Of a stretch of DNA of 44,202 nt, positions 1 to 44,202 are shown one piece after another. Within the stretch, counting starts at the first letter, position 1; each line of letters begins with the position of its first letter. The DNA lies in IMG/VR virus record IMGVR_UViG_3300016675_000235, positions 1 through 44,202 of that record, one strand, 5' to 3'. A program made the translations under genes and the position numbers. The notes beneath the pieces are model-generated. The model saw only the letters and a list, made by a program, of their open reading frames with translations, was not told the origin of the DNA and did no database searches. The DNA is from a virus. Taxonomy: Duplodnaviria; Caudoviricetes.

Positions 1-1
1 G

Positions 2-565
2 TTAGCCCTTCAACTCCCCGTTGATCTGCTGGTAAATATTGACCTGGGTGGTCTGCTGCGGTGCTTCCTGCCGTCGGTTGATCAATCCACTGATCTCGGC
101 CAGCGTAAGCAATGCCTTCTCCGACTGTTTGAGCTTAAACCGCTTTTTGGTCACTGTACCGGCTCCTTCCTGGATGCTGACCGTCTCGACCTCAACCTGC
201 GCCAAAGCTCCGTGGTGGCGCTCGTCTATCTCCTCGGGGCTCTTAAGGTCCCAATCTTCGTTTACAAGGTCCTTTAAATCCGCGAAGGCTATATCGGCTA
301 ATCTTTTAAGTATCCGCTCTTGGGTAATGCCAAGGGCTTCGAGTATGGGAGCTGTCTTGTTCGCTAGATACTTTTGGACGCTAGACTTTGCTAGGATTTC
401 GGGCGCAGTTGAATTTGCCGATCTTTCACTATATCCCGCCTTGATAGCCGCCTGGGTTGCGTTCCTATTCGAATCACCTAAATAATACTCACAAAACATG
501 ATTTCACGTTCGGAAAGCCTTATTTCCTCACCTGATCGCAGCTTTATTGTCTGAAACTTTGCCAT
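2..565 (-). CDS. terS: Terminase small subunit
   Basis: N-terminal HTH motif FCEYYL..NATQAAIKAGYSERSA..EIL..VQKYL typical of Terminase_2 family, followed by ERILKRLADIAFAD. Confidence 0.9.
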   Translation of the reverse strand: MAKFQTIKLRSGEEIRLSEREIMFCEYYLGDSNRNATQAAIKAGYSERSANSTAPEILAKSSVQKYLANKTAPILEALGITQERILKRLADIAFADLKDLVNEDWDLKSPEEIDERHHGALAQVEVETVSIQEGAGTVTKKRFKLKQSEKALLTLAEISGLINRRQEAPQQTTQVNIYQQINGELKG

Positions 566-612
566 ATCGTAAAAATAAACATTGTTTTTGGAATAAAAAA
601 GTTTAAAAATTA

Positions 613-644
613 TTTGGATTTAATTATTACCCATGGTAATATTG
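613..644 (+). promoter_or_regulatory. Bacteroidota-type sigmaA promoter with overlapping palindromic operator
   Basis: TTTG (613-616), 20-nt spacer, TAATATTG (637-644; one mismatch to TAnnTTTG); perfect inverted repeat TATTACC-CAT-GGTAATA at 625-641. Confidence 0.55.
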
Positions 645-652
645 TATCAGAT

Positions 653-662
653 AACAGGACAA
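653..662 (+). repeat. AACAGGACAA motif copy in 5' leader of early operon
   Basis: Exact 10-mer just downstream of the predicted promoter, 36 nt before ATG 699. Confidence 0.7.
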
Positions 663-698
663 ACCCACGGATAGGGGGAAAACTAAACAAATAACACA

Positions 699-932
699 AT
701 GGACTATCTTCAAAAAATTATCATTGAAAATGAATCTTCAAGAGAAGAAATCAAAGAAATAATTGATGCAAGGGCTGAAGAGTGGGAAACCACTGCCGAT
801 ATTGATGATGATGGAACCGTGTCATTCAATTGGAGCCAAGATCAATTAGACCTGGATTTTCACCACAACGAAGAGGAAATAGTTGAATCAATCATATCTG
901 ATTTGAAGTCAATACTTCCTGACTTGTTTTAA
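699..932 (+). CDS. Small, highly acidic hypothetical protein
   Basis: 77 aa ORF, A-rich leader typical of Bacteroidota, first gene after promoter; D/E rich. Confidence 0.7.
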   Translation: MDYLQKIIIENESSREEIKEIIDARAEEWETTADIDDDGTVSFNWSQDQLDLDFHHNEEEIVESIISDLKSILPDLF

Positions 933-977
933 GATCACTGACCACAAAAAATCATTAACACTTAACCAATAGAAATT

Positions 978-1178
978 ATGAAAACTCAACTTGAAAAAAT
1001 CAAAGAAAGCAAAAAAGGAATGTCAGTTGATTTTTACATAGCTGCGTTCAAAGACGGTTCGGTTAGCGAACCAATATCCATGCAGTCTGTACCAAGTCCA
1101 CTAGAGGGTGATTACGTCCGTATTTTCAAAAAAGATACGGAGGCGGAATTAAATGCAAAGTTAGGATCAATGCTATAA
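978..1178 (+). CDS. Hypothetical protein
   Basis: 66 aa ORF with A-rich leader, MKT start, co-oriented in operon. Confidence 0.7.
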   Translation: MKTQLEKIKESKKGMSVDFYIAAFKDGSVSEPISMQSVPSPLEGDYVRIFKKDTEAELNAKLGSML

Positions 1179-1194
1179 TAACCAACCACGAAAC

Positions 1195-1204
1195 AACAGG
1201 ACAA
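1195..1204 (+). repeat. AACAGGACAA motif copy abutting ATG 1204
   Basis: AACAACAGGACAATG; the last A of the motif is the A of ATG. Confidence 0.85.
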
Positions 1205-1677
1205 TGGAAACGACAATAGAATTGACATCGGAATTGAAAGCGTTCATCGAGCGCAACGGGTATTTTTACGGCCTTGATTACAACTTCTCGGGGCTCAAAC
1301 CTATTTGGAAAGAGCCATCCCAGAGGATCATTGAAAAGGCATCCAAGGATTTGGCCTTGTTTGAGGAGCGCCAAAAGGCAATCGAAGCAAGGACCGCTAT
1401 TTCGGAGGGCGACTTCATCATCCGTAAGGACGGCAGCATGGAGCGTATTTCCGTGGCCTCCCATGGTTGGGTTCAGGCTGGGAAAAGCAATGGATCCATC
1501 TACATAAACAAAAACGGCCACGGGTCATTTTCAGGTTCCTGCGGGGATTCAATCAAGGCATACGAGCCGACCAATGACACTGCGCCTGGGATTTGCTGGA
1601 TATTTTCGGGGGATAGTGCCGGTGCCCATCGTGCCGTTTACAGTAAGTTGAACTTCAAAATTTGGAAAGAATCATGA
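1204..1677 (+). CDS. Hypothetical protein (possibly DUF4121-like)
   Basis: 157 aa ORF; C-terminal SFSGS..CWIF..AGAHRAV..FKIW pattern; family call tentative. Confidence 0.7.
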   Translation: METTIELTSELKAFIERNGYFYGLDYNFSGLKPIWKEPSQRIIEKASKDLALFEERQKAIEARTAISEGDFIIRKDGSMERISVASHGWVQAGKSNGSIYINKNGHGSFSGSCGDSIKAYEPTNDTAPGICWIFSGDSAGAHRAVYSKLNFKIWKES

Positions 1678-1769
1678 AAACACTGCAATACATTCTGATA
1701 GGGGCTATGGTAGCCCTTATCATCTTCACCGGAATCAATATGATAATCGTTAACCCATTGATAGGATGA
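1674..1769 (+). CDS. 31-aa single-TM membrane peptide (not in ORF track)
   Basis: MKTLQYILIGAMVALIIFTGINMIIVNPLIG; ATGA overlaps with both neighbours. Confidence 0.7.
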   Translation: MKTLQYILIGAMVALIIFTGINMIIVNPLIG

Positions 1770-1960
1770 ACACCGAACTTTCAAACCTGGACAGGCTATT
1801 CCTAGAGAAGGCCATCAAAGACACTCCGACCTTAAAGGTTGGGGTGTCGGTCCCCAAAAGCATGAACAAGGGATTCTCTGACCTGCCTTTGTTTGAGCAA
1901 AAATCTAGGCAAACCGATCTATTCACCTTAGCCAATGAATCAAATGGTGATAGGAAGTAG
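1766..1960 (+). CDS. Hypothetical protein
   Basis: 64 aa, ATGA coupling to upstream peptide. Confidence 0.6.
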   Translation: MNTELSNLDRLFLEKAIKDTPTLKVGVSVPKSMNKGFSDLPLFEQKSRQTDLFTLANESNGDRK

Positions 1961-2168
1961 GAACGTCAGGGCCATTGCGGGCACGATAGCGAACCGCAGG
2001 AAGTCTCTAGGGATGACTCAATCGCAGTTGTCCGAACGGTCAGGTATAAGCCAGGGAATGATATCCATGATTGAGTCGGGGACCAAGCGCCCGGCTATCG
2101 GTATGCTTGTGTCGATCCTGGAAGCTTTGGAGCTTGTATTGAAGATTGAGGAAAATAAAAAGTCTTGA
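1935..2168 (+). CDS. XRE/Cro-family HTH transcriptional regulator
   Basis: IANRRKSLGMTQSQLSERSGISQGMISMIESGTKRP..L..ILEALEL, canonical HTH_3 pattern. Confidence 0.9.
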   Translation: MNQMVIGSRNVRAIAGTIANRRKSLGMTQSQLSERSGISQGMISMIESGTKRPAIGMLVSILEALELVLKIEENKKS

Positions 2169-2185
2169 TTTTGGATTAAGGAGTG

Positions 2186-2219
2186 AAAATCCCCGCAGTA
2201 AGCCTGCGGGGATTTTTTT
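2186..2219. terminator. Bidirectional intrinsic terminator
   Basis: AAAATCCCCGCAG-TAAGC-CTGCGGGGATTTTTTT between convergent genes. Confidence 0.85.
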
Positions 2220-2682
2220 ATGGTCTGTTAGTCCAATCTACTTTTCTCATTTTCCTGCTAGGGATAAACAGCCTGAGCCATGGGTAATCCAAGATAACCA
2301 CTCGGTTCCCGATTTTCCCGAAATTACTCATTTTCAGGTCCGAAAACAGGGAGGGGACGTGAGAAGGTAGCTCCTCGATTGATTTAATCGGTTTGGCCCG
2401 TTTCTGGATCAGGACTTGAGATGTCTCGTTGATCCTGACACAAGGACAAAGCCATGGTGATAGATAGTCCCAAAACCTGTTGTCGCACCAATTTCGGTAC
2501 TCGCAGGCGTTGCAGAACTGTCCGGTACTCATGTCCCGCTCAATCTTTACCACGTAGTTCTTATTTCCCTTCAATTCATATACGTCCCTGTAAGTGCCTT
2601 GGGCAATAAGTTCGCCGCAGATATTCTTGATTGTGGTTTGGATGTCGTTGTCAAGGTGTTTGGATACTTCTGATAGTTTCAC
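2218..2682 (-). CDS. Minimal protein-kinase-fold protein
   Basis: Gly-loop-like IAQGTYRDVY, VVKIE lysine, catalytic loop DLKMSN, DFG-like LDYP in the correct order. Confidence 0.65.
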   Translation of the reverse strand: MKLSEVSKHLDNDIQTTIKNICGELIAQGTYRDVYELKGNKNYVVKIERDMSTGQFCNACEYRNWCDNRFWDYLSPWLCPCVRINETSQVLIQKRAKPIKSIEELPSHVPSLFSDLKMSNFGKIGNRVVILDYPWLRLFIPSRKMRKVDWTNRP

Positions 2683-3097
2683 GGGTATTTGTGTTTATGC
2701 TGATTATTCGTTCAATAGCTGATTTGACATAATTCTCTTTGTTTACATTACCCATGCAACTTGCGGGGTGGGGTAACTTGACAATCCTTGCGTTTGTAAG
2801 CAAGAAATTTTTCTGCACCCAATTCCCGAGCAAGACAATTATATCATCTTCATTTGGTTCATACTTAGAGTTCCAAGTTAAATTACTAGACCAGATTTCC
2901 TTTTTATCATTAGGTAAATACTCAACCTCACACAGGTTTGATTTAATCGAATGACAAGGCAGTTGCTTAATTATTAGGTCAATCATTTTACCGGACATTG
3001 TTTTACTGTCCAGTGGCTTCATGCCGGGCTTATTGTGCATACCGACAAAAAATACCTTTCGATGATTAATTGTTGGTTTTTGTTCAGTTGTTATCAC
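2651..3097 (-). CDS. Uracil-DNA glycosylase superfamily-like protein
   Basis: VFFVG..KP, SGKMID, IIVLLG, KLPHPAS motifs in UDG-fold order. Confidence 0.6.
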   Translation of the reverse strand: MITTEQKPTINHRKVFFVGMHNKPGMKPLDSKTMSGKMIDLIIKQLPCHSIKSNLCEVEYLPNDKKEIWSSNLTWNSKYEPNEDDIIVLLGNWVQKNFLLTNARIVKLPHPASCMGNVNKENYVKSAIERIISINTNTRETIRSIQTP

Positions 3098-3630
3098 GGC
3101 GAAATGTGTTTGTGTTGATTATCGCAATTATCTTTGATCTTCCCGGTTTTGGATGTGTTACGGCACCAAGCGCAGTATTTACCATGCTCGGATTTGACTT
3201 CGGCGCAGAATTTATCCGATTGTCTTTTTTTATTGTATTGCTCAAAGTAGAACCTCCCATCAAACGGTTTGTCGGGTGTAATCCCGAAATATGCAGCTAT
3301 CCTCAATAGGCTTTTCTTGTGATTGATCGTACTCGGTACAGTCGGATTTTTCGGAAGTTTTGCCAATCGCTCGTGAAGTCCGCCAAGTAACCAAGTTCGG
3401 AACAGATGGAGAGAAAGGCTTGACTTGTAATTGTTGATAGCTCTTTGACATGGCACCATGTTGTCGATCCTGTGCGCATCGGGAAACATTGGTTCTTTGG
3501 TCCATGAGCACCTAATCAATGGTTCAATATGATCTACCTGCCAATCGTCCTCCAAATCCGTTCCTGAATAGGCACATTTTCCGCCAAACTTCATACGGAT
3601 CATTTCACGGTCTTTTTTGGATATTCTCAT
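3094..3630 (-). CDS. HNH endonuclease-like protein
   Basis: GGKCAYSG..WQVDHIEP..NMVPCQRAINNYKS. Confidence 0.8.
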   Translation of the reverse strand: MRISKKDREMIRMKFGGKCAYSGTDLEDDWQVDHIEPLIRCSWTKEPMFPDAHRIDNMVPCQRAINNYKSSLSLHLFRTWLLGGLHERLAKLPKNPTVPSTINHKKSLLRIAAYFGITPDKPFDGRFYFEQYNKKRQSDKFCAEVKSEHGKYCAWCRNTSKTGKIKDNCDNQHKHISP

Positions 3631-3866
3631 ATCGTTTTCTTGACATCAGGAACTTGATCTATCTCGATGGTCTGAGTTGCTCTTACGCATTTGTAGCCGT
3701 AGTTTTTCTTGAAGAACTGCATTGTTTCATTGGTGTGCTTAAGGAATGCCTTTATACTTTCACTTTTCGTCCTCTTAAAAGACCACCAAATAAAAAGAGC
3801 GTCTTTTTTCTTTCGGTTAGGATGACTCTCAGTCATTACTACCCAGCCTTTGACTTGTGTTTTCAT
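3627..3866 (-). CDS. Hypothetical protein
   Basis: Likely ATG at 3866 (MKTQVKGW); stop overlaps the next ATG (ATGA). Confidence 0.6.
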   Translation of the reverse strand: MKTQVKGWVVMTESHPNRKKKDALFIWWSFKRTKSESIKAFLKHTNETMQFFKKNYGYKCVRATQTIEIDQVPDVKKTI

Positions 3867-4404
3867 GGTTCTGGTATATAGGATCATTCCAAGCAATAAT
3901 CTGCCCGACAAACGGGCTCGGATACTTAAACCATGAATTGAAATCCTCCACAGTCAATCCATCATTTTTGGAGACTTGCTCAATGTCGGTATCATACCCA
4001 TCTACAAGTAAAGGCCATTCTATCCCCTGCGGCATTGTGTTGTGAAAAACTTCAAAGTCATAACACTTAACTTTTAGAGGCGGGCATATCTTGATCTGAG
4101 GGCTTGCGTAAGGTTTCCCGGACCATACCGCAAGTTGGATTTCTTCACCTGTCTCGAAGTGGTGCCCGGCTCGGATGGTGTGGTGTTTTTCCTCGTATTC
4201 CTTTTCCCAACCGATCGACAAGTAGAATGAAAGGATCATTTCCTTGTCTTTGCCTGAATTCAACTTGACAAGCATCTCCAAGTACTCCTCAGAATAGCAA
4301 TCGATCAAGAGTGAATTCAGAACCTTTTCTACAAAGTAGGTTTGCTCCCCGTGCCTGATGTGGCCTTTCGGGAATCGTTTCGATAGTGTGCGGACTTTAG
4401 GCAT
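3829..4404 (-). CDS. ASCH/PUA-like domain protein
   Basis: KHHTIR..GEEIQL..WSGKPY and NDGLTVEDFNSWF..GQIIAW motifs. Confidence 0.6.
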   Translation of the reverse strand: MPKVRTLSKRFPKGHIRHGEQTYFVEKVLNSLLIDCYSEEYLEMLVKLNSGKDKEMILSFYLSIGWEKEYEEKHHTIRAGHHFETGEEIQLAVWSGKPYASPQIKICPPLKVKCYDFEVFHNTMPQGIEWPLLVDGYDTDIEQVSKNDGLTVEDFNSWFKYPSPFVGQIIAWNDPIYQNHENTSQRLGSND

Positions 4405-4801
4405 TGTTTGAATTTTTTAATAATTCTGAAACCCTTTGAATTAGCTTGTCTCTCTCAATCTTTAGTAGCAAATACTTTTTCTTGAAATTACTCTTTGAGC
4501 CTTTTGCCTCGGACGGATCAAGTATTCCGGCATTCTGTACCAATTTTTCGATCATGTTGGCTTGCTGCTGAATTTTCTCCTTTTTTTCTTCAAGTTTTTG
4601 TTCTAGTCTAACTACTTGGTGCTTTGCCTCGTCACGTTCAGATGTCAGCATGCCGATTTCTATTTCAAGACGCTTGATTTGGGATTTCAATAACAGATTG
4701 ACGAAAAACGGGTCCTTATTGAAAGGTTCATCCTCTCCGTTTTCTGATGGCTTTTTTATTGTTGATTCCCTATCCATTCTGCGCTTGTTTAAATTTATCA
4801 A
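4397..4801 (-). CDS. Coiled-coil hypothetical protein
   Basis: 134 aa with heptad-rich central region; start uncertain. Confidence 0.6.
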   Translation of the reverse strand: MINLNKRRMDRESTIKKPSENGEDEPFNKDPFFVNLLLKSQIKRLEIEIGMLTSERDEAKHQVVRLEQKLEEKKEKIQQQANMIEKLVQNAGILDPSEAKGSKSNFKKKYLLLKIERDKLIQRVSELLKNSNNA

Positions 4802-5597
4802 TCACCAATCCTTGCTCGAAGTATTCTTGCTCAAAAGGCCAGAAGTGCCATGTAAAAAGCTTTTCCACCATGTCAAATGGAATTCTTTTTAGTTTCATAT
4901 CTCGTATCAAAAGAATCATTGGTTTTTTGTTTTTCTCACCACTCCAATCAAGACTCCTTCTTTTCCCCAACTCTTCAATCGGCACAAACCCCAACTCGGG
5001 GATGAATTTGTCCAAGTCGGATAATTTGAATGCGTAGATTTGAAACCTTTCTTTCCAATATCTTACTGATTTTACTAAATTCTCAATCTGACCGTTTTCA
5101 TATTGAATCCTATAATTGTTTTGGTCTATAATTATCTTACCATTTCCAACAGGGGTTTTGATAATTAATTCATGAGCAATGTAATTATTTAACTTACTCA
5201 TGAAATCCGACAACTCTATGAATGAACTACGCTTTTTAGATAGTCCTTCATTCCATGCGTGCCTAACATTTTCTCCACTTGTGGCCCATTCTAGGTTTTC
5301 AATCCTATTATCTGTTTTGATTCCGTTGATATGGTTTATTTGCGGTTTGTTTTCTGGATTCGGTATAAATGCAATAGCTAGCAGTCTATGGACTTTCACT
5401 ATCTTTCTGTTTTTAGGGGAGATGACTATACTTACAGCCGGATATCCGTTTGCAATAAATTGATGCATAATAATCCCCTTTTTAATAGCGTGCCCCGACA
5501 CATGTTTCACTTTTTTATCTAAACTTCTGACTCTGCCAAAATTAGATATTTCGTAATTTTCACTTAAATAAGTTTTCGCCCAAATTTCATTTTCCAT
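4770..5597 (-). CDS. NUMOD4-HNH endonuclease fused to a conserved phage protein domain
   Basis: EIW..YEISNFGRVRS (NUMOD4); VHRLLAIAFIPNPENKPQINHINGIKTDNRIENLEW (HNH_3); unrelated C-terminal half (KLSDL..FVPIEEL..KLFTWHF). Confidence 0.85.
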   Translation of the reverse strand: MENEIWAKTYLSENYEISNFGRVRSLDKKVKHVSGHAIKKGIIMHQFIANGYPAVSIVISPKNRKIVKVHRLLAIAFIPNPENKPQINHINGIKTDNRIENLEWATSGENVRHAWNEGLSKKRSSFIELSDFMSKLNNYIAHELIIKTPVGNGKIIIDQNNYRIQYENGQIENLVKSVRYWKERFQIYAFKLSDLDKFIPELGFVPIEELGKRRSLDWSGEKNKKPMILLIRDMKLKRIPFDMVEKLFTWHFWPFEQEYFEQGLVIDKFKQAQNG

Positions 5598-5645
5598 AGT
5601 TTTATATTTTATGACGCATAAATATAAGAAAACTTATTGAATATA

Positions 5646-5702
5646 CTACCCCGTCCCCAAATAGTTTTTGAGGTGTTCGATCGTAATTTTCAAGTCGCTT
5701 AT
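5646..5702 (-). pseudogene. Remnant 5' end of a displaced phage gene
   Basis: Reads (ATA)SDLKITIEHLKNYLGTG-stop directly after the YopX stop; resembles the N-terminus of the domain fused to the downstream HNH. Confidence 0.4.
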
Positions 5703-6043
5703 GGTTTCGTTATTAAATTTTCGTTCTCAAAAACATTCCCGATGATCTTACCGATATCATCATCGTGACCCGACATCAACGCAAGTTGTATTTGGCACAA
5801 ACCGGAAACAACTTCATTCCCGTATCCAGCATGGTAATACACGTCGCCATCGAAGTATTTGCCATGCTCGTTCTCATGGCGAAGTTGACCAATTGTCTCA
5901 GGAATACAACCAACATAACACATTCCAATCAGCACTTGATTTGATTGGTCAACGATCATATGGTTATCTCCGATCTTGACGTAGCTGCCGTAAATCCACC
6001 TATTTTCGAATCGGGGCTGACCTCTGAATAATATCTCTCTCAT
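5699..6043 (-). CDS. yopX: YopX family protein
   Basis: MREILFRG..WIYGS..PETIGQ..GD..IIGNVFEN. Confidence 0.85.
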   Translation of the reverse strand: MREILFRGQPRFENRWIYGSYVKIGDNHMIVDQSNQVLIGMCYVGCIPETIGQLRHENEHGKYFDGDVYYHAGYGNEVVSGLCQIQLALMSGHDDDIGKIIGNVFENENLITKP

Positions 6044-6696
6044 GGCTGATCGTCGTTTAGAATGTCCTCGATTACCTTTGCGATGCGGTCTCTATTCCTG
6101 TCCAAAGAATCCATAAAAACGTCAAACGGAACATCTTTGGGGCATCCGGCAGGAGTAGAGTTGTACACTTCTACTCTGGCATAGTTTTTCTCCTTCCTTG
6201 ACGGATTGTTCAGAACCTCGATTGTGATATCGTACTTGTACTTATCCTCTAACTCGACTCTAACAGTTTTCCCCATGTTAGAGGCAAGGTTTTTAAGCTC
6301 TGCGAGTTTTCGTTCATCCTCGTGTTCCCAATTGAAATCGTCTGATTTCGGATTTCCTATTCCAGAAAAAAGACCGTTCTTCGGCTCGAACGCCTTGTGT
6401 TGGTTCTTTGCGATTTCTTCGATTGCTGCTTTCGTGGTTTCGTTTAAATCTTTGTCCCGCTTTTCCCTCCATTCCCTATACTCTCTCAGAAAGTCGGTTA
6501 CGGATATTTCAGCCCCAAGCCAATCTGAGGTGTCCCAAGTGTTTGCCTCAATGTCCTTGTGGTAGAATTTTGAATCTGAATAATTTGGAGGAGGAACGTG
6601 CGGCCAAACTATCATACACGCCTCTTGTAATTGGGCACGGGTTCCGTTGTTTAGTAGTGCCATTTCCCCTTCCCTGATTCTTTTCAATAGCTCCAT
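6040..6696 (-). CDS. Hypothetical protein
   Basis: 218 aa ORF, ATGA coupling to yopX, preceded by AACAGGACAA motif. Confidence 0.75.
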   Translation of the reverse strand: MELLKRIREGEMALLNNGTRAQLQEACMIVWPHVPPPNYSDSKFYHKDIEANTWDTSDWLGAEISVTDFLREYREWREKRDKDLNETTKAAIEEIAKNQHKAFEPKNGLFSGIGNPKSDDFNWEHEDERKLAELKNLASNMGKTVRVELEDKYKYDITIEVLNNPSRKEKNYARVEVYNSTPAGCPKDVPFDVFMDSLDRNRDRIAKVIEDILNDDQP

Positions 6697-6698
6697 AA

Positions 6699-6708
6699 TT
6701 GTCCTGTT
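6699..6708 (-). repeat. AACAGGACAA motif copy before ATG 6696
   Basis: Minus strand AAAAACAGGACAATTATG. Confidence 0.85.
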
Positions 6709-6817
6709 TTTGCCCTAATATAGTGATTTTTTTGCTGTTAAATTACTGTTTGTTTTTTAAGTTTTCAAATTTTTGGATCGCACTGAAGATTTGATATACG
6801 AATTATTGTTTTTTTTA

Positions 6818-7255
6818 TTAGCCCGTTTCATTTAATGCCTTATTGTTCTTGTGCCATTCGTGGTGGCAAGGTTGGCATAACCAACGGATATCAAGTGGTT
6901 TATTGTAGTCATCATGATGGGCTTGTATTGATGACCGCCCATCTTTGAATGAATCAGTTGATTCACATTGTGAGCATTTATGTGGATTATTCAATACCCC
7001 CCTTTTAATAGCTTTCTCCACAAGTTTGCGCGCCCTGTTCTTTTTACCATTATCAGGCACACATCCACGGTGGAAATGATTGTCCTCACCAAATCGGAGA
7101 TTATCCCTGAATATACAGCCCCTACGGGACAGGATTTTGTGCATTGCCTGGCGGCTAATTTCATAAAATTCAGCACAATCTTGAATTGACATGCCTAATT
7201 CGTATAGGCTCACAGCATTGTCGTACTTAGTTGATTTTGGTTGTCCCATTGTCAT
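6818..7255 (-). CDS. HTH plus HNH-like endonuclease
   Basis: LYELGMSIQDCAEFYEISRQAM (HTH); CSQC..AHHDDYNKPLDIRWLCQPCHHEWH; start probably 7255 or 7249. Confidence 0.75.
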   Translation of the reverse strand: MTMGQPKSTKYDNAVSLYELGMSIQDCAEFYEISRQAMHKILSRRGCIFRDNLRFGEDNHFHRGCVPDNGKKNRARKLVEKAIKRGVLNNPHKCSQCESTDSFKDGRSSIQAHHDDYNKPLDIRWLCQPCHHEWHKNNKALNETG

Positions 7256-7316
7256 AGCGTATTTCCCGCCAAGATACAATAGGTTGCTGTAATTGCCAAC
7301 TGTTAAATTATGCATA

Positions 7317-7955
7317 TCAAATCATTTTTGATAGGTCGGTCCCTTTTTTGATACAGTCAAGGATAAACAGCTTCCATATTTTGTTGCGGACGGAGGCTTT
7401 TAGCTCTGATTCCCCAAAAAACGGCCTGTCCAGCCTCAGCATCTTTTTTTGTTGGTCGGTGACAAAATCAAGGTTGTACCTGGATTCAACCAATACTCCC
7501 TTGTCAACCATCTTGTTGTACCAATACGGCGCCCATTCATCCAGGTCCGGGACATTTCCCGATTTCGATTTTTCCCAATTGGCTTTGAACCTCTGCTTGC
7601 CCATTTCGATCCAATATTCCTTCTCCTCCTGGCTTACTTCTGATTCCTTCTCGATCGGCTGCAGCTCCAAAAGAATCTGCCGCTTGTTCGACTCGTGGTA
7701 CCTGTTGATCCATTGGGTAAGAGTCCGCTCGTTCAGTCCGTAGAATTCGCCGTAGTTTCCCCTCAGCCCGTGGTTCAAAATGTATTCAAGTCTTTTTTCG
7801 TTTAACCACTTGTATGACTTGATCCCCTCGTACAGGCAGTCGATAAGCCTTTGCTTGTCCTCTTTTGAATACTCCCTGAACTGTTTCAGTCCAGCGATAA
7901 ATTCAAGGTTGTTGCAAGCCTCGAAGATGATTTCTTTTTTTGTCCTGGTTTTCAT
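7317..7955 (-). CDS. Hypothetical protein, possible replication partner (helicase-loader position)
   Basis: 212 aa, ATG overlaps stop of putative initiator; function inferred from position only. Confidence 0.65.
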   Translation of the reverse strand: MKTRTKKEIIFEACNNLEFIAGLKQFREYSKEDKQRLIDCLYEGIKSYKWLNEKRLEYILNHGLRGNYGEFYGLNERTLTQWINRYHESNKRQILLELQPIEKESEVSQEEKEYWIEMGKQRFKANWEKSKSGNVPDLDEWAPYWYNKMVDKGVLVESRYNLDFVTDQQKKMLRLDRPFFGESELKASVRNKIWKLFILDCIKKGTDLSKMI

Positions 7956-8674
7956 TTGTCCTCTAGGTTAAATTCATTTTTGTCGAATACGGCTATCGTT
8001 GTGGACTTCGGTTGTTTCTGCTTTTCTGGCTTGAAATTCCGCATCCAATTGTTGAAGGAATTCTGCATTTCCGATATCGTATCGAATACCCTTTCCTCGT
8101 TGTACTCGATCCATTTTTTCAACTGGTCGTCCATCTGTTCGGTATTGACCGAATGTACCTTGGCAATTTTTGAAAAGAAATTTCCTGACAAGGAATTTTC
8201 ATTGAAAATTTGAAAAGCCTGCGAAGCTGTATATACAGTTTTATTGTTAATTGGTTTATTGTATAATTGTTTATCTATACTATCAGTGCTTTGTTGCGTG
8301 CTTTCTCTGTGCTTTGTTGCGTGCTTTATCAATGCTTTGTCAAGTGCTTTGTCAAGTGCTTTGTCAAAATTTGATAGAGCAATTATGTTGCTGGAGTATT
8401 GGTTCCTCGATTTTTCATACAAATCGAACAGCCCGAAATTGACAAGATCGTTAAAGGTGGCTATGTAGGTGTTGTAGCTTTTTATTCCGATTGCTTCCAT
8501 TACCATGGTCGTGGGAAGTCCGAACTTTTGCTTCCAGCCAAGCCTATTGCAATGCTCGATTGCGAAAAAGTACAGGGCGCAATGGTTCGGCTTTATCTTG
8601 TCCGGATTTTCAAACGCATAATCCCAAAACGCCCTTGATAGAGAATATGAGTCCATTTGGATTTGGTTAGTCAT
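7952..8674 (-). CDS. Putative replication initiator
   Basis: N-terminal wHTH-like region (ALYFFAIEHCNRLGWK..F..MEAIGIKSYNTY..L), repeat-encoded linker, helical C-terminus (FNNWMRN); contains iteron-like repeats; ATGA start at 8674. Confidence 0.65.
   Translation of the reverse strand: MTNQIQMDSYSLSRAFWDYAFENPDKIKPNHCALYFFAIEHCNRLGWKQKFGLPTTMVMEAIGIKSYNTYIATFNDLVNFGLFDLYEKSRNQYSSNIIALSNFDKALDKALDKALIKHATKHRESTQQSTDSIDKQLYNKPINNKTVYTASQAFQIFNENSLSGNFFSKIAKVHSVNTEQMDDQLKKWIEYNEERVFDTISEMQNSFNNWMRNFKPEKQKQPKSTTIAVFDKNEFNLEDK
8286..8367. repeat. Seven phased (G/A)TGCTTT repeats; candidate replication origin iterons
   Basis: Copies start at 8286, 8298, 8309, 8321, 8332, 8344, 8356 (11-12 nt spacing), next to an AT-rich tract at ~8230-8285. 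Confidence 0.7.
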
Positions 8675-8886
8675 TTCCTTTTTATGAAATACCTGTAATA
8701 GTGCTTTTGACAAAAACTTTTACTCCCCCATATCTGTCCCCCGCAAACCACGCAGCCAAATCCCTGTGGTTTGGAGGTCCTTTTGATCTGGTATATGAAT
8801 GCCACAGGAGCCTTGGTGATCTCCCTTACCTCCTTGACCTTATAGCCGAAATTCAGCAACCGCTTGATATGTTCAACGTCCTTCAT
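8671..8886 (-). CDS. Small HTH/zinc-finger hypothetical protein
   Basis: 71 aa; CVVC..FCQKHY motif. Confidence 0.65.
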   Translation of the reverse strand: MKDVEHIKRLLNFGYKVKEVREITKAPVAFIYQIKRTSKPQGFGCVVCGGQIWGSKSFCQKHYYRYFIKRK

Positions 8887-8890
8887 GGCG

Positions 8891-9025
8891 CTAAATCATC
8901 CGAATAATGAATAGAGCCAAAATTACGCCCAATAAGACGACTGCAAGCGATTTGAGCATCTTATACGTTTTTTCGGAGAAGTCTTGAAATTCGTCAAATT
9001 TGTAGGGGTTTTTGGGGTGTTTCAT
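8891..9025 (-). CDS. 44-aa C-terminal-TM peptide (not in ORF track)
   Basis: MKHPKNPYKFDEFQDFSEKTYKMLKSLAVVLLGVILALFIIRMI; preceded by AACAGGACAA motif; ATGA overlap. Confidence 0.65.
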   Translation of the reverse strand: MKHPKNPYKFDEFQDFSEKTYKMLKSLAVVLLGVILALFIIRMI

Positions 9026-9141
9026 GGCTTTGTCCTGTTTTTGCGTACAACAATCAGTAAAACCACGGCCAATGTGATGTTGGCCGTGGCAATTATGGTC
9101 CCGAACAGGGTTAATACAACCAAATCAAGTATTGGACTCAT
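9022..9141 (-). CDS. 39-aa membrane peptide (not in ORF track)
   Basis: MSPILDLVVLTLFGTIIATANITLAVVLLIVVRKNRTKP; fills the gap between DUF4494 and the next peptide. Confidence 0.55.
   Translation of the reverse strand: MSPILDLVVLTLFGTIIATANITLAVVLLIVVRKNRTKP
9030..9039 (-). repeat. AACAGGACAA motif copy before ATG 9025
   Basis: Minus strand AAAAACAGGACAAAGCCATG. Confidence 0.8.
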
Positions 9142-9559
9142 AGGGGAAAACTTCGAGTATTTTTGTCTCCACAACGTCGGGTACCTGAAATGAAACAAGC
9201 ATGTTTTTTAACGATTCCTGGATCCTCTCGTGCGCCTGGGGAACATCGGAGGCTGTCACAAGCATGTATTGAGTGACCTTCTTTTCTTTTCCTGAATCTG
9301 AATCTGCGACAATGTACTGGATTTTAGCCTTGAACCACGGATTCCCGTCTCCATGATCAAACACATCCACAATGTTGCTTTTTGCAATATGGGTGACTTG
9401 GAAGTCTCCCCGGACCCGTTCGCCCATTTCCTTGTAAATAATCGACTCTGCCTCGGTGAATGAAACCGCATCGAGAAGGTATTTTTCCGATACCCATTTA
9501 AGCAGTCCCTGTTCGTTTTCCTTTACGTACTTCACGCGCACTTCATACCATGTCCTCAT
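9125..9559 (-). CDS. DUF4494 family protein (Bacteroidota)
   Basis: MRTWYEVRVKY..ENEQG..VSEKYLLDAVSFTEAE..WFKAK..DSDSGKEKK..LV.A..ETKILEVFPY. Confidence 0.9.
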   Translation of the reverse strand: MRTWYEVRVKYVKENEQGLLKWVSEKYLLDAVSFTEAESIIYKEMGERVRGDFQVTHIAKSNIVDVFDHGDGNPWFKAKIQYIVADSDSGKEKKVTQYMLVTASDVPQAHERIQESLKNMLVSFQVPDVVETKILEVFPYESNT

Positions 9560-9570
9560 GATGTTGTTGT

Positions 9571-9747
9571 TTAAGAATGAATGATTGTAAGATTTGAGAT
9601 TTTCACGGGAAAACGCTCTCCGTGTGCGTCCTGCACGATGGCGACCGATCCGTTTTGGTTGACCACCGCCACCTTGTCGCCTTTCTTGCCAAATACCCTT
9701 TTCTTGTCCAAAGGTGAAATTTCGTCTTGGTTTAGATAGGCTTTCAT
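9571..9747 (-). CDS. 58-aa hypothetical protein (not in ORF track)
   Basis: MKAYLNQDEISPLDKKRVFGKKGDKVAVV..GERFPVK; TGATG overlap with upstream gene. Confidence 0.65.
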   Translation of the reverse strand: MKAYLNQDEISPLDKKRVFGKKGDKVAVVNQNGSVAIVQDAHGERFPVKISNLTIIHS

Positions 9748-10004
9748 CAGTAGTCTGTCATTGGTTTACCTCCCCTGTTTTTCGGCTGCCTGCCTAGAAG
9801 AAAATTGATTTCACATTCAGCGATGGCATCATTGTTTACTTCATACGACCACTTTTTCAGCATTTCGTTTTCGAATGAATTTACTACCGAATGCATGGCT
9901 TGTAATTCGTTTACGTCCGAATTCGATTCATTGAACCATTCCCTTAGAAAGGCGTAAATGGAAGCCGCTTCGTATGGAGTCAACTCTATTGTGATTTTTC
10001 CCAT
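9747..10004 (-). CDS. Hypothetical protein
   Basis: 85 aa, tightly packed in operon. Confidence 0.65.
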   Translation of the reverse strand: MGKITIELTPYEAASIYAFLREWFNESNSDVNELQAMHSVVNSFENEMLKKWSYEVNNDAIAECEINFLLGRQPKNRGGKPMTDY

Positions 10005-10005
10005 T

Positions 10006-10746
10006 TCAAAATGCTGTTTTGTTGATCTCTATTGATTTCCCCGGTTTTGCTATCTCGGGCCTGAATCCCACATGCTTGATGGTTTCCTCCACAAATACCT
10101 TTTCATCGGCATTGCCTGAGCTTAGGTGTATGTAAACTATCTTGTTTACCTTGGTTAGGTCGTTTGCTTTGAGGAATTCGATACTTGTTTCCAAACTCAT
10201 GTGCGAATTGAATACCCTGTCACGGACCATTGAGTTGATATCCCCGTCAACAAACCGTTGCATCATGATTTCCTTGGAGTAGTTAGCCTCCAGGATGATA
10301 TTGTTCAATCCCTCGAACTTGTATCCACAGTATGCCGTATCCGTGATGAATACCGCTTTGCCCATTTCCGGATGCTGGATCAGGAATCCGAAACTTGGAA
10401 CGTCGTGTTCCAGGTCAAACACCTTCACCGTAAACGATCCAACCTTTACCTGCTGCGCCCGCTCCAAAATGATGGCGTTGTAGTCCTTGATGGTCTTTTG
10501 CGACTCATGCACGTGTTTGTGTGCGTAAACCTTGATCCCATGCGACAATACGTCCTTAATACACTTGATGTGGTCCCCATGGGCATGGGAGGCAAAGGCA
10601 CCCACAACCTTTTGGAGGTCGAATCCAAGGGCTTTTTTGATCTTGGATACTGAAACCCCGCATTCAAGAATCAGTACTTCGCCAGAATCCGACTCCAAAA
10701 GGTATGAATTACCTGTTGAGCCACTACCTATAACTTGGAGGATCAT
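10006..10746 (-). CDS. MBL-fold metallo-hydrolase (YycJ/WalJ-like nuclease)
   Basis: GSGSTGNSY, SHAHGDH, HD, TDT, LEANY, HMS, HLS motifs. Confidence 0.9.
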   Translation of the reverse strand: MILQVIGSGSTGNSYLLESDSGEVLILECGVSVSKIKKALGFDLQKVVGAFASHAHGDHIKCIKDVLSHGIKVYAHKHVHESQKTIKDYNAIILERAQQVKVGSFTVKVFDLEHDVPSFGFLIQHPEMGKAVFITDTAYCGYKFEGLNNIILEANYSKEIMMQRFVDGDINSMVRDRVFNSHMSLETSIEFLKANDLTKVNKIVYIHLSSGNADEKVFVEETIKHVGFRPEIAKPGKSIEINKTAF

Positions 10747-10946
10747 ATCTTTTCGATTTCGAAAAACTCAAATTTCGAGCATTGGTGTATGGACCAATTT
10801 TGGATAAACGCTGCAGGAAGAACCGAAATGATGGCGTATGGCCCAAAACCAAACGCTACGGCTTTTTTGCCGATCGCAAGGCTATGTATATCCATGATGT
10901 TGGTTATCTTTTTGCCTAGCCTGTAATTTCTGGATACCTGAATCAT
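10743..10946 (-). CDS. Hypothetical protein
   Basis: 67 aa, ATGA overlaps on both sides. Confidence 0.6.
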   Translation of the reverse strand: MIQVSRNYRLGKKITNIMDIHSLAIGKKAVAFGFGPYAIISVLPAAFIQNWSIHQCSKFEFFEIEKI

Positions 10947-11146
10947 GTAAGATCAATTAACCTTTTGCTCATGATATTCCGAACCTCACTTGGCAGAACT
11001 CCTTTGTCCTCCAAGATATTACCGCCTTCATCAATATATTTCATCCCAGCCTCCAGGACCTTTATATCTGATTGAAGTCTTTGACAAAGAGCGTGCATAT
11101 CTCCACGCCTTTTGTCAATGTCCAATTTTTGTTGTGATGGTGTCAT
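10943..11146 (-). CDS. Hypothetical protein
   Basis: 67 aa, directly after recT. Confidence 0.6.
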   Translation of the reverse strand: MTPSQQKLDIDKRRGDMHALCQRLQSDIKVLEAGMKYIDEGGNILEDKGVLPSEVRNIMSKRLIDLT

Positions 11147-11149
11147 GTC

Positions 11150-12028
11150 CTAGAAATCCATTTTGGCTTGGGCCTGCTGCTTTGGTGTTTCGGGCTGCTG
11201 CGGCTCTGGTTTTTCCTCTACGATCGTCGCTTCCTCGTCAAAATCAATGGATACCGAATTTGCCTTTTGCTCCTTTGCCAATTTCATTGCCGCATCCGGA
11301 GCCGCCAAATCACTCTCGGAGTCATCATCCATGTTTTCGGATTCAACCGACGAGTTTATGGCGATTTTCAGGGCCCTTGAAATGGCTGTTTTCTTTGCCA
11401 TTTCCCCCGTGAATCCAGAATGCGCCGGGGAGCCTCCCTTTGCTGCACCCATGTTCCAGGATTTCTTGATTTCGGCCAATGTCATTTCCTCCAATCTTGA
11501 TGTGCCATCGGTGAAAATCACGATTGCATAGGCTCCCTTGATGTTTGCGTCGTCCCTGTTGTCAAAGGGACTGGTGTGCTTGATCAACCTCCTGCGCCCC
11601 GTGTCGGTGTTGATTTCGGAAACATACTCGTCCTTTGCGTAAATGACGTTTGCATTGACCTCCTTTACGCCAGCAATCCGCTTTGAAAGCGCAATTCCTC
11701 CCATGTAGGACCGCATGTAAACCAATTGGTTCCCAGCTACCATGAAGTAACATTGGTTCAGCGCAGGGTTCATTCCCTGTGTGACCATTTTGAGCATGCT
11801 GTTTGCCACGCTTCCCTTGGTACATACCTCCATGGCGGCCTTTCCGTTTTTGTCCTTTACGTCTTGAAGGACAAGGAATGCGCTTCTTATTGCATTCCCT
11901 ACGTGATACCCCGAAGGAAGCATGATGTTCCCTAGATTCACAAGGTTTTCCACCTGTGAAATGATTTGGTCTTGGAGTTCCTTTTTGGCGACCGCTGCTT
12001 GGTTTGTGTTTTCCGATACTTGTGTCAT
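11150..12028 (-). CDS. recT: RecT/Redbeta-family single-strand annealing protein
   Basis: SVAN..MVTQGMNP..QCYF..RSYMG..A.VIY..D..GAYA..MT..EI..SW..F..EMAKKTAI.RA.K. Confidence 0.9.
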   Translation of the reverse strand: MTQVSENTNQAAVAKKELQDQIISQVENLVNLGNIMLPSGYHVGNAIRSAFLVLQDVKDKNGKAAMEVCTKGSVANSMLKMVTQGMNPALNQCYFMVAGNQLVYMRSYMGGIALSKRIAGVKEVNANVIYAKDEYVSEINTDTGRRRLIKHTSPFDNRDDANIKGAYAIVIFTDGTSRLEEMTLAEIKKSWNMGAAKGGSPAHSGFTGEMAKKTAISRALKIAINSSVESENMDDDSESDLAAPDAAMKLAKEQKANSVSIDFDEEATIVEEKPEPQQPETPKQQAQAKMDF

Positions 12029-12036
12029 GAGTGAAA

Positions 12037-14061
12037 TTATTTGATGGTTAATGTCTCTGATTTTGGATCCACGATCAAGTTAATAATCTGTGTTTCCATT
12101 TTGGGGATGTTTGTGACCGACTCCCTGTTGTCGATGAATACTGGTAAATATAGGTTATAAAACCTGTTGAACGTCCTGATGATGTCCAATCCCGCCTGGA
12201 TTTGTCCTGCGTTGTTTAGCGACGGCCATGGAACGCCATCTTTTAGGCATTCGCAGATTTCGGTCACGTCGTCATTGGATAGGTTCTGCTCGAACATCTT
12301 CCATTTTACGATCTCGAATTTGGAGTTGATCTGCTGCTCAACCAATCCGATCCTTTTGATGGAGAACGCCTTGATAGCCCTTTCAAGCCCCTCAGCCTCC
12401 ACTATCTTGGCGGACAGGTTTTTCAGTTCTTGGTTAAGTTCATCGTTTCGCTTTTGTAGCTGCTCGATAACCCCTTTGTTGTGAAGGGATTTGTTGATAA
12501 GGTTTATCTGTTCTTGCAGTTCCCTTTTCTTCTGTGAAAGTTCGGATATTCCTTCGGTCGCAGGGAATACCTTGGATTCAAGCTCCATGATAAGATTGGT
12601 GGTTTCCGTGTAATCCAATCCAACATAGGATCTACAATCCGGAAGCTCAAGCGGATTTGCCTTCATTTCGGAAAGTTTTACATCAAGGGCCGATATCTCG
12701 TTTTGGGTTGCTTCCAATTGGGAAATGACCGTATTTTTTTCTTCTTCAAGACTGGACAACAAAGCTTCTGCGGCAATGATGTCGTTTTCAATCTTCACCA
12801 TGTTTTCCTTGGCTGTTTTACCAATCTTGTTGATTCTGTTTAATTCTTCCTCCTTGGTTTGGTTAAACTCCGTTTCCTTTTCCAATCCGTAATTGGCTAC
12901 TTCTGCCAATTTGCTACCGCAGTACGGGCAATTTCCTTTTAGGGTAAACTGTTCTGCGCTTTTCTTTGCAAATGTTTCCCGCAGATTGGCCAACTTTTCA
13001 GCAATGGCATCCTTATCCCTTTTCAATTCTGAGATATGGTTTTTGCCCCGTTCGATACGGGATTCGATCAACGCCAAATCATTGTTGATCCTGGTCTTTT
13101 TCGTCAACAAATCCGCAATGGCTGCTTGGGTATCGGTAAGGCCCTTGGTTGCAGCCTTTCCATGGTCGCTTGCTTTTTGCTTTGCCTCGCTTTCCAATTG
13201 AGCAACCTTGCGCTTGAGGTCAAAGATTTGGGTTTGGTTGTCAAGCTTCAACTGCTGCAGCTTTCTTTCCCTTTCTGCCACGTCGGAAATCTGCGCATCT
13301 ATCGACTGGATTTCCTTCGTCTTTTCCGCTACAATCGACTCCAATACCTCCCAATCCTCAACCTGCGGCATGTTCCTCATGTTCTCGTCAATCCGTTGTG
13401 GTATGCGGGCCTTTTCCTCCTCCAATGCCTTGCGTTCACGCTGCGCCTTTAGCTTGATGGCCGCAAAGTCCTTTTGGATTGCCAAAATATCCTCTAGTGT
13501 CTGGAATGATTTATCCTTTGGATTTTCAGCCTTTAGGATTGCAAGTACCTCAGCATCGGTGATGTTTGGCGCAAGCTTCAAAAGGATTGCCCTTTTCTCC
13601 TCTGTTTTGAGGGAATTGAAGAACAAGGGATTGGTGACGACCTTGAATGTTTCCTCGGTGAAAAACTCGGATACCTGTTTGTCGTAGTCCGTTTTTGTCG
13701 GGACCGGAAAACCATCTATGGCAAACTCCGTGGTGTGCCCCTTCAATATATCGGTTTTCTTGTCCCATTTTTGCAGATACGTCCGCTTGAAATCCCGTGG
13801 TGTGCCGTCGATTTCAAAAAATCCGTGTACCTCATGGTTTACCTTTTCTATTGGGTTGTTGTCGGCATCCAAGGTCTTGATGGCAAAATCCGCCCTACCT
13901 TTGCTGTCTTTGCCGAAGAACAGGTACCAAATTGAATCGAACAAGGTTGTTTTCCCGGCCTCGTTCCTGCCATGGATGTTTGTTTCCTCACTGAAATTCA
14001 TATCCAGTGACTTTACCCCTTTGAAAAAGGATAGTTTGAGTTGCTTTAACGTGATTTTCAT
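12037..14061 (-). CDS. Rad50/SbcC-like coiled-coil ABC ATPase
   Basis: Walker A GRNEAGKTT, long coiled coil with CPYC zinc hook, signature-like LNNAGQ, Walker B FIDNRES. Confidence 0.9.
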   Translation of the reverse strand: MKITLKQLKLSFFKGVKSLDMNFSEETNIHGRNEAGKTTLFDSIWYLFFGKDSKGRADFAIKTLDADNNPIEKVNHEVHGFFEIDGTPRDFKRTYLQKWDKKTDILKGHTTEFAIDGFPVPTKTDYDKQVSEFFTEETFKVVTNPLFFNSLKTEEKRAILLKLAPNITDAEVLAILKAENPKDKSFQTLEDILAIQKDFAAIKLKAQRERKALEEEKARIPQRIDENMRNMPQVEDWEVLESIVAEKTKEIQSIDAQISDVAERERKLQQLKLDNQTQIFDLKRKVAQLESEAKQKASDHGKAATKGLTDTQAAIADLLTKKTRINNDLALIESRIERGKNHISELKRDKDAIAEKLANLRETFAKKSAEQFTLKGNCPYCGSKLAEVANYGLEKETEFNQTKEEELNRINKIGKTAKENMVKIENDIIAAEALLSSLEEEKNTVISQLEATQNEISALDVKLSEMKANPLELPDCRSYVGLDYTETTNLIMELESKVFPATEGISELSQKKRELQEQINLINKSLHNKGVIEQLQKRNDELNQELKNLSAKIVEAEGLERAIKAFSIKRIGLVEQQINSKFEIVKWKMFEQNLSNDDVTEICECLKDGVPWPSLNNAGQIQAGLDIIRTFNRFYNLYLPVFIDNRESVTNIPKMETQIINLIVDPKSETLTIK

Positions 14062-14309
14062 GGTTCTATTTTTGTAAGTAAGTTGATGTAATCCTCTGTG
14101 TATTGAATATTCATATTGCAGTCATCCAACTGTCTCCAAAACAGTTGCCTTGCTTCGGGGTCATCCGAATCTACCAAGGCTTCAAGAATGAGCCTTTTTT
14201 CATTCAATAGTTGTTGATATAGGGAAAAGACCTTTTTGCGGTCGGGGTTCTCCTGCATAAGCATTTCCACAATAAGGGAATTGCGCTGCTCCAATGTAAA
14301 TTCCTGCAT
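14058..14309 (-). CDS. Hypothetical protein
   Basis: 83 aa, ATGA coupling to ATPase. Confidence 0.65.
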   Translation of the reverse strand: MQEFTLEQRNSLIVEMLMQENPDRKKVFSLYQQLLNEKRLILEALVDSDDPEARQLFWRQLDDCNMNIQYTEDYINLLTKIEP

Positions 14310-14327
14310 TGATTGTCTTGTTTAGTT

Positions 14328-14582
14328 TTATGGTTTTGGAAATACATTTTCAATTTCAATTCCGAAATAATCGCAAATGCTCTTCATCCAAAAACAGCAA
14401 TAGTTAGCCTTGAAGTAGCAAATAGTTGGATATTCTTCAATGGCATCCTTTATAAGTTCCCCAAACTCTTCCAAATCCCAATGGTATAGGAATAAGATCA
14501 CATCATCTTCTCCCTCATTTTTTTCCCAATGCCATTCAGGTTTGTTTTCCTGAATAAATTTAAACAATTGTAGTTCTGTCAT
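14328..14582 (-). CDS. Acidic hypothetical protein
   Basis: 84 aa; start preceded by the longest copy of the AACAGGACAA motif. Confidence 0.7.
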   Translation of the reverse strand: MTELQLFKFIQENKPEWHWEKNEGEDDVILFLYHWDLEEFGELIKDAIEEYPTICYFKANYCCFWMKSICDYFGIEIENVFPKP

Positions 14583-14597
14583 TTGTCCTGTTGTTGT
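14583..14597 (-). repeat. Extended motif copy ACAACAACAGGACAA abutting ATG 14582
   Basis: 15-nt perfect complement to the sRNA at 15249-15322. Confidence 0.85.
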
Positions 14598-14601
14598 TTG
14601 A

Positions 14602-14919
14602 TTAAAAATCCCGTAACTCTTGCTTTACGGTCGCCTGGTGTTTTTGCCTATCCTTGTAGCTTTCACCCCTTAATGAGGGCGTAAGCTCTTGGATTTTCTG
14701 CCTCATTCTCCTGATTGCCTCGGGACTGCTTAACGATGCAACCTCTTGAATCACTTTTCGCCTATTCACAAGTTCATTGGAATAGTTCTGCAGCCCTACT
14801 TTTTCAACAAGTTCCTGCTGCCAGATATTTTGGATCAGCCTCATATCGTCATCCCTGCAATGCGGATGCTCGATTAGGACCTTTTCAATCCTATTCCGAA
14901 GCTTCTTGTTCCTCAGCAT
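14602..14919 (-). CDS. Hypothetical protein
   Basis: 105 aa; L..HP..RDDD..L..IW and PEAIRRMRQKIQE motifs common in phage proteins. Confidence 0.7.
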   Translation of the reverse strand: MLRNKKLRNRIEKVLIEHPHCRDDDMRLIQNIWQQELVEKVGLQNYSNELVNRRKVIQEVASLSSPEAIRRMRQKIQELTPSLRGESYKDRQKHQATVKQELRDF

Positions 14920-15154
14920 TCAGCTTCTTCAATTTGGTTTTCAAATCCTTACGTCGCTGCGCCAACTCCGTAAGTACCTCAATCACGTCGTCATTCTCCG
15001 TAGTACCGGAGAGAACGGCATAAACCGATTGTCGGATCGGCGCTTTTTTTCCAGGGAATTTTTCTTTCCAGATTCTTTCAAAGTGGTGGTAGTATTTCCC
15101 TGGAAGCTGCTTTTTAAGCGTTTCCAAATCGTTTTGATCAAATAGTTTGTCCAT
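14891..15154 (-). CDS. Putative small DNA-binding regulator, first gene of the replication operon
   Basis: 87 aa; RQSVYAVLSG..N..VIE.L recognition-helix-like segment; position after promoter. Confidence 0.55.
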   Translation of the reverse strand: MDKLFDQNDLETLKKQLPGKYYHHFERIWKEKFPGKKAPIRQSVYAVLSGTTENDDVIEVLTELAQRRKDLKTKLKKLNAEEQEASE

Positions 15155-15186
15155 GCTAAATATAGGTTTGTTTGTAATTACACATT

Positions 15187-15194
15187 CAAATGTA
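15187..15194 (-). promoter_or_regulatory. -7 promoter element for the leftward replication operon
   Basis: TACATTTG matches TAnnTTTG, 32 nt before ATG 15154; -33 element not clear. Confidence 0.55.
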
Positions 15195-15248
15195 ATCTTT
15201 TCGATTTGATTTGGAAAAATTTTCTATAAAATTTATTTACGTAATGAC

Positions 15249-15280
15249 AAAAAATAAAGCCCGTCGATCAAAACGGGCTT
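15249..15280 (-). terminator. Intrinsic terminator of the sRNA
   Basis: AAGCCCGT-TTTGATCG-ACGGGCTT followed by TATTTTTT. Confidence 0.8.
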
Positions 15281-15322
15281 CGGGAGAAAAGTACAACAAC
15301 AGGACAATTGCGGACTTCTCTC
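15249..15322 (-). ncRNA. Candidate trans-acting antisense sRNA (~72 nt)
   Basis: Own promoter and terminator; stem GAGAGAAGU/ACUUUUCUC, upper stem GCAAU/GUUGU, apical loop UGUCCUGUU complementary to the repeated AACAGGACA start-site motif. Confidence 0.7.
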
Positions 15323-15324
15323 TG

Positions 15325-15354
15325 CAAAGATAAATACGTTTCCCGTTAAAACAA
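15325..15354 (-). promoter_or_regulatory. Consensus Bacteroidota promoter driving the sRNA
   Basis: TTG (15354-15352), 19-nt spacer, TATCTTTG (15332-15325) followed by CA. Confidence 0.75.
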
Positions 15355-15384
15355 CAAACCCCGAACATTTCTGCTCGGGGCTTT
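15348..15384 (-). terminator. Intrinsic terminator ending the tRNA/ncRNA transcript
   Basis: AAAGCCCCGAGCA-GAAA-TGTTCGGGGTTTGTTGTTTT with GNRA loop and G-U pairs on the minus strand. Confidence 0.8.
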
Positions 15385-15618
15385 GTGCTTGAATTTATCT
15401 TCGATTGGCTTGTCCAAGCAACTCCTTTTCCTTTTCAACCAAACCAATCTATTCGGCATTCGGGCCAAAACCTATCTTTGACACATGGTAGCTATATCCA
15501 CACATCAAAGCTCGCTGTAACGGGGAGACTCTACTTTCGTAGATACGTGCAAAAACCTGAATTAGCTAGTTTCAAATTGTCGCACTTGTGATTGCTCGCC
15601 TCCCCTTCCGGGGTTCAT
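15385..15618 (-). ncRNA. Candidate structured ncRNA downstream of tRNA-Met
   Basis: Helices GGGGAGGC/GUCUCCCC, GUGCGA/UUGCAC, UUUGAA/UUCAGG, UCUAC-GAAA-GUAGA, CUUUGAUGUGUGG/CCAUGUGUCAAAG, GAUUGGUUUG/CAAGCCAAUC; G-U pairs work only on the minus strand. Confidence 0.65.
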
Positions 15619-15619
15619 G

Positions 15620-15693
15620 TTGCGGTGGCAAGATTTGAACTTGCGATCTTTGGATTATGAGTCCAACGAAGACGGCCACTCCTCTACACCGCA
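15620..15693 (-). tRNA. tRNA-Met (CAT), initiator-like scaffold
   Basis: TGCGGTG/CACCGCA acceptor, GAGG/CTTC D stem, TTGGA-CTCATAA-TCCAA anticodon arm, GCAAG-TTCAAAT-CTTGC T arm; CCA not encoded. Confidence 0.93.
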
Positions 15694-15734
15694 TGTCAAA
15701 TTTGAAAGATAATTTTTACAAAAGCAACCCAATG

Positions 15735-16346
15735 TTACTTTTTTTTCAATGAAACCAAATTGATTTTGATGTTTGCTGTAATCAACGGATCATTAAGATA
15801 CCTTGGCCTTGGCGTGTAGTCCACGTTTGCCATAAATCCGTTGCCCAGGTATGCAGCACCGATTTGGTAATCGAATTGGTTGGAGAATCCGCCACCGACA
15901 AAAATACCCTTTTGGATGATGGTTGTCTCCGCCGTTTTTTCGGTTGTGATCGTATTGGTGACTACCGGTATTCTGAAATCGGTCCGCAGGCTTGTTTTCC
16001 TTACCTCCCCGAGGACTTCTCCTTCAAAATAGGCATTTCCATACAAAAGCGGGAACGTGGCTGAAAACGCCTGGATTTTCGGCACATATCCCGGAGCAAG
16101 TATGGTGTCACGCAATACGGTATGCTTGATTTCAACCTTTGGCTTTTTGCCCAATGCTATTTCCAAGGAATCCGCATAATTGGATAGTGCGGAATATTCG
16201 GCCAACAAGGTTGAATCCACCCTTGTTTCTATTTTGGTGTGTTCCTTGTAAACAGTATCGACAACTGGATCCAATAAGAGTCTTGCAATCACAAACCCGG
16301 CGATCCCCCCGAGAATCAAAATAGCGATGTATGGGTAGTATTTCAT
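15735..16346 (-). CDS. Membrane-anchored lysis accessory protein (spanin-like position)
   Basis: N-terminal TM, C-terminal beta-strand GIFVGGG..YQIGAAY pattern; TAATG coupled to endolysin. Confidence 0.55.
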   Translation of the reverse strand: MKYYPYIAILILGGIAGFVIARLLLDPVVDTVYKEHTKIETRVDSTLLAEYSALSNYADSLEIALGKKPKVEIKHTVLRDTILAPGYVPKIQAFSATFPLLYGNAYFEGEVLGEVRKTSLRTDFRIPVVTNTITTEKTAETTIIQKGIFVGGGFSNQFDYQIGAAYLGNGFMANVDYTPRPRYLNDPLITANIKINLVSLKKK

Positions 16347-16717
16347 TACCATCTTGCTTTAGTACCACGGATATCATAATGAACCCAGGATGGGTATGCC
16401 TTTAATCCTCCCTGGGGGATTTTTCCTTCGGCAATCAATCTTTCGACAATTGCCGCAACTACGATTGGAGCCATGCCTTGCACCTTAAAATCCGCAGCAA
16501 TACCTTGCATGTGTGTAGAATTCGAGGCCCCGCCAACCGCACGGTTGTGCGCAGGTGATCGGTAGCCCGATGTAATTGAAATTGGTGCTTTGACCGTATC
16601 TCTAATGACTTGCAGGGCGGCAGCAAATCGGCGTAGATTTTCAATTATTTCGGGAGGAAATTCGGCACCGTCTTTGGATGCGAATTCACTCAGATTAAAA
16701 TTTTCCGTTAGTTTCAT
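16346..16717 (-). CDS. Endolysin, peptidase M15 family
   Basis: NFNLSEF, SGYRSPAHN..VGGA..S.H..G.AADF, WVHYDIRG zinc-binding motifs. Confidence 0.9.
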   Translation of the reverse strand: MKLTENFNLSEFASKDGAEFPPEIIENLRRFAAALQVIRDTVKAPISITSGYRSPAHNRAVGGASNSTHMQGIAADFKVQGMAPIVVAAIVERLIAEGKIPQGGLKAYPSWVHYDIRGTKARW

Positions 16718-17144
16718 CCTGTCCTATTTTTTCCTTTCGTTTCATTTCAAACTTGTCCAACAAATACTTGATCGGCTCCCATGGATAGATTTTGTATATG
16801 GTATTGAGTATGCCTACTCCAAGGAATCCCAAAAGTACGCTGTAAAATCCCGAATTTATCCAGTCAATCACTATTCCCGCCTCAATCTTGACCGATGCCA
16901 AATCAATGATACCCAAACAAATTACCGTCATTGTGGTGGCAAAGGTCTTTTTTCCAAACTCCGTCAAACCTTCAATTACGGTATAATTTTCCTTCACCAA
17001 GGCAAGAATTACCAATGTCAGGCCGTCCAGGATCAACAATAGCAGGATTGATACGATGAAATTCCAATCGTTGAAGACATACTTTTCAACGAAAAACACA
17101 ATTGGGGTAAAGGCTAGGGATTTGATCAAAGGAAAATCATTCAT
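16695..17144 (-). CDS. Holin
   Basis: 3-4 hydrophobic segments, charged C-terminus, directly upstream of endolysin; ATG 17144. Confidence 0.75.
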   Translation of the reverse strand: MNDFPLIKSLAFTPIVFFVEKYVFNDWNFIVSILLLLILDGLTLVILALVKENYTVIEGLTEFGKKTFATTMTVICLGIIDLASVKIEAGIVIDWINSGFYSVLLGFLGVGILNTIYKIYPWEPIKYLLDKFEMKRKEKIGQDETNGKF

Positions 17145-17163
17145 GGAATTGTGGTTTAACGAC

Positions 17164-17192
17164 AAAAGGGCTACCGTTGCCGATAGCCCTTT
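17164..17192 (-). terminator. Hairpin/terminator upstream of lysis cassette
   Basis: AAAGGGCTATCG-GCAA-CGGTAGCCCTTTTG on the minus strand. Confidence 0.6.
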
Positions 17193-17245
17193 GGGGTATT
17201 ATTTATGAATGTAAATTAATAATTATTTATTCATCAAACCAAATT

Positions 17246-17680
17246 TTAATTTGATTTTGCGGTTTGGTTTTCAGAGCTTTCCTCCTCCTGCAAATCCTCT
17301 TTGATAAATTTCGAAATCATTTGAGCAATCGGTATCCTGATCATTCCGGTATTGTTCAGATCAAGCCACCTCATAGCCTCTCTCAGATCATTGCTGTTCA
17401 TTGCTACTGGTGGATTTTTCAATCTGAATTTTTCAATAATCGGATCGGCCACGGCACCGATAAAATTGTTGTGCATAAAATCATGCACTTGCTTGGCTTG
17501 CTTTTCATCCAAGTCCAGCCTGAAACTCTTTGGTTTTTGCGCTAGCCGTTGGAGTCTTGCCGCTCCTACCATTGCCGGCAGCTCTTTCCTTGGAGTTTTG
17601 TTTTCTGTCTCCTCGCTAAAAGGCAGATTTTCCCTTTCGGCTGACTCCTGAATAACTGGTTTTTTTTGGTCTTTTTTCAT
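17246..17680 (-). CDS. Hypothetical protein
   Basis: 144 aa between tail genes and lysis cassette. Confidence 0.65.
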   Translation of the reverse strand: MKKDQKKPVIQESAERENLPFSEETENKTPRKELPAMVGAARLQRLAQKPKSFRLDLDEKQAKQVHDFMHNNFIGAVADPIIEKFRLKNPPVAMNSNDLREAMRWLDLNNTGMIRIPIAQMISKFIKEDLQEEESSENQTAKSN

Positions 17681-17746
17681 GATCTTTTTTTTTCGGTTAA
17701 TATAATAGATTTTTTGCTTGGCTTGACATGGTTTGTATGATTTTAG

Positions 17747-19501
17747 TTAAACGATTGGCTCTGATGGTATTCTAAATACTCTAGTCCCTGTAGATGGTGG
17801 TGGTGTGAATGGTTCAAATACCGCTTCGAGTGTCACGTTTTCTGAGGGCATGAGATAATTAAAATTAGCCACAAGCGAAACGGTAGAATCATTGCTAACT
17901 CTGCGCCAACGGACAAAGCGAAAGCCTGTGTTTGCCGTTGCAATCAAATTTACTACTGCGCTAGGTATGTATTCACCGCCCGAAGTATTGACCGTCCCGC
18001 CTATTACAGCCTGTACAGTTAGTGTATTGGTTGGATTTTCAAGTAGGTCTATCTCTCCCGTCACATGGAAATAAAGAACTCTGTACACATTATGAATCAC
18101 ATCATTATCATAGTCAACTGATCCACCATATTGTGAAAGTTGAATGCCCTGTGGCCCTTTTCCAAAAATGATGTATCGCTCTGGATTGGCTATTTTTGTA
18201 CTTGCAGTCGTGTAGTCATATGATGTTGATAGTGCATACTTTGTGGTAAACCAAGATGGGAGCCTATGCGGTAGCGGCCCCGATAGTATTGTTTCCGAAC
18301 CGACATTTAAATCTGGATAACCGCCAACGTCTGATGGCCTATCAATTAACCCTAAAATGCCCGATACAGAGCCTCTTTTTGTGACTGGTAATGGTGGATT
18401 GTTAAGATTTGTAAGGTCTGGATTTGTAAGGTATGTTATCCACTCGTTGATTAATCTTTGGTCAACAACATCTCTCCTATGAGGGCCGCATTTTGACTGG
18501 ATAATCAAGTCAGATTGAGCTACTGTTTCGTCAAAGTCATAAGTCCATCCGATTGAAAAAGGAGTATTTTTTACAACCGTGTCACGCCAAAGCGTAGTGT
18601 TTGTACCGTTTGATCCTGCTATCCCTTGTTTTTGACTCTCGACATCTGCGGCAATTGTCGGCCTATTTCTGAGCACATTACCAAAAGGATAGACCCCAGG
18701 CAAATTAGATTCCTCAGACCCAATAAATCTCAAAAACTGTTGTGTGATGCCAGATACGTTTGTTGCGTTGGTTGGGGTGTAACTGTTTTTTATCAAATTC
18801 AACATTTTTACCGTATCACCAAGATATGATGGGCGAAACACCCAATTGAAAAGTGCATTATTTCTAAAGTCCAACAATCCGTCTGCGAGGTTTCTTGGAT
18901 TTTGGAATAATGGGTGCCGATCCCATCCGCTCGAAAAAAAGTTGTGATGAAATGCAATATTCTTTGCCCCCCATAAACCACAAAAGCCATGAACACCTTT
19001 TGAGTGTCCCGCGTCGTGCATTGGCTCGGCAATAATGCAATATTGAACAATTGCGTTTTGGGCGGCAAGTGAAAGTGTCTCATCATTTCCCCAAGTAAAC
19101 GAGCTATGATCTATGATAAAATCAGAATTGTCCAATCCCCCAGATTGAGCAACTGCCGAAAATGCATCGCCTTCACTTGTGGTAACGCCACGCCTTACTT
19201 TTAAGTCACGAACTATAAAATTGTTGACACCCGCAAATGCAATTTGGCCGTCGCGTAGCGCAAAACCTCCATTAGGAGCCAAAGCGCCCAAAAATTCAAA
19301 TCCTCCCCGAGTTGTACCTGTGACTGTAAAGTTTGGTATTGATTCATAACCAGATACAATCGGAATGATAATTCTTTCCCCTGTTTGGAGAAAAGCATTT
19401 TGAGCCGTTGTGGTTGAATCAACGAATATTACACGCCCGTCATTTGCCGCATTAATGTTTTGGCTTGGCCCGTTAGCTGTTGGAAATGGTCTATATGGCA
19501 T
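17747..19501 (-). CDS. PL1 pectate-lyase-like beta-helix protein with C-terminal bacterial repeat domain; candidate depolymerase
   Basis: IIDHSSFTWGNDETLS, H.KG.H..GLWG, FHHN..RHP, DFRNN..FNW, IDRPSDVGGYP.L; C-terminal A.ANTGFRFVRW..MP.ENVTLEAVF. Confidence 0.85.
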   Translation of the reverse strand: MPYRPFPTANGPSQNINAANDGRVIFVDSTTTAQNAFLQTGERIIIPIVSGYESIPNFTVTGTTRGGFEFLGALAPNGGFALRDGQIAFAGVNNFIVRDLKVRRGVTTSEGDAFSAVAQSGGLDNSDFIIDHSSFTWGNDETLSLAAQNAIVQYCIIAEPMHDAGHSKGVHGFCGLWGAKNIAFHHNFFSSGWDRHPLFQNPRNLADGLLDFRNNALFNWVFRPSYLGDTVKMLNLIKNSYTPTNATNVSGITQQFLRFIGSEESNLPGVYPFGNVLRNRPTIAADVESQKQGIAGSNGTNTTLWRDTVVKNTPFSIGWTYDFDETVAQSDLIIQSKCGPHRRDVVDQRLINEWITYLTNPDLTNLNNPPLPVTKRGSVSGILGLIDRPSDVGGYPDLNVGSETILSGPLPHRLPSWFTTKYALSTSYDYTTASTKIANPERYIIFGKGPQGIQLSQYGGSVDYDNDVIHNVYRVLYFHVTGEIDLLENPTNTLTVQAVIGGTVNTSGGEYIPSAVVNLIATANTGFRFVRWRRVSNDSTVSLVANFNYLMPSENVTLEAVFEPFTPPPSTGTRVFRIPSEPIV

Positions 19502-19504
19502 GAT

Positions 19505-22500
19505 TTACGCCCCCCATGCGTTTGCTAGTGCTTGGCCATCAGCTTCAGGCACATCCCTATTGAACAATAACAGCCTATTTCGCTCACTTGGCCTTCCTGC
19601 CGATGCCGTAGCGGAGTCAGCATTGAGCCTGTAGGCATTGTTGCCCAAAGCAGCATTGATTAACCCCCCGTTGGTGATAGATGCTATTGATGCCCACCCT
19701 AGTGACTTTGGCGTACATTGCCTGTATATATTGACATGAGTTACCGACCCGACACGCCTAACCCTTAACATAAAAAAGTACATCGTATTGTCATTGGCAA
19801 TTACCTCAGTAGATGTAGTAGTGGCTGTAAATGAAGTTCTAGCGGCATTTCCGCACTGAAAACTTATCACTCTTGTGCTTAAAAGCCGAAAATTAAACCC
19901 ACGTCTGTTAACCCCGTCATCTGTTGATGTGGCTAGAATAGGTCTTGCAAGGTTGTCGGCTCCCCCATCCCAAGACATAAATGCGATGATTGTAAAGTTT
20001 TCCGTGATGCTATCGTGGAGCCTTTGCATTAAGGCAAAATCGAGCCTTGATCTAACCGAGAAGTTACCACTGCCACCTACATCAGTCTGTCTGAATACAA
20101 ACTTCCCGCCCCTCAACACATAAGAGGTTCCCGCCGTTGGGTTTTGCAGTGTGGTATCAACATCATTAGAATAAATGGATGTATTAACAATTGAATTTGT
20201 ATCAATCGGACTTGAGTTTTCGTCAAAGTTCAATTGCACCAAAAGACTGAAATCAGGCTTGGTCGTATCCTCGTTGCCATTGGTAATGTTTTTTATCGAG
20301 CAGATGACAATGTTTTTTGGCGGGAAAGGCGTGCCATCATCCCAATACTTGTGGAATGTGAATGTGAGCCGATTCAAGTTGTTTACACCTGTCAGGTATG
20401 AATCTCCTGTGACAAACAACCAAGTGGGTCTTGTTCCCCATTCTTGCCATCCAACTATTTCAACCACTTCTGTATAATCAGATATTAGTCCATTAGCCAC
20501 TCCATTATATCTCCAAGCTGACGTGCTGCCAGTGTAATAATAATGTGACCCATTTACCTGAGAACCTTGGCCTGCTAGCATAGCGGCCTGATTATCGTAT
20601 ATAGAAAGAGGGGAGATAGGTTTTGCGGCAACCAAAATATTTGGTGTTAAAGAAGCGCAGTGATATACTATCCTTTGGTTTTTATCCCTCCCGTTTGTCC
20701 TATCAACCGACAAAAAATGATAAATTGGATCGGTTTCGCTTCCGTGCTCCCCGCTTGATGCAAATGAAACGGTAAAGGCTGTGAATCTGTCCAAAATAGA
20801 CTGTATAGTAGCTACCCCCGCCGATACATTGAACTGATTTGCGTTGGTTTCGGCAACTTCTTCTCCTATTTTTTCCTCCACCTCACTCCTCTTCAACAAC
20901 TTATTCCCAGCACTTGCTGTCCCCTCATGCACCGGCTTCGATACCAAAAAAGCGTCCGTATTAACTCCGTCGATTGGCTCTAAGGCCACTACCTCCTGCC
21001 CTTCCGAGGTTTGCATACTGACTTCAAGACCTTTTAAATCACCAATCTCAAACTGCCATGACTCATTGAACCTTAGCCCCCATTGGACACCATCTATGGT
21101 TAGATAGTTGTATCCCATATTGAAAGTAAATAGTCCATTTGCGCCGCCAGCGCCCCCGGTCATAGCGATCATACTGGTATCGGCAAACATACCGTTACCA
21201 CCGCTCTGCATCAGGGCTGTCCCGTTACCTACCACCAACAGATCGCTGGAATTAGACGGATCAAACACTAAACCGTTTGTCCTATCGAAGCTGAACCTAA
21301 CAGCCCCATCAATCACCCAACTATGCGCCCCACTCAAAAATTGGTAGAAATCATCCGCAAAACCCATCTGATAAAGCGGCGTGCTTGGCGTGAATGTCAA
21401 ATAGGCAGCATACGGATCTCCCGCTACTATCGCAGCATCCACGTAGGCTTTATCCACCAACGACCGTGCTGTGAAGTTGGCTGAGTAGTCGGCATCATAA
21501 GCCAACCCAGCCTGATTAATTGAATCTCGGAATACCGATGTAACCACCCCAAGATTGTTTTCAATCCTGATTCCAACCGTCCCAAGGCCGTCAAAGTATT
21601 CAAAAAGAAAAGTGTCCTCTATACCCAAGGCATTTGTTAGCAGAGAGGATGAAATTAACCCAGCTCTTGAATTTATCTGTGTGTTCAATGCTGCGTTTGA
21701 TAGCAACTGATCAACACCGGAAAAGGAGGAAAACTCAGCCCCTGCTGTGACTGTATCGCTCCCGTCAATAACCTCACTGGAGTACTGAAAGACCTTCTCA
21801 AGTGCCGAGTCAATGAAGGTAAGCGTATTTCCATCTCCCAATATAATCCTTCCCTCTCCGTCCACACCGAGCCCGGCTCCCGCCAATGCTGATCCATTGA
21901 TATCGCTGATTTTTGCGGCCTTGTCGCCTGGGGTTGTACCCCCTATGTAGCTTTGTTCCTCTAGGATTAAATTTGCGGTACCACGGTCAAAAAAACTGGT
22001 TGTTTTCAGTGTTCTTTGGAAAATTAGATTTGTAGGATCAAACCAACCAACCAAAGAGTTAATGATTGCTCCTGTAAACAAAGCTGTGGCTCTTCCAGTT
22101 GTTGCAGATGATCCACCAAGAAATATACCTGAATTCTCTATGAACGGGGTCATAAAAGAAGTCATGTTTCCTGATGCAGCTATGGTTGTTGTTCCTATTT
22201 GACTTTTTGACCAAATACAATAAAGTGGTCCATATATAGTAGAAGATATTACATGGTCGTGCAACGTGGAATTATGGAGCCGCCCAAAAAACGATGATTG
22301 GACTTCCCTTTCAAGCGTGGTCCAAACAAAATCCTGGGAGAACATATTGTTGAACGACTCTGATCCAATTTTTGAACCCCAGCAAACCGCCTGGAACGTC
22401 ATGTTGTACGATCCGTGATCTATACGTGAATTTCTTGCCGATCCAATAAAAAGGATGTTGTTTCCTGTGTTTACCGCAGATTGATCCTCCAGGGAAATGT

Positions 22501-23476
22501 TCTCCGCCGTAGATGAAAATGTCCTCCTATCGACAAAGCTGTTTGAATCTACCAAGTATGAAAGCCCGTCTCCGATGTTCCATGTTGTTGAAACAGGGCT
22601 GACCTGCTGTCCAACAACATCAAGTCCAAAGGACCTGTAATTCATGAATACAAAAGCATCCCGAACAAGGCAATTGGTGATGATACCGGATGTGTTCGCA
22701 AGCTCATTGGCGGTCCATGCCGCCCCGTTGTGTTTCAGTAAAGGCTTGGTGATTGATCCAGTCCCTTTTCTGATCGTCAACGTCAGCTCTCCCGCAGCAT
22801 GGGTTATTGCCCCAACTTGGGCGTGAATCCTTCTGTTGGCATTGAAATAGGTCAACGAAAGGTTTGCCCCGCCGATGGTAAATGTCAACAAACAATCCAA
22901 GGTTGATGAAGTCAATGTAGTCATGGACTCCTGCTGCTTGGCAGTTACCAACCACCTCCTGAACCTTACTTCCCGCCAGTCATAGTAAGCCGAAACATTG
23001 TTTGCGGTATCCCACCTGTATATGATCCTACCATTGCGTGGCGTTGTTCCATCCTCGCAAAGGTTGTTGTTGAAATCGTAGTGGATAATATCATTCGGGT
23101 TTGACGGGCTGTATGCGCTCCGTTCAAAAGCGTTTGCCGTTTGTGCGACGACTACAATAGGCTCCGCATCAGCCGTAAAGATTACCGATGTATTATGAAT
23201 CCTGTGTTTTGTGGCAAAGTCCGTGATACGGTATCCCTGTCCTTTTTTGAGGCCGTTTCCTGATACCAATGTCGCCAAGGCAGAATATGTGATGTCGATC
23301 ACGTTCTGGATATACCTCGAATCGTTGTAGGACCTTCTTCCAACCTGCTTGTCACCGTTGGAATTATCCTCGGGGTCGGATTCCATTCGGATACGCTTAC
23401 CTATTCCAAGGTGTATCGCATCCAATGGATCGGTCACGTTGTAGCCTACTCTAGCGTGTTTGTTTTTCTTTGCCAT
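19505..23476 (-). CDS. Long tail fibre / receptor-binding protein
   Basis: 1323 aa; ITYSAL..L..GQ.YRITDF and YYDWREVRFRRW fibre motifs, beta-helix-like repeats, DKAYVDAAI trimer neck, C-terminal LamG-like domain. Confidence 0.75.
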   Translation of the reverse strand: MAKKNKHARVGYNVTDPLDAIHLGIGKRIRMESDPEDNSNGDKQVGRRSYNDSRYIQNVIDITYSALATLVSGNGLKKGQGYRITDFATKHRIHNTSVIFTADAEPIVVVAQTANAFERSAYSPSNPNDIIHYDFNNNLCEDGTTPRNGRIIYRWDTANNVSAYYDWREVRFRRWLVTAKQQESMTTLTSSTLDCLLTFTIGGANLSLTYFNANRRIHAQVGAITHAAGELTLTIRKGTGSITKPLLKHNGAAWTANELANTSGIITNCLVRDAFVFMNYRSFGLDVVGQQVSPVSTTWNIGDGLSYLVDSNSFVDRRTFSSTAENISLEDQSAVNTGNNILFIGSARNSRIDHGSYNMTFQAVCWGSKIGSESFNNMFSQDFVWTTLEREVQSSFFGRLHNSTLHDHVISSTIYGPLYCIWSKSQIGTTTIAASGNMTSFMTPFIENSGIFLGGSSATTGRATALFTGAIINSLVGWFDPTNLIFQRTLKTTSFFDRGTANLILEEQSYIGGTTPGDKAAKISDINGSALAGAGLGVDGEGRIILGDGNTLTFIDSALEKVFQYSSEVIDGSDTVTAGAEFSSFSGVDQLLSNAALNTQINSRAGLISSSLLTNALGIEDTFLFEYFDGLGTVGIRIENNLGVVTSVFRDSINQAGLAYDADYSANFTARSLVDKAYVDAAIVAGDPYAAYLTFTPSTPLYQMGFADDFYQFLSGAHSWVIDGAVRFSFDRTNGLVFDPSNSSDLLVVGNGTALMQSGGNGMFADTSMIAMTGGAGGANGLFTFNMGYNYLTIDGVQWGLRFNESWQFEIGDLKGLEVSMQTSEGQEVVALEPIDGVNTDAFLVSKPVHEGTASAGNKLLKRSEVEEKIGEEVAETNANQFNVSAGVATIQSILDRFTAFTVSFASSGEHGSETDPIYHFLSVDRTNGRDKNQRIVYHCASLTPNILVAAKPISPLSIYDNQAAMLAGQGSQVNGSHYYYTGSTSAWRYNGVANGLISDYTEVVEIVGWQEWGTRPTWLFVTGDSYLTGVNNLNRLTFTFHKYWDDGTPFPPKNIVICSIKNITNGNEDTTKPDFSLLVQLNFDENSSPIDTNSIVNTSIYSNDVDTTLQNPTAGTSYVLRGGKFVFRQTDVGGSGNFSVRSRLDFALMQRLHDSITENFTIIAFMSWDGGADNLARPILATSTDDGVNRRGFNFRLLSTRVISFQCGNAARTSFTATTTSTEVIANDNTMYFFMLRVRRVGSVTHVNIYRQCTPKSLGWASIASITNGGLINAALGNNAYRLNADSATASAGRPSERNRLLLFNRDVPEADGQALANAWGA

Positions 23477-23477
23477 C

Positions 23478-23726
23478 TCAGTTCAGTACTATATAAATTG
23501 CCACAAATGGAGACTCTTGCCTAATCCTGATATCCAGCGTCGAGGTATCTACAAACACCTCCACCGAAATCATGTGCCCTACACTGTCATACACCTGCAC
23601 GTTTGGAATAGAATTCAATCCGTGCTGGGCCTGACTTATAATTGTTTCGGCCTGCGATGGGGAAAAAAACACTTGCTGTCTTTCCGCCTTTGGTCCGCAA
23701 CATGGATTCAACATTATAAGTCCCAT
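23478..23726 (-). CDS. Small tail-associated protein (HxLxxxPxVxV domain)
   Basis: QHGLNSIPNVQVYD matches two repeats at the C-terminus of the upstream gene. Confidence 0.65.
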   Translation of the reverse strand: MGLIMLNPCCGPKAERQQVFFSPSQAETIISQAQHGLNSIPNVQVYDSVGHMISVEVFVDTSTLDIRIRQESPFVAIYIVLN

Positions 23727-23728
23727 AC

Positions 23729-26700
23729 CTATCTCAAATAAACCCGATATCCAACCGGAGTATCGAAATCCAATGCAATTCTGTTCAAATCAAATCCACC
23801 TCCCGAAGGGATCAATCTTACACCTACCTCAATTTCAAACCCGGCAAGGCTTGTGACAAACACCGACGGTATCTTGCCCAAATTATGGGTAATTGTTCTG
23901 GTGCTTTCAGGAACACCCTCATACACAAAGAAAGCACAATCTCCCCTGGAATTGAAGTATGCCCGATAATTTATTGGGTCCTCAAATGTCAAAAGCATTT
24001 GGTTTAGGTTAACTACCCCATCCTCAATAACCAACTGAACCCCGCAATCAATCAAATTACCGTTTTCATCGGTAACAAAAACCGACGGGACCTTGCCCAG
24101 GTTGTGTGTAACCAATCTCGATTCCTCTGCGGTACCCACATAAACAAACTCCTCGCATTCATTATCCCCGCAGTCCTCGCACTCACACAACGATACCTGC
24201 GCATCCTGCATGGCGTAAAGATACCTTGCAGAACAATTGAACCTCCTTTTGATGGCTTGGTAGCGGTACTCGATATCGGTATCCAAAAGCTGGATTTGGC
24301 CGTTTTTGTGGTAGTTGGTGCCTGACATGATCAACCGATAGGCATACATGCTTCCCCATTGAATGTAAATCCGTGGGTCATACAGAAAATCGGTCTTTAT
24401 GCTCTCGTTGAACAACGTGTAATTGATCGTATTGTCATCCCGGTACCCCTTCAACTGAATGTTGACCGGAAGGTATTGTTCGACCGTTGGCTGTACGGGC
24501 TGTCTCAGCGCCATCCTCACAAATGATGTGAACATACGCTTGTAAACATAAGGCTGCTGGAATTGTATCAACCTTGTTTGCAGCGACCACGCTACCGGGC
24601 TTTCTACGTCCTTATCCGAAAAATCCTTGATGGTATTGTCTAAAGTCATCCCAAGCAGCTCGGGATAATCGTAGAAGAAGAATTTGAAACGCTCCGTGGC
24701 CTTGTACCAAACCTTGTATTTCAACGAGTAGCAAAGTGAATAGTCGTAGAACGGATTGGAGAAAATCACTTCCTCGTAGTCGGTTGCCCGATGGTATCCA
24801 ATCCTGATCTGTTTGAGATATTCCTTGTATTGTGGATCGTTGGCGATAGCCTCGTCAAGGCGAACAGTGTCAAGCCCCGCCATGGCGTAGATGTATTTGT
24901 TGTCACACGCCACAATAAGGGTTCCGGCATTAGTGATGGCATAGGTATTGTTTACCCCATTGAAGTTGCTTACGGGAGAAATACGGCCAAAGGCTATTGT
25001 TGGATCTCCTGTTTGCTCCAAGGCCCAAACACCCTTGTCCGAAAAGGCATAGACCGGGTATTGCCCCGCCTGCCCCTCCGATGTAGGGTTGAGGTTTATG
25101 CCAAACGCCAATATGGTATCACGCTCCCGATTCCCTACCCTGTATGTCGCCAAAGCGTCGAAGTAAAAAGGATTTCCCGAAAAGGAAGCCTGAATCCTGT
25201 TTCTTACCCACTGCTGGATGTCGTTAAGGGATAGGTCAGGCTCGGTTGTCAATGCCGTGGACGTTCCAAGGGTGTATGTCACCTCCGCTTCATCAATAAG
25301 CGCATAGGCATAATTTGAACTTGGGTGGGCCACAAGTTTTTTATCGAAGGCCACTTCATAATCCGAACCGTTTTTCACGATGAACTGCAGCCTTGTCGCC
25401 CGCCTGTCTGGATACCAAAATGTTCTCCCGCCAAGAGTCACCTCCGTAATCGAATCCAATATAGTCCGCTTTTTGATTCGGTAGTATGTGCCTGCGTCGG
25501 TTTTGATTGTGACCACTTGGAATGAAGCATTACCCAATAAAGTAGTGCCTCCCCCGCCTTCCTCCACGGTGACTTCCCCAAAAACAAAATAGGGCACCTC
25601 TACTGTATTGTCAATCGGATTGACTGCGCCTGGGCTTACCCTAACGGTGATAACCTCGTCAGCCGGGCTTCCGATCGGGCCAATGTCGATCCTTATGATC
25701 ATGTAGGCTCCGTCGGCCAAACTAGCCGATCCAAAGGTGCTTTCGATTTGAGTGATGCTTAATTCGATTTCCCCGTCAATGTTGATTTGGGCAATGTACG
25801 TGGCGTTTGGTAGGTTTATCAATCCTCCCGGCGGGTTAATGTCCTGCGATCCGGGAAAGCTTTCAACGATTTCTATGTCCTTGAACTCCCGGCCAGCCAA
25901 TGGCTGGAAGCTTGCCGACCAATTCTGGGTGAATGTTTCATAGTCCCAAAGCTCTACCTCGGGGTCGATTACATTTCCGGCAGAATCATAGTAATTGGTC
26001 GTTTTGAAGTAGTTTCCGGTCAAAAAATCAAGGTAATTGGTATATGGGCCGCCGTCTGGGTCAAATCCTCCCGTCACGCCAAGGTCGGGCAGCGCAAAGT
26101 CAACGGATGATCCGCCAAGCAATAACCTTGCATTATATGTGTCAACCACACGGGCCGAAAACCTGTGGTGGCTGAAACTGTCAATGTTCAATGTCCTGAA
26201 TGTGGCCCATTTTACCGATGGCGAATCCACCTCGAATATGTTTGGATCGGTAGCCGTCGGCCATTGATCGGATGGCAATTTGTCCACCCATGGGAAAAAT
26301 CCAACCTCATACCATACTCCGTCATCCAGCGTCTCCTTTTCGGATGTTTTAGGCAGCGTACAGAACAGGGCGACTCCCGAAATAAGGCCCTCCCAAAATC
26401 CAAGATTCGGCAATGGTGTTTCGTATCCCAAATGCTCAAATTTAACCGTCACAAACTCCGTTTCCAAGCCTTGGACAACCCGTATCAGGTTGAATTTTGA
26501 ATGCCTCACGTAGGAGCCGTCAAACAACCTGAATGCCCAACAAATCATGAACGATTGGTCCTGATCTGTTTTTCGCTGTATCCCCGTTGTATCCCCGGCC
26601 AATATCTCAGGCTCGGTATAGGTGTTGGTAAGTACCGTGTAGCCTATTTTCGGCATGATGGGCCATCCCTGCTCAATGAATAGATCATCAATGAGGTAGT

Positions 26701-27160
26701 ATATTTTGAATGGAACCTGGTTGCGGACAAGTGCTATGACCGTTACCTGGTTTACCCTTGTACAGGTCCATGAGTATGCCCCGGATGTTGGTAGAGTTTG
26801 TGTGGCTACCACCGTCCATGTGGATGGCTCAACAATGTCGATTGCTTTCCTTGATTCGGTTTGGCACAATACCAATAACCTTTTCAGGCTTTGCGTAGGG
26901 GAATTGGAGAACTCCCCTATTTGGTTTCTTACTTGCCAAAAAGCGTCTGAAATGGCAGCCATACCATATTCGTATGTGATTGCGGTGCTGCTTCCGTTTT
27001 TTAGGGTATTTATCCTTTCGAATGGTGCCCAATATGGATTTGTTTCCGCTCCTTTTGGCTTTAGGTTTACAATAGAGTCACATAGCCCGTCCAATGCTTG
27101 GTCGTCCAAAAGTTGGTTGTTGATTCCCAAAAACGGTATGTTTACTTGTTGTCCCCTCAT
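23729..27160 (-). CDS. Tail nozzle / stabilization protein (P22 gp10-like) with C-terminal repeats
   Basis: 1143 aa; GI..DG....VNL N-terminus, NRIQAS..NPFYF, GQYPVYAFSDKGVWAL motif, position after adaptor genes. Confidence 0.7.
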   Translation of the reverse strand: MRGQQVNIPFLGINNQLLDDQALDGLCDSIVNLKPKGAETNPYWAPFERINTLKNGSSTAITYEYGMAAISDAFWQVRNQIGEFSNSPTQSLKRLLVLCQTESRKAIDIVEPSTWTVVATQTLPTSGAYSWTCTRVNQVTVIALVRNQVPFKIYYLIDDLFIEQGWPIMPKIGYTVLTNTYTEPEILAGDTTGIQRKTDQDQSFMICWAFRLFDGSYVRHSKFNLIRVVQGLETEFVTVKFEHLGYETPLPNLGFWEGLISGVALFCTLPKTSEKETLDDGVWYEVGFFPWVDKLPSDQWPTATDPNIFEVDSPSVKWATFRTLNIDSFSHHRFSARVVDTYNARLLLGGSSVDFALPDLGVTGGFDPDGGPYTNYLDFLTGNYFKTTNYYDSAGNVIDPEVELWDYETFTQNWSASFQPLAGREFKDIEIVESFPGSQDINPPGGLINLPNATYIAQINIDGEIELSITQIESTFGSASLADGAYMIIRIDIGPIGSPADEVITVRVSPGAVNPIDNTVEVPYFVFGEVTVEEGGGGTTLLGNASFQVVTIKTDAGTYYRIKKRTILDSITEVTLGGRTFWYPDRRATRLQFIVKNGSDYEVAFDKKLVAHPSSNYAYALIDEAEVTYTLGTSTALTTEPDLSLNDIQQWVRNRIQASFSGNPFYFDALATYRVGNRERDTILAFGINLNPTSEGQAGQYPVYAFSDKGVWALEQTGDPTIAFGRISPVSNFNGVNNTYAITNAGTLIVACDNKYIYAMAGLDTVRLDEAIANDPQYKEYLKQIRIGYHRATDYEEVIFSNPFYDYSLCYSLKYKVWYKATERFKFFFYDYPELLGMTLDNTIKDFSDKDVESPVAWSLQTRLIQFQQPYVYKRMFTSFVRMALRQPVQPTVEQYLPVNIQLKGYRDDNTINYTLFNESIKTDFLYDPRIYIQWGSMYAYRLIMSGTNYHKNGQIQLLDTDIEYRYQAIKRRFNCSARYLYAMQDAQVSLCECEDCGDNECEEFVYVGTAEESRLVTHNLGKVPSVFVTDENGNLIDCGVQLVIEDGVVNLNQMLLTFEDPINYRAYFNSRGDCAFFVYEGVPESTRTITHNLGKIPSVFVTSLAGFEIEVGVRLIPSGGGFDLNRIALDFDTPVGYRVYLR

Positions 27161-27161
27161 T

Positions 27162-27746
27162 TCAGAACATTCGGTATGGTTTTGATACTTTGTAGCTTTT
27201 TTGCATGTTGAGCGAATTGGTCATCAGTTCTTTCTTCCAATATTCGAACAGTTGCCATTTTTGCGTCATGCTGTCGGTGATCCTGTTAAGCTCGTACCAC
27301 TTGAATAGGACGTACTCTATGATTGCCGCCCTGATTTGGCTTTGCGTGACCGTATATTTCAATGGTGTAATACCATCCATCTGTTGGATGTTGAATTCAA
27401 GCGTATCCATTGCCCGCTTGGAAAGAAGCTCTCCTGTCTGTTTTTGGTTTTGCTGGAGATCAACATGGTTGAATTCATCAAGGGGATTATCATCGGTCTG
27501 ATGGTTGGATATTGCGTCCAGGGCTGTCTGCTCGGTTGATGTGATGTAGTTGCAGGAGTCTGCAATAAGGACCGCCGCTTCGTTGGCCCATGGCCAAATC
27601 AACTCGTAGTCGTCAGCGGAAATGACGATTTTTTGGTTTTCGCCATTGTTGCCCAACACCCTTGAAAGGTATGCCGTTTGCTGTTCGCAGGAGTTGAATA
27701 TTTCCTGCAAATCCACCCGTATGCTGTTTGATGTGTCAAGCGCCAT
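27162..27746 (-). CDS. Putative tail ring/adaptor protein
   Basis: 194 aa helical; IIEYVLFKWY motif; position between head and nozzle genes. Confidence 0.55.
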   Translation of the reverse strand: MALDTSNSIRVDLQEIFNSCEQQTAYLSRVLGNNGENQKIVISADDYELIWPWANEAAVLIADSCNYITSTEQTALDAISNHQTDDNPLDEFNHVDLQQNQKQTGELLSKRAMDTLEFNIQQMDGITPLKYTVTQSQIRAAIIEYVLFKWYELNRITDSMTQKWQLFEYWKKELMTNSLNMQKSYKVSKPYRMF

Positions 27747-27747
27747 G

Positions 27748-28812
27748 TCATTCCCCTTTTAGACCGTACCTGTTTGAGTAGAATTTTTGGACCATGGCAA
27801 ATGCTGTTTCCGCACGGTCCTTTTGATTGACTATAAGCATTACCCTTGCCGCACATTGGTAAACTACCGGATCCACAAGATCGTCCGGTAATTGGTTCGG
27901 CTCAATCCGTGGCACATAGTAAAACTGTCCGATAGTCGGCAATGTCTTGGATGTGAAGCATTCAATTGCAAGGCCATTGTTGGGTATGCTTTCCGATATT
28001 TCCGCCTCCGTGTAATCCGCAAATGAGATTAGCGCAGCCTTCGGCTTCAATTGGGTGCCCCTTGTCCACTTGATTGTTTTCTGGGCCGTGTATTCAGCCT
28101 CGTTTTCCTCGGGAATAAGCTCCGTCACTGGCTTTGACCATGTGCTTAACCTGATATTCACAAACCGCAAAAAGTCCGTTGGGCACGGGATGATATAGGT
28201 TTCCGGGGTATTCGATTGCACTACCCTGATATTCGGGTTGTCCGCCTCTGCGGTGATCGGTCCGTCAATGTAGGTCTTGTCAAATCCAGAACCATTGTCC
28301 AGGATGATGACCTTCATGATAAGAACACTGCCCGCAGGAGTATTGGGGAAATCAAGCAAATCGGGGTTTGCATTTGCCACCCCCGAAATGTATTCAAGCT
28401 GCCCAAGGTTATTGCCGACAATGATGTCACGCCTGTTGAGTCCTGCGGTAGGGTCGGCGGCGGCTGTCACCGCAAGGGGATCGCCTGAAAAACCTATTCC
28501 ACCGATGTTGTATTCGACTCCCTCTATTCCCGTGATGGAATCCGCTACTATAACGGGGTCGCCTACCGATATTAGCCCGGTGTTTGCGCCTGGGGTTATT
28601 GGAAAATGCTTGGTCCCGTTTTTGATAACCTGCCTCACCTGCACAATTGGCGCTTGGCGCAAAACGTCATAAATCGACTCCTTCAGTTCTCTTTGGATGA
28701 AGGCTACGGGACCTTCTATGATTGAATCATCAACCACGTTTTCCCCCGGCGGAAGGATTTCGTCGATTTTGGCCGCCACAAATTGGACCAATTGCGCTTC
28801 GGTGAAAGGCAT
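27748..28812 (-). CDS. Putative head-tail adaptor with internal insertion
   Basis: IPCPTDFLRFV..W, RGT..KP, YYVP..LVDPVVYQCAARV motifs; G/P-rich insert (ADPTAGLNRRDIIV). Confidence 0.6.
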   Translation of the reverse strand: MPFTEAQLVQFVAAKIDEILPPGENVVDDSIIEGPVAFIQRELKESIYDVLRQAPIVQVRQVIKNGTKHFPITPGANTGLISVGDPVIVADSITGIEGVEYNIGGIGFSGDPLAVTAAADPTAGLNRRDIIVGNNLGQLEYISGVANANPDLLDFPNTPAGSVLIMKVIILDNGSGFDKTYIDGPITAEADNPNIRVVQSNTPETYIIPCPTDFLRFVNIRLSTWSKPVTELIPEENEAEYTAQKTIKWTRGTQLKPKAALISFADYTEAEISESIPNNGLAIECFTSKTLPTIGQFYYVPRIEPNQLPDDLVDPVVYQCAARVMLIVNQKDRAETAFAMVQKFYSNRYGLKGE

Positions 28813-28818
28813 TTCAAG

Positions 28819-29331
28819 TTATTTCAAATTTGGGAATGAGATTCCTTTTTCTTCGGCAAGTTTGAAGATTTTCTCCTTGTTGTTGGTGTCCCTTGCTGTA
28901 AGCCCAGGGAAAAGACCTCTAAGGACAATACCTGCCTGCTGTGCGGTCGTTACGTCTGGATACTCTGTGGCGGATGTTTTTTCCTCCTCGGCATTTTCCT
29001 CCTCGGATTCATTGACCGTCACTTCATTTACCGCCTCGTTTACCGATACGGTTTCAGGTGCCTTCTTTGCCTCGGCCTTTTTTGGGGCGGATTCATCAAC
29101 GATTTCCCTGAATGATGCACCACCGTTGGCTTGGTTGCCGCCGTAAGCCCGCAGATACTTGATGACCTCTGGATCGTTTGTTGAAAACGTCGCCGGATAG
29201 ACCTTGTTTTTTACTCGGTTTCCGGTATTGAATGTGATTGTTTGGTCCCGCAGGATTTGTCCTTTCCCGTCTCTTTCAATGAATGGTACTACCAGATGGA
29301 GCATGTCCATCATTGCTTGAAATTTTGCCAT
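28819..29331 (-). CDS. Hypothetical virion-associated protein
   Basis: 170 aa after the capsid gene; ATFSTNDP and AEEKGISFPNL ends with acidic linker. Confidence 0.65.
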   Translation of the reverse strand: MAKFQAMMDMLHLVVPFIERDGKGQILRDQTITFNTGNRVKNKVYPATFSTNDPEVIKYLRAYGGNQANGGASFREIVDESAPKKAEAKKAPETVSVNEAVNEVTVNESEEENAEEEKTSATEYPDVTTAQQAGIVLRGLFPGLTARDTNNKEKIFKLAEEKGISFPNLK

Positions 29332-29362
29332 TGTTGTGTTGCAGTATTTTGTTTTGAAATAT

Positions 29363-29392
29363 AGGGCGGGACTGTATCAACGGCCCCGCCCT
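29363..29392 (-). terminator. GC-rich hairpin after major capsid gene
   Basis: AGGGCGGG..CCCGCCCT stem, weak U-tract; probably a partial terminator or mRNA stabiliser. Confidence 0.55.
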
Positions 29393-29398
29393 CAATTA

Positions 29399-30778
29399 CT
29401 AGGCTGTACGCTTGATTCTTGCGTGTGTGGCAAGGTATCTAGTCTCCAAGCACATGATTTCCTCAATCAATGTGGCGTTGGTGTTTTCGATACCGGCTTC
29501 CCTCAATTTCAATTGTCTTGAGGTCAAAGGCATAAATGGACGTTTCCTGATTTGGGTAAGGTCAAGGACTACCCCGTCGTCGGTGTGACCCATCACGTCA
29601 AATACCTTGTCGTGCTTGATATAAAGGTCGCCAAACATGGTTTCAACCCTTTTCAACTTAACGCCAGCGACGATTTCTGTTTCACGTCCGTTAAACTGCT
29701 TCTGAACGTCAGGAATCTTGGAGATTGCTGCGATCAGGTTACGTCCTGCCATTACATATCTGTCCGTTGCCCCGGCATTGTCGGCAAACAGGGTATTACA
29801 CCAGTCAATCCACATATTGTTGGTGATACCTCCTGCGGTAGTCCAATCAAGCTGCTTGGTCAATTGATGGTACACGCCCTCTGCGTAGTAGATGTCCTCC
29901 TCCTCTGATTCGGATGGTACAATGTATTTCTGTCCAAAATAGGATGCTTTCGCAATTTCGGTACGGAAATCATACATACGGATGAAGTTTTGGTCCCTGA
30001 AATTGAACCCTGTCTTGGTATCCAACATTGATCGGATATATCCTTCCTCCACCTGCGCCATGTGTCTTTGGCAATAGTTGAATCTATGCCCTGGGATCAA
30101 TGTCTTGTTGGCCGCCCTTGCTTTCTTTTCACCGTGTGCCGTTGGAGCCCTGTAAAGCGGCGTATCATTTGCGATTGCAGGCAAAAGGTTGTTGGTTGTG
30201 TTGATTGCCGTTACCCTCAACGTGCCGTTGCTGTTGATAGCATCAATCCTCAATGTCAACGGCTTGCTGTCCAATCCGTTGATTGATGGGATATAGATGG
30301 ATTCTCCAGGTACCCAAAGGGAAGGATTGTCAACGGAGATATTGCCAAATGCTACGGCACCTCCACCAGGAACGACGTATGCTGCCGCCATCTGATCACG
30401 GTGTCCCCTGAATTCAACTTCATCAAAATGAACGATTAGGTCTGTTGCTTTTTCGCTTTGTCCCGCCTCCCTCAATAGGGTGTCAAGCGCAAAGTCGTCG
30501 GGCATGATCATTGTGACAAAGGTGGAAACATCCTCGTCCAAATAGCCGGGGTCGGTTGCCGACCTTGGCCGGGCCGCCTCATTTGTTGCCCTAGTGTTTG
30601 AAGCCAACAAAGTAGTGTTGGCCACCATAAACGTGCTGCCACCCCCTAGCCCGAGAAAGGCCACAAGGGATTCGGCCAATTCCGGTGCTACGAGCGAAAT
30701 GACCGAAAAAGCTGCGAACACCATCAAGACCAGCGTAAGCAGGCCCTTGGCGAAATTGTGTACTGATTGCTTTTTCAT
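29399..30778 (-). CDS. Major capsid protein with hydrophobic N-terminal extension
   Basis: 459 aa after scaffold; FNYCQ, FRTEI...YFG, EGV, GV....ET.FGDL..KH..F, VLDL..I, LE.RY..HA pattern of HK97-fold capsids; followed by hairpin. Confidence 0.8.
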   Translation of the reverse strand: MKKQSVHNFAKGLLTLVLMVFAAFSVISLVAPELAESLVAFLGLGGGSTFMVANTTLLASNTRATNEAARPRSATDPGYLDEDVSTFVTMIMPDDFALDTLLREAGQSEKATDLIVHFDEVEFRGHRDQMAAAYVVPGGGAVAFGNISVDNPSLWVPGESIYIPSINGLDSKPLTLRIDAINSNGTLRVTAINTTNNLLPAIANDTPLYRAPTAHGEKKARAANKTLIPGHRFNYCQRHMAQVEEGYIRSMLDTKTGFNFRDQNFIRMYDFRTEIAKASYFGQKYIVPSESEEEDIYYAEGVYHQLTKQLDWTTAGGITNNMWIDWCNTLFADNAGATDRYVMAGRNLIAAISKIPDVQKQFNGRETEIVAGVKLKRVETMFGDLYIKHDKVFDVMGHTDDGVVLDLTQIRKRPFMPLTSRQLKLREAGIENTNATLIEEIMCLETRYLATHARIKRTA

Positions 30779-30820
30779 TGGTTGGTATTTGTTTTTAGTT
30801 GGTTTGTTCTCTATTCTTTA

Positions 30821-31861
30821 TTACCTGTTCCGTAATTTTTCCATGAAACTTGTCGGAGGAACTGTGACGAGTTCTGAAAGCTTTGATCGCTGCTTTGGCT
30901 TCTCCTGCGGGATCGCTTTGCCCAATTGTGGCACGATACCTCTTTCGGCCTTGGCTTTTTCCACTGCAATTTTGGCGTTCCTTCCGGCGATCTCCCCTGT
31001 TTCCCTTGCTTCCTCTATCGCCTTTTTGTAGTTGAGGCCACGCGCAAACAAAATCAGCGTCTCTTTGGTGACAAGTCCGTCAAGGAGTTCTGCATGGATC
31101 TTCGACATGAGCCCAACAAGGTCCTGTTTCACTTTGTCGTCAAATCCTTCGGAGGTTTGGAACTCTGCCAGCGCCTTGTTTGATTCCTCCATGTTTTTTT
31201 GGAGACGTTTTTGGGCTTTTTGCTGCTCCTTGATTTGGTTCTCCCTTTCGATCTTTGCCCTTACGAGTGTTTCCTTGTCGGTTTCCTCTAGGTTTTCAAG
31301 GTCAAACACACTTTCGTCAAGACCTGCTTTTACAAGGGCAATCGGGAATGCGTATCCTTCGGCTACAAATCTCATGACCTCGATAAGGTCCGGATCGCTT
31401 ACCTTTTCAACAAAGTCCTGAATCTGCTGCTTTTCCTCGGCCAACGCCTTGCGCTCCTCGGCCACAGTTCCAATATATTCCTTGATGGCATCCACCCCAG
31501 CGAGTTTTTTACCCTCCACTTCAATTTCGATTGGTTCGGCCTTAATTTCTGTGGCTGCCTCTATTTCCTCCTCTACTTCTTCCTCTTCCTCTACTTCCTC
31601 GGTTGATTTCTCCTGGAGCTTTTGGTTTATCAAATCTTTGAAAGAACCTCTTTCCGCAATCATTTTGATGGCATCCTTTGACACCTGGGATTCGGCTTCG
31701 ATTTCCTCCACTACCTGTTCATCCACCGCCGATTCCTCGACTGCCTGATTCTGGGCCTGCTCAACAACCTCTACCGCCTCTGCGATTGGTTTTGGCTCCT
31801 CTTGTTTTGCTTTTTGGGTTGCTGCCTCTTTTTCGGCTACCCTCTCTCTGAATGATGGCAT
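30821..31861 (-). CDS. Capsid scaffolding protein
   Basis: 346 aa, very E-rich and helical, AREtGEIAGRNAKI motif, directly upstream of capsid gene. Confidence 0.7.
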   Translation of the reverse strand: MPSFRERVAEKEAATQKAKQEEPKPIAEAVEVVEQAQNQAVEESAVDEQVVEEIEAESQVSKDAIKMIAERGSFKDLINQKLQEKSTEEVEEEEEVEEEIEAATEIKAEPIEIEVEGKKLAGVDAIKEYIGTVAEERKALAEEKQQIQDFVEKVSDPDLIEVMRFVAEGYAFPIALVKAGLDESVFDLENLEETDKETLVRAKIERENQIKEQQKAQKRLQKNMEESNKALAEFQTSEGFDDKVKQDLVGLMSKIHAELLDGLVTKETLILFARGLNYKKAIEEARETGEIAGRNAKIAVEKAKAERGIVPQLGKAIPQEKPKQRSKLSELVTVPPTSFMEKLRNR

Positions 31862-31878
31862 AAGCGTTGTTTTAAATG

Positions 31879-31929
31879 CAAAAAGGCCCTGCCTTCCACT
31901 ATCGGAAAGCAGGGCCTCAGAAGGCTTTT
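31879..31929 (-). promoter_or_regulatory. Terminator-like hairpin in the leader of the head operon
   Basis: AGGCCCTGCTTTCC-GATAGT-GGAAGGCAGGGCCT-TTTTG ending ~18 nt before ATG 31861. Confidence 0.65.
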
Positions 31930-32018
31930 ATGTATTAGGTTCTACTTTGAGGCACTAATATTGCCTAAATATAACAATTTGTCAAAATCTTGAATATTTT
32001 TTTTTGATTTTGTTCAAA

Positions 32019-32426
32019 TCAATCCCCGAACAAAAACAAAACACCCTTGTTCACCTTTCTGTTTTTCTTCCTGAAAGGAACATCATGCCTGTTGTGACAT
32101 CTTTGGCAAGCGGCTTTCAGGTTTGAGTAATCATTGTTGTCCGTATTGTGGTCAAGGTGCATGATTGTGAGTACGACTTTTATGAGTCGATTTGTGGGAT
32201 GGACTTCCCCTAGATAATCCTCCCCAATACGTTCGCTTGTATTTGCGTCGTAAATTATCCCATCATCATCTTGGTAGCATTCCACGCCGTTCCAGGTGCC
32301 ACGGATGATCATTTTGTGGTTGGGCACACCGCAAATCTCGCAGCAATGCTTTGCACGTTCCAATATTGCCGGACGGATATCTGTTTTCCAGTTTGGTGGA
32401 TATTTTGAATAGTCGCAGGGCATCAC
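32019..32426 (-). CDS. HNH-like endonuclease
   Basis: YPPNW..IR..ILERA..CCEICG..VLTIMHLDH...NN...NLKAACQRCHNRHD. Confidence 0.8.
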   Translation of the reverse strand: MMPCDYSKYPPNWKTDIRPAILERAKHCCEICGVPNHKMIIRGTWNGVECYQDDDGIIYDANTSERIGEDYLGEVHPTNRLIKVVLTIMHLDHNTDNNDYSNLKAACQRCHNRHDVPFRKKNRKVNKGVLFLFGD

Positions 32427-32710
32427 CGTTTCCTTTTGGCAATTTCTCCACGGACGACCTGCGCCACTTGCTTAACGCCTCCCTTGGTGTAGCTGCGTTT
32501 CAGTTCCTTTTCAGTGCTTTGGTAGATGATGGTAGGCACTTTCAAAAGGTACTCTTTGTTGGGATCAATTGTTTTGGCGATAGGCTGCTTGCCATATCCG
32601 GTCAAAAGCAACTCCCATCCCATTATCGGCTCCTCGGTCATTATCTGCTTTTGGATATCCCCGAGTTTTTCCGCAATCGCTTTTAGCTTGCGGGATGTCT
32701 TTTTTTTCAT
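32423..32710 (-). CDS. Basic hypothetical protein
   Basis: 95 aa in coupled operon. Confidence 0.6.
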   Translation of the reverse strand: MKKKTSRKLKAIAEKLGDIQKQIMTEEPIMGWELLLTGYGKQPIAKTIDPNKEYLLKVPTIIYQSTEKELKRSYTKGGVKQVAQVVRGEIAKRKR

Positions 32711-32871
32711 TCTACCCTCCTTACTTTGGCTTCACCAAACATTAGTACCGCAATATTGACCATCCACCCGTTTTCTGCTTTGTACGACGGATCAACCTTT
32801 TCCCGTGAATCACTTACCTCTATCACCGGATTACGGTAGGATAGTGATTTTTTCTGTCTGTGTTTTTTCAT
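32707..32871 (-). CDS. 54-aa hypothetical protein (not in ORF track)
   Basis: MKKHRQKKSLSYRNPVIEV..; ATGA overlaps at both ends. Confidence 0.55.
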   Translation of the reverse strand: MKKHRQKKSLSYRNPVIEVSDSREKVDPSYKAENGWMVNIAVLMFGEAKVRRVE

Positions 32872-33593
32872 GATGGAAATAGCATTAACTGTGATTTAAA
32901 GTTGTTGAATCGTTTTTCCTGTTTTGTCCAATATTCCGAATTTATTTCAAATGCAGTAAAATCACACCCAGCCAAATACGCTTCAATCCTGATTGAGCCT
33001 CCTCCAAGATGTGTGTCAAGTAACTTCATTCCTCTGAACCCATAATCGCTAATGAGTTTTCTGTAAAGAAGTCTTGGCTTATGGCAAGGATGTAATCTTT
33101 TTTCATTTAGCTTTTTGTTCCCCTGTTGAACCATTGGTTCGGATAGGCTTTTTGCCTGCATCATTCCCGACCATAACAAATCTATCTCCTCAACATGATC
33201 AATCATTGAGGCGTAAGCCATTTCATACTCTTTAAAACTTACACCTTCCGCAACACCCTTGTTCCACTTTATCCTTCCCGGACCAAGCCCAACCCAATCA
33301 ACATATTCAACACCAAAAATTATTTGCTCTTTGCTTACCCGTCTTAATTCATCAAAATAAGACTGGCTTGGAGGTTTTAAATCCCAATCATATTGAGTGT
33401 ACGGTTTTTTGTTTTTGTTTCCGTTGATTCTTGATCCATTTCTTTGTTTGATCGTAGTTGATACCTCCTTTAAAAATGGCATGTTTGCCACATTTATCCC
33501 ATACGGTATGTCGCAGATAGCCAAATCGAAAATTTTGTCTGGAAATCTTTTCATGCCGATTTCACAATCCTGTTGGTAAACCACGCTTTCCAT
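32868..33593 (-). CDS. N6A/N4C DNA methyltransferase (beta order), DIPY variant
   Basis: DLAICDIPYG, HPCHKP, LLDTHLGGGS, FEINSEY; real start probably 33593 (TAATG overlap). Confidence 0.85.
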   Translation of the reverse strand: MESVVYQQDCEIGMKRFPDKIFDLAICDIPYGINVANMPFLKEVSTTIKQRNGSRINGNKNKKPYTQYDWDLKPPSQSYFDELRRVSKEQIIFGVEYVDWVGLGPGRIKWNKGVAEGVSFKEYEMAYASMIDHVEEIDLLWSGMMQAKSLSEPMVQQGNKKLNEKRLHPCHKPRLLYRKLISDYGFRGMKLLDTHLGGGSIRIEAYLAGCDFTAFEINSEYWTKQEKRFNNFKSQLMLFPS

Positions 33594-33838
33594 TATCCCA
33601 ACTTTCTCAGCCACTCCCATTTGGCTAGTTTTTCCTCCAATAGCTGTTTGTGGACCTCGTTGTTTCTCACAAGACCAGCCTGCATGACCGAATAGTCCCA
33701 TTTTCTGCGCTCCGACGATCTCAACGCAAGGTTCCATCGGTTCATAACCTTGTTGATCCCCTTGACACGGCTTTTCTCGACCTCTTTATGGATGTCGGAA
33801 ACCACCCACCTATAAATGAATCGAAATAGTTTTTTCAT
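33593..33838 (-). CDS. Hypothetical protein
   Basis: 81 aa, coupled to both methylase genes. Confidence 0.6.
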   Translation of the reverse strand: MKKLFRFIYRWVVSDIHKEVEKSRVKGINKVMNRWNLALRSSERRKWDYSVMQAGLVRNNEVHKQLLEEKLAKWEWLRKLG

Positions 33839-34905
33839 ACAAAAAGACCTAATTCCTTATAAATACGTTTTTCAGCAATCTTAATATATGTTGGATTCAA
33901 TTCAAATCCAATGTAGTTTCTATTGAGTTTTCTGGAAACAATTGCCGTCGTACCGGCACCCATAAAGGGATTAAGAACAATCCCACCTTCGGGGCAACCT
34001 GCTTTAATGCAATCCACGATCAAATTCTGTGGAAATGTGGCAAAATGGGCTTCTGAAAATGGCTTTGTCGATACTGTCCACACGGATCGCTTGTTGGCTC
34101 CGTCTTTTACTTCATAATACTCATTATTGCTGTTTCCGCTTGGTTTTACTCCCAATCCATTGGCCTGTCCTCTTGAAAACGATTTTTCTCCGAGTTTTAT
34201 CTTTCGACCATTGTTAGTTGCTATTGCTGTTTTCCCTGTATCAAACGATGAGCCCTTCCATGATGAAACAGCCTTCATTTTTCCGTTTGTTTTTCCAGGT
34301 ACACGGTCGCTTCCTTCTTGGTTCTGTATGTCTTGGCTCAGTCGCTGTATGGAACTATCGGTTAAATTTTGCTTTATAGAATCATGATCATAGTAGTACT
34401 TCGGAGACTTACTGAGTAAAAAGATATACTCATGTGATTTGGTACATCTATCAGTCACACTTTCTGGCATTGGATTAGGTTTGTGCCAAATGATATCTTG
34501 CCTCAGATACCATCCATCTGCACGTAAGGCAAAGGCAACCATCCAAGGAATACCGACCAGGTCTTTTGGTTTTAGTCCGTTTGGAACACCAAGATTAGGA
34601 TATTGAGAATCTCCGAGATTTCTTTTCCCAATTGATGGGTCGCCTCCTCCTGATTTTGATGGATTAGCATAGCTATCCCCAAGATTCAACCAAAGAGTAC
34701 CATCAGGCTTTAATACCCGTTTTACTTCCCTGAATACGTTCACAATGTTTTGCACATATTCCTCTGGAGTTTTTTCAAGCCCAAGTTGTTCTTCCTGACC
34801 ATAGTCCCTTAACCCCCAATAAGGCGGAGACGTGACGCAACAATTCACCGACTCATTAGCAAGTGGAAGCGGATTTTTGACGTTGTGTTGTATTATCTTG
34901 TTCAT
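33835..34905 (-). CDS. N4C/N6A DNA methyltransferase (beta order)
   Basis: TSPPYW, LWLNLGDSY, IIWHKPNPMPESV.DR, HFATFP, NPFMGAGTT. Confidence 0.92.
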   Translation of the reverse strand: MNKIIQHNVKNPLPLANESVNCCVTSPPYWGLRDYGQEEQLGLEKTPEEYVQNIVNVFREVKRVLKPDGTLWLNLGDSYANPSKSGGGDPSIGKRNLGDSQYPNLGVPNGLKPKDLVGIPWMVAFALRADGWYLRQDIIWHKPNPMPESVTDRCTKSHEYIFLLSKSPKYYYDHDSIKQNLTDSSIQRLSQDIQNQEGSDRVPGKTNGKMKAVSSWKGSSFDTGKTAIATNNGRKIKLGEKSFSRGQANGLGVKPSGNSNNEYYEVKDGANKRSVWTVSTKPFSEAHFATFPQNLIVDCIKAGCPEGGIVLNPFMGAGTTAIVSRKLNRNYIGFELNPTYIKIAEKRIYKELGLFV

Positions 34906-35018
34906 ACAAACAACGGATCTCCTGTTCTTTGGTCGATATCTACAATAGGTTTTCTGCTTGGTTTTGGCGCTTTACCTTTCAGCACCATTTGGAGAATCTT
35001 TCTGATCGCTTTTTTCAT
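34902..35018 (-). CDS. 38-aa basic peptide leading into the methylase genes
   Basis: MKKAIRKILQMVLKGKAPKPSRKPIVDIDQRTGDPLFV; start marked by motif; ATGA overlap with methylase. Confidence 0.6.
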   Translation of the reverse strand: MKKAIRKILQMVLKGKAPKPSRKPIVDIDQRTGDPLFV

Positions 35019-35418
35019 TTGTCCTGTTGTTTTTATAGTCCCTGAATTCAAAATATTTGCCCGAAAACATTTCCGTGATTCCTTCGCATCCCCGGCCAAG
35101 CTGGAATTGCACACATTCACGCTTGCCCTCCAATACTTCGTTGACCAGTACCAGGATTTCCCGTTGTTGGTCGGTTGTCAGCCGCCCTATCGGTTCGGTA
35201 TCCCTGAATGCCATCATCGTTTTTTGGTAGGCTTTCAGATACCCCTTGGATGCCCGGTACCTTTCCTTTGACATCCGTACTCCATTTGAGTTGTAGAGAA
35301 GGTCGGTCATCTCGTCCAACTGATCGAAACTATCCCTGAACTGCTGCATCACATATCCGGGATTGAAGCCCTTTTCCGAGGAAAAGAACCGTATCTTTTC
35401 TGGGTCGTATTTTTCCAT
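34972..35418 (-). CDS. Hypothetical protein
   Basis: ~148 aa, first gene of leftward methylase operon. Confidence 0.6.
   Translation of the reverse strand: MEKYDPEKIRFFSSEKGFNPGYVMQQFRDSFDQLDEMTDLLYNSNGVRMSKERYRASKGYLKAYQKTMMAFRDTEPIGRLTTDQQREILVLVNEVLEGKRECVQFQLGRGCEGITEMFSGKYFEFRDYKNNRTNEKSDQKDSPNGAER
35019..35031 (-). repeat. Motif copy AACAACAGGACAA abutting ATG 35018
   Basis: 13-nt perfect complement to the sRNA. Confidence 0.8.
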
Positions 35419-35488
35419 CAATAGAATCGGTTTGCTAAATTAACGGAAAATTTTTCCAAAAATGAAATTCGATATTTTTTTTCCATTA

Positions 35489-35521
35489 TTTGCTTTTTAT
35501 GTTACGTTTTATATACATTTG
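35489..35521 (+). promoter_or_regulatory. Consensus Bacteroidota promoter, probably leaderless transcript
   Basis: TTTG (35489-35492), 21-nt spacer, TACATTTG (35514-35521); ATG only 4 nt later. Confidence 0.7.
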
Positions 35522-35525
35522 AATT

Positions 35526-36119
35526 ATGAATCTCAGGACAAACCCATTTGATCGTTTCCTTTCAAAGGAACAGGTCATGCAAGCGGAGGTAGCCCGGCGG
35601 CTATCAATAGAACATCCCGACGTTTTTTGGTGGCATACCCACAACGAAGGAAAAAAATCCCCATTTGAGCAATATCTGTTCAAAAAAATGGGCGGCCATT
35701 CAGGTGTTTCGGATTTTGTCATTCTGGAGGAGTCCAACTTTTCAAAAGGACTTATGCTGGAGTTGAAGTTTGGGGCCAACAAATGCACTAGAAACCAGGT
35801 GGAATTCATGAAACATGCCGCCAAAAAAGGATTTACATGCTGCGTGGTGTATAACCATCATCAGGATGCGGTGAATATCATCAATAGGCACCTTGGTTCG
35901 GGTATTGGGATTCTTCCAAACGACGGAATTTTGCTCGTCAAAGGATCGGTTGAAAAGGTGATACCCTTTTCCCAGGCGCTTGATGTCCTTTGCAGCAAGT
36001 CAAAGGAAAAGGAGCAGGTAAAAAAGTTGTTTTCCAAAAAAGCATCATCGAAATTCGGTAAGTCAGTCCCAGGAAAGTTGTTTCAATCATCCAAATCAGG
36101 AGACAGTAAGTTGGGTTAA
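35526..36119 (+). CDS. VRR-NUC (PD-D/ExK) nuclease, possible resolvase
   Basis: E...Q, HTHNEG, GVSDF, LELK, Q.EF...A..G motifs. Confidence 0.85.
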   Translation: MNLRTNPFDRFLSKEQVMQAEVARRLSIEHPDVFWWHTHNEGKKSPFEQYLFKKMGGHSGVSDFVILEESNFSKGLMLELKFGANKCTRNQVEFMKHAAKKGFTCCVVYNHHQDAVNIINRHLGSGIGILPNDGILLVKGSVEKVIPFSQALDVLCSKSKEKEQVKKLFSKKASSKFGKSVPGKLFQSSKSGDSKLG

Positions 36120-36159
36120 TTGTTAATTGAGGTCGCCAGTGCCTTACAGTGGTGAATTT

Positions 36160-36243
36160 GGTCAAGTGGCGGGAAGGATATGCGCAATGAGTAGGCAAGT
36201 AAAATCTACACATCACTCACAGGTTCGAGTCCTGTCTTGACTG
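36160..36243 (+). tRNA. tRNA-like element with non-canonical anticodon arm
   Basis: Acceptor GGTCAAG/CTTGACT, D arm GCG..GG..CGC, T arm ACAGG-TTCGAGT-CCTGT; central arm GTAGG-CAAGTAAAA-TCTAC lacks U33 and a 7-nt loop. Confidence 0.65.
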
Positions 36244-36249
36244 CAACGA

Positions 36250-36514
36250 TTGCTTGTATTTGAAGTTCTTTCAAGACCCGGGTTCGATACCCGGCACTTC
36301 CACCGACCGTCGCCGGTTATAGAGGATAAGGCAATAGCGGAAACGCTTAGAGCAAACTCCTCTTGTTCATTATGGGGGTGACTGGCTTTGATTGGATGTA
36401 ATGTGTAGGATACGCAAAATGGCAATTGTTACAACAAACGGCAAAACCGTTTTAATTTCTCGCCCAGTTGCTAGAGTAGCTGCGTAAGAGGTCCGCCCCG
36501 AACCAAATCGGGGC
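36250..36514 (+). ncRNA. ssrA: Circularly permuted (two-piece) tmRNA
   Basis: Acceptor piece ~36250-36304 (GAC, CCGGG-TTCGATA-CCCGG, CACTTCC-A-CC) precedes coding piece from 36374 (GGGGGTG-ACTGGCTTTGA); G3-U70 pair; tag frame 36440-36487 GKTVLISRPVARVAA-stop. Confidence 0.88.
36495..36514 (+). terminator. Hairpin closing the tmRNA coding piece
   Basis: GCCCCGA-ACCAAA-TCGGGGC followed by AAATTTT (weak U-tract). Confidence 0.5.
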
Positions 36515-36533
36515 AAATTTTGAAACTAAACAA

Positions 36534-36543
36534 AACAGGACAA
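36534..36543 (+). repeat. AACAGGACAA motif copy before ATG 36546
   Basis: AAAACAGGACAAATATG. Confidence 0.85.
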
Positions 36544-36545
36544 AT

Positions 36546-36728
36546 ATGGACATTTACTTCATTTGGCTCATTGTGTGCATGATGGTGGCATTTTGCGCAG
36601 GAGCTACAATCGGATTCACGTTTGGAGGAAACAAACAAAAGTTGGAAATCATCAGGTACTACCGCAAAAACAGGATGAAACTTCTAGAGGAGGCTGTACG
36701 AGAAATGTTTTTGATGGATAGGGGGTAA
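36546..36728 (+). CDS. Small N-terminal-TM protein
   Basis: 60 aa; hydrophobic residues 3-26, basic tail. Confidence 0.7.
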   Translation: MDIYFIWLIVCMMVAFCAGATIGFTFGGNKQKLEIIRYYRKNRMKLLEEAVREMFLMDRG

Positions 36729-36745
36729 TTTATAGTCAACGCAAA

Positions 36746-37165
36746 ATGAAACTCGACCTATCCAATTCGATTGACGCATCAAAGGCCAAGGCATACCTCG
36801 GCAAGCTGATCGAACTTGGAGCAAAGTGCGAGATCAAAAAAATAAACGAAAAAAGGACTATCCGACAAAATTCGTATCTTCATGTATGCCTCGGGATGTT
36901 TTGTGCGGAGACGGGATACACAATCGAGGAATCAAAGGAACTGTTTTCAAGACAACTTCCAGAAATCATGAGGTATGAAAAGATGGGGGAAAATTTCAGG
37001 AGATCCACTACTACCTTGGACAAGGCCGAAATGGGTAAACTGATCGACCTGATCCGGGAAATGTCCTTGGACCAACTTGGCCTTTACATTCCAACCTCGG
37101 AGGAGTACATACAGAACAGATTTGCCATTGAACGCCAATTGGAGGCGGCTGGAATACATATTTAA
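36746..37165 (+). CDS. NinB/Orf-like recombination protein
   Basis: KRTIRQNSYLH and STTTLDKAEM..LID.I motifs. Confidence 0.7.
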   Translation: MKLDLSNSIDASKAKAYLGKLIELGAKCEIKKINEKRTIRQNSYLHVCLGMFCAETGYTIEESKELFSRQLPEIMRYEKMGENFRRSTTTLDKAEMGKLIDLIREMSLDQLGLYIPTSEEYIQNRFAIERQLEAAGIHI

Positions 37166-37192
37166 ATCAATTTTCACTTAAACAAATCAATC

Positions 37193-37471
37193 ATGAAAGC
37201 AAAAACAGTAGTATCGAAAGCAACCCAGAAAATGGTAGATGTAGCCATGTGGATGATCATTGGAATGTTTGTCCTGTTCATCGGGATGTCATCAGCAAAG
37301 GCCGAAATGCCAACCGAAGCGCCGGTGATCGAAAAGGTCTGCAACTATGGTCCAAACGGAGGTGTAAACCGAAATGTCAAAAAATACCATCGCCAAAACA
37401 GGCGCAACTTCCATTGCTCGCTTTGCCCGGCTACTGGTTTGAGGAAATTTATACCTAAAAGATGGAGATGA
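37193..37471 (+). CDS. Small exported/membrane protein
   Basis: Hydrophobic stretch followed by SAKA-E cleavage-like site; basic Cys-containing tail. Confidence 0.6.
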   Translation: MKAKTVVSKATQKMVDVAMWMIIGMFVLFIGMSSAKAEMPTEAPVIEKVCNYGPNGGVNRNVKKYHRQNRRNFHCSLCPATGLRKFIPKRWR

Positions 37472-37758
37472 AGATACTTTCGCAATACCGCAATAGAAGC
37501 AAGGGATACTGGATGTGTGCCTTGTTTGTCTTACCTTTTTGGACATTGGTGATGTGTTCCTGTTCCTCTGGCGAAATCGTGACATCCGAGCATGGAACGG
37601 TCATCCACTACGATGCACAAAGCGTCACGGTCCAATACGACACGTTCAGGAAACAGAAGAAAAATGGCGCTTACGTGTATAAGCCGTTGAAGCAAAAGGC
37701 CCTGAACGCTTTCTATTTACCGTCAGGGCATAGGTTACAGATTGGGGACGTTTATTGA
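37468..37758 (+). CDS. Putative lipoprotein
   Basis: Basic N-terminus, hydrophobic core, MCSC-SS lipobox-like; ATGA coupling. Confidence 0.55.
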   Translation: MKILSQYRNRSKGYWMCALFVLPFWTLVMCSCSSGEIVTSEHGTVIHYDAQSVTVQYDTFRKQKKNGAYVYKPLKQKALNAFYLPSGHRLQIGDVY

Positions 37759-37762
37759 CAAT

Positions 37763-38077
37763 ATGGAAAGGCCACAATTCAAAGACTTTGTCCCGGATTC
37801 AATAACCGTTGCTGATATCCAAAAGGCATTTACGGATCATCCGCAAATCTATCAATACATTGTCTATTTAGACAAGTACATTGATTGGCTCGAATCTGGA
37901 AAAAAGGATGAAAATGAAACGCTTCCATGCCAATTAATGAGGGATGGGGAAACCTATGATTGTAGAGTTTGTGGGAAAAGCTTTATTGATCACGATACCT
38001 CCTTGGGTTGCCCTCACGTTGAAAAGAATTCCCCTATCTGTATTAAAAAAGGACTTTATTCACAGAAAAACCAATAG
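37763..38077 (+). CDS. Hypothetical protein with Cys cluster
   Basis: 104 aa; C..CRVCGKSF..CP..C. Confidence 0.6.
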   Translation: MERPQFKDFVPDSITVADIQKAFTDHPQIYQYIVYLDKYIDWLESGKKDENETLPCQLMRDGETYDCRVCGKSFIDHDTSLGCPHVEKNSPICIKKGLYSQKNQ

Positions 38078-38080
38078 AAT

Positions 38081-38467
38081 ATGCCATGCTACACACCTAG
38101 CCCTAAAGAGGAAAGGAAATTGGGACAAAAAAGAAAAGAAAAAGATTGGAATGAAAACCAATCGGACAAAGTAAAAGTTTTGGAGGCTCAACTTTGTGCA
38201 CTTATCAATGAATTAGACAGGCGTGGTATTGCTCAGGAAGTAATTCAGGATGCAAATAAAAACGGTAATGTTTCGTTGGATGAATTTTGGGATATGCACC
38301 TAAAGCAAGACGAAATTAGAATAGCTGGAATTATTCGTGGATTGAGCTTTGATGAACAACAATTACTTAAAAGGATTTTGGATGAAAGCTTGGAGGGTAA
38401 AAGCAAATTCCATAATCCCGCTACTTCCAAAAGAAAATCATTTGTTGATAGAATCAAAAACCCCTAG
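38081..38467 (+). CDS. Hypothetical protein
   Basis: 128 aa; MPC..LEAQLCA..W..H...D pattern seen in phage proteins. Confidence 0.7.
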   Translation: MPCYTPSPKEERKLGQKRKEKDWNENQSDKVKVLEAQLCALINELDRRGIAQEVIQDANKNGNVSLDEFWDMHLKQDEIRIAGIIRGLSFDEQQLLKRILDESLEGKSKFHNPATSKRKSFVDRIKNP

Positions 38468-38489
38468 CCGATAAGCTAGGGGTTTTTTT
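38456..38489. terminator. Bidirectional intrinsic terminator
   Basis: AAAAACCCCTAGC-CGATAA-GCTAGGGGTTTTTTT between convergent genes. Confidence 0.85.
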
Positions 38490-40548
38490 AATTCAACTGC
38501 AATCCTGGCATGGCTCCGTTTTGCATTCCCAATTGCTGCTGCAATTGCGCCATGATCTCCGGGTTTGGTTCGGTCGGAAGCCCCTGGCTCTCCAACTGTT
38601 GTTGAAGCATTGCCATTTCCTGCCTTTTTCTATCCAATACCTCCCTGAGCTTGTCTGCAAACGGCATTGATGTCAATTCGGTGAACGTATCAAGGTCAAT
38701 CAACTGCTTGTCGAGGAACTGCAGCAATACGTCATCCTGGATTTGTCTCATGACAGGCGTATTGACCGCCCTGCCCATGCTGATCATGACTTCCAGGTCT
38801 TTGCCTTTTGATGCTTCGTAAAACCGGATATTGTTGTCGAAGTCACGGCCAACAATCTCGATGTTCCGGTCCTCGTCGTAAAACTGCTGGATCAATTGGA
38901 CCACTTTCAGGTCACGTTCCGCCCTCCGTTGGAAGAAGTATTCGAAGTAAATACGGTTGTTGATTTGGGCATTTGACGCCTGGATTTGATACATGCCAAG
39001 CGGCGTTCCCGATCCTGCCTTTTGCCCCTGAATCGCTCCGGTGACTCCCGATATCTGCTCCAATAGCGTCATCTGCATCTGCAATAGCTCAATGGCTCCC
39101 GTATTGATGTTCCTTGCCGATAATTCCTCGGGTTTTGCCCCTGACGGGTTTTGGGTTCGGTCCGCATCATACTCAATGACACCCCCGCTTTTGGTAAGCT
39201 CATTGGCGTACATATCGGAGGTCCAGCCCTTGGCCTTGGCCTGTGTCGGCAACAACAAGGCACCTTTGGACGCAGATCCTATAATCTTGTCAAGTCCGGT
39301 CAAAAGCCTGTTGATCTGGATTTGCTGATCAAGGATATCATAGGCAAATCCCCAAATGTTGCCATCCACCAATGGGTATAGGCCAATTGTGTACGGGCTC
39401 TCCTCGTGGTCAAAAGGTGTTTCCCCATGCATGAGGATATCGCCACGGTCGGTCAAAAACCAAAAGTGCCAAATGTTCTCGAATCTCCTGTGGTAGTCCA
39501 GCAAAGGTATGTTTTCAAGCGGGACTCCTGCTGCGGAGAATCGGGCTATCCGTTGGTCGTTGATTGCCTCCAGCTCCTCCTCGTCCTTGTCGCTCTGGAA
39601 ATACCTTCCTTTCTCGGGGTCGTGTACCATCATGACCTCGATATTTATTTCCTCCCAAATCTCTATTACCCTGCAAAGGTTGACATCCTGCGGGGTGTAA
39701 AAGTCAACGTCCTCGATGATGCTGGAGTCCTGGTTTTGGGCCGTGTATGCCTGCCTCCGATTTCTTTGCCTTGACGCATCATGGCCATACCACTGATGAA
39801 TAAGCTGCCTGTCTGCGGTGTTTTTTGCAAATGTGGCAATTACTTCGTCAATCGTGCATGTATGGATCTCCCCAATGAAGTTGATATCCTTGCCCCTGAC
39901 ATCCTTTATGCCCGTATTGAAAAACAACAATCCAGGATGGACCGAATCAATCTTCACGTCATACTTGTTTTTCCGCTTGTGCCATCCGTATGCCGTTTTC
40001 CATCCAAAAGCACCCGATAGGAAAAATTCTTCAATGACGGATGAATCAAGCATGTGGGTGTCGTTGAGTTGAAGCGCAGCCTCCAAGGTTTTTGACATCA
40101 TTTCACCCAATGATTGATCCTCCCGGTTCCTAGCTATCACGATTGACTTGAAATCATTTTCGATGAACTGACCGAGCAAATTTTTGATGTGCTGCCGGAT
40201 GATGTTCTGCTTTATGGGCACCATGTTCTGACGCTGGATGTATTGTTCCATGGTGATAAACTGGTTCTCGTTGTCAGGGTCCCGCATGAGGTCGTTCCAA
40301 TGTTTCCCTGAATAGAAGTCCACACACTTTCTCCTGCGCCTCCTGAAATCCAGCAACTTTTCCCAATAGAAGTAGGCGTTTTGAAGTTTCTCGTCAGCGA
40401 TTTTCTTCATTTCGGGATCGTTGTATATCAGTGTCGTTGATTGCTTTATCTGATCATCCGACAACCTGGTATCCATGTACCTCTTGAAATCCTTTGGGAT
40501 ATCGTTCAGAAGGTCGTCCGGGTTGAAATCAACTCTTTGCTTTTTCAT
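38488..40548 (-). CDS. Portal protein (P22-like)
   Basis: DFYSGKHW, N.IR..I..LLG, H..SPY, D.Q..INR, ISGVTGAIQG, Q-rich C-terminal barrel; likely ATG 40548 rather than 40743. Confidence 0.85.
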   Translation of the reverse strand: MKKQRVDFNPDDLLNDIPKDFKRYMDTRLSDDQIKQSTTLIYNDPEMKKIADEKLQNAYFYWEKLLDFRRRRRKCVDFYSGKHWNDLMRDPDNENQFITMEQYIQRQNMVPIKQNIIRQHIKNLLGQFIENDFKSIVIARNREDQSLGEMMSKTLEAALQLNDTHMLDSSVIEEFFLSGAFGWKTAYGWHKRKNKYDVKIDSVHPGLLFFNTGIKDVRGKDINFIGEIHTCTIDEVIATFAKNTADRQLIHQWYGHDASRQRNRRQAYTAQNQDSSIIEDVDFYTPQDVNLCRVIEIWEEINIEVMMVHDPEKGRYFQSDKDEEELEAINDQRIARFSAAGVPLENIPLLDYHRRFENIWHFWFLTDRGDILMHGETPFDHEESPYTIGLYPLVDGNIWGFAYDILDQQIQINRLLTGLDKIIGSASKGALLLPTQAKAKGWTSDMYANELTKSGGVIEYDADRTQNPSGAKPEELSARNINTGAIELLQMQMTLLEQISGVTGAIQGQKAGSGTPLGMYQIQASNAQINNRIYFEYFFQRRAERDLKVVQLIQQFYDEDRNIEIVGRDFDNNIRFYEASKGKDLEVMISMGRAVNTPVMRQIQDDVLLQFLDKQLIDLDTFTELTSMPFADKLREVLDRKRQEMAMLQQQLESQGLPTEPNPEIMAQLQQQLGMQNGAMPGLQLN

Positions 40549-40782
40549 GGGATTGGCTGTTAACGCAAAAAGCCAATCTTTCCCTTGGAGGGATGTAGAT
40601 TGGCTATGGCCTGCTATTTGCTTTTCGTAAAGATAAATATTACGATTAACTTTTGTCAATTCAAAGGTTTTTTTTAGTAATTTGGAGGTCTTAAATCCCT
40701 GATATTGAAAGGTTTTTTTAGGAAATTGAGCGACAATTGCCACCTGTCAAACATCATAAGCAATGTTTGGATGATTTTTTTT

Positions 40783-40965
40783 ATGTCGTTGTCCTGGATA
40801 GGGCTTGGGTTGATACTTTTTGGCGTTCTGTTCCAATGGATACTGTTCGCATTGCTCCCGAAGAATTATGAGTTTACCATGAACATTTATCTTTTGCTGT
40901 GGGTGGCCTTCGGGTATTTTTTAATGGGCCGCATAAGCCCGGACACAAAAAAACCCGACCATTGA
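40783..40965 (+). CDS. Small two-TM membrane protein, antisense moron
   Basis: MSLSWIGLGLILFGVLFQWILFALLP..IYLLLWVAFGYFLMGR; lone + strand gene between virion genes; start 40783 or 40771. Confidence 0.55.
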   Translation: MSLSWIGLGLILFGVLFQWILFALLPKNYEFTMNIYLLLWVAFGYFLMGRISPDTKKPDH

Positions 40966-40976
40966 TCGGGCTTTTA
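40947..40976. terminator. Bidirectional intrinsic terminator
   Basis: AAAAAAACCCGA-CCATTGA-TCGGGCTTTT. Confidence 0.7.
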
Positions 40977-40995
40977 GCGGTAGTCAGTTGATGGT

Positions 40996-43900
40996 TTAGT
41001 TTATCTGCAATATGCTTTTCAATGGATTTCCACGTTTTTTGAACATTACCTCCCCATATCTGCGGTTGAATTCCCGCATCAATTGGGTCCTCTCCTCGTA
41101 TAGCTTGTCAATATCGTCTTTGTAAAGCTCCTTGGATTCCTTTTTCAGGGTTGCTATGGTCTGGTTGTAGTTCCGAACCGCTTTGTCGTATGCTTTGTAT
41201 TCTTCCGCAAGGTCGATCAAAGCCTGATTTTCCCGATAGTACTCCTCTGCCTTTTCATCCTGCCCGGCCTCTATTTTGGCCTCGTATGCACCTTTGGCGG
41301 CAAGCGCATTGTCACGGTACTCATAGAAGTTCTGTGTTGCCTCAAAATCGGTCCCTGATTTGCCTACAAACGACCTTACAAACGGCACTCTCCTTATGTA
41401 AGGATCATCACTGATATCATTCCCGGAAAGAACCTCGGTCATTGTTGTCGCCAAATTCTGGGTGAACTGTGCCGGTCCTCCAAGGTACTGGTTGATACCA
41501 TGCTCGATAAATTCAGGGTTCCAGTCAATAACGCCTGGGGTTACTTCATCTCCGCCCGTTATGTTGTTGAGGAATGTCGTTGCCTCCCTGATGTATGGAT
41601 TCACTCCCTCGAAATACATTTGGCTTGATGGAAGTTGGTACTTGGCAAATTCCGACTGCTCCCGGTAAATCCTTCTTCCGGCAAAGTTCCTGTTGAACGC
41701 CAGATCGACCGCAGGTTGGGAAACGGATGGAGATACAATACTGAATAGATCGTAGAATCCGTCGCTGTCGTCCTTTCCAAACTCTATGCCGCCCAAAGGC
41801 GAAAACACGTTGGTAGCTGCAGAAGCAATTCCCAAGGCTTCCTCTCCCGCAGTTCCCTTTCCGGTCATTACCCTACCCAGGGATTCACCCATGGAGTAGA
41901 AAATATTCAAGCCATACGGCAATGGCACCTTGATGTAATCGCCGGGGTCGTCGGTAGTCAGGTTTGGAATGATGATGTTGTTCCTCCTGGTGTAATCGGG
42001 GATTTTTTCGTAGAATGTTTTTCCATCCTCGTCCTCCTCGTCAAACAATCCGTACAGAACCGATTGCATCATCCCTGCGGCAAAGACTACCCCGGCATAT
42101 CCCATGGCCTTACGTCTAGTTTTAGGATTTGAAAAGCTTCTGATCAATCTTTCCGAGCCTTGCACAGACGCATTGAAGAATATGTAGAACGATCCAAGGA
42201 ACGCCGAATGCCTGCCTTTTCGGTTGAAGTTAACCGTAAGGTCCTTAGCCATGATGGCGGCCTTCTGCTTGCTGATCCCCTGCTCCCGCAATGTCTTGTA
42301 GTAGCTGAAACGCATCGAGTTTTCAAGGATTTTGTTGGTAACTTCTATACCATGGCCCAGCGCCCTTATCGGCATCAAGGCAATGTTTCCACCCTTGGCC
42401 CAGGCATTGTTTCTGTTTGCCTTGTCAATGGTTTTTTTAATTTCTTCAAATATTTCTGCAGCCGTTTTAAGGTCGGTAAAACCTGTCATGGCTCCTTCTT
42501 CCATGAATTCACGCAATAGGTTTCCGTCATTTCCCGTGGGATATTCATCCGTAGCAAAGAATTTCCTAAGCGTTACTACTGATCTAGGCATTTTCTTCAT
42601 GGTAGATTTCCAGATTTCAGCATCCTGTTCAAGCAATATGTTAAACGTGCCAAACCCAACGTCTCGGATAAGGTTTCGAAGTCCGAACTCAGGGCTGTAT
42701 TGGGTGAACATGGAGGAAAGCCACTTTGTATAATTCCTGAAAATTTGCAGGAATCTTGGCACTTTGTCCTGATCAAGGTTTTTGACGGCCATCGGTATTT
42801 TGGAATCCTTGAACTCTATGAACACTTTTTTACCCTTTACCATAACGGAAAGTACGTTTGCCGTCTCTCCCTGCTGCTGGACCGACCTATGTACCTCCGG
42901 ATCGAAGGACCGCATGGCCTCTCCAGATTTCAGTTGCTTATCGGTTGGCTTATTCATGGTTTCCAACCAAATGTCGTTCCCAAATTCATCCTTGCTGTTT
43001 GTGTTGACGTAATACGCCTGCCTGATGAAGTAATCGCCTGGGGAAACATTCTCTTTGACAAATTGAAGCACACTTTGGCGCACCCTGTTGTTTTCTCCCC
43101 TCATGATGGCCTCCTGAGCTGCCGTAAACATAAACGGCATTGGATTTGCAGCCTCGGAAGAACGGCCCTTTGCTGACATCAACAAGGTGTAAACCCTGTC
43201 GTTGGTCTGCTCCATGCCTTTCCAATCGGTCAAAGGAACATAGTTTTTATACCTCGTAAGAAGGTCCTTGTAGGTTTCCTTGGTGATCATTCCAGACTTG
43301 AACCTTTCTACCGTGGTAAACAGGTTGATTTTCTGCACACGCTTTTGAAGTTCAGCCACAAGCTCGGGAGATACCGCAGATTCGAAGTTGCTTACTCCAT
43401 CCGCCGCCTCTTGGTCGGTCATTCCTGTCGGCCATTTGGGATCCAAGTTTGCGATTTTCCTAGCCCATTGCTTTTGTATTCTTGCTTCGTATTCAGCAAG
43501 CGTGTATTTGGCCTGTAGTGCCGGATCAATCCCGTAGGCGACTATTTTGGCCTGCATCCACCTTTGTTTCCCAGCCTCATCCAGTCCCTCCTTTTCAAAG
43601 AAGTACTTTTTGCGCTCGTCGTGGTGTTTGAATTTCAGGTAGTCGGATATGTCGGACGAAGTGAGTCCGGATTGCTTGACGATCTTTTTGGCTGTTTCCC
43701 GCAACGGGTTCCAAAGGTCCTTTTTAAATACCCTCGCTTTCTCTAGGGTTTTTCCCGAAGCAAGGTTTTCCTTGGTATAGAAATCCGCTTTGTCGGAAAC
43801 ATCCTTTGTCTTGGACTCAATCAACCGCTTGGACCTGATCATCCTGTCTTGGAGCCTTTCGGTTACTTTGAGGTCAAACCAAGATAGCTTGCCTTCCTCG

Positions 43901-44202
43901 TAGTTTTTGGCGTTGATTGCGGAGAAATCGGCGTTCTTGGCCGCCAATTTCATAAAGCGGATGTCTGGGTTCTGCGGATCGAAGGTACCGACGTTTCCGG
44001 TAGCGGACTTGATTTGGGTGGGGGAGAAGGCAATGTATTGCGTTTCAAGTCCCGGAAGGTCTTTGATATTTTTGATAATCATTCCATCAAATCCCTCTTT
44101 TTTAGCATTTTCAATATTCCTGTTTAATACTTCTTCCCTGTAAAATCTGTTTTGAAAATCAATGATTTTTGGATTACTAATTGATAGATAAACAGGCATT
44201 AT
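40996..44202 (-). CDS. C-terminal part of large polyvalent/ejection protein (ART-PolyVal tail plus LPD38); 5' end outside window
   Basis: PVYLSISNP..EGFDGMII..YIAFSPTQIKSATGNVGTFD..NPDIRF, then LTVNFNRKG, YIFFNASVQG, IKVPLPYG, NRNFAGRRI. Confidence 0.8.
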   Translation of the reverse strand: MMPVYLSISNPKIIDFQNRFYREEVLNRNIENAKKEGFDGMIIKNIKDLPGLETQYIAFSPTQIKSATGNVGTFDPQNPDIRFMKLAAKNADFSAINAKNYEEGKLSWFDLKVTERLQDRMIRSKRLIESKTKDVSDKADFYTKENLASGKTLEKARVFKKDLWNPLRETAKKIVKQSGLTSSDISDYLKFKHHDERKKYFFEKEGLDEAGKQRWMQAKIVAYGIDPALQAKYTLAEYEARIQKQWARKIANLDPKWPTGMTDQEAADGVSNFESAVSPELVAELQKRVQKINLFTTVERFKSGMITKETYKDLLTRYKNYVPLTDWKGMEQTNDRVYTLLMSAKGRSSEAANPMPFMFTAAQEAIMRGENNRVRQSVLQFVKENVSPGDYFIRQAYYVNTNSKDEFGNDIWLETMNKPTDKQLKSGEAMRSFDPEVHRSVQQQGETANVLSVMVKGKKVFIEFKDSKIPMAVKNLDQDKVPRFLQIFRNYTKWLSSMFTQYSPEFGLRNLIRDVGFGTFNILLEQDAEIWKSTMKKMPRSVVTLRKFFATDEYPTGNDGNLLREFMEEGAMTGFTDLKTAAEIFEEIKKTIDKANRNNAWAKGGNIALMPIRALGHGIEVTNKILENSMRFSYYKTLREQGISKQKAAIMAKDLTVNFNRKGRHSAFLGSFYIFFNASVQGSERLIRSFSNPKTRRKAMGYAGVVFAAGMMQSVLYGLFDEEDEDGKTFYEKIPDYTRRNNIIIPNLTTDDPGDYIKVPLPYGLNIFYSMGESLGRVMTGKGTAGEEALGIASAATNVFSPLGGIEFGKDDSDGFYDLFSIVSPSVSQPAVDLAFNRNFAGRRIYREQSEFAKYQLPSSQMYFEGVNPYIREATTFLNNITGGDEVTPGVIDWNPEFIEHGINQYLGGPAQFTQNLATTMTEVLSGNDISDDPYIRRVPFVRSFVGKSGTDFEATQNFYEYRDNALAAKGAYEAKIEAGQDEKAEEYYRENQALIDLAEEYKAYDKAVRNYNQTIATLKKESKELYKDDIDKLYEERTQLMREFNRRYGEVMFKKRGNPLKSILQIN

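What the first reader, a model, noticed from the sequence alone, without database searches (positions are those of the whole stretch)
653..36543. AACAGGACAA motif marks translation starts of non-structural genes on both strands
Seen by eye: exact copies at 653(+), 1195(+), 6699(-), 9030(-), 14583(-), 35019(-) and 36534(+), all in mRNA sense. Six end within 4 nt of an ATG (one overlaps it) and one sits at a predicted transcript 5' end. Two more copies are the sRNA template (15298) and one antisense inside a gene (37269). A rough base-composition estimate gives about 0.1 copies expected by chance. Partial copies lie at other starts: CAGGACAA in codons 3-6 of the VRR-NUC gene (35534), AGGACAAATG plus CCAGGACAA around ATG 7955, AACAAGACAAT before 14309, and TAGGACATG at 11146. 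I saw no exact copy before head or tail genes. AGGA is mostly too close to the ATG for a Shine-Dalgarno, and Bacteroidota largely do not use one. The motif could be the sRNA target or a site for an RNA-binding protein.
Basis: seen in the sequence. Interest (0 to 1): 0.8.

Follow-up and report, generated by a model that had tools for sequence, protein, structure and literature searches.

The report
Phage start tag with antisense RNA
A Bacteroidota-type phage puts one private 10-letter tag at the start of seven of its non-structural genes or transcripts and carries a predicted small hairpin RNA whose loop is the mirror image of that tag, so one RNA likely pairs with those messages and turns down their translation.

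Summary
Confirmed: 9 exact AACAGGACAA copies against 0.16 expected; 6 of 9 end within 4 nt of a start codon, one opens a predicted leader, none precedes a virion or lysis gene. The window is a podovirus-like Bacteroidota phage. The copy at 15298 is antisense inside a predicted 74-nt promoter-hairpin-terminator RNA whose hexaloop UGUCCU is the tag's complement. A complete relative (G003, capsid 60% identical) has a differently built unit at the same place with the same loop; its flank changed (GU to CG) and so did its tags. The tag is clade-specific, too weak and too close for a Shine-Dalgarno, and rare in other Bacteroidota DNA. Best reading (0.6): a trans-acting antisense RNA blocking initiation at heads of early/middle gene blocks. 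Against: two temperate relatives carry variant tags but no antisense unit in their (trimmed) records; no RNA data. It works like P1 c4 RNA and resembles Cluster K start-associated sequences, but is neither. Phages with the RNA lack the repressor-like and integrase genes their temperate kin have at that spot. This scan noted the same design in at least eight other phage genomes (unchecked AI notes).

The parts
15249..15322 (-). Predicted ~74-nt two-hairpin small RNA (seed hairpin plus intrinsic terminator)
   Evidence: MFE -30 kcal/mol, z=-6.5; only TAnnTTTG-plus-short-terminator unit found in the window; no Rfam family at gathering score; counterpart in G003/G010
15325..15332 (-). TATCTTTG, exact match to the Bacteroidota -7 promoter box, ahead of the small RNA
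   Evidence: sequence; consensus TAnnTTTG from PMC7366714 passage; G003 has TATATTTG at its unit
15298..15307 (-). Anti-tag UUGUCCUGUU; hexaloop UGUCCU (15306-15301) predicted fully unpaired
   Evidence: unpaired probability 1.0 for the six loop bases in window and G003
15256..15281 (-). Terminator hairpin with U-rich tail on the minus strand only
   Evidence: 3 of 8 pairs change on both sides between window and G003
653..662 (+). Tag at the predicted 5' end of the rightward early leader (before a hairpin and ATG 699)
   Evidence: the same leader carries each phage's own tag version in G001, G003, G010, G004
1195..1204 (+). Tag overlapping ATG of 157-aa ORF 1204; 14-nt match to the RNA
6699..6708 (-). 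Tag 2 nt before ATG 6696 (218 aa); 12-nt match
9030..9039 (-). Tag 4 nt before ATG 9025 (44 aa), head of the block leading to the 8674 gene; 10-nt match
14583..14592 (-). Tag abutting ATG 14582, upstream of the SbcC-like/RecT genes; 15-nt match
35019..35028 (-). Tag abutting ATG 35018 (38-aa ORF whose stop overlaps the methyltransferase start); 13-nt match; tag kept at this place in G001, G002, G003, G004
36534..36543 (+). Tag 2 nt before ATG 36546, behind the permuted tmRNA; 10-nt match
35534..35541 (+). Partial tag CAGGACAA in codons 3-6 of the nearly leaderless VRR-NUC-like nuclease gene
   Evidence: also in G001 and G003 orthologues, absent from G002
7940..7962 (-). Two partial tags around ATG 7955 (AGGACAA before, CAGGACAA in codons 3-6)
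14313..14322 (-). One-mismatch tag AACAAGACAA before ATG 14309
9551..9556 (-). AGGACA directly after ATG 9559 (DUF4494 gene)
11146..11151 (-). AGGACA overlapping ATG 11146
14891..15154 (-). Cro-like first gene of the leftward early operon, just downstream of the RNA (label inferred from position; four-helix model, no significant fold match)
37269..37278 (-). Exact copy antisense inside ORF 37193; probably chance

Best explanation
AACAGGACAA sits at the starts of non-structural phage genes, and a predicted 74-nt phage RNA carries its exact complement in a hairpin loop, so the RNA likely pairs with these messages and would block ribosome loading on them. Proposed steps: (1, inferred) host RNA polymerase makes the RNA from the TATCTTTG box to the terminator; (2, predicted by folding) the open loop UGUCCU nucleates on AGGACA and the weak A-U/G-U upper stem opens to give 10-15 base pairs; (3, inferred) the duplex covers the A-rich region just upstream of, or the first codons after, the AUG, which Bacteroidota ribosomes need unstructured; (4, inferred) because tagged genes mostly head tightly overlapping gene blocks, repression spreads to recombination, replication, methyltransferase and nuclease genes while virion genes are spared. 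Whether this holds the phage quiet or shuts early genes off late in infection is open; its position where temperate kin have repressor and integrase favours the first.
For: Tag enrichment and position. The one intergenic copy not at a start is antisense in the only promoter-plus-short-terminator unit of the window, z=-6.5; the seed hairpin folds at -14.6 on the minus strand and -7.9 on the plus strand. G003 and G010 have a unit at the same locus with the same 12-nt core, the same hexaloop and otherwise different sequence (z=-5.0). The pair below the loop is C-G in the window and G-C in G003 (folds), and the tags follow: sites matching one RNA longer than the other favour the own RNA 3 of 9 to 0 (window), 4 of 11 to 0 (G003), 4 of 8 to 0 (G010) (3:0 vs 0:4, p=0.029, sites not independent). 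A gene present in G010 but not G003 has the G003-type tag. 7 of 9 tagged starts vs 9 of 36 untagged non-structural starts have an upstream gap of 15 nt or more, p=0.006. Not an SD: AGGA-ATG spacing 2-7 nt, pairing to the anti-SD about -4 kcal/mol vs -12 for a control. Private: ACAGGACA-N0-6-ATG occurs 17 times in 152 kb of three clade phages, 0 in two distant phages, 5 times in 2.16 Mb of five Bacteroidota replicons.
Against: G002 (tag AACAGGAAA, 8 of 11 copies near an ORF start) and G004 (tag AATCAGGAA, 8 of 15) have tags but no antisense promoter-hairpin-terminator unit in the held records; G004 is rated 100% complete, although both records stop at gene ends beside the integrase. The hub test was negative: the antisense copy ranked 4 of 10, 6 of 12 and 4 of 9 in similarity to the other copies, and tag-RNA covariation is also expected if all copies simply share a genome consensus. 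Only two independent RNA versions exist here; 28 of 500 shuffles reach the structure scores. G003's unit has a weak U-tail and was missed by my stricter script, and the looser script also returned two in-gene hits in G003. The core CAGGA never changes across six genomes, as a protein or ribosome site would behave. The 653 tag is 36 nt from its AUG, outside the initiation region. No partner protein was identified.
Confidence: 0.6

Rival explanations
1. The tag is a binding site on the mRNA for a phage or host protein (CsrA-like in logic) or a phage-specific initiation enhancer; the antisense RNA is a later add-on in some lineages or has no role.
For: CAGGA core invariant while flanks drift; tags without a visible RNA in G002 and G004; hub test negative. 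CAGGA resembles the CsrA site (recalled, from no call).
Against: No CsrA family hit among 60 window proteins or 30 selected G003 proteins; a decoy RNA would carry the sense motif, but the unit folds and terminates on the antisense strand; the most highly needed virion genes lack the tag.
Confidence: 0.17
2. The motif is an asymmetric DNA site (operator or stoperator) for a monomeric phage regulator, oriented with transcription.
For: Oriented with transcription on both strands; one copy at a predicted transcription start (653); in G002 two half-sites form an inverted repeat just behind the cro-like promoter; in G004 a copy lies in the repressor-like gene's leader about as far from the cro-like ATG (140 nt) as the window's 15298 copy (147 nt). 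L5 stoperators are asymmetric, oriented and intergenic (PMC9283540 passages).
Against: Tight spacing to AUG and copies in the first codons; the 15298 copy opposes its local predicted transcript, has no ORF behind it on the plus strand and sits in an RNA-type loop with G-U pairs in two phages; window, G003 and G010 have no homologue of the repressor-like gene.
Confidence: 0.12
3. The RNA pairs with the tags but activates, stabilises or terminates the transcripts rather than blocking initiation.
For: The 653 tag is at a transcript 5' end before a conserved hairpin, a layout suited to termination or stability control; P4 CI RNA acts on termination (recalled).
Against: Six of seven exact tags touch the start codon region, where a duplex would hinder initiation; low structure there enhances initiation in Flavobacterium (PMC7797042 passage).
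Confidence: 0.08
4. Ordinary Shine-Dalgarno or generic Bacteroidota translation enhancer.
For: Contains AGGA and an A-rich context.
Against: Weak anti-SD pairing and 2-7 nt spacing; Bacteroidetes ribosomes sequester the anti-SD (PMC7797042 abstract); no enrichment in G005, G006, BF1-TP2, BKO1-TP3 or in five Bacteroidota replicons. The probable host genus itself was not tested.
Confidence: 0.03

Closest known systems
c4 antisense RNA of phages P1/P7 (PMC12197685, passages read)
   Same: Small phage RNA, complementary sequence presented in loops, pairs in trans near a ribosome-binding region of a phage mRNA; specificity differs between related phages.
   Different: c4 is described as acting on the ant mRNA; here one loop matches 7 exact and about 5 partial sites across the genome. 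No Rfam match. Host group is SD-blind and, in Bacteroides, lacks obvious Hfq/ProQ (PMC7366714 passage).
Start-associated sequences (SAS) of Cluster K mycobacteriophages and Cluster EF Microbacterium phages (PMC3203893, PMC7302621, passages read)
   Same: Asymmetric private repeat, 11-19 copies, a few nt before starts of non-structural genes with an upstream gap; function unknown; four K1 phages have one opposite-orientation copy not at a start.
   Different: Different sequence and host phylum; SAS contains a true AGGAG SD core and half have 17-bp inverted repeats (not seen as a family); no RNA partner was proposed from the reverse copy in the passages read.
L5-type stoperators (PMC9283540, passages read)
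   Same: Many asymmetric, transcription-oriented sites in short intergenic spaces.
   Different: DNA sites for a protein repressor; here the RNA-bearing phages lack the repressor-like gene and one copy is an antisense RNA loop.
P4 CI RNA and N15 CA RNA (recalled, not read)
   Same: RNA-based control encoded just upstream of the early operon.
   Different: Those act on one transcript by termination; no sequence or structure test against them beyond the blank Rfam scan.

Membership tests
c4 antisense RNA (Rfam C4) | Match to the Rfam covariance model | tested here: not met
   no hit at gathering score in the window or at E<=10 in 15100-15800
c4 antisense RNA (Rfam C4) | Complementary sequence exposed in a loop | tested here: met
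   predicted only:
c4 antisense RNA (Rfam C4) | Target is the antirepressor (ant) mRNA | tested here: not met
   no antirepressor family among 60 window proteins; contig is 57% complete
Cluster K SAS/ESAS | 13-bp consensus with AGGAG SD core | tested here: not met
   different 10-mer; anti-SD pairing about -4 kcal/mol
Cluster K SAS/ESAS | Asymmetric repeat a few nt before starts of non-structural genes with an upstream gap, one reverse copy | tested here: met
Cluster K SAS/ESAS | Linked 17-bp inverted repeats | tested here: inconclusive
   none among the listed repeat families (top families only)
trans-acting base-pairing phage sRNA | Discrete transcript is made | not testable with these tools
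   no RNA holder listed
trans-acting base-pairing phage sRNA | Seed and targets change together | tested here: inconclusive
   direction right in all informative sites but only two RNA versions and the hub test was negative
CsrA/Rsm system | CsrA-family protein and sense GGA-loop decoy RNA | tested here: not met
   no CsrA hit (G003 only 30 selected proteins; host not examined); unit is antisense
Stoperator system | Phage repressor binding the oriented DNA sites | not testable with these tools
   repressor-like gene of G002/G004 has no homologue in window, G001, G003, G010
Shine-Dalgarno element | Strong anti-SD pairing 7-9 nt before the start | tested here: not met

The most novel reading that the evidence does not exclude
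An RNA has taken over the repressor's job: phages of this clade that lost repressor and integrase keep, in the same spot, a 74-nt RNA that silences about ten early and middle genes through a private tag, giving RNA-only immunity or dormancy with specificity set by a few flank bases; the same design would explain the unexplained start-associated sequences of Cluster K mycobacteriophages, whose single reverse copy also sits in a hairpin loop.
Probability: 0.25. Interest if true: 0.85.

Novelty: new variant of a known kind. Interest (0 to 1): 0.65.

Why it matters
Described phage antisense RNAs in the review passages read act on one phage message or on host genes. A phage that writes a private tag into many of its own start regions and reads it with one short RNA would be a genome-wide translational switch, here in a phylum whose ribosomes ignore Shine-Dalgarno sequences. 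It gives a concrete, testable mechanism for start-associated sequences, left unexplained in the 2011 and 2020 papers, and a compact loop-and-tag pair that could serve as a translational control part in Bacteroidota.

Tried and rejected
Pattern scans of viral contigs for promoter-plus-seed gave 40 hits, all looking like chance, and 120 hits of a scan stopped at 47 of 64 parts, of which only G003/G010 were real. Both genome-contig scans found no relative, so no host chromosome and no attP-side sequence for G002/G004. A portal-alignment scan gave no new record covering the RNA locus (L255 and L257 were not examined further). An apparent G002 sRNA match at 58236 lies inside the SbcC-like gene: rejected. 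ACAGACGAA in G005 is just M-T-D-E codons: rejected. Hub test negative. A broad loop scan was too noisy and its output was cut. No RNA holder listed, so no reads were laid. Fold search of the Cro-like model gave nothing at E<=0.001; Atlas search of the conserved 148-aa protein gave nothing above the bar. The sigma-70 scan found no promoter, as expected for this phylum. The earlier-findings look-ups by place and by sequence were empty. Paper searches listed no paper on a phage RNA aimed at a shared tag of many own genes; the library lacks most subscription papers. No supplementary files were read; SAS figures S3-S4 of PMC3203893 may bear on the reverse copy.
Full report
Setting. The window is the whole held record, a 44.2-kb linear virus contig rated 57% complete. 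It encodes a small terminase, P22-like portal, SU10-type capsid, an LPD38 polyvalent protein, endolysin, RecT, an SbcC-like ATPase, DUF4494, two methyltransferases and HNH nucleases. Homologues of the capsid and of the cro-like protein are named from Algoriphagus sp. genomes, so the host is probably a Cytophagales member; this is inferred from a relative (G002 type), not shown for the window.

Observation. Nine exact copies against 0.16 expected; top 10-mer under a third-order model. Six of nine end within -1..4 nt of a start (P=3e-13 against random placement, with the caveat that I curated the starts). One (653) opens a predicted leader, one (37269) is antisense in hydrophobic codons and probably chance, one (15298) is treated below. 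CAGGACA occurs at 9 of 44 non-structural and 0 of 14 structural/lysis starts (p=0.067). Tagged starts usually have a real upstream gap: 7 of 9 vs 9 of 36 (p=0.006), so they head blocks of overlapping genes.

The antisense copy. On the minus strand 15332-15249 reads TATCTTTG, then a 74-nt RNA with a seed hairpin and a terminator. TAnnTTTG is the Bacteroides -7 box (PMC7366714, passage). The fold has z=-6.5; the six loop bases UGUCCU are predicted unpaired. The plus strand folds worse (-7.9 vs -14.6 for the seed hairpin) and has no U-tail. It is the only such promoter-terminator unit my script found in the window. Rfam has no family for it. Matches to tagged starts are 10-15 nt.

Relatives. Capsid, cro-like and portal searches gave five usable clade records. 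G003 (complete, terminal repeats, capsid 60%) has 9 AACAGGACAA copies and, between the Rz-like and cro-like genes, TATATTTG, an extra 5' hairpin, a seed hairpin with the same AAU-UGUCCU-GUU top and a different terminator (z=-5.0). G010 shares G003's unit. Terminator pairs change on both sides in 3 of 8 positions, but with two independent sequences 28 of 500 shuffles do as well. The pair under the top is C-G in the window and G-C in G003; tags that match one RNA longer than the other always favour their own: 3 of 9, 4 of 11, 4 of 8 sites, none the other way; G001 (record lacks the RNA locus) has 2 of 7 window-type. A test of whether the antisense copy is the most central copy failed (ranks 4 of 10, 6 of 12, 4 of 9), so covariation alone does not separate pairing from a shared consensus. 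G002 and G004 are proviruses with an integrase and a divergent repressor-like gene beside the cro-like gene (the repressor label rests on position and a weak PHROG hit). They have variant tags, AACAGGAAA (8 of 11 near starts) and AATCAGGAA (8 of 15), at orthologous places, including the conserved leader in G004, but I found no antisense unit in them. Both records end at gene boundaries on either side of the integrase-lysis gap where the window has its RNA, so the question is open; it is the strongest point against the model. Window, G001, G003 and G010 have no homologue of that repressor or integrase (only G003 is complete). Full tags stand before 0 of 43 structural, packaging or lysis homologues in five relatives, bare CAGGA before 3; accessory genes inside the packaging region of G001 and G003 are tagged, so the split is by gene kind, not simply early versus late.

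Controls. CAGGA is not enriched before starts in G005, G006, BF1-TP2 or BKO1-TP3 (3 vs 3.7, 2 vs 2.5, 3 vs 1.8, 0 vs 1.5), while the clade shows 8 vs 2.8 (window), 9 vs 3.7 (G001), 14 vs 4.9 (G004) and weaker, non-significant excess with this crude caller in G002, G003 and G010. ACAGGACA-N0-6-ATG: 17 in 152 kb of three clade phages, 5 in 2.16 Mb of five Bacteroidota replicons, three from a Cytophagales strain; the 10-mer occurs 7 times there. Pairing to the anti-SD is about -4 kcal/mol and AGGA is 2-7 nt from AUG; Bacteroidetes ribosomes sequester the anti-SD and favour unstructured, A-rich initiation regions (PMC7797042, abstract and passages). The true host chromosome was not available.

Mechanism. 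Shown: tag, positions, antisense unit in two divergent phages, matching flank change. Predicted: RNA fold and duplexes of -12 to -26 kcal/mol. Inferred: transcription, pairing in vivo, repression, spread by translational coupling, and the life-cycle role. I put 0.6 on antisense repression, 0.17 on a protein or enhancer site, 0.12 on a DNA operator/stoperator, 0.08 on pairing with another outcome, 0.03 on SD or generic enhancer.

Known systems. It works like c4 of P1/P7 (PMC12197685, passages) but fails the Rfam and target tests. It resembles Cluster K SAS and Cluster EF motifs (PMC3203893, PMC7302621, passages), where the authors left open an RNA or protein reader and noted one reverse copy in four K1 phages; I found that reverse copy in a hairpin loop in Anaya and CrimD, and none in 11 kb of Pixie. 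Stoperators: PMC9283540, passages. PMC13502914 passages list phage sRNAs acting on host genes. P4 CI RNA, N15 CA RNA and the CsrA site are recalled. Searches listed no paper with this design; searches served for background (listings only, except the papers named). Eight earlier notes of this scan describe the same design in other phages; they are unchecked AI notes, came after my reading was formed, and gave me only the c4 review as a lead.

Verdict. Real feature; new variant of trans-acting phage antisense control; interest 0.65.

Noticed in passing
window 36255-36487 (+): Permuted tmRNA (Rfam RF04321, 56 bits; ARAGORN tag GKTVLISRPVARVAA), directly upstream of a tagged gene.
   Followed up: no
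window 36161-36245 (+): tRNA-like element with acceptor and T arms but an odd middle, not called by ARAGORN; G001 and G002 have other tRNA-like or structured RNAs at the same place, G003 none.
   Followed up: no
window 15356-15693 (-): tRNA-Met(CAT) followed by a 260-nt non-coding trailer and its own terminator just ahead of the small RNA promoter; absent from G003.
   Followed up: no
L247:31871-31883 (Anaya) and L260:8839 (CrimD): The single reverse SAS copy lies in an intergenic gap, in the 10-nt loop of a 6-bp GC hairpin, in both K1 phages; none in the last 11 kb of Pixie. In a longer fold of the Anaya region this hairpin was not the minimum-energy form.
   Followed up: partly
G002 59310-59375; G004 1686-1693: G002's cro-like leader holds tag and complement as one hairpin/inverted repeat; G004's repressor-like gene has the tag in its own leader.
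   Followed up: partly
G004 15700-15810 (+) (L103): Promoter-terminator RNA convergent with a 44-aa membrane ORF, type I toxin-antitoxin-like layout; only 7 nt complementary to the G004 tag.
   Followed up: partly
window 653-698 (+): Conserved leader (tag, GC hairpin, AAACTAAAC) divergent from the small terminase gene in five clade genomes; G001 and G004 carry a second tag at its AUG.
   Followed up: partly
window; G003; G002: Other over-represented words: CCCAGGCG (9 copies) in the window, AAGGCCATG in G002 and G003.
   Followed up: no
window 8283-8367: Four 23/12-nt direct repeats inside the 8674 gene, iteron-like.
   Followed up: no
window 40996-44199 (-): 3' end of a large polyvalent protein (LPD38, weak ART-PolyVal; DarB-like PHROG), over 4000 aa in relatives.
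   Followed up: no

Follow-up and report, generated by a model that had tools for sequence, protein, structure and literature searches.

The CI RNA of phage P4 acts through transcription termination and is one of the RNAs by which phages control genes in antisense. The phage antisense RNAs described in a review act on one or few targets (PMC12197685); among them, P22 sar, lambda OOP and aQ have one or two targets and are mostly encoded in cis. The c4 RNA of P1 and P7 forms three stem-loops with two seed loops (a' and b'), is processed by RNase P from a precursor and has the ant mRNA as its target (PMC12197685, PMC5320573). In Cluster K mycobacteriophages, start-associated sequences (SAS) of 13 bp with a Shine-Dalgarno core are conserved across subclusters, and a single reversed copy was noted in four phages (PMC3203893, 2011). 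Their function was stated to be unknown in 2011, 2024 and 2025, and antisense RNA is not mentioned for them in the consulted parts of these papers (PMC3203893, PMC11373665, PMC12699233). Stoperators of Cluster A phages are protein-bound DNA sites that block elongation; they occur in 20-30 copies, are not tied to start codons and have no mirror RNA (PMC6550527). A search of freely accessible literature on phage RNAs and SAS gave no description of an RNA addressing a genome-wide start tag.

The window, i.e. the whole stretch of DNA analysed here, is an entire virus record of 44,202 bases, which was rated 57% complete by CheckV. Its genes include those for an SU10-type capsid protein, a P22-like portal, an LPD38 protein, an SbcC-like protein, RecT, two DNA methyltransferases and an endolysin. 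The capsid protein was 60% identical to a protein of Algoriphagus and RecT 49% identical to one of Pleomorphovibrio; these named homologues point to Bacteroidota, probably Cyclobacteriaceae, as hosts of this uncultured phage. Against cultured phages, the capsid protein matched three Bacteroides phages at 23-28%, and the portal search returned one plasmid record at 25%. No relative was found in the species genomes scanned, and a single-protein scan with RecT gave nothing. Comparison of 15150-15750 with phages by blastn returned tRNA matches and one weak other match among the best 20 of 115.

The region 15249-15322 is likely to be a small RNA gene whose loop is exactly complementary to six start tags and one leader tag. 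Its elements and neighbours are given below.

15356..15383, minus strand: upstream terminator-like hairpin, which parts the RNA unit from the tRNA-Met region
15352..15354, minus strand: TTG resembling the -33 element of a predicted Bacteroidota housekeeping promoter (from the sequence and the published consensus)
15325..15332, minus strand: predicted -7 element TATCTTTG (TAnnTTTG), 19 nt from the TTG
15249..15322, minus strand: candidate small RNA of ~70 nt with two hairpins (predicted transcript); fold z -6.7, syntenic unit in the relatives G003 and G007
15284..15322, minus strand: predicted seed hairpin with lower stem GAGAGAAGU/ACUUUUCUC, upper stem GCAAU/GUUGU and loop UGUCCU (15306-15301)
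15306-15298, minus strand: antisense tag UGUCCUGUU, inside the seed hairpin
15249..15281, minus strand: intrinsic-terminator-like hairpin (15281-15256) with T-tail
14891..15194, minus strand: 87-aa gene with a second TAnnTTTG element (15194-15187), next to the RNA unit

The initial annotation had described a minus-strand promoter of the form TTG-N19-TATCTTTG, followed at a short distance by a terminator, with no ORF between them. Using the Bacteroidota consensus of PMC7366714, the promoter coordinates (15354-15352 and 15332-15325) were confirmed; a terminator-like hairpin was found as well, and no ORF of at least 45 aa lies over the unit. The -33 TTG and the T-tail of the terminator upstream (15383-15356) share bases. 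Since TAnnTTTG occurs 35 times in the window, this element by itself is weak evidence; 15249-15322 was the only intergenic unit of consensus promoter plus terminator detected in the record. A sigma-70 scan yielded no promoter, the sigma-70 model not being applicable to this host group. The 87-aa gene matched itself alone in a homologue search, and an integrase and a cI-like gene are both absent beside it in the window.

The 74-nt RNA was folded with an energy of -29.8 kcal/mol (z -6.7), and none of 200 shuffled sequences folded as well; the plus strand of the unit folds less well (-20.7, z -3.7). All six bases of the UGUCCU loop had an unpaired probability of 1.0, and GUU was paired to AAU. 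The GCAAU/GUUGU stem drawn by hand before is also listed for the computed fold; the 9-nt apical loop drawn with it is not, the computed loop being the 6-nt UGUCCU and the longer one a shifted register. Rfam gave no match for the unit at the gathering score, nor at E-values up to 10 within 15150-15760. With its own predicted promoter, an intrinsic terminator and no ORF, the unit agrees, by sequence only, with the general class of trans-acting base-pairing sRNAs.

In two RNA runs, 6-10% of the words of this region were present, and the assembled contigs span 15374-15593 as well as a portion of the tRNA. No assembled contig covers 15223-15364; as contigs can neither reveal nor exclude a 70-nt RNA, they weigh neither way. 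One of the runs contained capsid-gene pieces of a relative that is 90-97% identical, and the other held nothing on 24203-44202. The tRNA is a tRNA-Met(CAT) at 15619-15693 (minus), between the lysis cassette and the RNA unit. From there to the terminator at 15383 extends a stretch of ~220 nt (15374-15593, minus) with many hairpins (z -5.0 for 15350-15618). It has no Rfam match, is covered by the RNA-run contigs with 0 and 2 differences, is absent at the G003 locus, and is a candidate for a separate non-coding RNA.

The tag AACAGGACA is present in nine copies in the window (0.42 expected), a number reached in none of 100 shuffles. Six copies precede an ATG, one lies in a leader, one is reversed in the RNA (15298) and one is at no start (37270, minus). 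The motif claimed at six start codons and one 5' leader was therefore found as described, with the loop as its exact complement; the copy at 37270 is missing from the first account. All copies outside the RNA, and two variants, are listed here.

14584..14592, minus strand: tag before ATG 14582, the start of an 84-aa gene that lies upstream of those for the SbcC-like protein and RecT; 15-nt complement
1195..1203, plus strand: tag before ATG 1204 (157 aa); 14-nt complement
35020..35028, minus strand: tag before ATG 35018 (38-aa ORF); 13-nt complement
6700..6708, minus strand: tag before ATG 6696 (218 aa, 4-nt overlap with the next gene); 12-nt complement
9031..9039, minus strand: tag before ATG 9025 (44-aa ORF); 10-nt complement
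36534..36542, plus strand: tag before ATG 36546 (60 aa), inside the span called as a permuted tmRNA by ARAGORN; 10-nt complement
653..661, plus strand: leader tag of the operon whose start is at 699; 10-nt complement
37270..37278, minus strand: ninth copy, away from start codons
16720..16728, minus strand: variant AATAGGACA with one mismatch, before ATG 16717 of the endolysin gene; pairing would use U-G and reach 10 nt including wobble
14314..14322, minus strand: variant AACAAGACA before ATG 14309, a weak candidate with one true mismatch

The pairing lengths reported earlier for 14582 (15 nt), 1204 (14 nt), 35018 (13 nt) and 6696 (12 nt) hold as exact, contiguous Watson-Crick pairing. At 36546, 9025 and 653 the contiguous pairing is 10 nt, so that three of the seven targets would pair over only this length. 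The 5' module of the RNA matches seven start windows of its own genome (shuffle mean 0.53; as many in none of 500 shuffles). ATGA coupling, also claimed, was found as a four-base overlap downstream of the targets at 6696 and 35018; it does not apply directly to 14582, which is followed by an 18-nt gap. In the case of 35018, the stop of the 38-aa ORF overlaps the start of a 356-aa DNA methyltransferase gene. With a four-base overlap between two tagged ORFs and the genes that follow them, an effect on these ORFs could be polar.

The tagged genes of the window are non-structural, the 14,115-base structural block is free of exact AACAGGACA copies, and no match to an antirepressor family was obtained among the tag targets. 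The most enriched start motif of the window was ACAGGAC. The tags lie 0 to 5 nt from the ATG, and a role as Shine-Dalgarno sequence was rejected, this spacing being too short. One-mismatch tags were counted by hand as seven of the wobble type versus two with G-to-A, as base composition predicts, i.e. there is no excess of wobble-compatible variants. The span around ATG 36546 (36213-36578, plus) was recognised as a permuted tmRNA by Rfam (RF04321, 56.4 bits versus 47), with the ARAGORN tag GKTVLISRPVARVAA; the start tag is located at its 3' end, and ARAGORN called no tmRNA in G001-G005.

Scans with the capsid and portal proteins yielded four close records (G001-G004), to which the G003-like G007 was added; further scans with the portal and a second conserved gene returned known types only. 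AACAGGACA stands at ORF starts in 5 of 9 cases in the window (G000; ORFs of at least 40 aa), 5 of 5 in G001 and 6 of 11 in G003. The corresponding tags are AACAGGAA[AC] in G002 (9 of 12) and ATCAGGAA[AT] in G004 (8 of 17); the background is 5-6%. Judged from these sequences, the start tags are genome-specific across the clade. One orthologous start (window 35018) carries each genome's own version in all five, and the counterpart of the 653 leader is tagged in G003 and G004, each with its own tag. A shift in concert throughout a genome is expected if the tag tracks one trans factor. The distant relative G005 has no such tag. At 653-700 (plus) the tag is followed by a small GGA-loop hairpin, which is kept in G003 (38936) and G004 (18727). 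Beside the HTH gene, a 64-aa protein (1766-1960, plus) is conserved in G001 and G003; QTDLF near its end resembles a sliding-clamp-binding motif.

G003 is a complete record with terminal repeats, and its capsid protein is 59% identical. Its RNA unit, between the last gene of the lysis cassette and the same 87-aa gene, is syntenic and comprises a predicted promoter (TATATTTG) and two hairpins, one with the UGUCCU loop of the window and one like a terminator, whose tail is less canonical. A C-G pair closes the upper stem in the window and a G-C pair does so in G003, the seed extension changing from GUUGU to GUUCG. Among the targets, the flank AC is present at three of seven in the window and CG at none; in G003, CG is present at four of nine and AC at none. 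Seed/target covariation in relatives, proposed as a check by the initial annotation, was thus observed in G003 as a compensatory stem change with a matching target flank; unrelated Bacteroidota phages show the same layout with other tags. With the cognate RNA, the perfect run was longer at 8 of 18 sites (7 exact sites of the window and 11 of G003) and shorter at none. Duplex energies do not favour the cognate RNA, G003 site 14316 having -28.3 with the window RNA and -22.8 with its own. Because only two independent RNA versions were seen (G000; G003/G007), the covariation in this clade is a single event. The CG flank may be ancestral, since G002 also carries it. Two starts of G003 have GGG in place of GGA. 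G003 targets with a family match include an SbcC-like gene, a C5 methylase and a PAPS-reductase-like gene; SSB is reached through a wobble variant.

The antisense unit was not found in the tagged records G002 and G004, or in the fragment G001. The gap after the lysis genes is missing in G002 and G004, as these records begin and end on start or stop codons, and G001 ends short of the lysis-cassette gap. Relatives that keep the tag and lack the antisense copy, which the initial annotation would have taken as evidence against the RNA, do occur in several records; since these are gene-trimmed proviruses or fragments in which the expected locus is missing, they are not decisive. If the RNA acts on the tags, the gap between lysis cassette and att should hold a hairpin unit showing UUCCUGUUCG in G002 and UUCCUGAUU in G004. 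A unit at 13747 of G002 with three matches (AGGCCATG) was treated as chance. Beside their 87-aa homologue, G002 and G004 carry both an integrase and a cI-like gene, which G003 lacks; in these proviruses the homologue is divergent from the cI-like gene, which adjoins the integrase. In G004, a tag also stands before the cI-like gene.

At loci reached through RecT, the start tag was another one, AACGCAA. Two units were found in G011: the first follows the lysis cassette, and the second lies antisense in the leader of cro. Both comprise a TAnnTTTG promoter, a hairpin with the AUG mirrored in its loop, up to 22 nt of complementarity to tagged starts, and a terminator. Another unit, with a different fold, was found in G014. 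A detector was run on 32 records (the window and 31 of 69 others, chosen for kinship, completeness or tag, 13 of them partly for carrying a tag). Only consensus-promoter units were counted, because a relaxed promoter definition picked up many target starts read in reverse. Of 58 intergenic units with consensus promoter and terminator, 11 share an antisense 8-mer with at least three start windows of their own genome. Ten of the 11 mirror a tag and fall into five sequence types (window, G003, G007, G011 twice, G012, G014, G017, G022, G042); the eleventh is probably chance, and the other 47 score 0-2. A strict terminator test missed the units of the window, G003 and G014.

The unit of G042 was found blind. 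Its seed is UUGUGUU versus UUGCGUU in the G011 family, and its starts carry AACACAA versus AACGCAA, so that seed and target covary in one event in the G011/G042 group and one in the window clade. A pattern scan yielded 16 loci, 12 of the GCG type and four identical ones of the GTG type. The latter are flanked by 4-7 ACAC tags and no ACGC tag; the flanks of the 12 GCG loci hold just the RNA's own copy and are uninformative. In another pattern search, one of three matches, L117, was rejected as chance because it falls within a coding gene, in a virus that is unrelated. Among 8 sequences of the G011 family, double changes preserve 8 of 23 stem pairs. When each unit was folded both ways, G-U pairs favoured the antisense strand in the window, G003, G011 and G014. 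A matrix of 6 RNAs by 22 records was largely block-diagonal: the window RNA matches seven start windows of its own, 6, 4, 4 and 2 in its clade and 0-1 in the other 17 records. Specificity of the Bacteroides type is one-sided, the G011 RNA matching six starts of G042.

The unit follows the lysis cassette directly in G003, G011, G014 and G017, and follows the lysis cassette and tRNA region in the window; in G011 and G017 it is att-proximal. G069 has a fourth tag (ATCCATAC) and a short mirror unit found by hand, which overlaps a start region and is a probable tag mirror; a unit of G048, also overlapping a start region, is a doubtful one. Further genome-specific start tags are ACACAC[TA] in G049 (ACACACT 9 of 12), AAGCAATATG in G040, CACTATG in G048 and AACAAAC in G019. 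No unit was found in tagged G049 and G040 (gene-trimmed) or in the fragments G013, G015, G018, G035, G050 and G063. Rfam had no match for the units of other phages in the eight loci scanned, and the G011 RNA gave one weak match among cultured phages.

Some other elements were encountered in these records. Inverted tag pairs lie just behind cro-like promoters in G002 (59334-59354, TTCCTGT-N7-ACAGGAA) and G013 (about 29080-29105, TTGCGT-N8-ACGCAA) and are candidates for a cis hairpin or an operator. Another conserved promoter-terminator unit of ~77 nt (G011 33454, minus; also G012, G017, G018, G022 and G042) has no match to its own start windows. Long conserved inverted repeats, followed by a short ORF, are located between lysis cassette and RNA unit in G011 (about 58340-58490) and G017 (about 9120-9280), in a layout like that of type I toxin-antitoxin systems. 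L165 (9779-9864, G014) contains a match to RT-17 RNA.

Taken together, the locus probably encodes a c4-like, multi-target antisense RNA that represses translation of the tagged genes in trans. The RNA would be transcribed by a host sigma factor from the consensus promoter, early and steadily. Its open UGUCCU loop would nucleate on AGGACA, and the weak AAU/GUU upper stem would then unzip and give a duplex of 10-15 bp over the A-rich bases just before the AUG. Ribosomes of Bacteroidia are described as blind to Shine-Dalgarno sequences, and initiation as relying on A-rich bases before the AUG instead (PMC7797042, PMC13000457). Duplexes across the initiation regions would block translation of the tagged genes together, with polarity onto overlapped downstream genes. 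A stable RNA accumulating during infection would act as a brake on early and middle genes, and would also silence them in a carrier or lysogenic state; the brake is favoured, as the tagged genes are non-structural. Late shut-off of early genes fits the position behind the lysis cassette and G003 without an integrase, and expression in lysogens fits the att-proximal position in G011 and G017. The tag before the cI-like gene of G004 argues against immunity as the sole role. In G003, the RNA could stand in for repressor control, since this complete record is without the integrase and cI-like gene of its clade.

The tags could also be sites for a protein, i.e. asymmetric, stoperator-like DNA sites, or RNA sites bound by a protein of phage or host such as a repressor of the CsrA kind, with the reversed copy as an operator or incidental. 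Their clade core CAGGA resembles a CsrA site, the 653 leader has a conserved GGA-loop hairpin, inverted tag pairs are found near cro-like promoters in G002 and G013, and the window encodes an HTH protein (1935-2168). Stoperators of Cluster A are likewise asymmetric, transcription-oriented and phage-specific (PMC6550527). Such a role is nevertheless unlikely. Among 65 proteins of the window, whose record is only 57% complete, and 100 of its relatives, none matched the CsrA family. GGG replaces GGA at the two G003 starts, and other tag families have mirrors without any GGA. The GGA loops of CsrA/Rsm-type sRNAs were not found: the favoured strand shows UCC, and the GGA strand of the unit folds worse and is without the promoter and terminator arrangement. 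A DNA operator, for its part, leaves unexplained the hairpin of the reversed copy, the compensatory stems, the strand-biased G-U pairs and the unit's own promoter and terminator.

The covariation is compatible with any pairing mechanism, including an RNA that pairs with the tags and acts positively or on stability, as a ribosome guide or licensing factor in trans or by directed cleavage. The loop contains UCCU like an anti-Shine-Dalgarno sequence, and the ribosomes of Bacteroidia are blind to Shine-Dalgarno sequences (PMC7797042, PMC13000457). We rate positive action as quite unlikely: the duplex would cover the bases directly 5' of the AUG (and, for the G011 family, also the start codon), where a helix should block the 30S subunit, and a spacing of 0 to 5 nt is too short for a role like that of a Shine-Dalgarno sequence. 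It is very improbable that the tags enhance initiation by themselves and were spread by copying or homogenisation, the hairpin being a relic or terminator without a role in trans. The A-rich flanks, as in initiation regions of Bacteroidia, and the tagged records in which no antisense unit was found would agree with this; the matched changes of RNA and tag in two separate phage groups and the recurrence of the same layout with four unrelated tags speak against it.

If a repressing antisense RNA is the correct reading, one phage RNA would address a start-codon tag throughout the genome and form a global switch free of protein. Bacteroides have no homologues of Hfq or ProQ (PMC7366714); the hosts concerned would thus be ones that lack both and ignore Shine-Dalgarno sequences. 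For Bacteroidota genetics, the unit points to an orthogonal repressor of compact size. Many phages may run such a private translation switch, in which a genome-specific start tag and one mirror RNA are re-coded together; it would extend over Bacteroidota phages with unrelated tags and K1-type mycobacteriophages and serve as an RNA-based code for early shut-off and immunity. This extension is tentative, and we would bet slightly against it. If true, it would explain start-associated sequences that have been without explanation since 2011.

The RNA resembles the c4 RNA of P1 and P7 as a phage-encoded, structured RNA of ~70-80 nt that seeds with its loop, would pair in trans at ribosome-binding regions, and differs between related phages by few-base shifts of specificity (PMC12197685, PMC5320573). 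Unlike c4, the window unit combines a single seed hairpin with a terminator, is preceded by a predicted promoter of its own and would have about 7-10 targets at dispersed sites. A loop complementary to ribosome-binding regions and a phage-specific seed were found in the window; Rfam C4 and the form with three stem-loops were not. Antisense control of developmental genes, as proposed here, is shared with the P4 CI RNA and with P22 sar, lambda OOP and aQ (for the latter three, PMC12197685). Stoperators likewise comprise many asymmetric, transcription-oriented and phage-specific sites under one regulator (PMC6550527), and seven of the nine tag copies share the coding strand with the start or leader to which they belong.

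With the SAS of Cluster K, the window tag shares its asymmetry, a position few bases before non-structural start codons and a single orientation (PMC3203893, PMC11373665, PMC12699233). The most enriched start motif of the window does not correspond to the 13-bp SAS consensus GGGATAGGAGCCC; the tag is analogous, not homologous, to SAS. The right 31.6 kb of Adephagia contain 16 forward SAS and one reversed copy; the latter makes up the loop in a long hairpin (z -3.7) at genes 92/93 (L236, 30660-30715; about 58660-58715 of the record). Late transcription of Adephagia begins between genes 92 and 93 (PMC11373665), so that the reversed copy of Cluster K sits in a late leader and that of the window in a stand-alone unit. 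The Adephagia region matches 146 records. The CCUCCU loop is kept in four of six aligned Cluster K phages; Keshu and Pharb have another loop, with 11 SAS each in 13 kb. The anti-SAS hairpin of Cluster K is a lead, not proof, for a system of the same kind, and the reading put forward here makes the function of SAS testable in a cultured phage.

What the first reader, a model, noticed from the sequence alone, without database searches (positions are those of the whole stretch)
15385..15618. Unassigned multi-stem ncRNA with two identical palindromic loops (UAGCUA)
Seen on the minus strand between tRNA-Met and a terminator: a junction closed by GGGGAGGC/GUCUCCCC (15605-15598/15529-15522) that holds a long hairpin (loop ACUAGCUAA) and a GAAA-tetraloop hairpin. 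It is followed by a 13-bp G-U-rich hairpin (loop AUAUAGCUA) and a 10-bp hairpin with a purine-rich loop. Both loops carry the self-complementary UAGCUA (15563-15568 and 15489-15494). Inference: an intramolecular kissing pseudoknot, or hand-in-hand oligomerisation as in phi29 pRNA. tRNA-linked phage ncRNAs such as GOLLD and ROOL are much longer, and I cannot assign this one to a family.
Basis: partly seen in the sequence, partly recalled or inferred. Interest (0 to 1): 0.72.

Follow-up and report, generated by a model that had tools for sequence, protein, structure and literature searches.

The report
Phage RNA with twin palindromic loops
An uncultured phage carries, right behind its tRNA-Met gene, a roughly 265-base stretch that turns up on its own in two environmental RNA datasets, matches no Rfam family, and is predicted to fold into two hairpins with the same self-complementary loop, which would likely let copies of the RNA stick to one another.

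Summary
On the minus strand, between tRNA-Met (15693-15620) and a terminator (15383-15356), lies a predicted three-way junction (RNA z -4.84; much weaker on the plus strand or as DNA) and three hairpins. Two 9-nt loops carry UAGCUA; 0 of 2506 shuffles and no other of 1604 phage windows show this. I add a predicted 3' H-type pseudoknot. Two metatranscriptomes from different studies each give one contig inside the element and no other near-identical piece in 16 kb, a weak but independent sign of a stable RNA. No Rfam family matches, the antisense 68-codon frame has no relatives, and the phage has a conventional small terminase, so a pRNA role is unlikely. No diverged homologue was found, so covariation is untested. 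Best reading: a late, tRNA-processed RNA that self-associates through interchangeable palindromic kissing loops, as the twin loops of MoMuLV RNA do. It would be a new family among the multimerising phage RNAs (manA, GOLLD, ROOL). Oligomerisation and function are inferred, not shown.

The parts
15735..16352 (-). Last gene of the lysis block (205 aa, N-terminal membrane segment, DUF6808-like; probably spanin-type, inferred from position). It ends 41 nt before the tRNA.
   Evidence: upstream endolysin (Peptidase_M15_3) and holin-like gene
15620..15693 (-). tRNA-Met(CAU); CCA end not encoded; U1-A72 and A11-U24 look initiator-like (determinants recalled)
15356..15619 (-). Predicted ncRNA, about 265 nt, from the tRNA 3' end to the terminator
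   Evidence: RNA contigs 15374-15593 (X18) and 15424-15588 (X19)
15522..15605 (-). Three-way junction: P1 15605-15598/15529-15522; P2 15585-15571/15561-15547 with one C.U mismatch; P3 15543-15539/15534-15530 with GAAA loop, directly abutting P1
   Evidence: z -4.84
15562..15570 (-). Loop L2 (9 nt, 2+6+1 layout) holding the palindrome UAGCUA at 15568-15563
15476..15510 (-). P4, 13 bp with four G-U pairs in a row; loop L4 15497-15489 holds the same palindrome at 15494-15489
15452..15469 (-). P5, 6-bp hairpin
15386..15449 (-). Predicted H-type pseudoknot: P6 15449-15440/15412-15403 (10 bp), purine-rich L1 15439-15421, P7 15420-15413/15393-15386 (8 bp), A-rich 9-nt L3
   Evidence: 35 of 20000 shuffles with the second stem abutting the first; found post hoc
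15356..15383 (-). Intrinsic terminator
15250..15354 (-). Separate downstream unit: TTG...TATCTTTG promoter match (15354/15332), then a ~75-nt two-hairpin RNA ending in a terminator (15281-15256)
   Evidence: z -6.32, terminator included
14891..15154 (-). First early gene (87 aa, unnamed Bacteroidota family) behind a TAnnTTTG match at 15194; the operon runs on to SbcC-like and RecT genes
15385..15591 (+). 68-codon antisense frame, judged not a gene

Best explanation
The element is likely a stable non-coding RNA of about 265 nt, likely cut from a late tRNA-Met transcript, whose two identical palindromic loops are predicted to kiss the loops of other copies so that it would form a closed dimer or small ring. 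Shown: the sequence layout, the twin palindromes, the terminator, and RNA-library contigs confined to the element. Predicted: the fold and the 3' pseudoknot. Inferred: transcription by read-through from the lysis block or from an imperfect promoter just before the tRNA; release by tRNA 3' processing, since CCA is not encoded; 6-bp L2/L4 kisses between molecules (L2-L4' plus L4-L2', as in MoMuLV SL1/SL2), which could refold to an extended duplex; and protection of the 3' end by the pseudoknot. The assembly would act as a multivalent scaffold late in infection, like other tRNA-linked phage RNAs; its partner is unknown.
For: Twin palindromic loops: 0 of 2506 shuffles; 1 of 1604 phage windows, the element itself; 0 of 120 and 0 of 120 pattern-matched viral loci put both hexamers in loops. 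The two arms share nothing beyond the hexamer (alignment score 1, reached by 1979 of 2000 shuffles), so a recent duplication does not explain it. An internal 6-bp kiss needs no palindrome (1 in 64 would be one by chance; arithmetic). The fold is RNA- and strand-specific (12 of 82 pairs are G-U). 2 of 2 RNA runs, from two studies, lie only at 15374-15593 and 15424-15588 with 0 and 2 differences and no loose ends, while DNA run X2 runs through on a 20,374-base contig and DNA run X10, at similar low depth, has cover in 24 of 30 bins. Predicted loop-loop duplexes are -5.7 to -7.1 kcal/mol; the homodimer gains 10.9 kcal/mol in cofold (no shuffle control). A rough distance estimate makes a coaxial internal kiss strained: 73-118 A needed, about 71 A of linker. 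No terminator or canonical promoter lies between tRNA and element. Precedents: MoMuLV SL1-SL2' cross-kissing (PMC7357161, section 2.2); manA, ROOL and GOLLD multimers.
Against: No diverged homologue was found, so no covariation supports any helix or the loops. UAGCUA has only two G-C pairs, weaker than the HIV-1 DIS palindrome, and L4 has no 3' flanking purine, which DIS needs; its last two bases are only about 0.6 unpaired. A side-by-side internal contact needs only about 28 A and is reachable. The RNA contigs are shallow (depth 2.4 and 5.2), cannot show strand, ends or level, came from runs chosen because they share words with 14900-16400, and end at different 3' places; those runs show no other piece of this phage, so its presence in them is not established. 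The whole-element fold is only moderately significant (z -2.42). The pseudoknot was found post hoc, and its 5' strand has a rival 7-bp partner at 15597-15591. One earlier scan note says similar loops in another phage RNA lay in the part that is not conserved (e1-5833364, untested).
Confidence: 0.5

Rival explanations
1. The RNA is real but monomeric: L2 pairs with L4 inside one molecule, and the kiss happens to be palindromic, or monomer and dimer are in equilibrium with the monomer dominant.
For: L2-L4 is the only 6-bp loop-loop match among the free segments. Two complementary loops arise in only 4 of 2506 shuffles. A side-by-side geometry is within reach of the 11-nt linker.
Against: It does not explain the palindrome (1 in 64 by chance). 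A coaxial kiss needs 73-118 A against about 71 A of linker (rough estimate).
Confidence: 0.2
2. The two loops, and perhaps the purine-rich pseudoknot loop, are repeated binding sites for a protein, so that the RNA acts as a sponge or decoy, for example against a host defence RNase in the manner of pseudo-ToxI.
For: The same hexamer is shown twice on unrelated stems. The 3' domain is a predicted H-type pseudoknot, the fold of type III antitoxins, and a phage pseudo-ToxI suppresses ToxN (PMC5086642, passages).
Against: No tandem repeats (0 rows; only weak two-copy repeats). No Rfam antitoxin match at E<=10. No toxin-like neighbour was named. A protein site need not be palindromic.
Confidence: 0.14
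3. It is a structured tRNA trailer or stability element, and the matching palindromes are chance.
For: It lies directly behind a tRNA and before a terminator. 148 of 2506 shuffles have one palindromic loop. A genome-wide scan selects rare coincidences. P4 alone is not significant.
Against: 0 of 2506 shuffles and 0 of 1603 other phage windows show twin palindromes. RNA contigs persist over the element in two studies.
Confidence: 0.08
4. It is an RNA regulator of the lysis/lysogeny decision (c4- or P4 CI-like; both recalled), pairing through its loops with early transcripts.
For: In three cultured Bacteroidota phages, divergent genes and an integrase lie upstream of the SbcC-RecT operon, with a named repressor in one. 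Here tRNA, this RNA and a small RNA fill that place, and no integrase or repressor was named among 51 ORFs.
Against: The other four TAGCTA sites (5375, 20809, 34670, 40131) lie in ORFs and none is in the early leader. A crude duplex scan gave no standout target for the pseudoknot loop. The record is only 57% complete, so an integrase may lie elsewhere.
Confidence: 0.04
5. It is a translated + strand gene (15385-15591) or a DNA-level hairpin site, not an RNA.
For: A 68-codon frame exists and a TAnnTTTG match lies at 15473.
Against: 0 relatives among 1,835,955,588 proteins; no Pfam or PHROG hit; 201 of 2000 shuffles give such a frame. The promoter match lies inside the frame, lacks an upstream TTG and is one of 21 on that strand. 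DNA folds are weak and lose P2.
Confidence: 0.02
6. It is a prohead RNA like phi29 pRNA, forming a ring in the packaging motor.
For: Three-way junction plus two pairing loops.
Against: No RF00044 match at E<=10. The loops are identical palindromes, not two distinct complementary loops. The phage has a small terminase subunit and a P22-like portal; phi29-type motors lack a small terminase (recalled).
Confidence: 0.02

Closest known systems
MoMuLV dimer linkage SL1/SL2 (SL-C/SL-D) (PMC7357161, section 2.2 read)
   Same: Two hairpins in one RNA with the same self-complementary loop, pairing crosswise between two molecules (SL1-SL2', SL2-SL1'). Closest mechanical model.
   Different: Retroviral genome element with 2-bp GACG kisses on adjacent hairpins. 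Here the 6-nt palindromes sit in 9-nt loops, one on a three-way junction, in a stand-alone phage RNA. No homology is claimed.
HIV-1 DIS (PMC7357161, passages)
   Same: 6-nt palindrome in an apical loop; L2 has a 2+6+1 layout; refolding to an extended duplex is predicted.
   Different: One loop, not two; GC-richer palindrome; strictly conserved flanking purines, which L4 lacks on its 3' side.
manA RNA, RF01745 (bioRxiv 10.64898/2026.07.01.735769, parts 1-2 of 5 read)
   Same: Phage-borne RNA of about 200 nt that builds closed oligomers through intermolecular kissing loops.
   Different: No model match. Its kisses join differently numbered loops (L5-L7', L8-L9').
GOLLD RF02032 and ROOL RF03087 (PMC12286853, passages)
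   Same: Phage RNAs near tRNA genes; GOLLD env-38 lies behind a tRNA-Met; symmetric kissing loops; function unknown.
   Different: Several hundred nt longer and far more ornate; no model match at the element.
ARRPOF (PMC12990946, passages)
   Same: 255 nt, pseudoknotted, homodimeric through kissing loops.
   Different: Fusobacterium plasmid RNA with four pseudoknots; no match in the all-Rfam scan.
phi29 pRNA, RF00044
   Same: Three-way junction and loop-loop multimerisation.
   Different: Distinct complementary loops and a phi29-type motor; no match.
Theta ribozymes (PMC10879173, passages)
   Same: Structured RNA directly behind a phage tRNA.
   Different: No HDV-like fold starting at the tRNA end; much longer.

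Membership tests
Any Rfam 15 family | Covariance-model match at or above the gathering score | tested here: not met
   Whole window: only tRNA and permuted tmRNA. Over 15100-15760 at E<=10, only weak partial matches (9.8-15.8 bits) of unrelated families touch the element, all far below their cut-offs.
manA (RF01745) | Match to the family model | tested here: not met
   0 matches at E<=10 in the own record; no candidate in the first look
manA / GOLLD / ROOL / ARRPOF kind | Protein-free homo-oligomer through kissing loops | not testable with these tools
   Needs native gels or cryo-EM; only energies were computed
GOLLD (RF02032) | Conserved 3' domain of about 400 nt matching the model | tested here: not met
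   Only a 7.8-bit, 21-nt hit elsewhere (4824-4844), cut-off 150; the element is 265 nt
GOLLD / ROOL | Phage location near tRNA genes | tested here: met
   Directly behind tRNA-Met in a phage record
ROOL (RF03087) | Match to the family model, about 570 nt | tested here: not met
   No match (no control genome rang in 111, so that call alone is weak); the element is under half the length
EGFOA (RF02955) | Match to the family model | tested here: not met
   Only an 8.6-bit hit at 16907-17008, cut-off 37.7
phi29 pRNA (RF00044) | Match to the family model | tested here: not met
phi29 pRNA (RF00044) | Two distinct complementary loops, head to tail | tested here: not met
   The loops are identical palindromes
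phi29 pRNA (RF00044) | Bound to proheads and needed for packaging | not testable with these tools
   A small terminase (PF03592) and a P22-like portal argue against the need
Theta (HDV-like) ribozyme | Cleavage site within 5 nt of the tRNA 3' end and an HDV-like double pseudoknot | tested here: not met
   A relaxed descriptor written from memory gave one overlapping hit starting 16 nt from the tRNA, with a purine-rich L3, that would break P2 and P4; definition
Type III antitoxin / pseudo-ToxI | H-type pseudoknot | tested here: inconclusive
   Predicted from one sequence; no covariation
Type III antitoxin / pseudo-ToxI | Tandem repeats of about 35 nt ahead of a toxin gene | tested here: not met
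Conserved structured RNA in general | Covarying base pairs across homologues | tested here: inconclusive
   No diverged homologue found; near-identical copies only, and the variant table for X2 and X10 was cut

The most novel reading that the evidence does not exclude
Because both loops carry the same palindrome, any loop can kiss any other. Each molecule is then a two-handed monomer that polymerises into rings, open chains or a condensate late in infection: a natural self-assembling RNA with interchangeable sticky ends. With the 258-nt jumbo-phage RNA noted earlier in this scan (pseudoknot plus twin same-palindrome hairpins, e1-5650944, untested here), it may belong to an unrecognised class of about 260-nt 'pseudoknot plus twin palindrome' phage RNAs.
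Probability: 0.2. Interest if true: 0.85.

Novelty: new variant of a known kind. Interest (0 to 1): 0.6.

Why it matters
Cryo-EM has recently shown that phage RNAs of unknown function (GOLLD, ROOL, manA) build protein-free cages through kissing loops, and what they do is open. This RNA is short, can be made in vitro at once, and makes a sharp prediction: twin identical palindromes allow a monomer, a cross-kissed dimer or a polymer, and a few loop mutants tell these apart. A positive result would add a new assembly rule to natural RNA multimers and a small model for why phages place such RNAs behind tRNAs.

Tried and rejected
Homologue hunts, all empty for the RNA: blastn against phages and plasmids (only terminator or tRNA pieces); viral pattern scans (6 of 64 parts scanned, 57 of 64 parts, 0 hits); one metagenome pattern scan (5 hits, none similar by nhmmer or model). 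Neighbour-protein scans: searches were empty; one search gave 11 loci without tRNA; one search gave G001, whose record had no match to the lysis genes and no tRNA; one search gave one locus that ends at the gene. A one-sequence covariance model hit nothing else in 25 sources or in 47 of 49 records given (49 of the 96 loci first listed; no positive control other than the window). GTDB genomes could not be searched by kinship because no bacterial handle was obtained. Uncovered parts in the RNA runs are not taken as proof of silence. Rejected: the alternative 5' hairpin at 15613-15602 (pair probability 0.01); hairpin duplication; a hammerhead core; a telomerase-like template reading of the purine loop (its 12-mer occurs once in the window, and no reverse transcriptase was named among 51 ORFs). 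Literature: searches listed no paper describing this RNA. In the supplements of the viral candidate-RNA catalogue PMC10690425, six motifs had no hit in the files searched; files 1, 2 and 4 and three oversized files could not be searched, so a listing there is not excluded. The bioRxiv supplements were not seen.

Full report
Setting. The window is a 44,202-base linear virus record, 57% complete. It encodes a small terminase, a P22-like portal, an SU10-type capsid protein, RecT and an SbcC-like protein. A capsid relative at 60% identity lies in Algoriphagus assemblies, and the only cultured phages with a related capsid or portal are three Bacteroides phages, so the host is probably a Bacteroidota bacterium (inference). 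The element sits on the minus strand at the joint between the lysis block (holin-like gene, M15 endolysin, a DUF6808-like membrane protein) and the early operon.

Observation. tRNA-Met ends at 15620 with no encoded CCA and a terminator lies at 15383-15356. The junction folds at z -4.84 as minus-strand RNA, -2.09 as plus-strand RNA and -1.70 as DNA, where P2 is lost. The whole 234 nt are only moderately stable (z -2.42; 42 of 2506 shuffles), and P4 alone is not significant. The twin palindrome is the rare feature: 0 of 2506 shuffles, 1 of 1604 windows of this phage and relative G001, which is the element itself, and 0 of 240 viral loci picked for holding the hexamer twice. The two arms are not copies of each other.

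New part. The strongest helix among the unpaired segments joins the 3' end of the last loop (15420-15413) to 15393-15386, 8 bp, -8.3 kcal/mol. With P6 this gives an H-type pseudoknot with no gap between the stems and a 9-nt A-rich loop, ending two bases before the terminator. Shuffles give such a stem in 335 of 20000 cases, and abutting the first stem in 35 of 20000. It was found post hoc, and the same strand has a rival 7-bp partner at 15597-15591.

Expression. Of 21 listed runs, 2 are RNA runs, from different studies. Each gave one contig inside the element: 15374-15593 (0 differences) and 15424-15588 (2 differences), with no loose ends. Over 8000-24000 they show nothing else except a 35-base piece and a tRNA arm, both with foreign flanks, whereas DNA run X2 runs through on a 20,374-base contig and DNA run X10 has cover in 24 of 30 bins. 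This is a weak hint: depth is 2.4 and 5.2, contigs give no strand or ends, the runs were found with 14900-16400, and the phage is not otherwise shown in them. Within that 1.5 kb both fall in the element and not in the flanking genes. In X2 the piece 14582-17308 differs at 41 of 2727 bases, against 37 of 737, 79 of 1414, 147 of 3171 and 143 of 2171 in other pieces, but it includes genes and the variant table was cut, so it does not isolate the RNA.

Not a + strand gene. The 68-codon frame has no relative among 1,835,955,588 proteins, and 201 of 2000 shuffles give such a frame. The TATCTTTG at 15473 lies inside the frame, lacks an upstream TTG and is one of 21 matches on that strand. The TAnnTTTG consensus is confirmed in PMC9723704 (passages); the TTG element is recalled.

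Homologues. None was found. Neighbour-based scans either failed or reached records without this region. Covariation, the test that would settle the structure, could not be run.

Mechanism. No terminator or canonical promoter separates tRNA and element, so the RNA is likely co-transcribed with the tRNA, by read-through from the lysis block or from an imperfect promoter, and released by tRNA 3' processing (inference). An internal kiss would work with any complementary pair, and only 1 in 64 such pairs is palindromic. Two separate homodimer contacts would not need the same palindrome. Identical palindromes fit interchangeable pairing between molecules. A rough distance estimate makes a coaxial internal kiss strained (73-118 A needed, about 71 A available) but allows a side-by-side one (28 A). 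Predicted loop duplexes are -5.7 to -7.1 kcal/mol, and cofolding favours a dimer by 10.9 kcal/mol, without a shuffle control. Against this, the hexamer is AU-rich and L4 lacks the 3' purine that HIV-1 DIS needs. I give intermolecular self-association 0.5, an internal kiss 0.2, a protein decoy 0.14, chance palindromes 0.08, RNA-based lysogeny control 0.04, a gene or DNA site 0.02 and pRNA 0.02. The lysogeny idea comes from synteny: phi18:3, phi19:3 and BS-TP4 have divergent genes and an integrase upstream of SbcC-RecT, where this phage has the tRNA and two RNAs, but no loop target lies in the early leader.

Comparison. It works most like the MoMuLV SL1/SL2 pair, whose identical loops cross-kiss between two molecules (PMC7357161, section 2.2 and passages). 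In setting it resembles GOLLD and ROOL (PMC12286853, passages), manA (bioRxiv 10.64898/2026.07.01.735769, parts 1-2 of 5) and ARRPOF (PMC12990946, passages). It is not a member of manA, pRNA, GOLLD, EGFOA or ROOL or of any Rfam family, not a theta ribozyme (PMC10879173, passages) and not a type III antitoxin array (PMC5086642, passages). Searches listed no description of it; other papers in those lists were seen as listings only. The alignment files of PMC10690425 (passages read) could not be searched. An earlier scan note describes a 258-nt phage RNA with a pseudoknot and twin same-palindrome hairpins; it is a lead, not support.

Verdict. A real, probably expressed, unassigned phage RNA with an unusual and testable design: a new variant of the multimerising tRNA-linked phage RNAs. 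Interest 0.6, held down by the lack of covariation and of any direct sign of oligomers.

Noticed in passing
window 36213-36578 (+): A permuted (two-piece) tmRNA: RF04321 at 56.4 bits against a cut-off of 47, tag GKTVLISRPVARVAA*, among phage genes. No close phage record. At the syntenic place in G001 ARAGORN called none.
   Followed up: partly
window 36160-36244 (+): A tRNA-like stretch just before the tmRNA, with a 7-bp acceptor-like stem and a T-loop, not called by ARAGORN or Rfam; fold not significant (z -0.64).
   Followed up: partly
window 15250-15354 (-): A second small RNA candidate with a full Bacteroidota promoter match, a 5' hairpin and its own terminator (z -6.32). Its best duplex in the window is at about 24961 (+), -40.9 kcal/mol against a mean of -17.5, sd 4.7, accessibility ignored.
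   Followed up: partly
window 14891-15740: No integrase or repressor was named among 51 ORFs, though cultured relatives have an integrase upstream of the same early operon; tRNA and RNAs fill the place.
   Followed up: partly
window 40996-44199 (-); G001 20074-37119: Large polyvalent protein (LPD38, ART-PolyVal domains), cut by the window end; the G001 counterpart has 5681 aa.
   Followed up: no
window 9746-10006, 10742-11143, 14313-14582, 17743-21830: A related strain (run X2) lacks three small early genes and has a different tail-fibre region.
   Followed up: no
L150, L181, L201, L208 (between tRNA-Lys and tRNA-Asp): A structured spacer shared by four large phages, with visible stem changes in one hairpin; unrelated to this element by nhmmer.
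   Followed up: no
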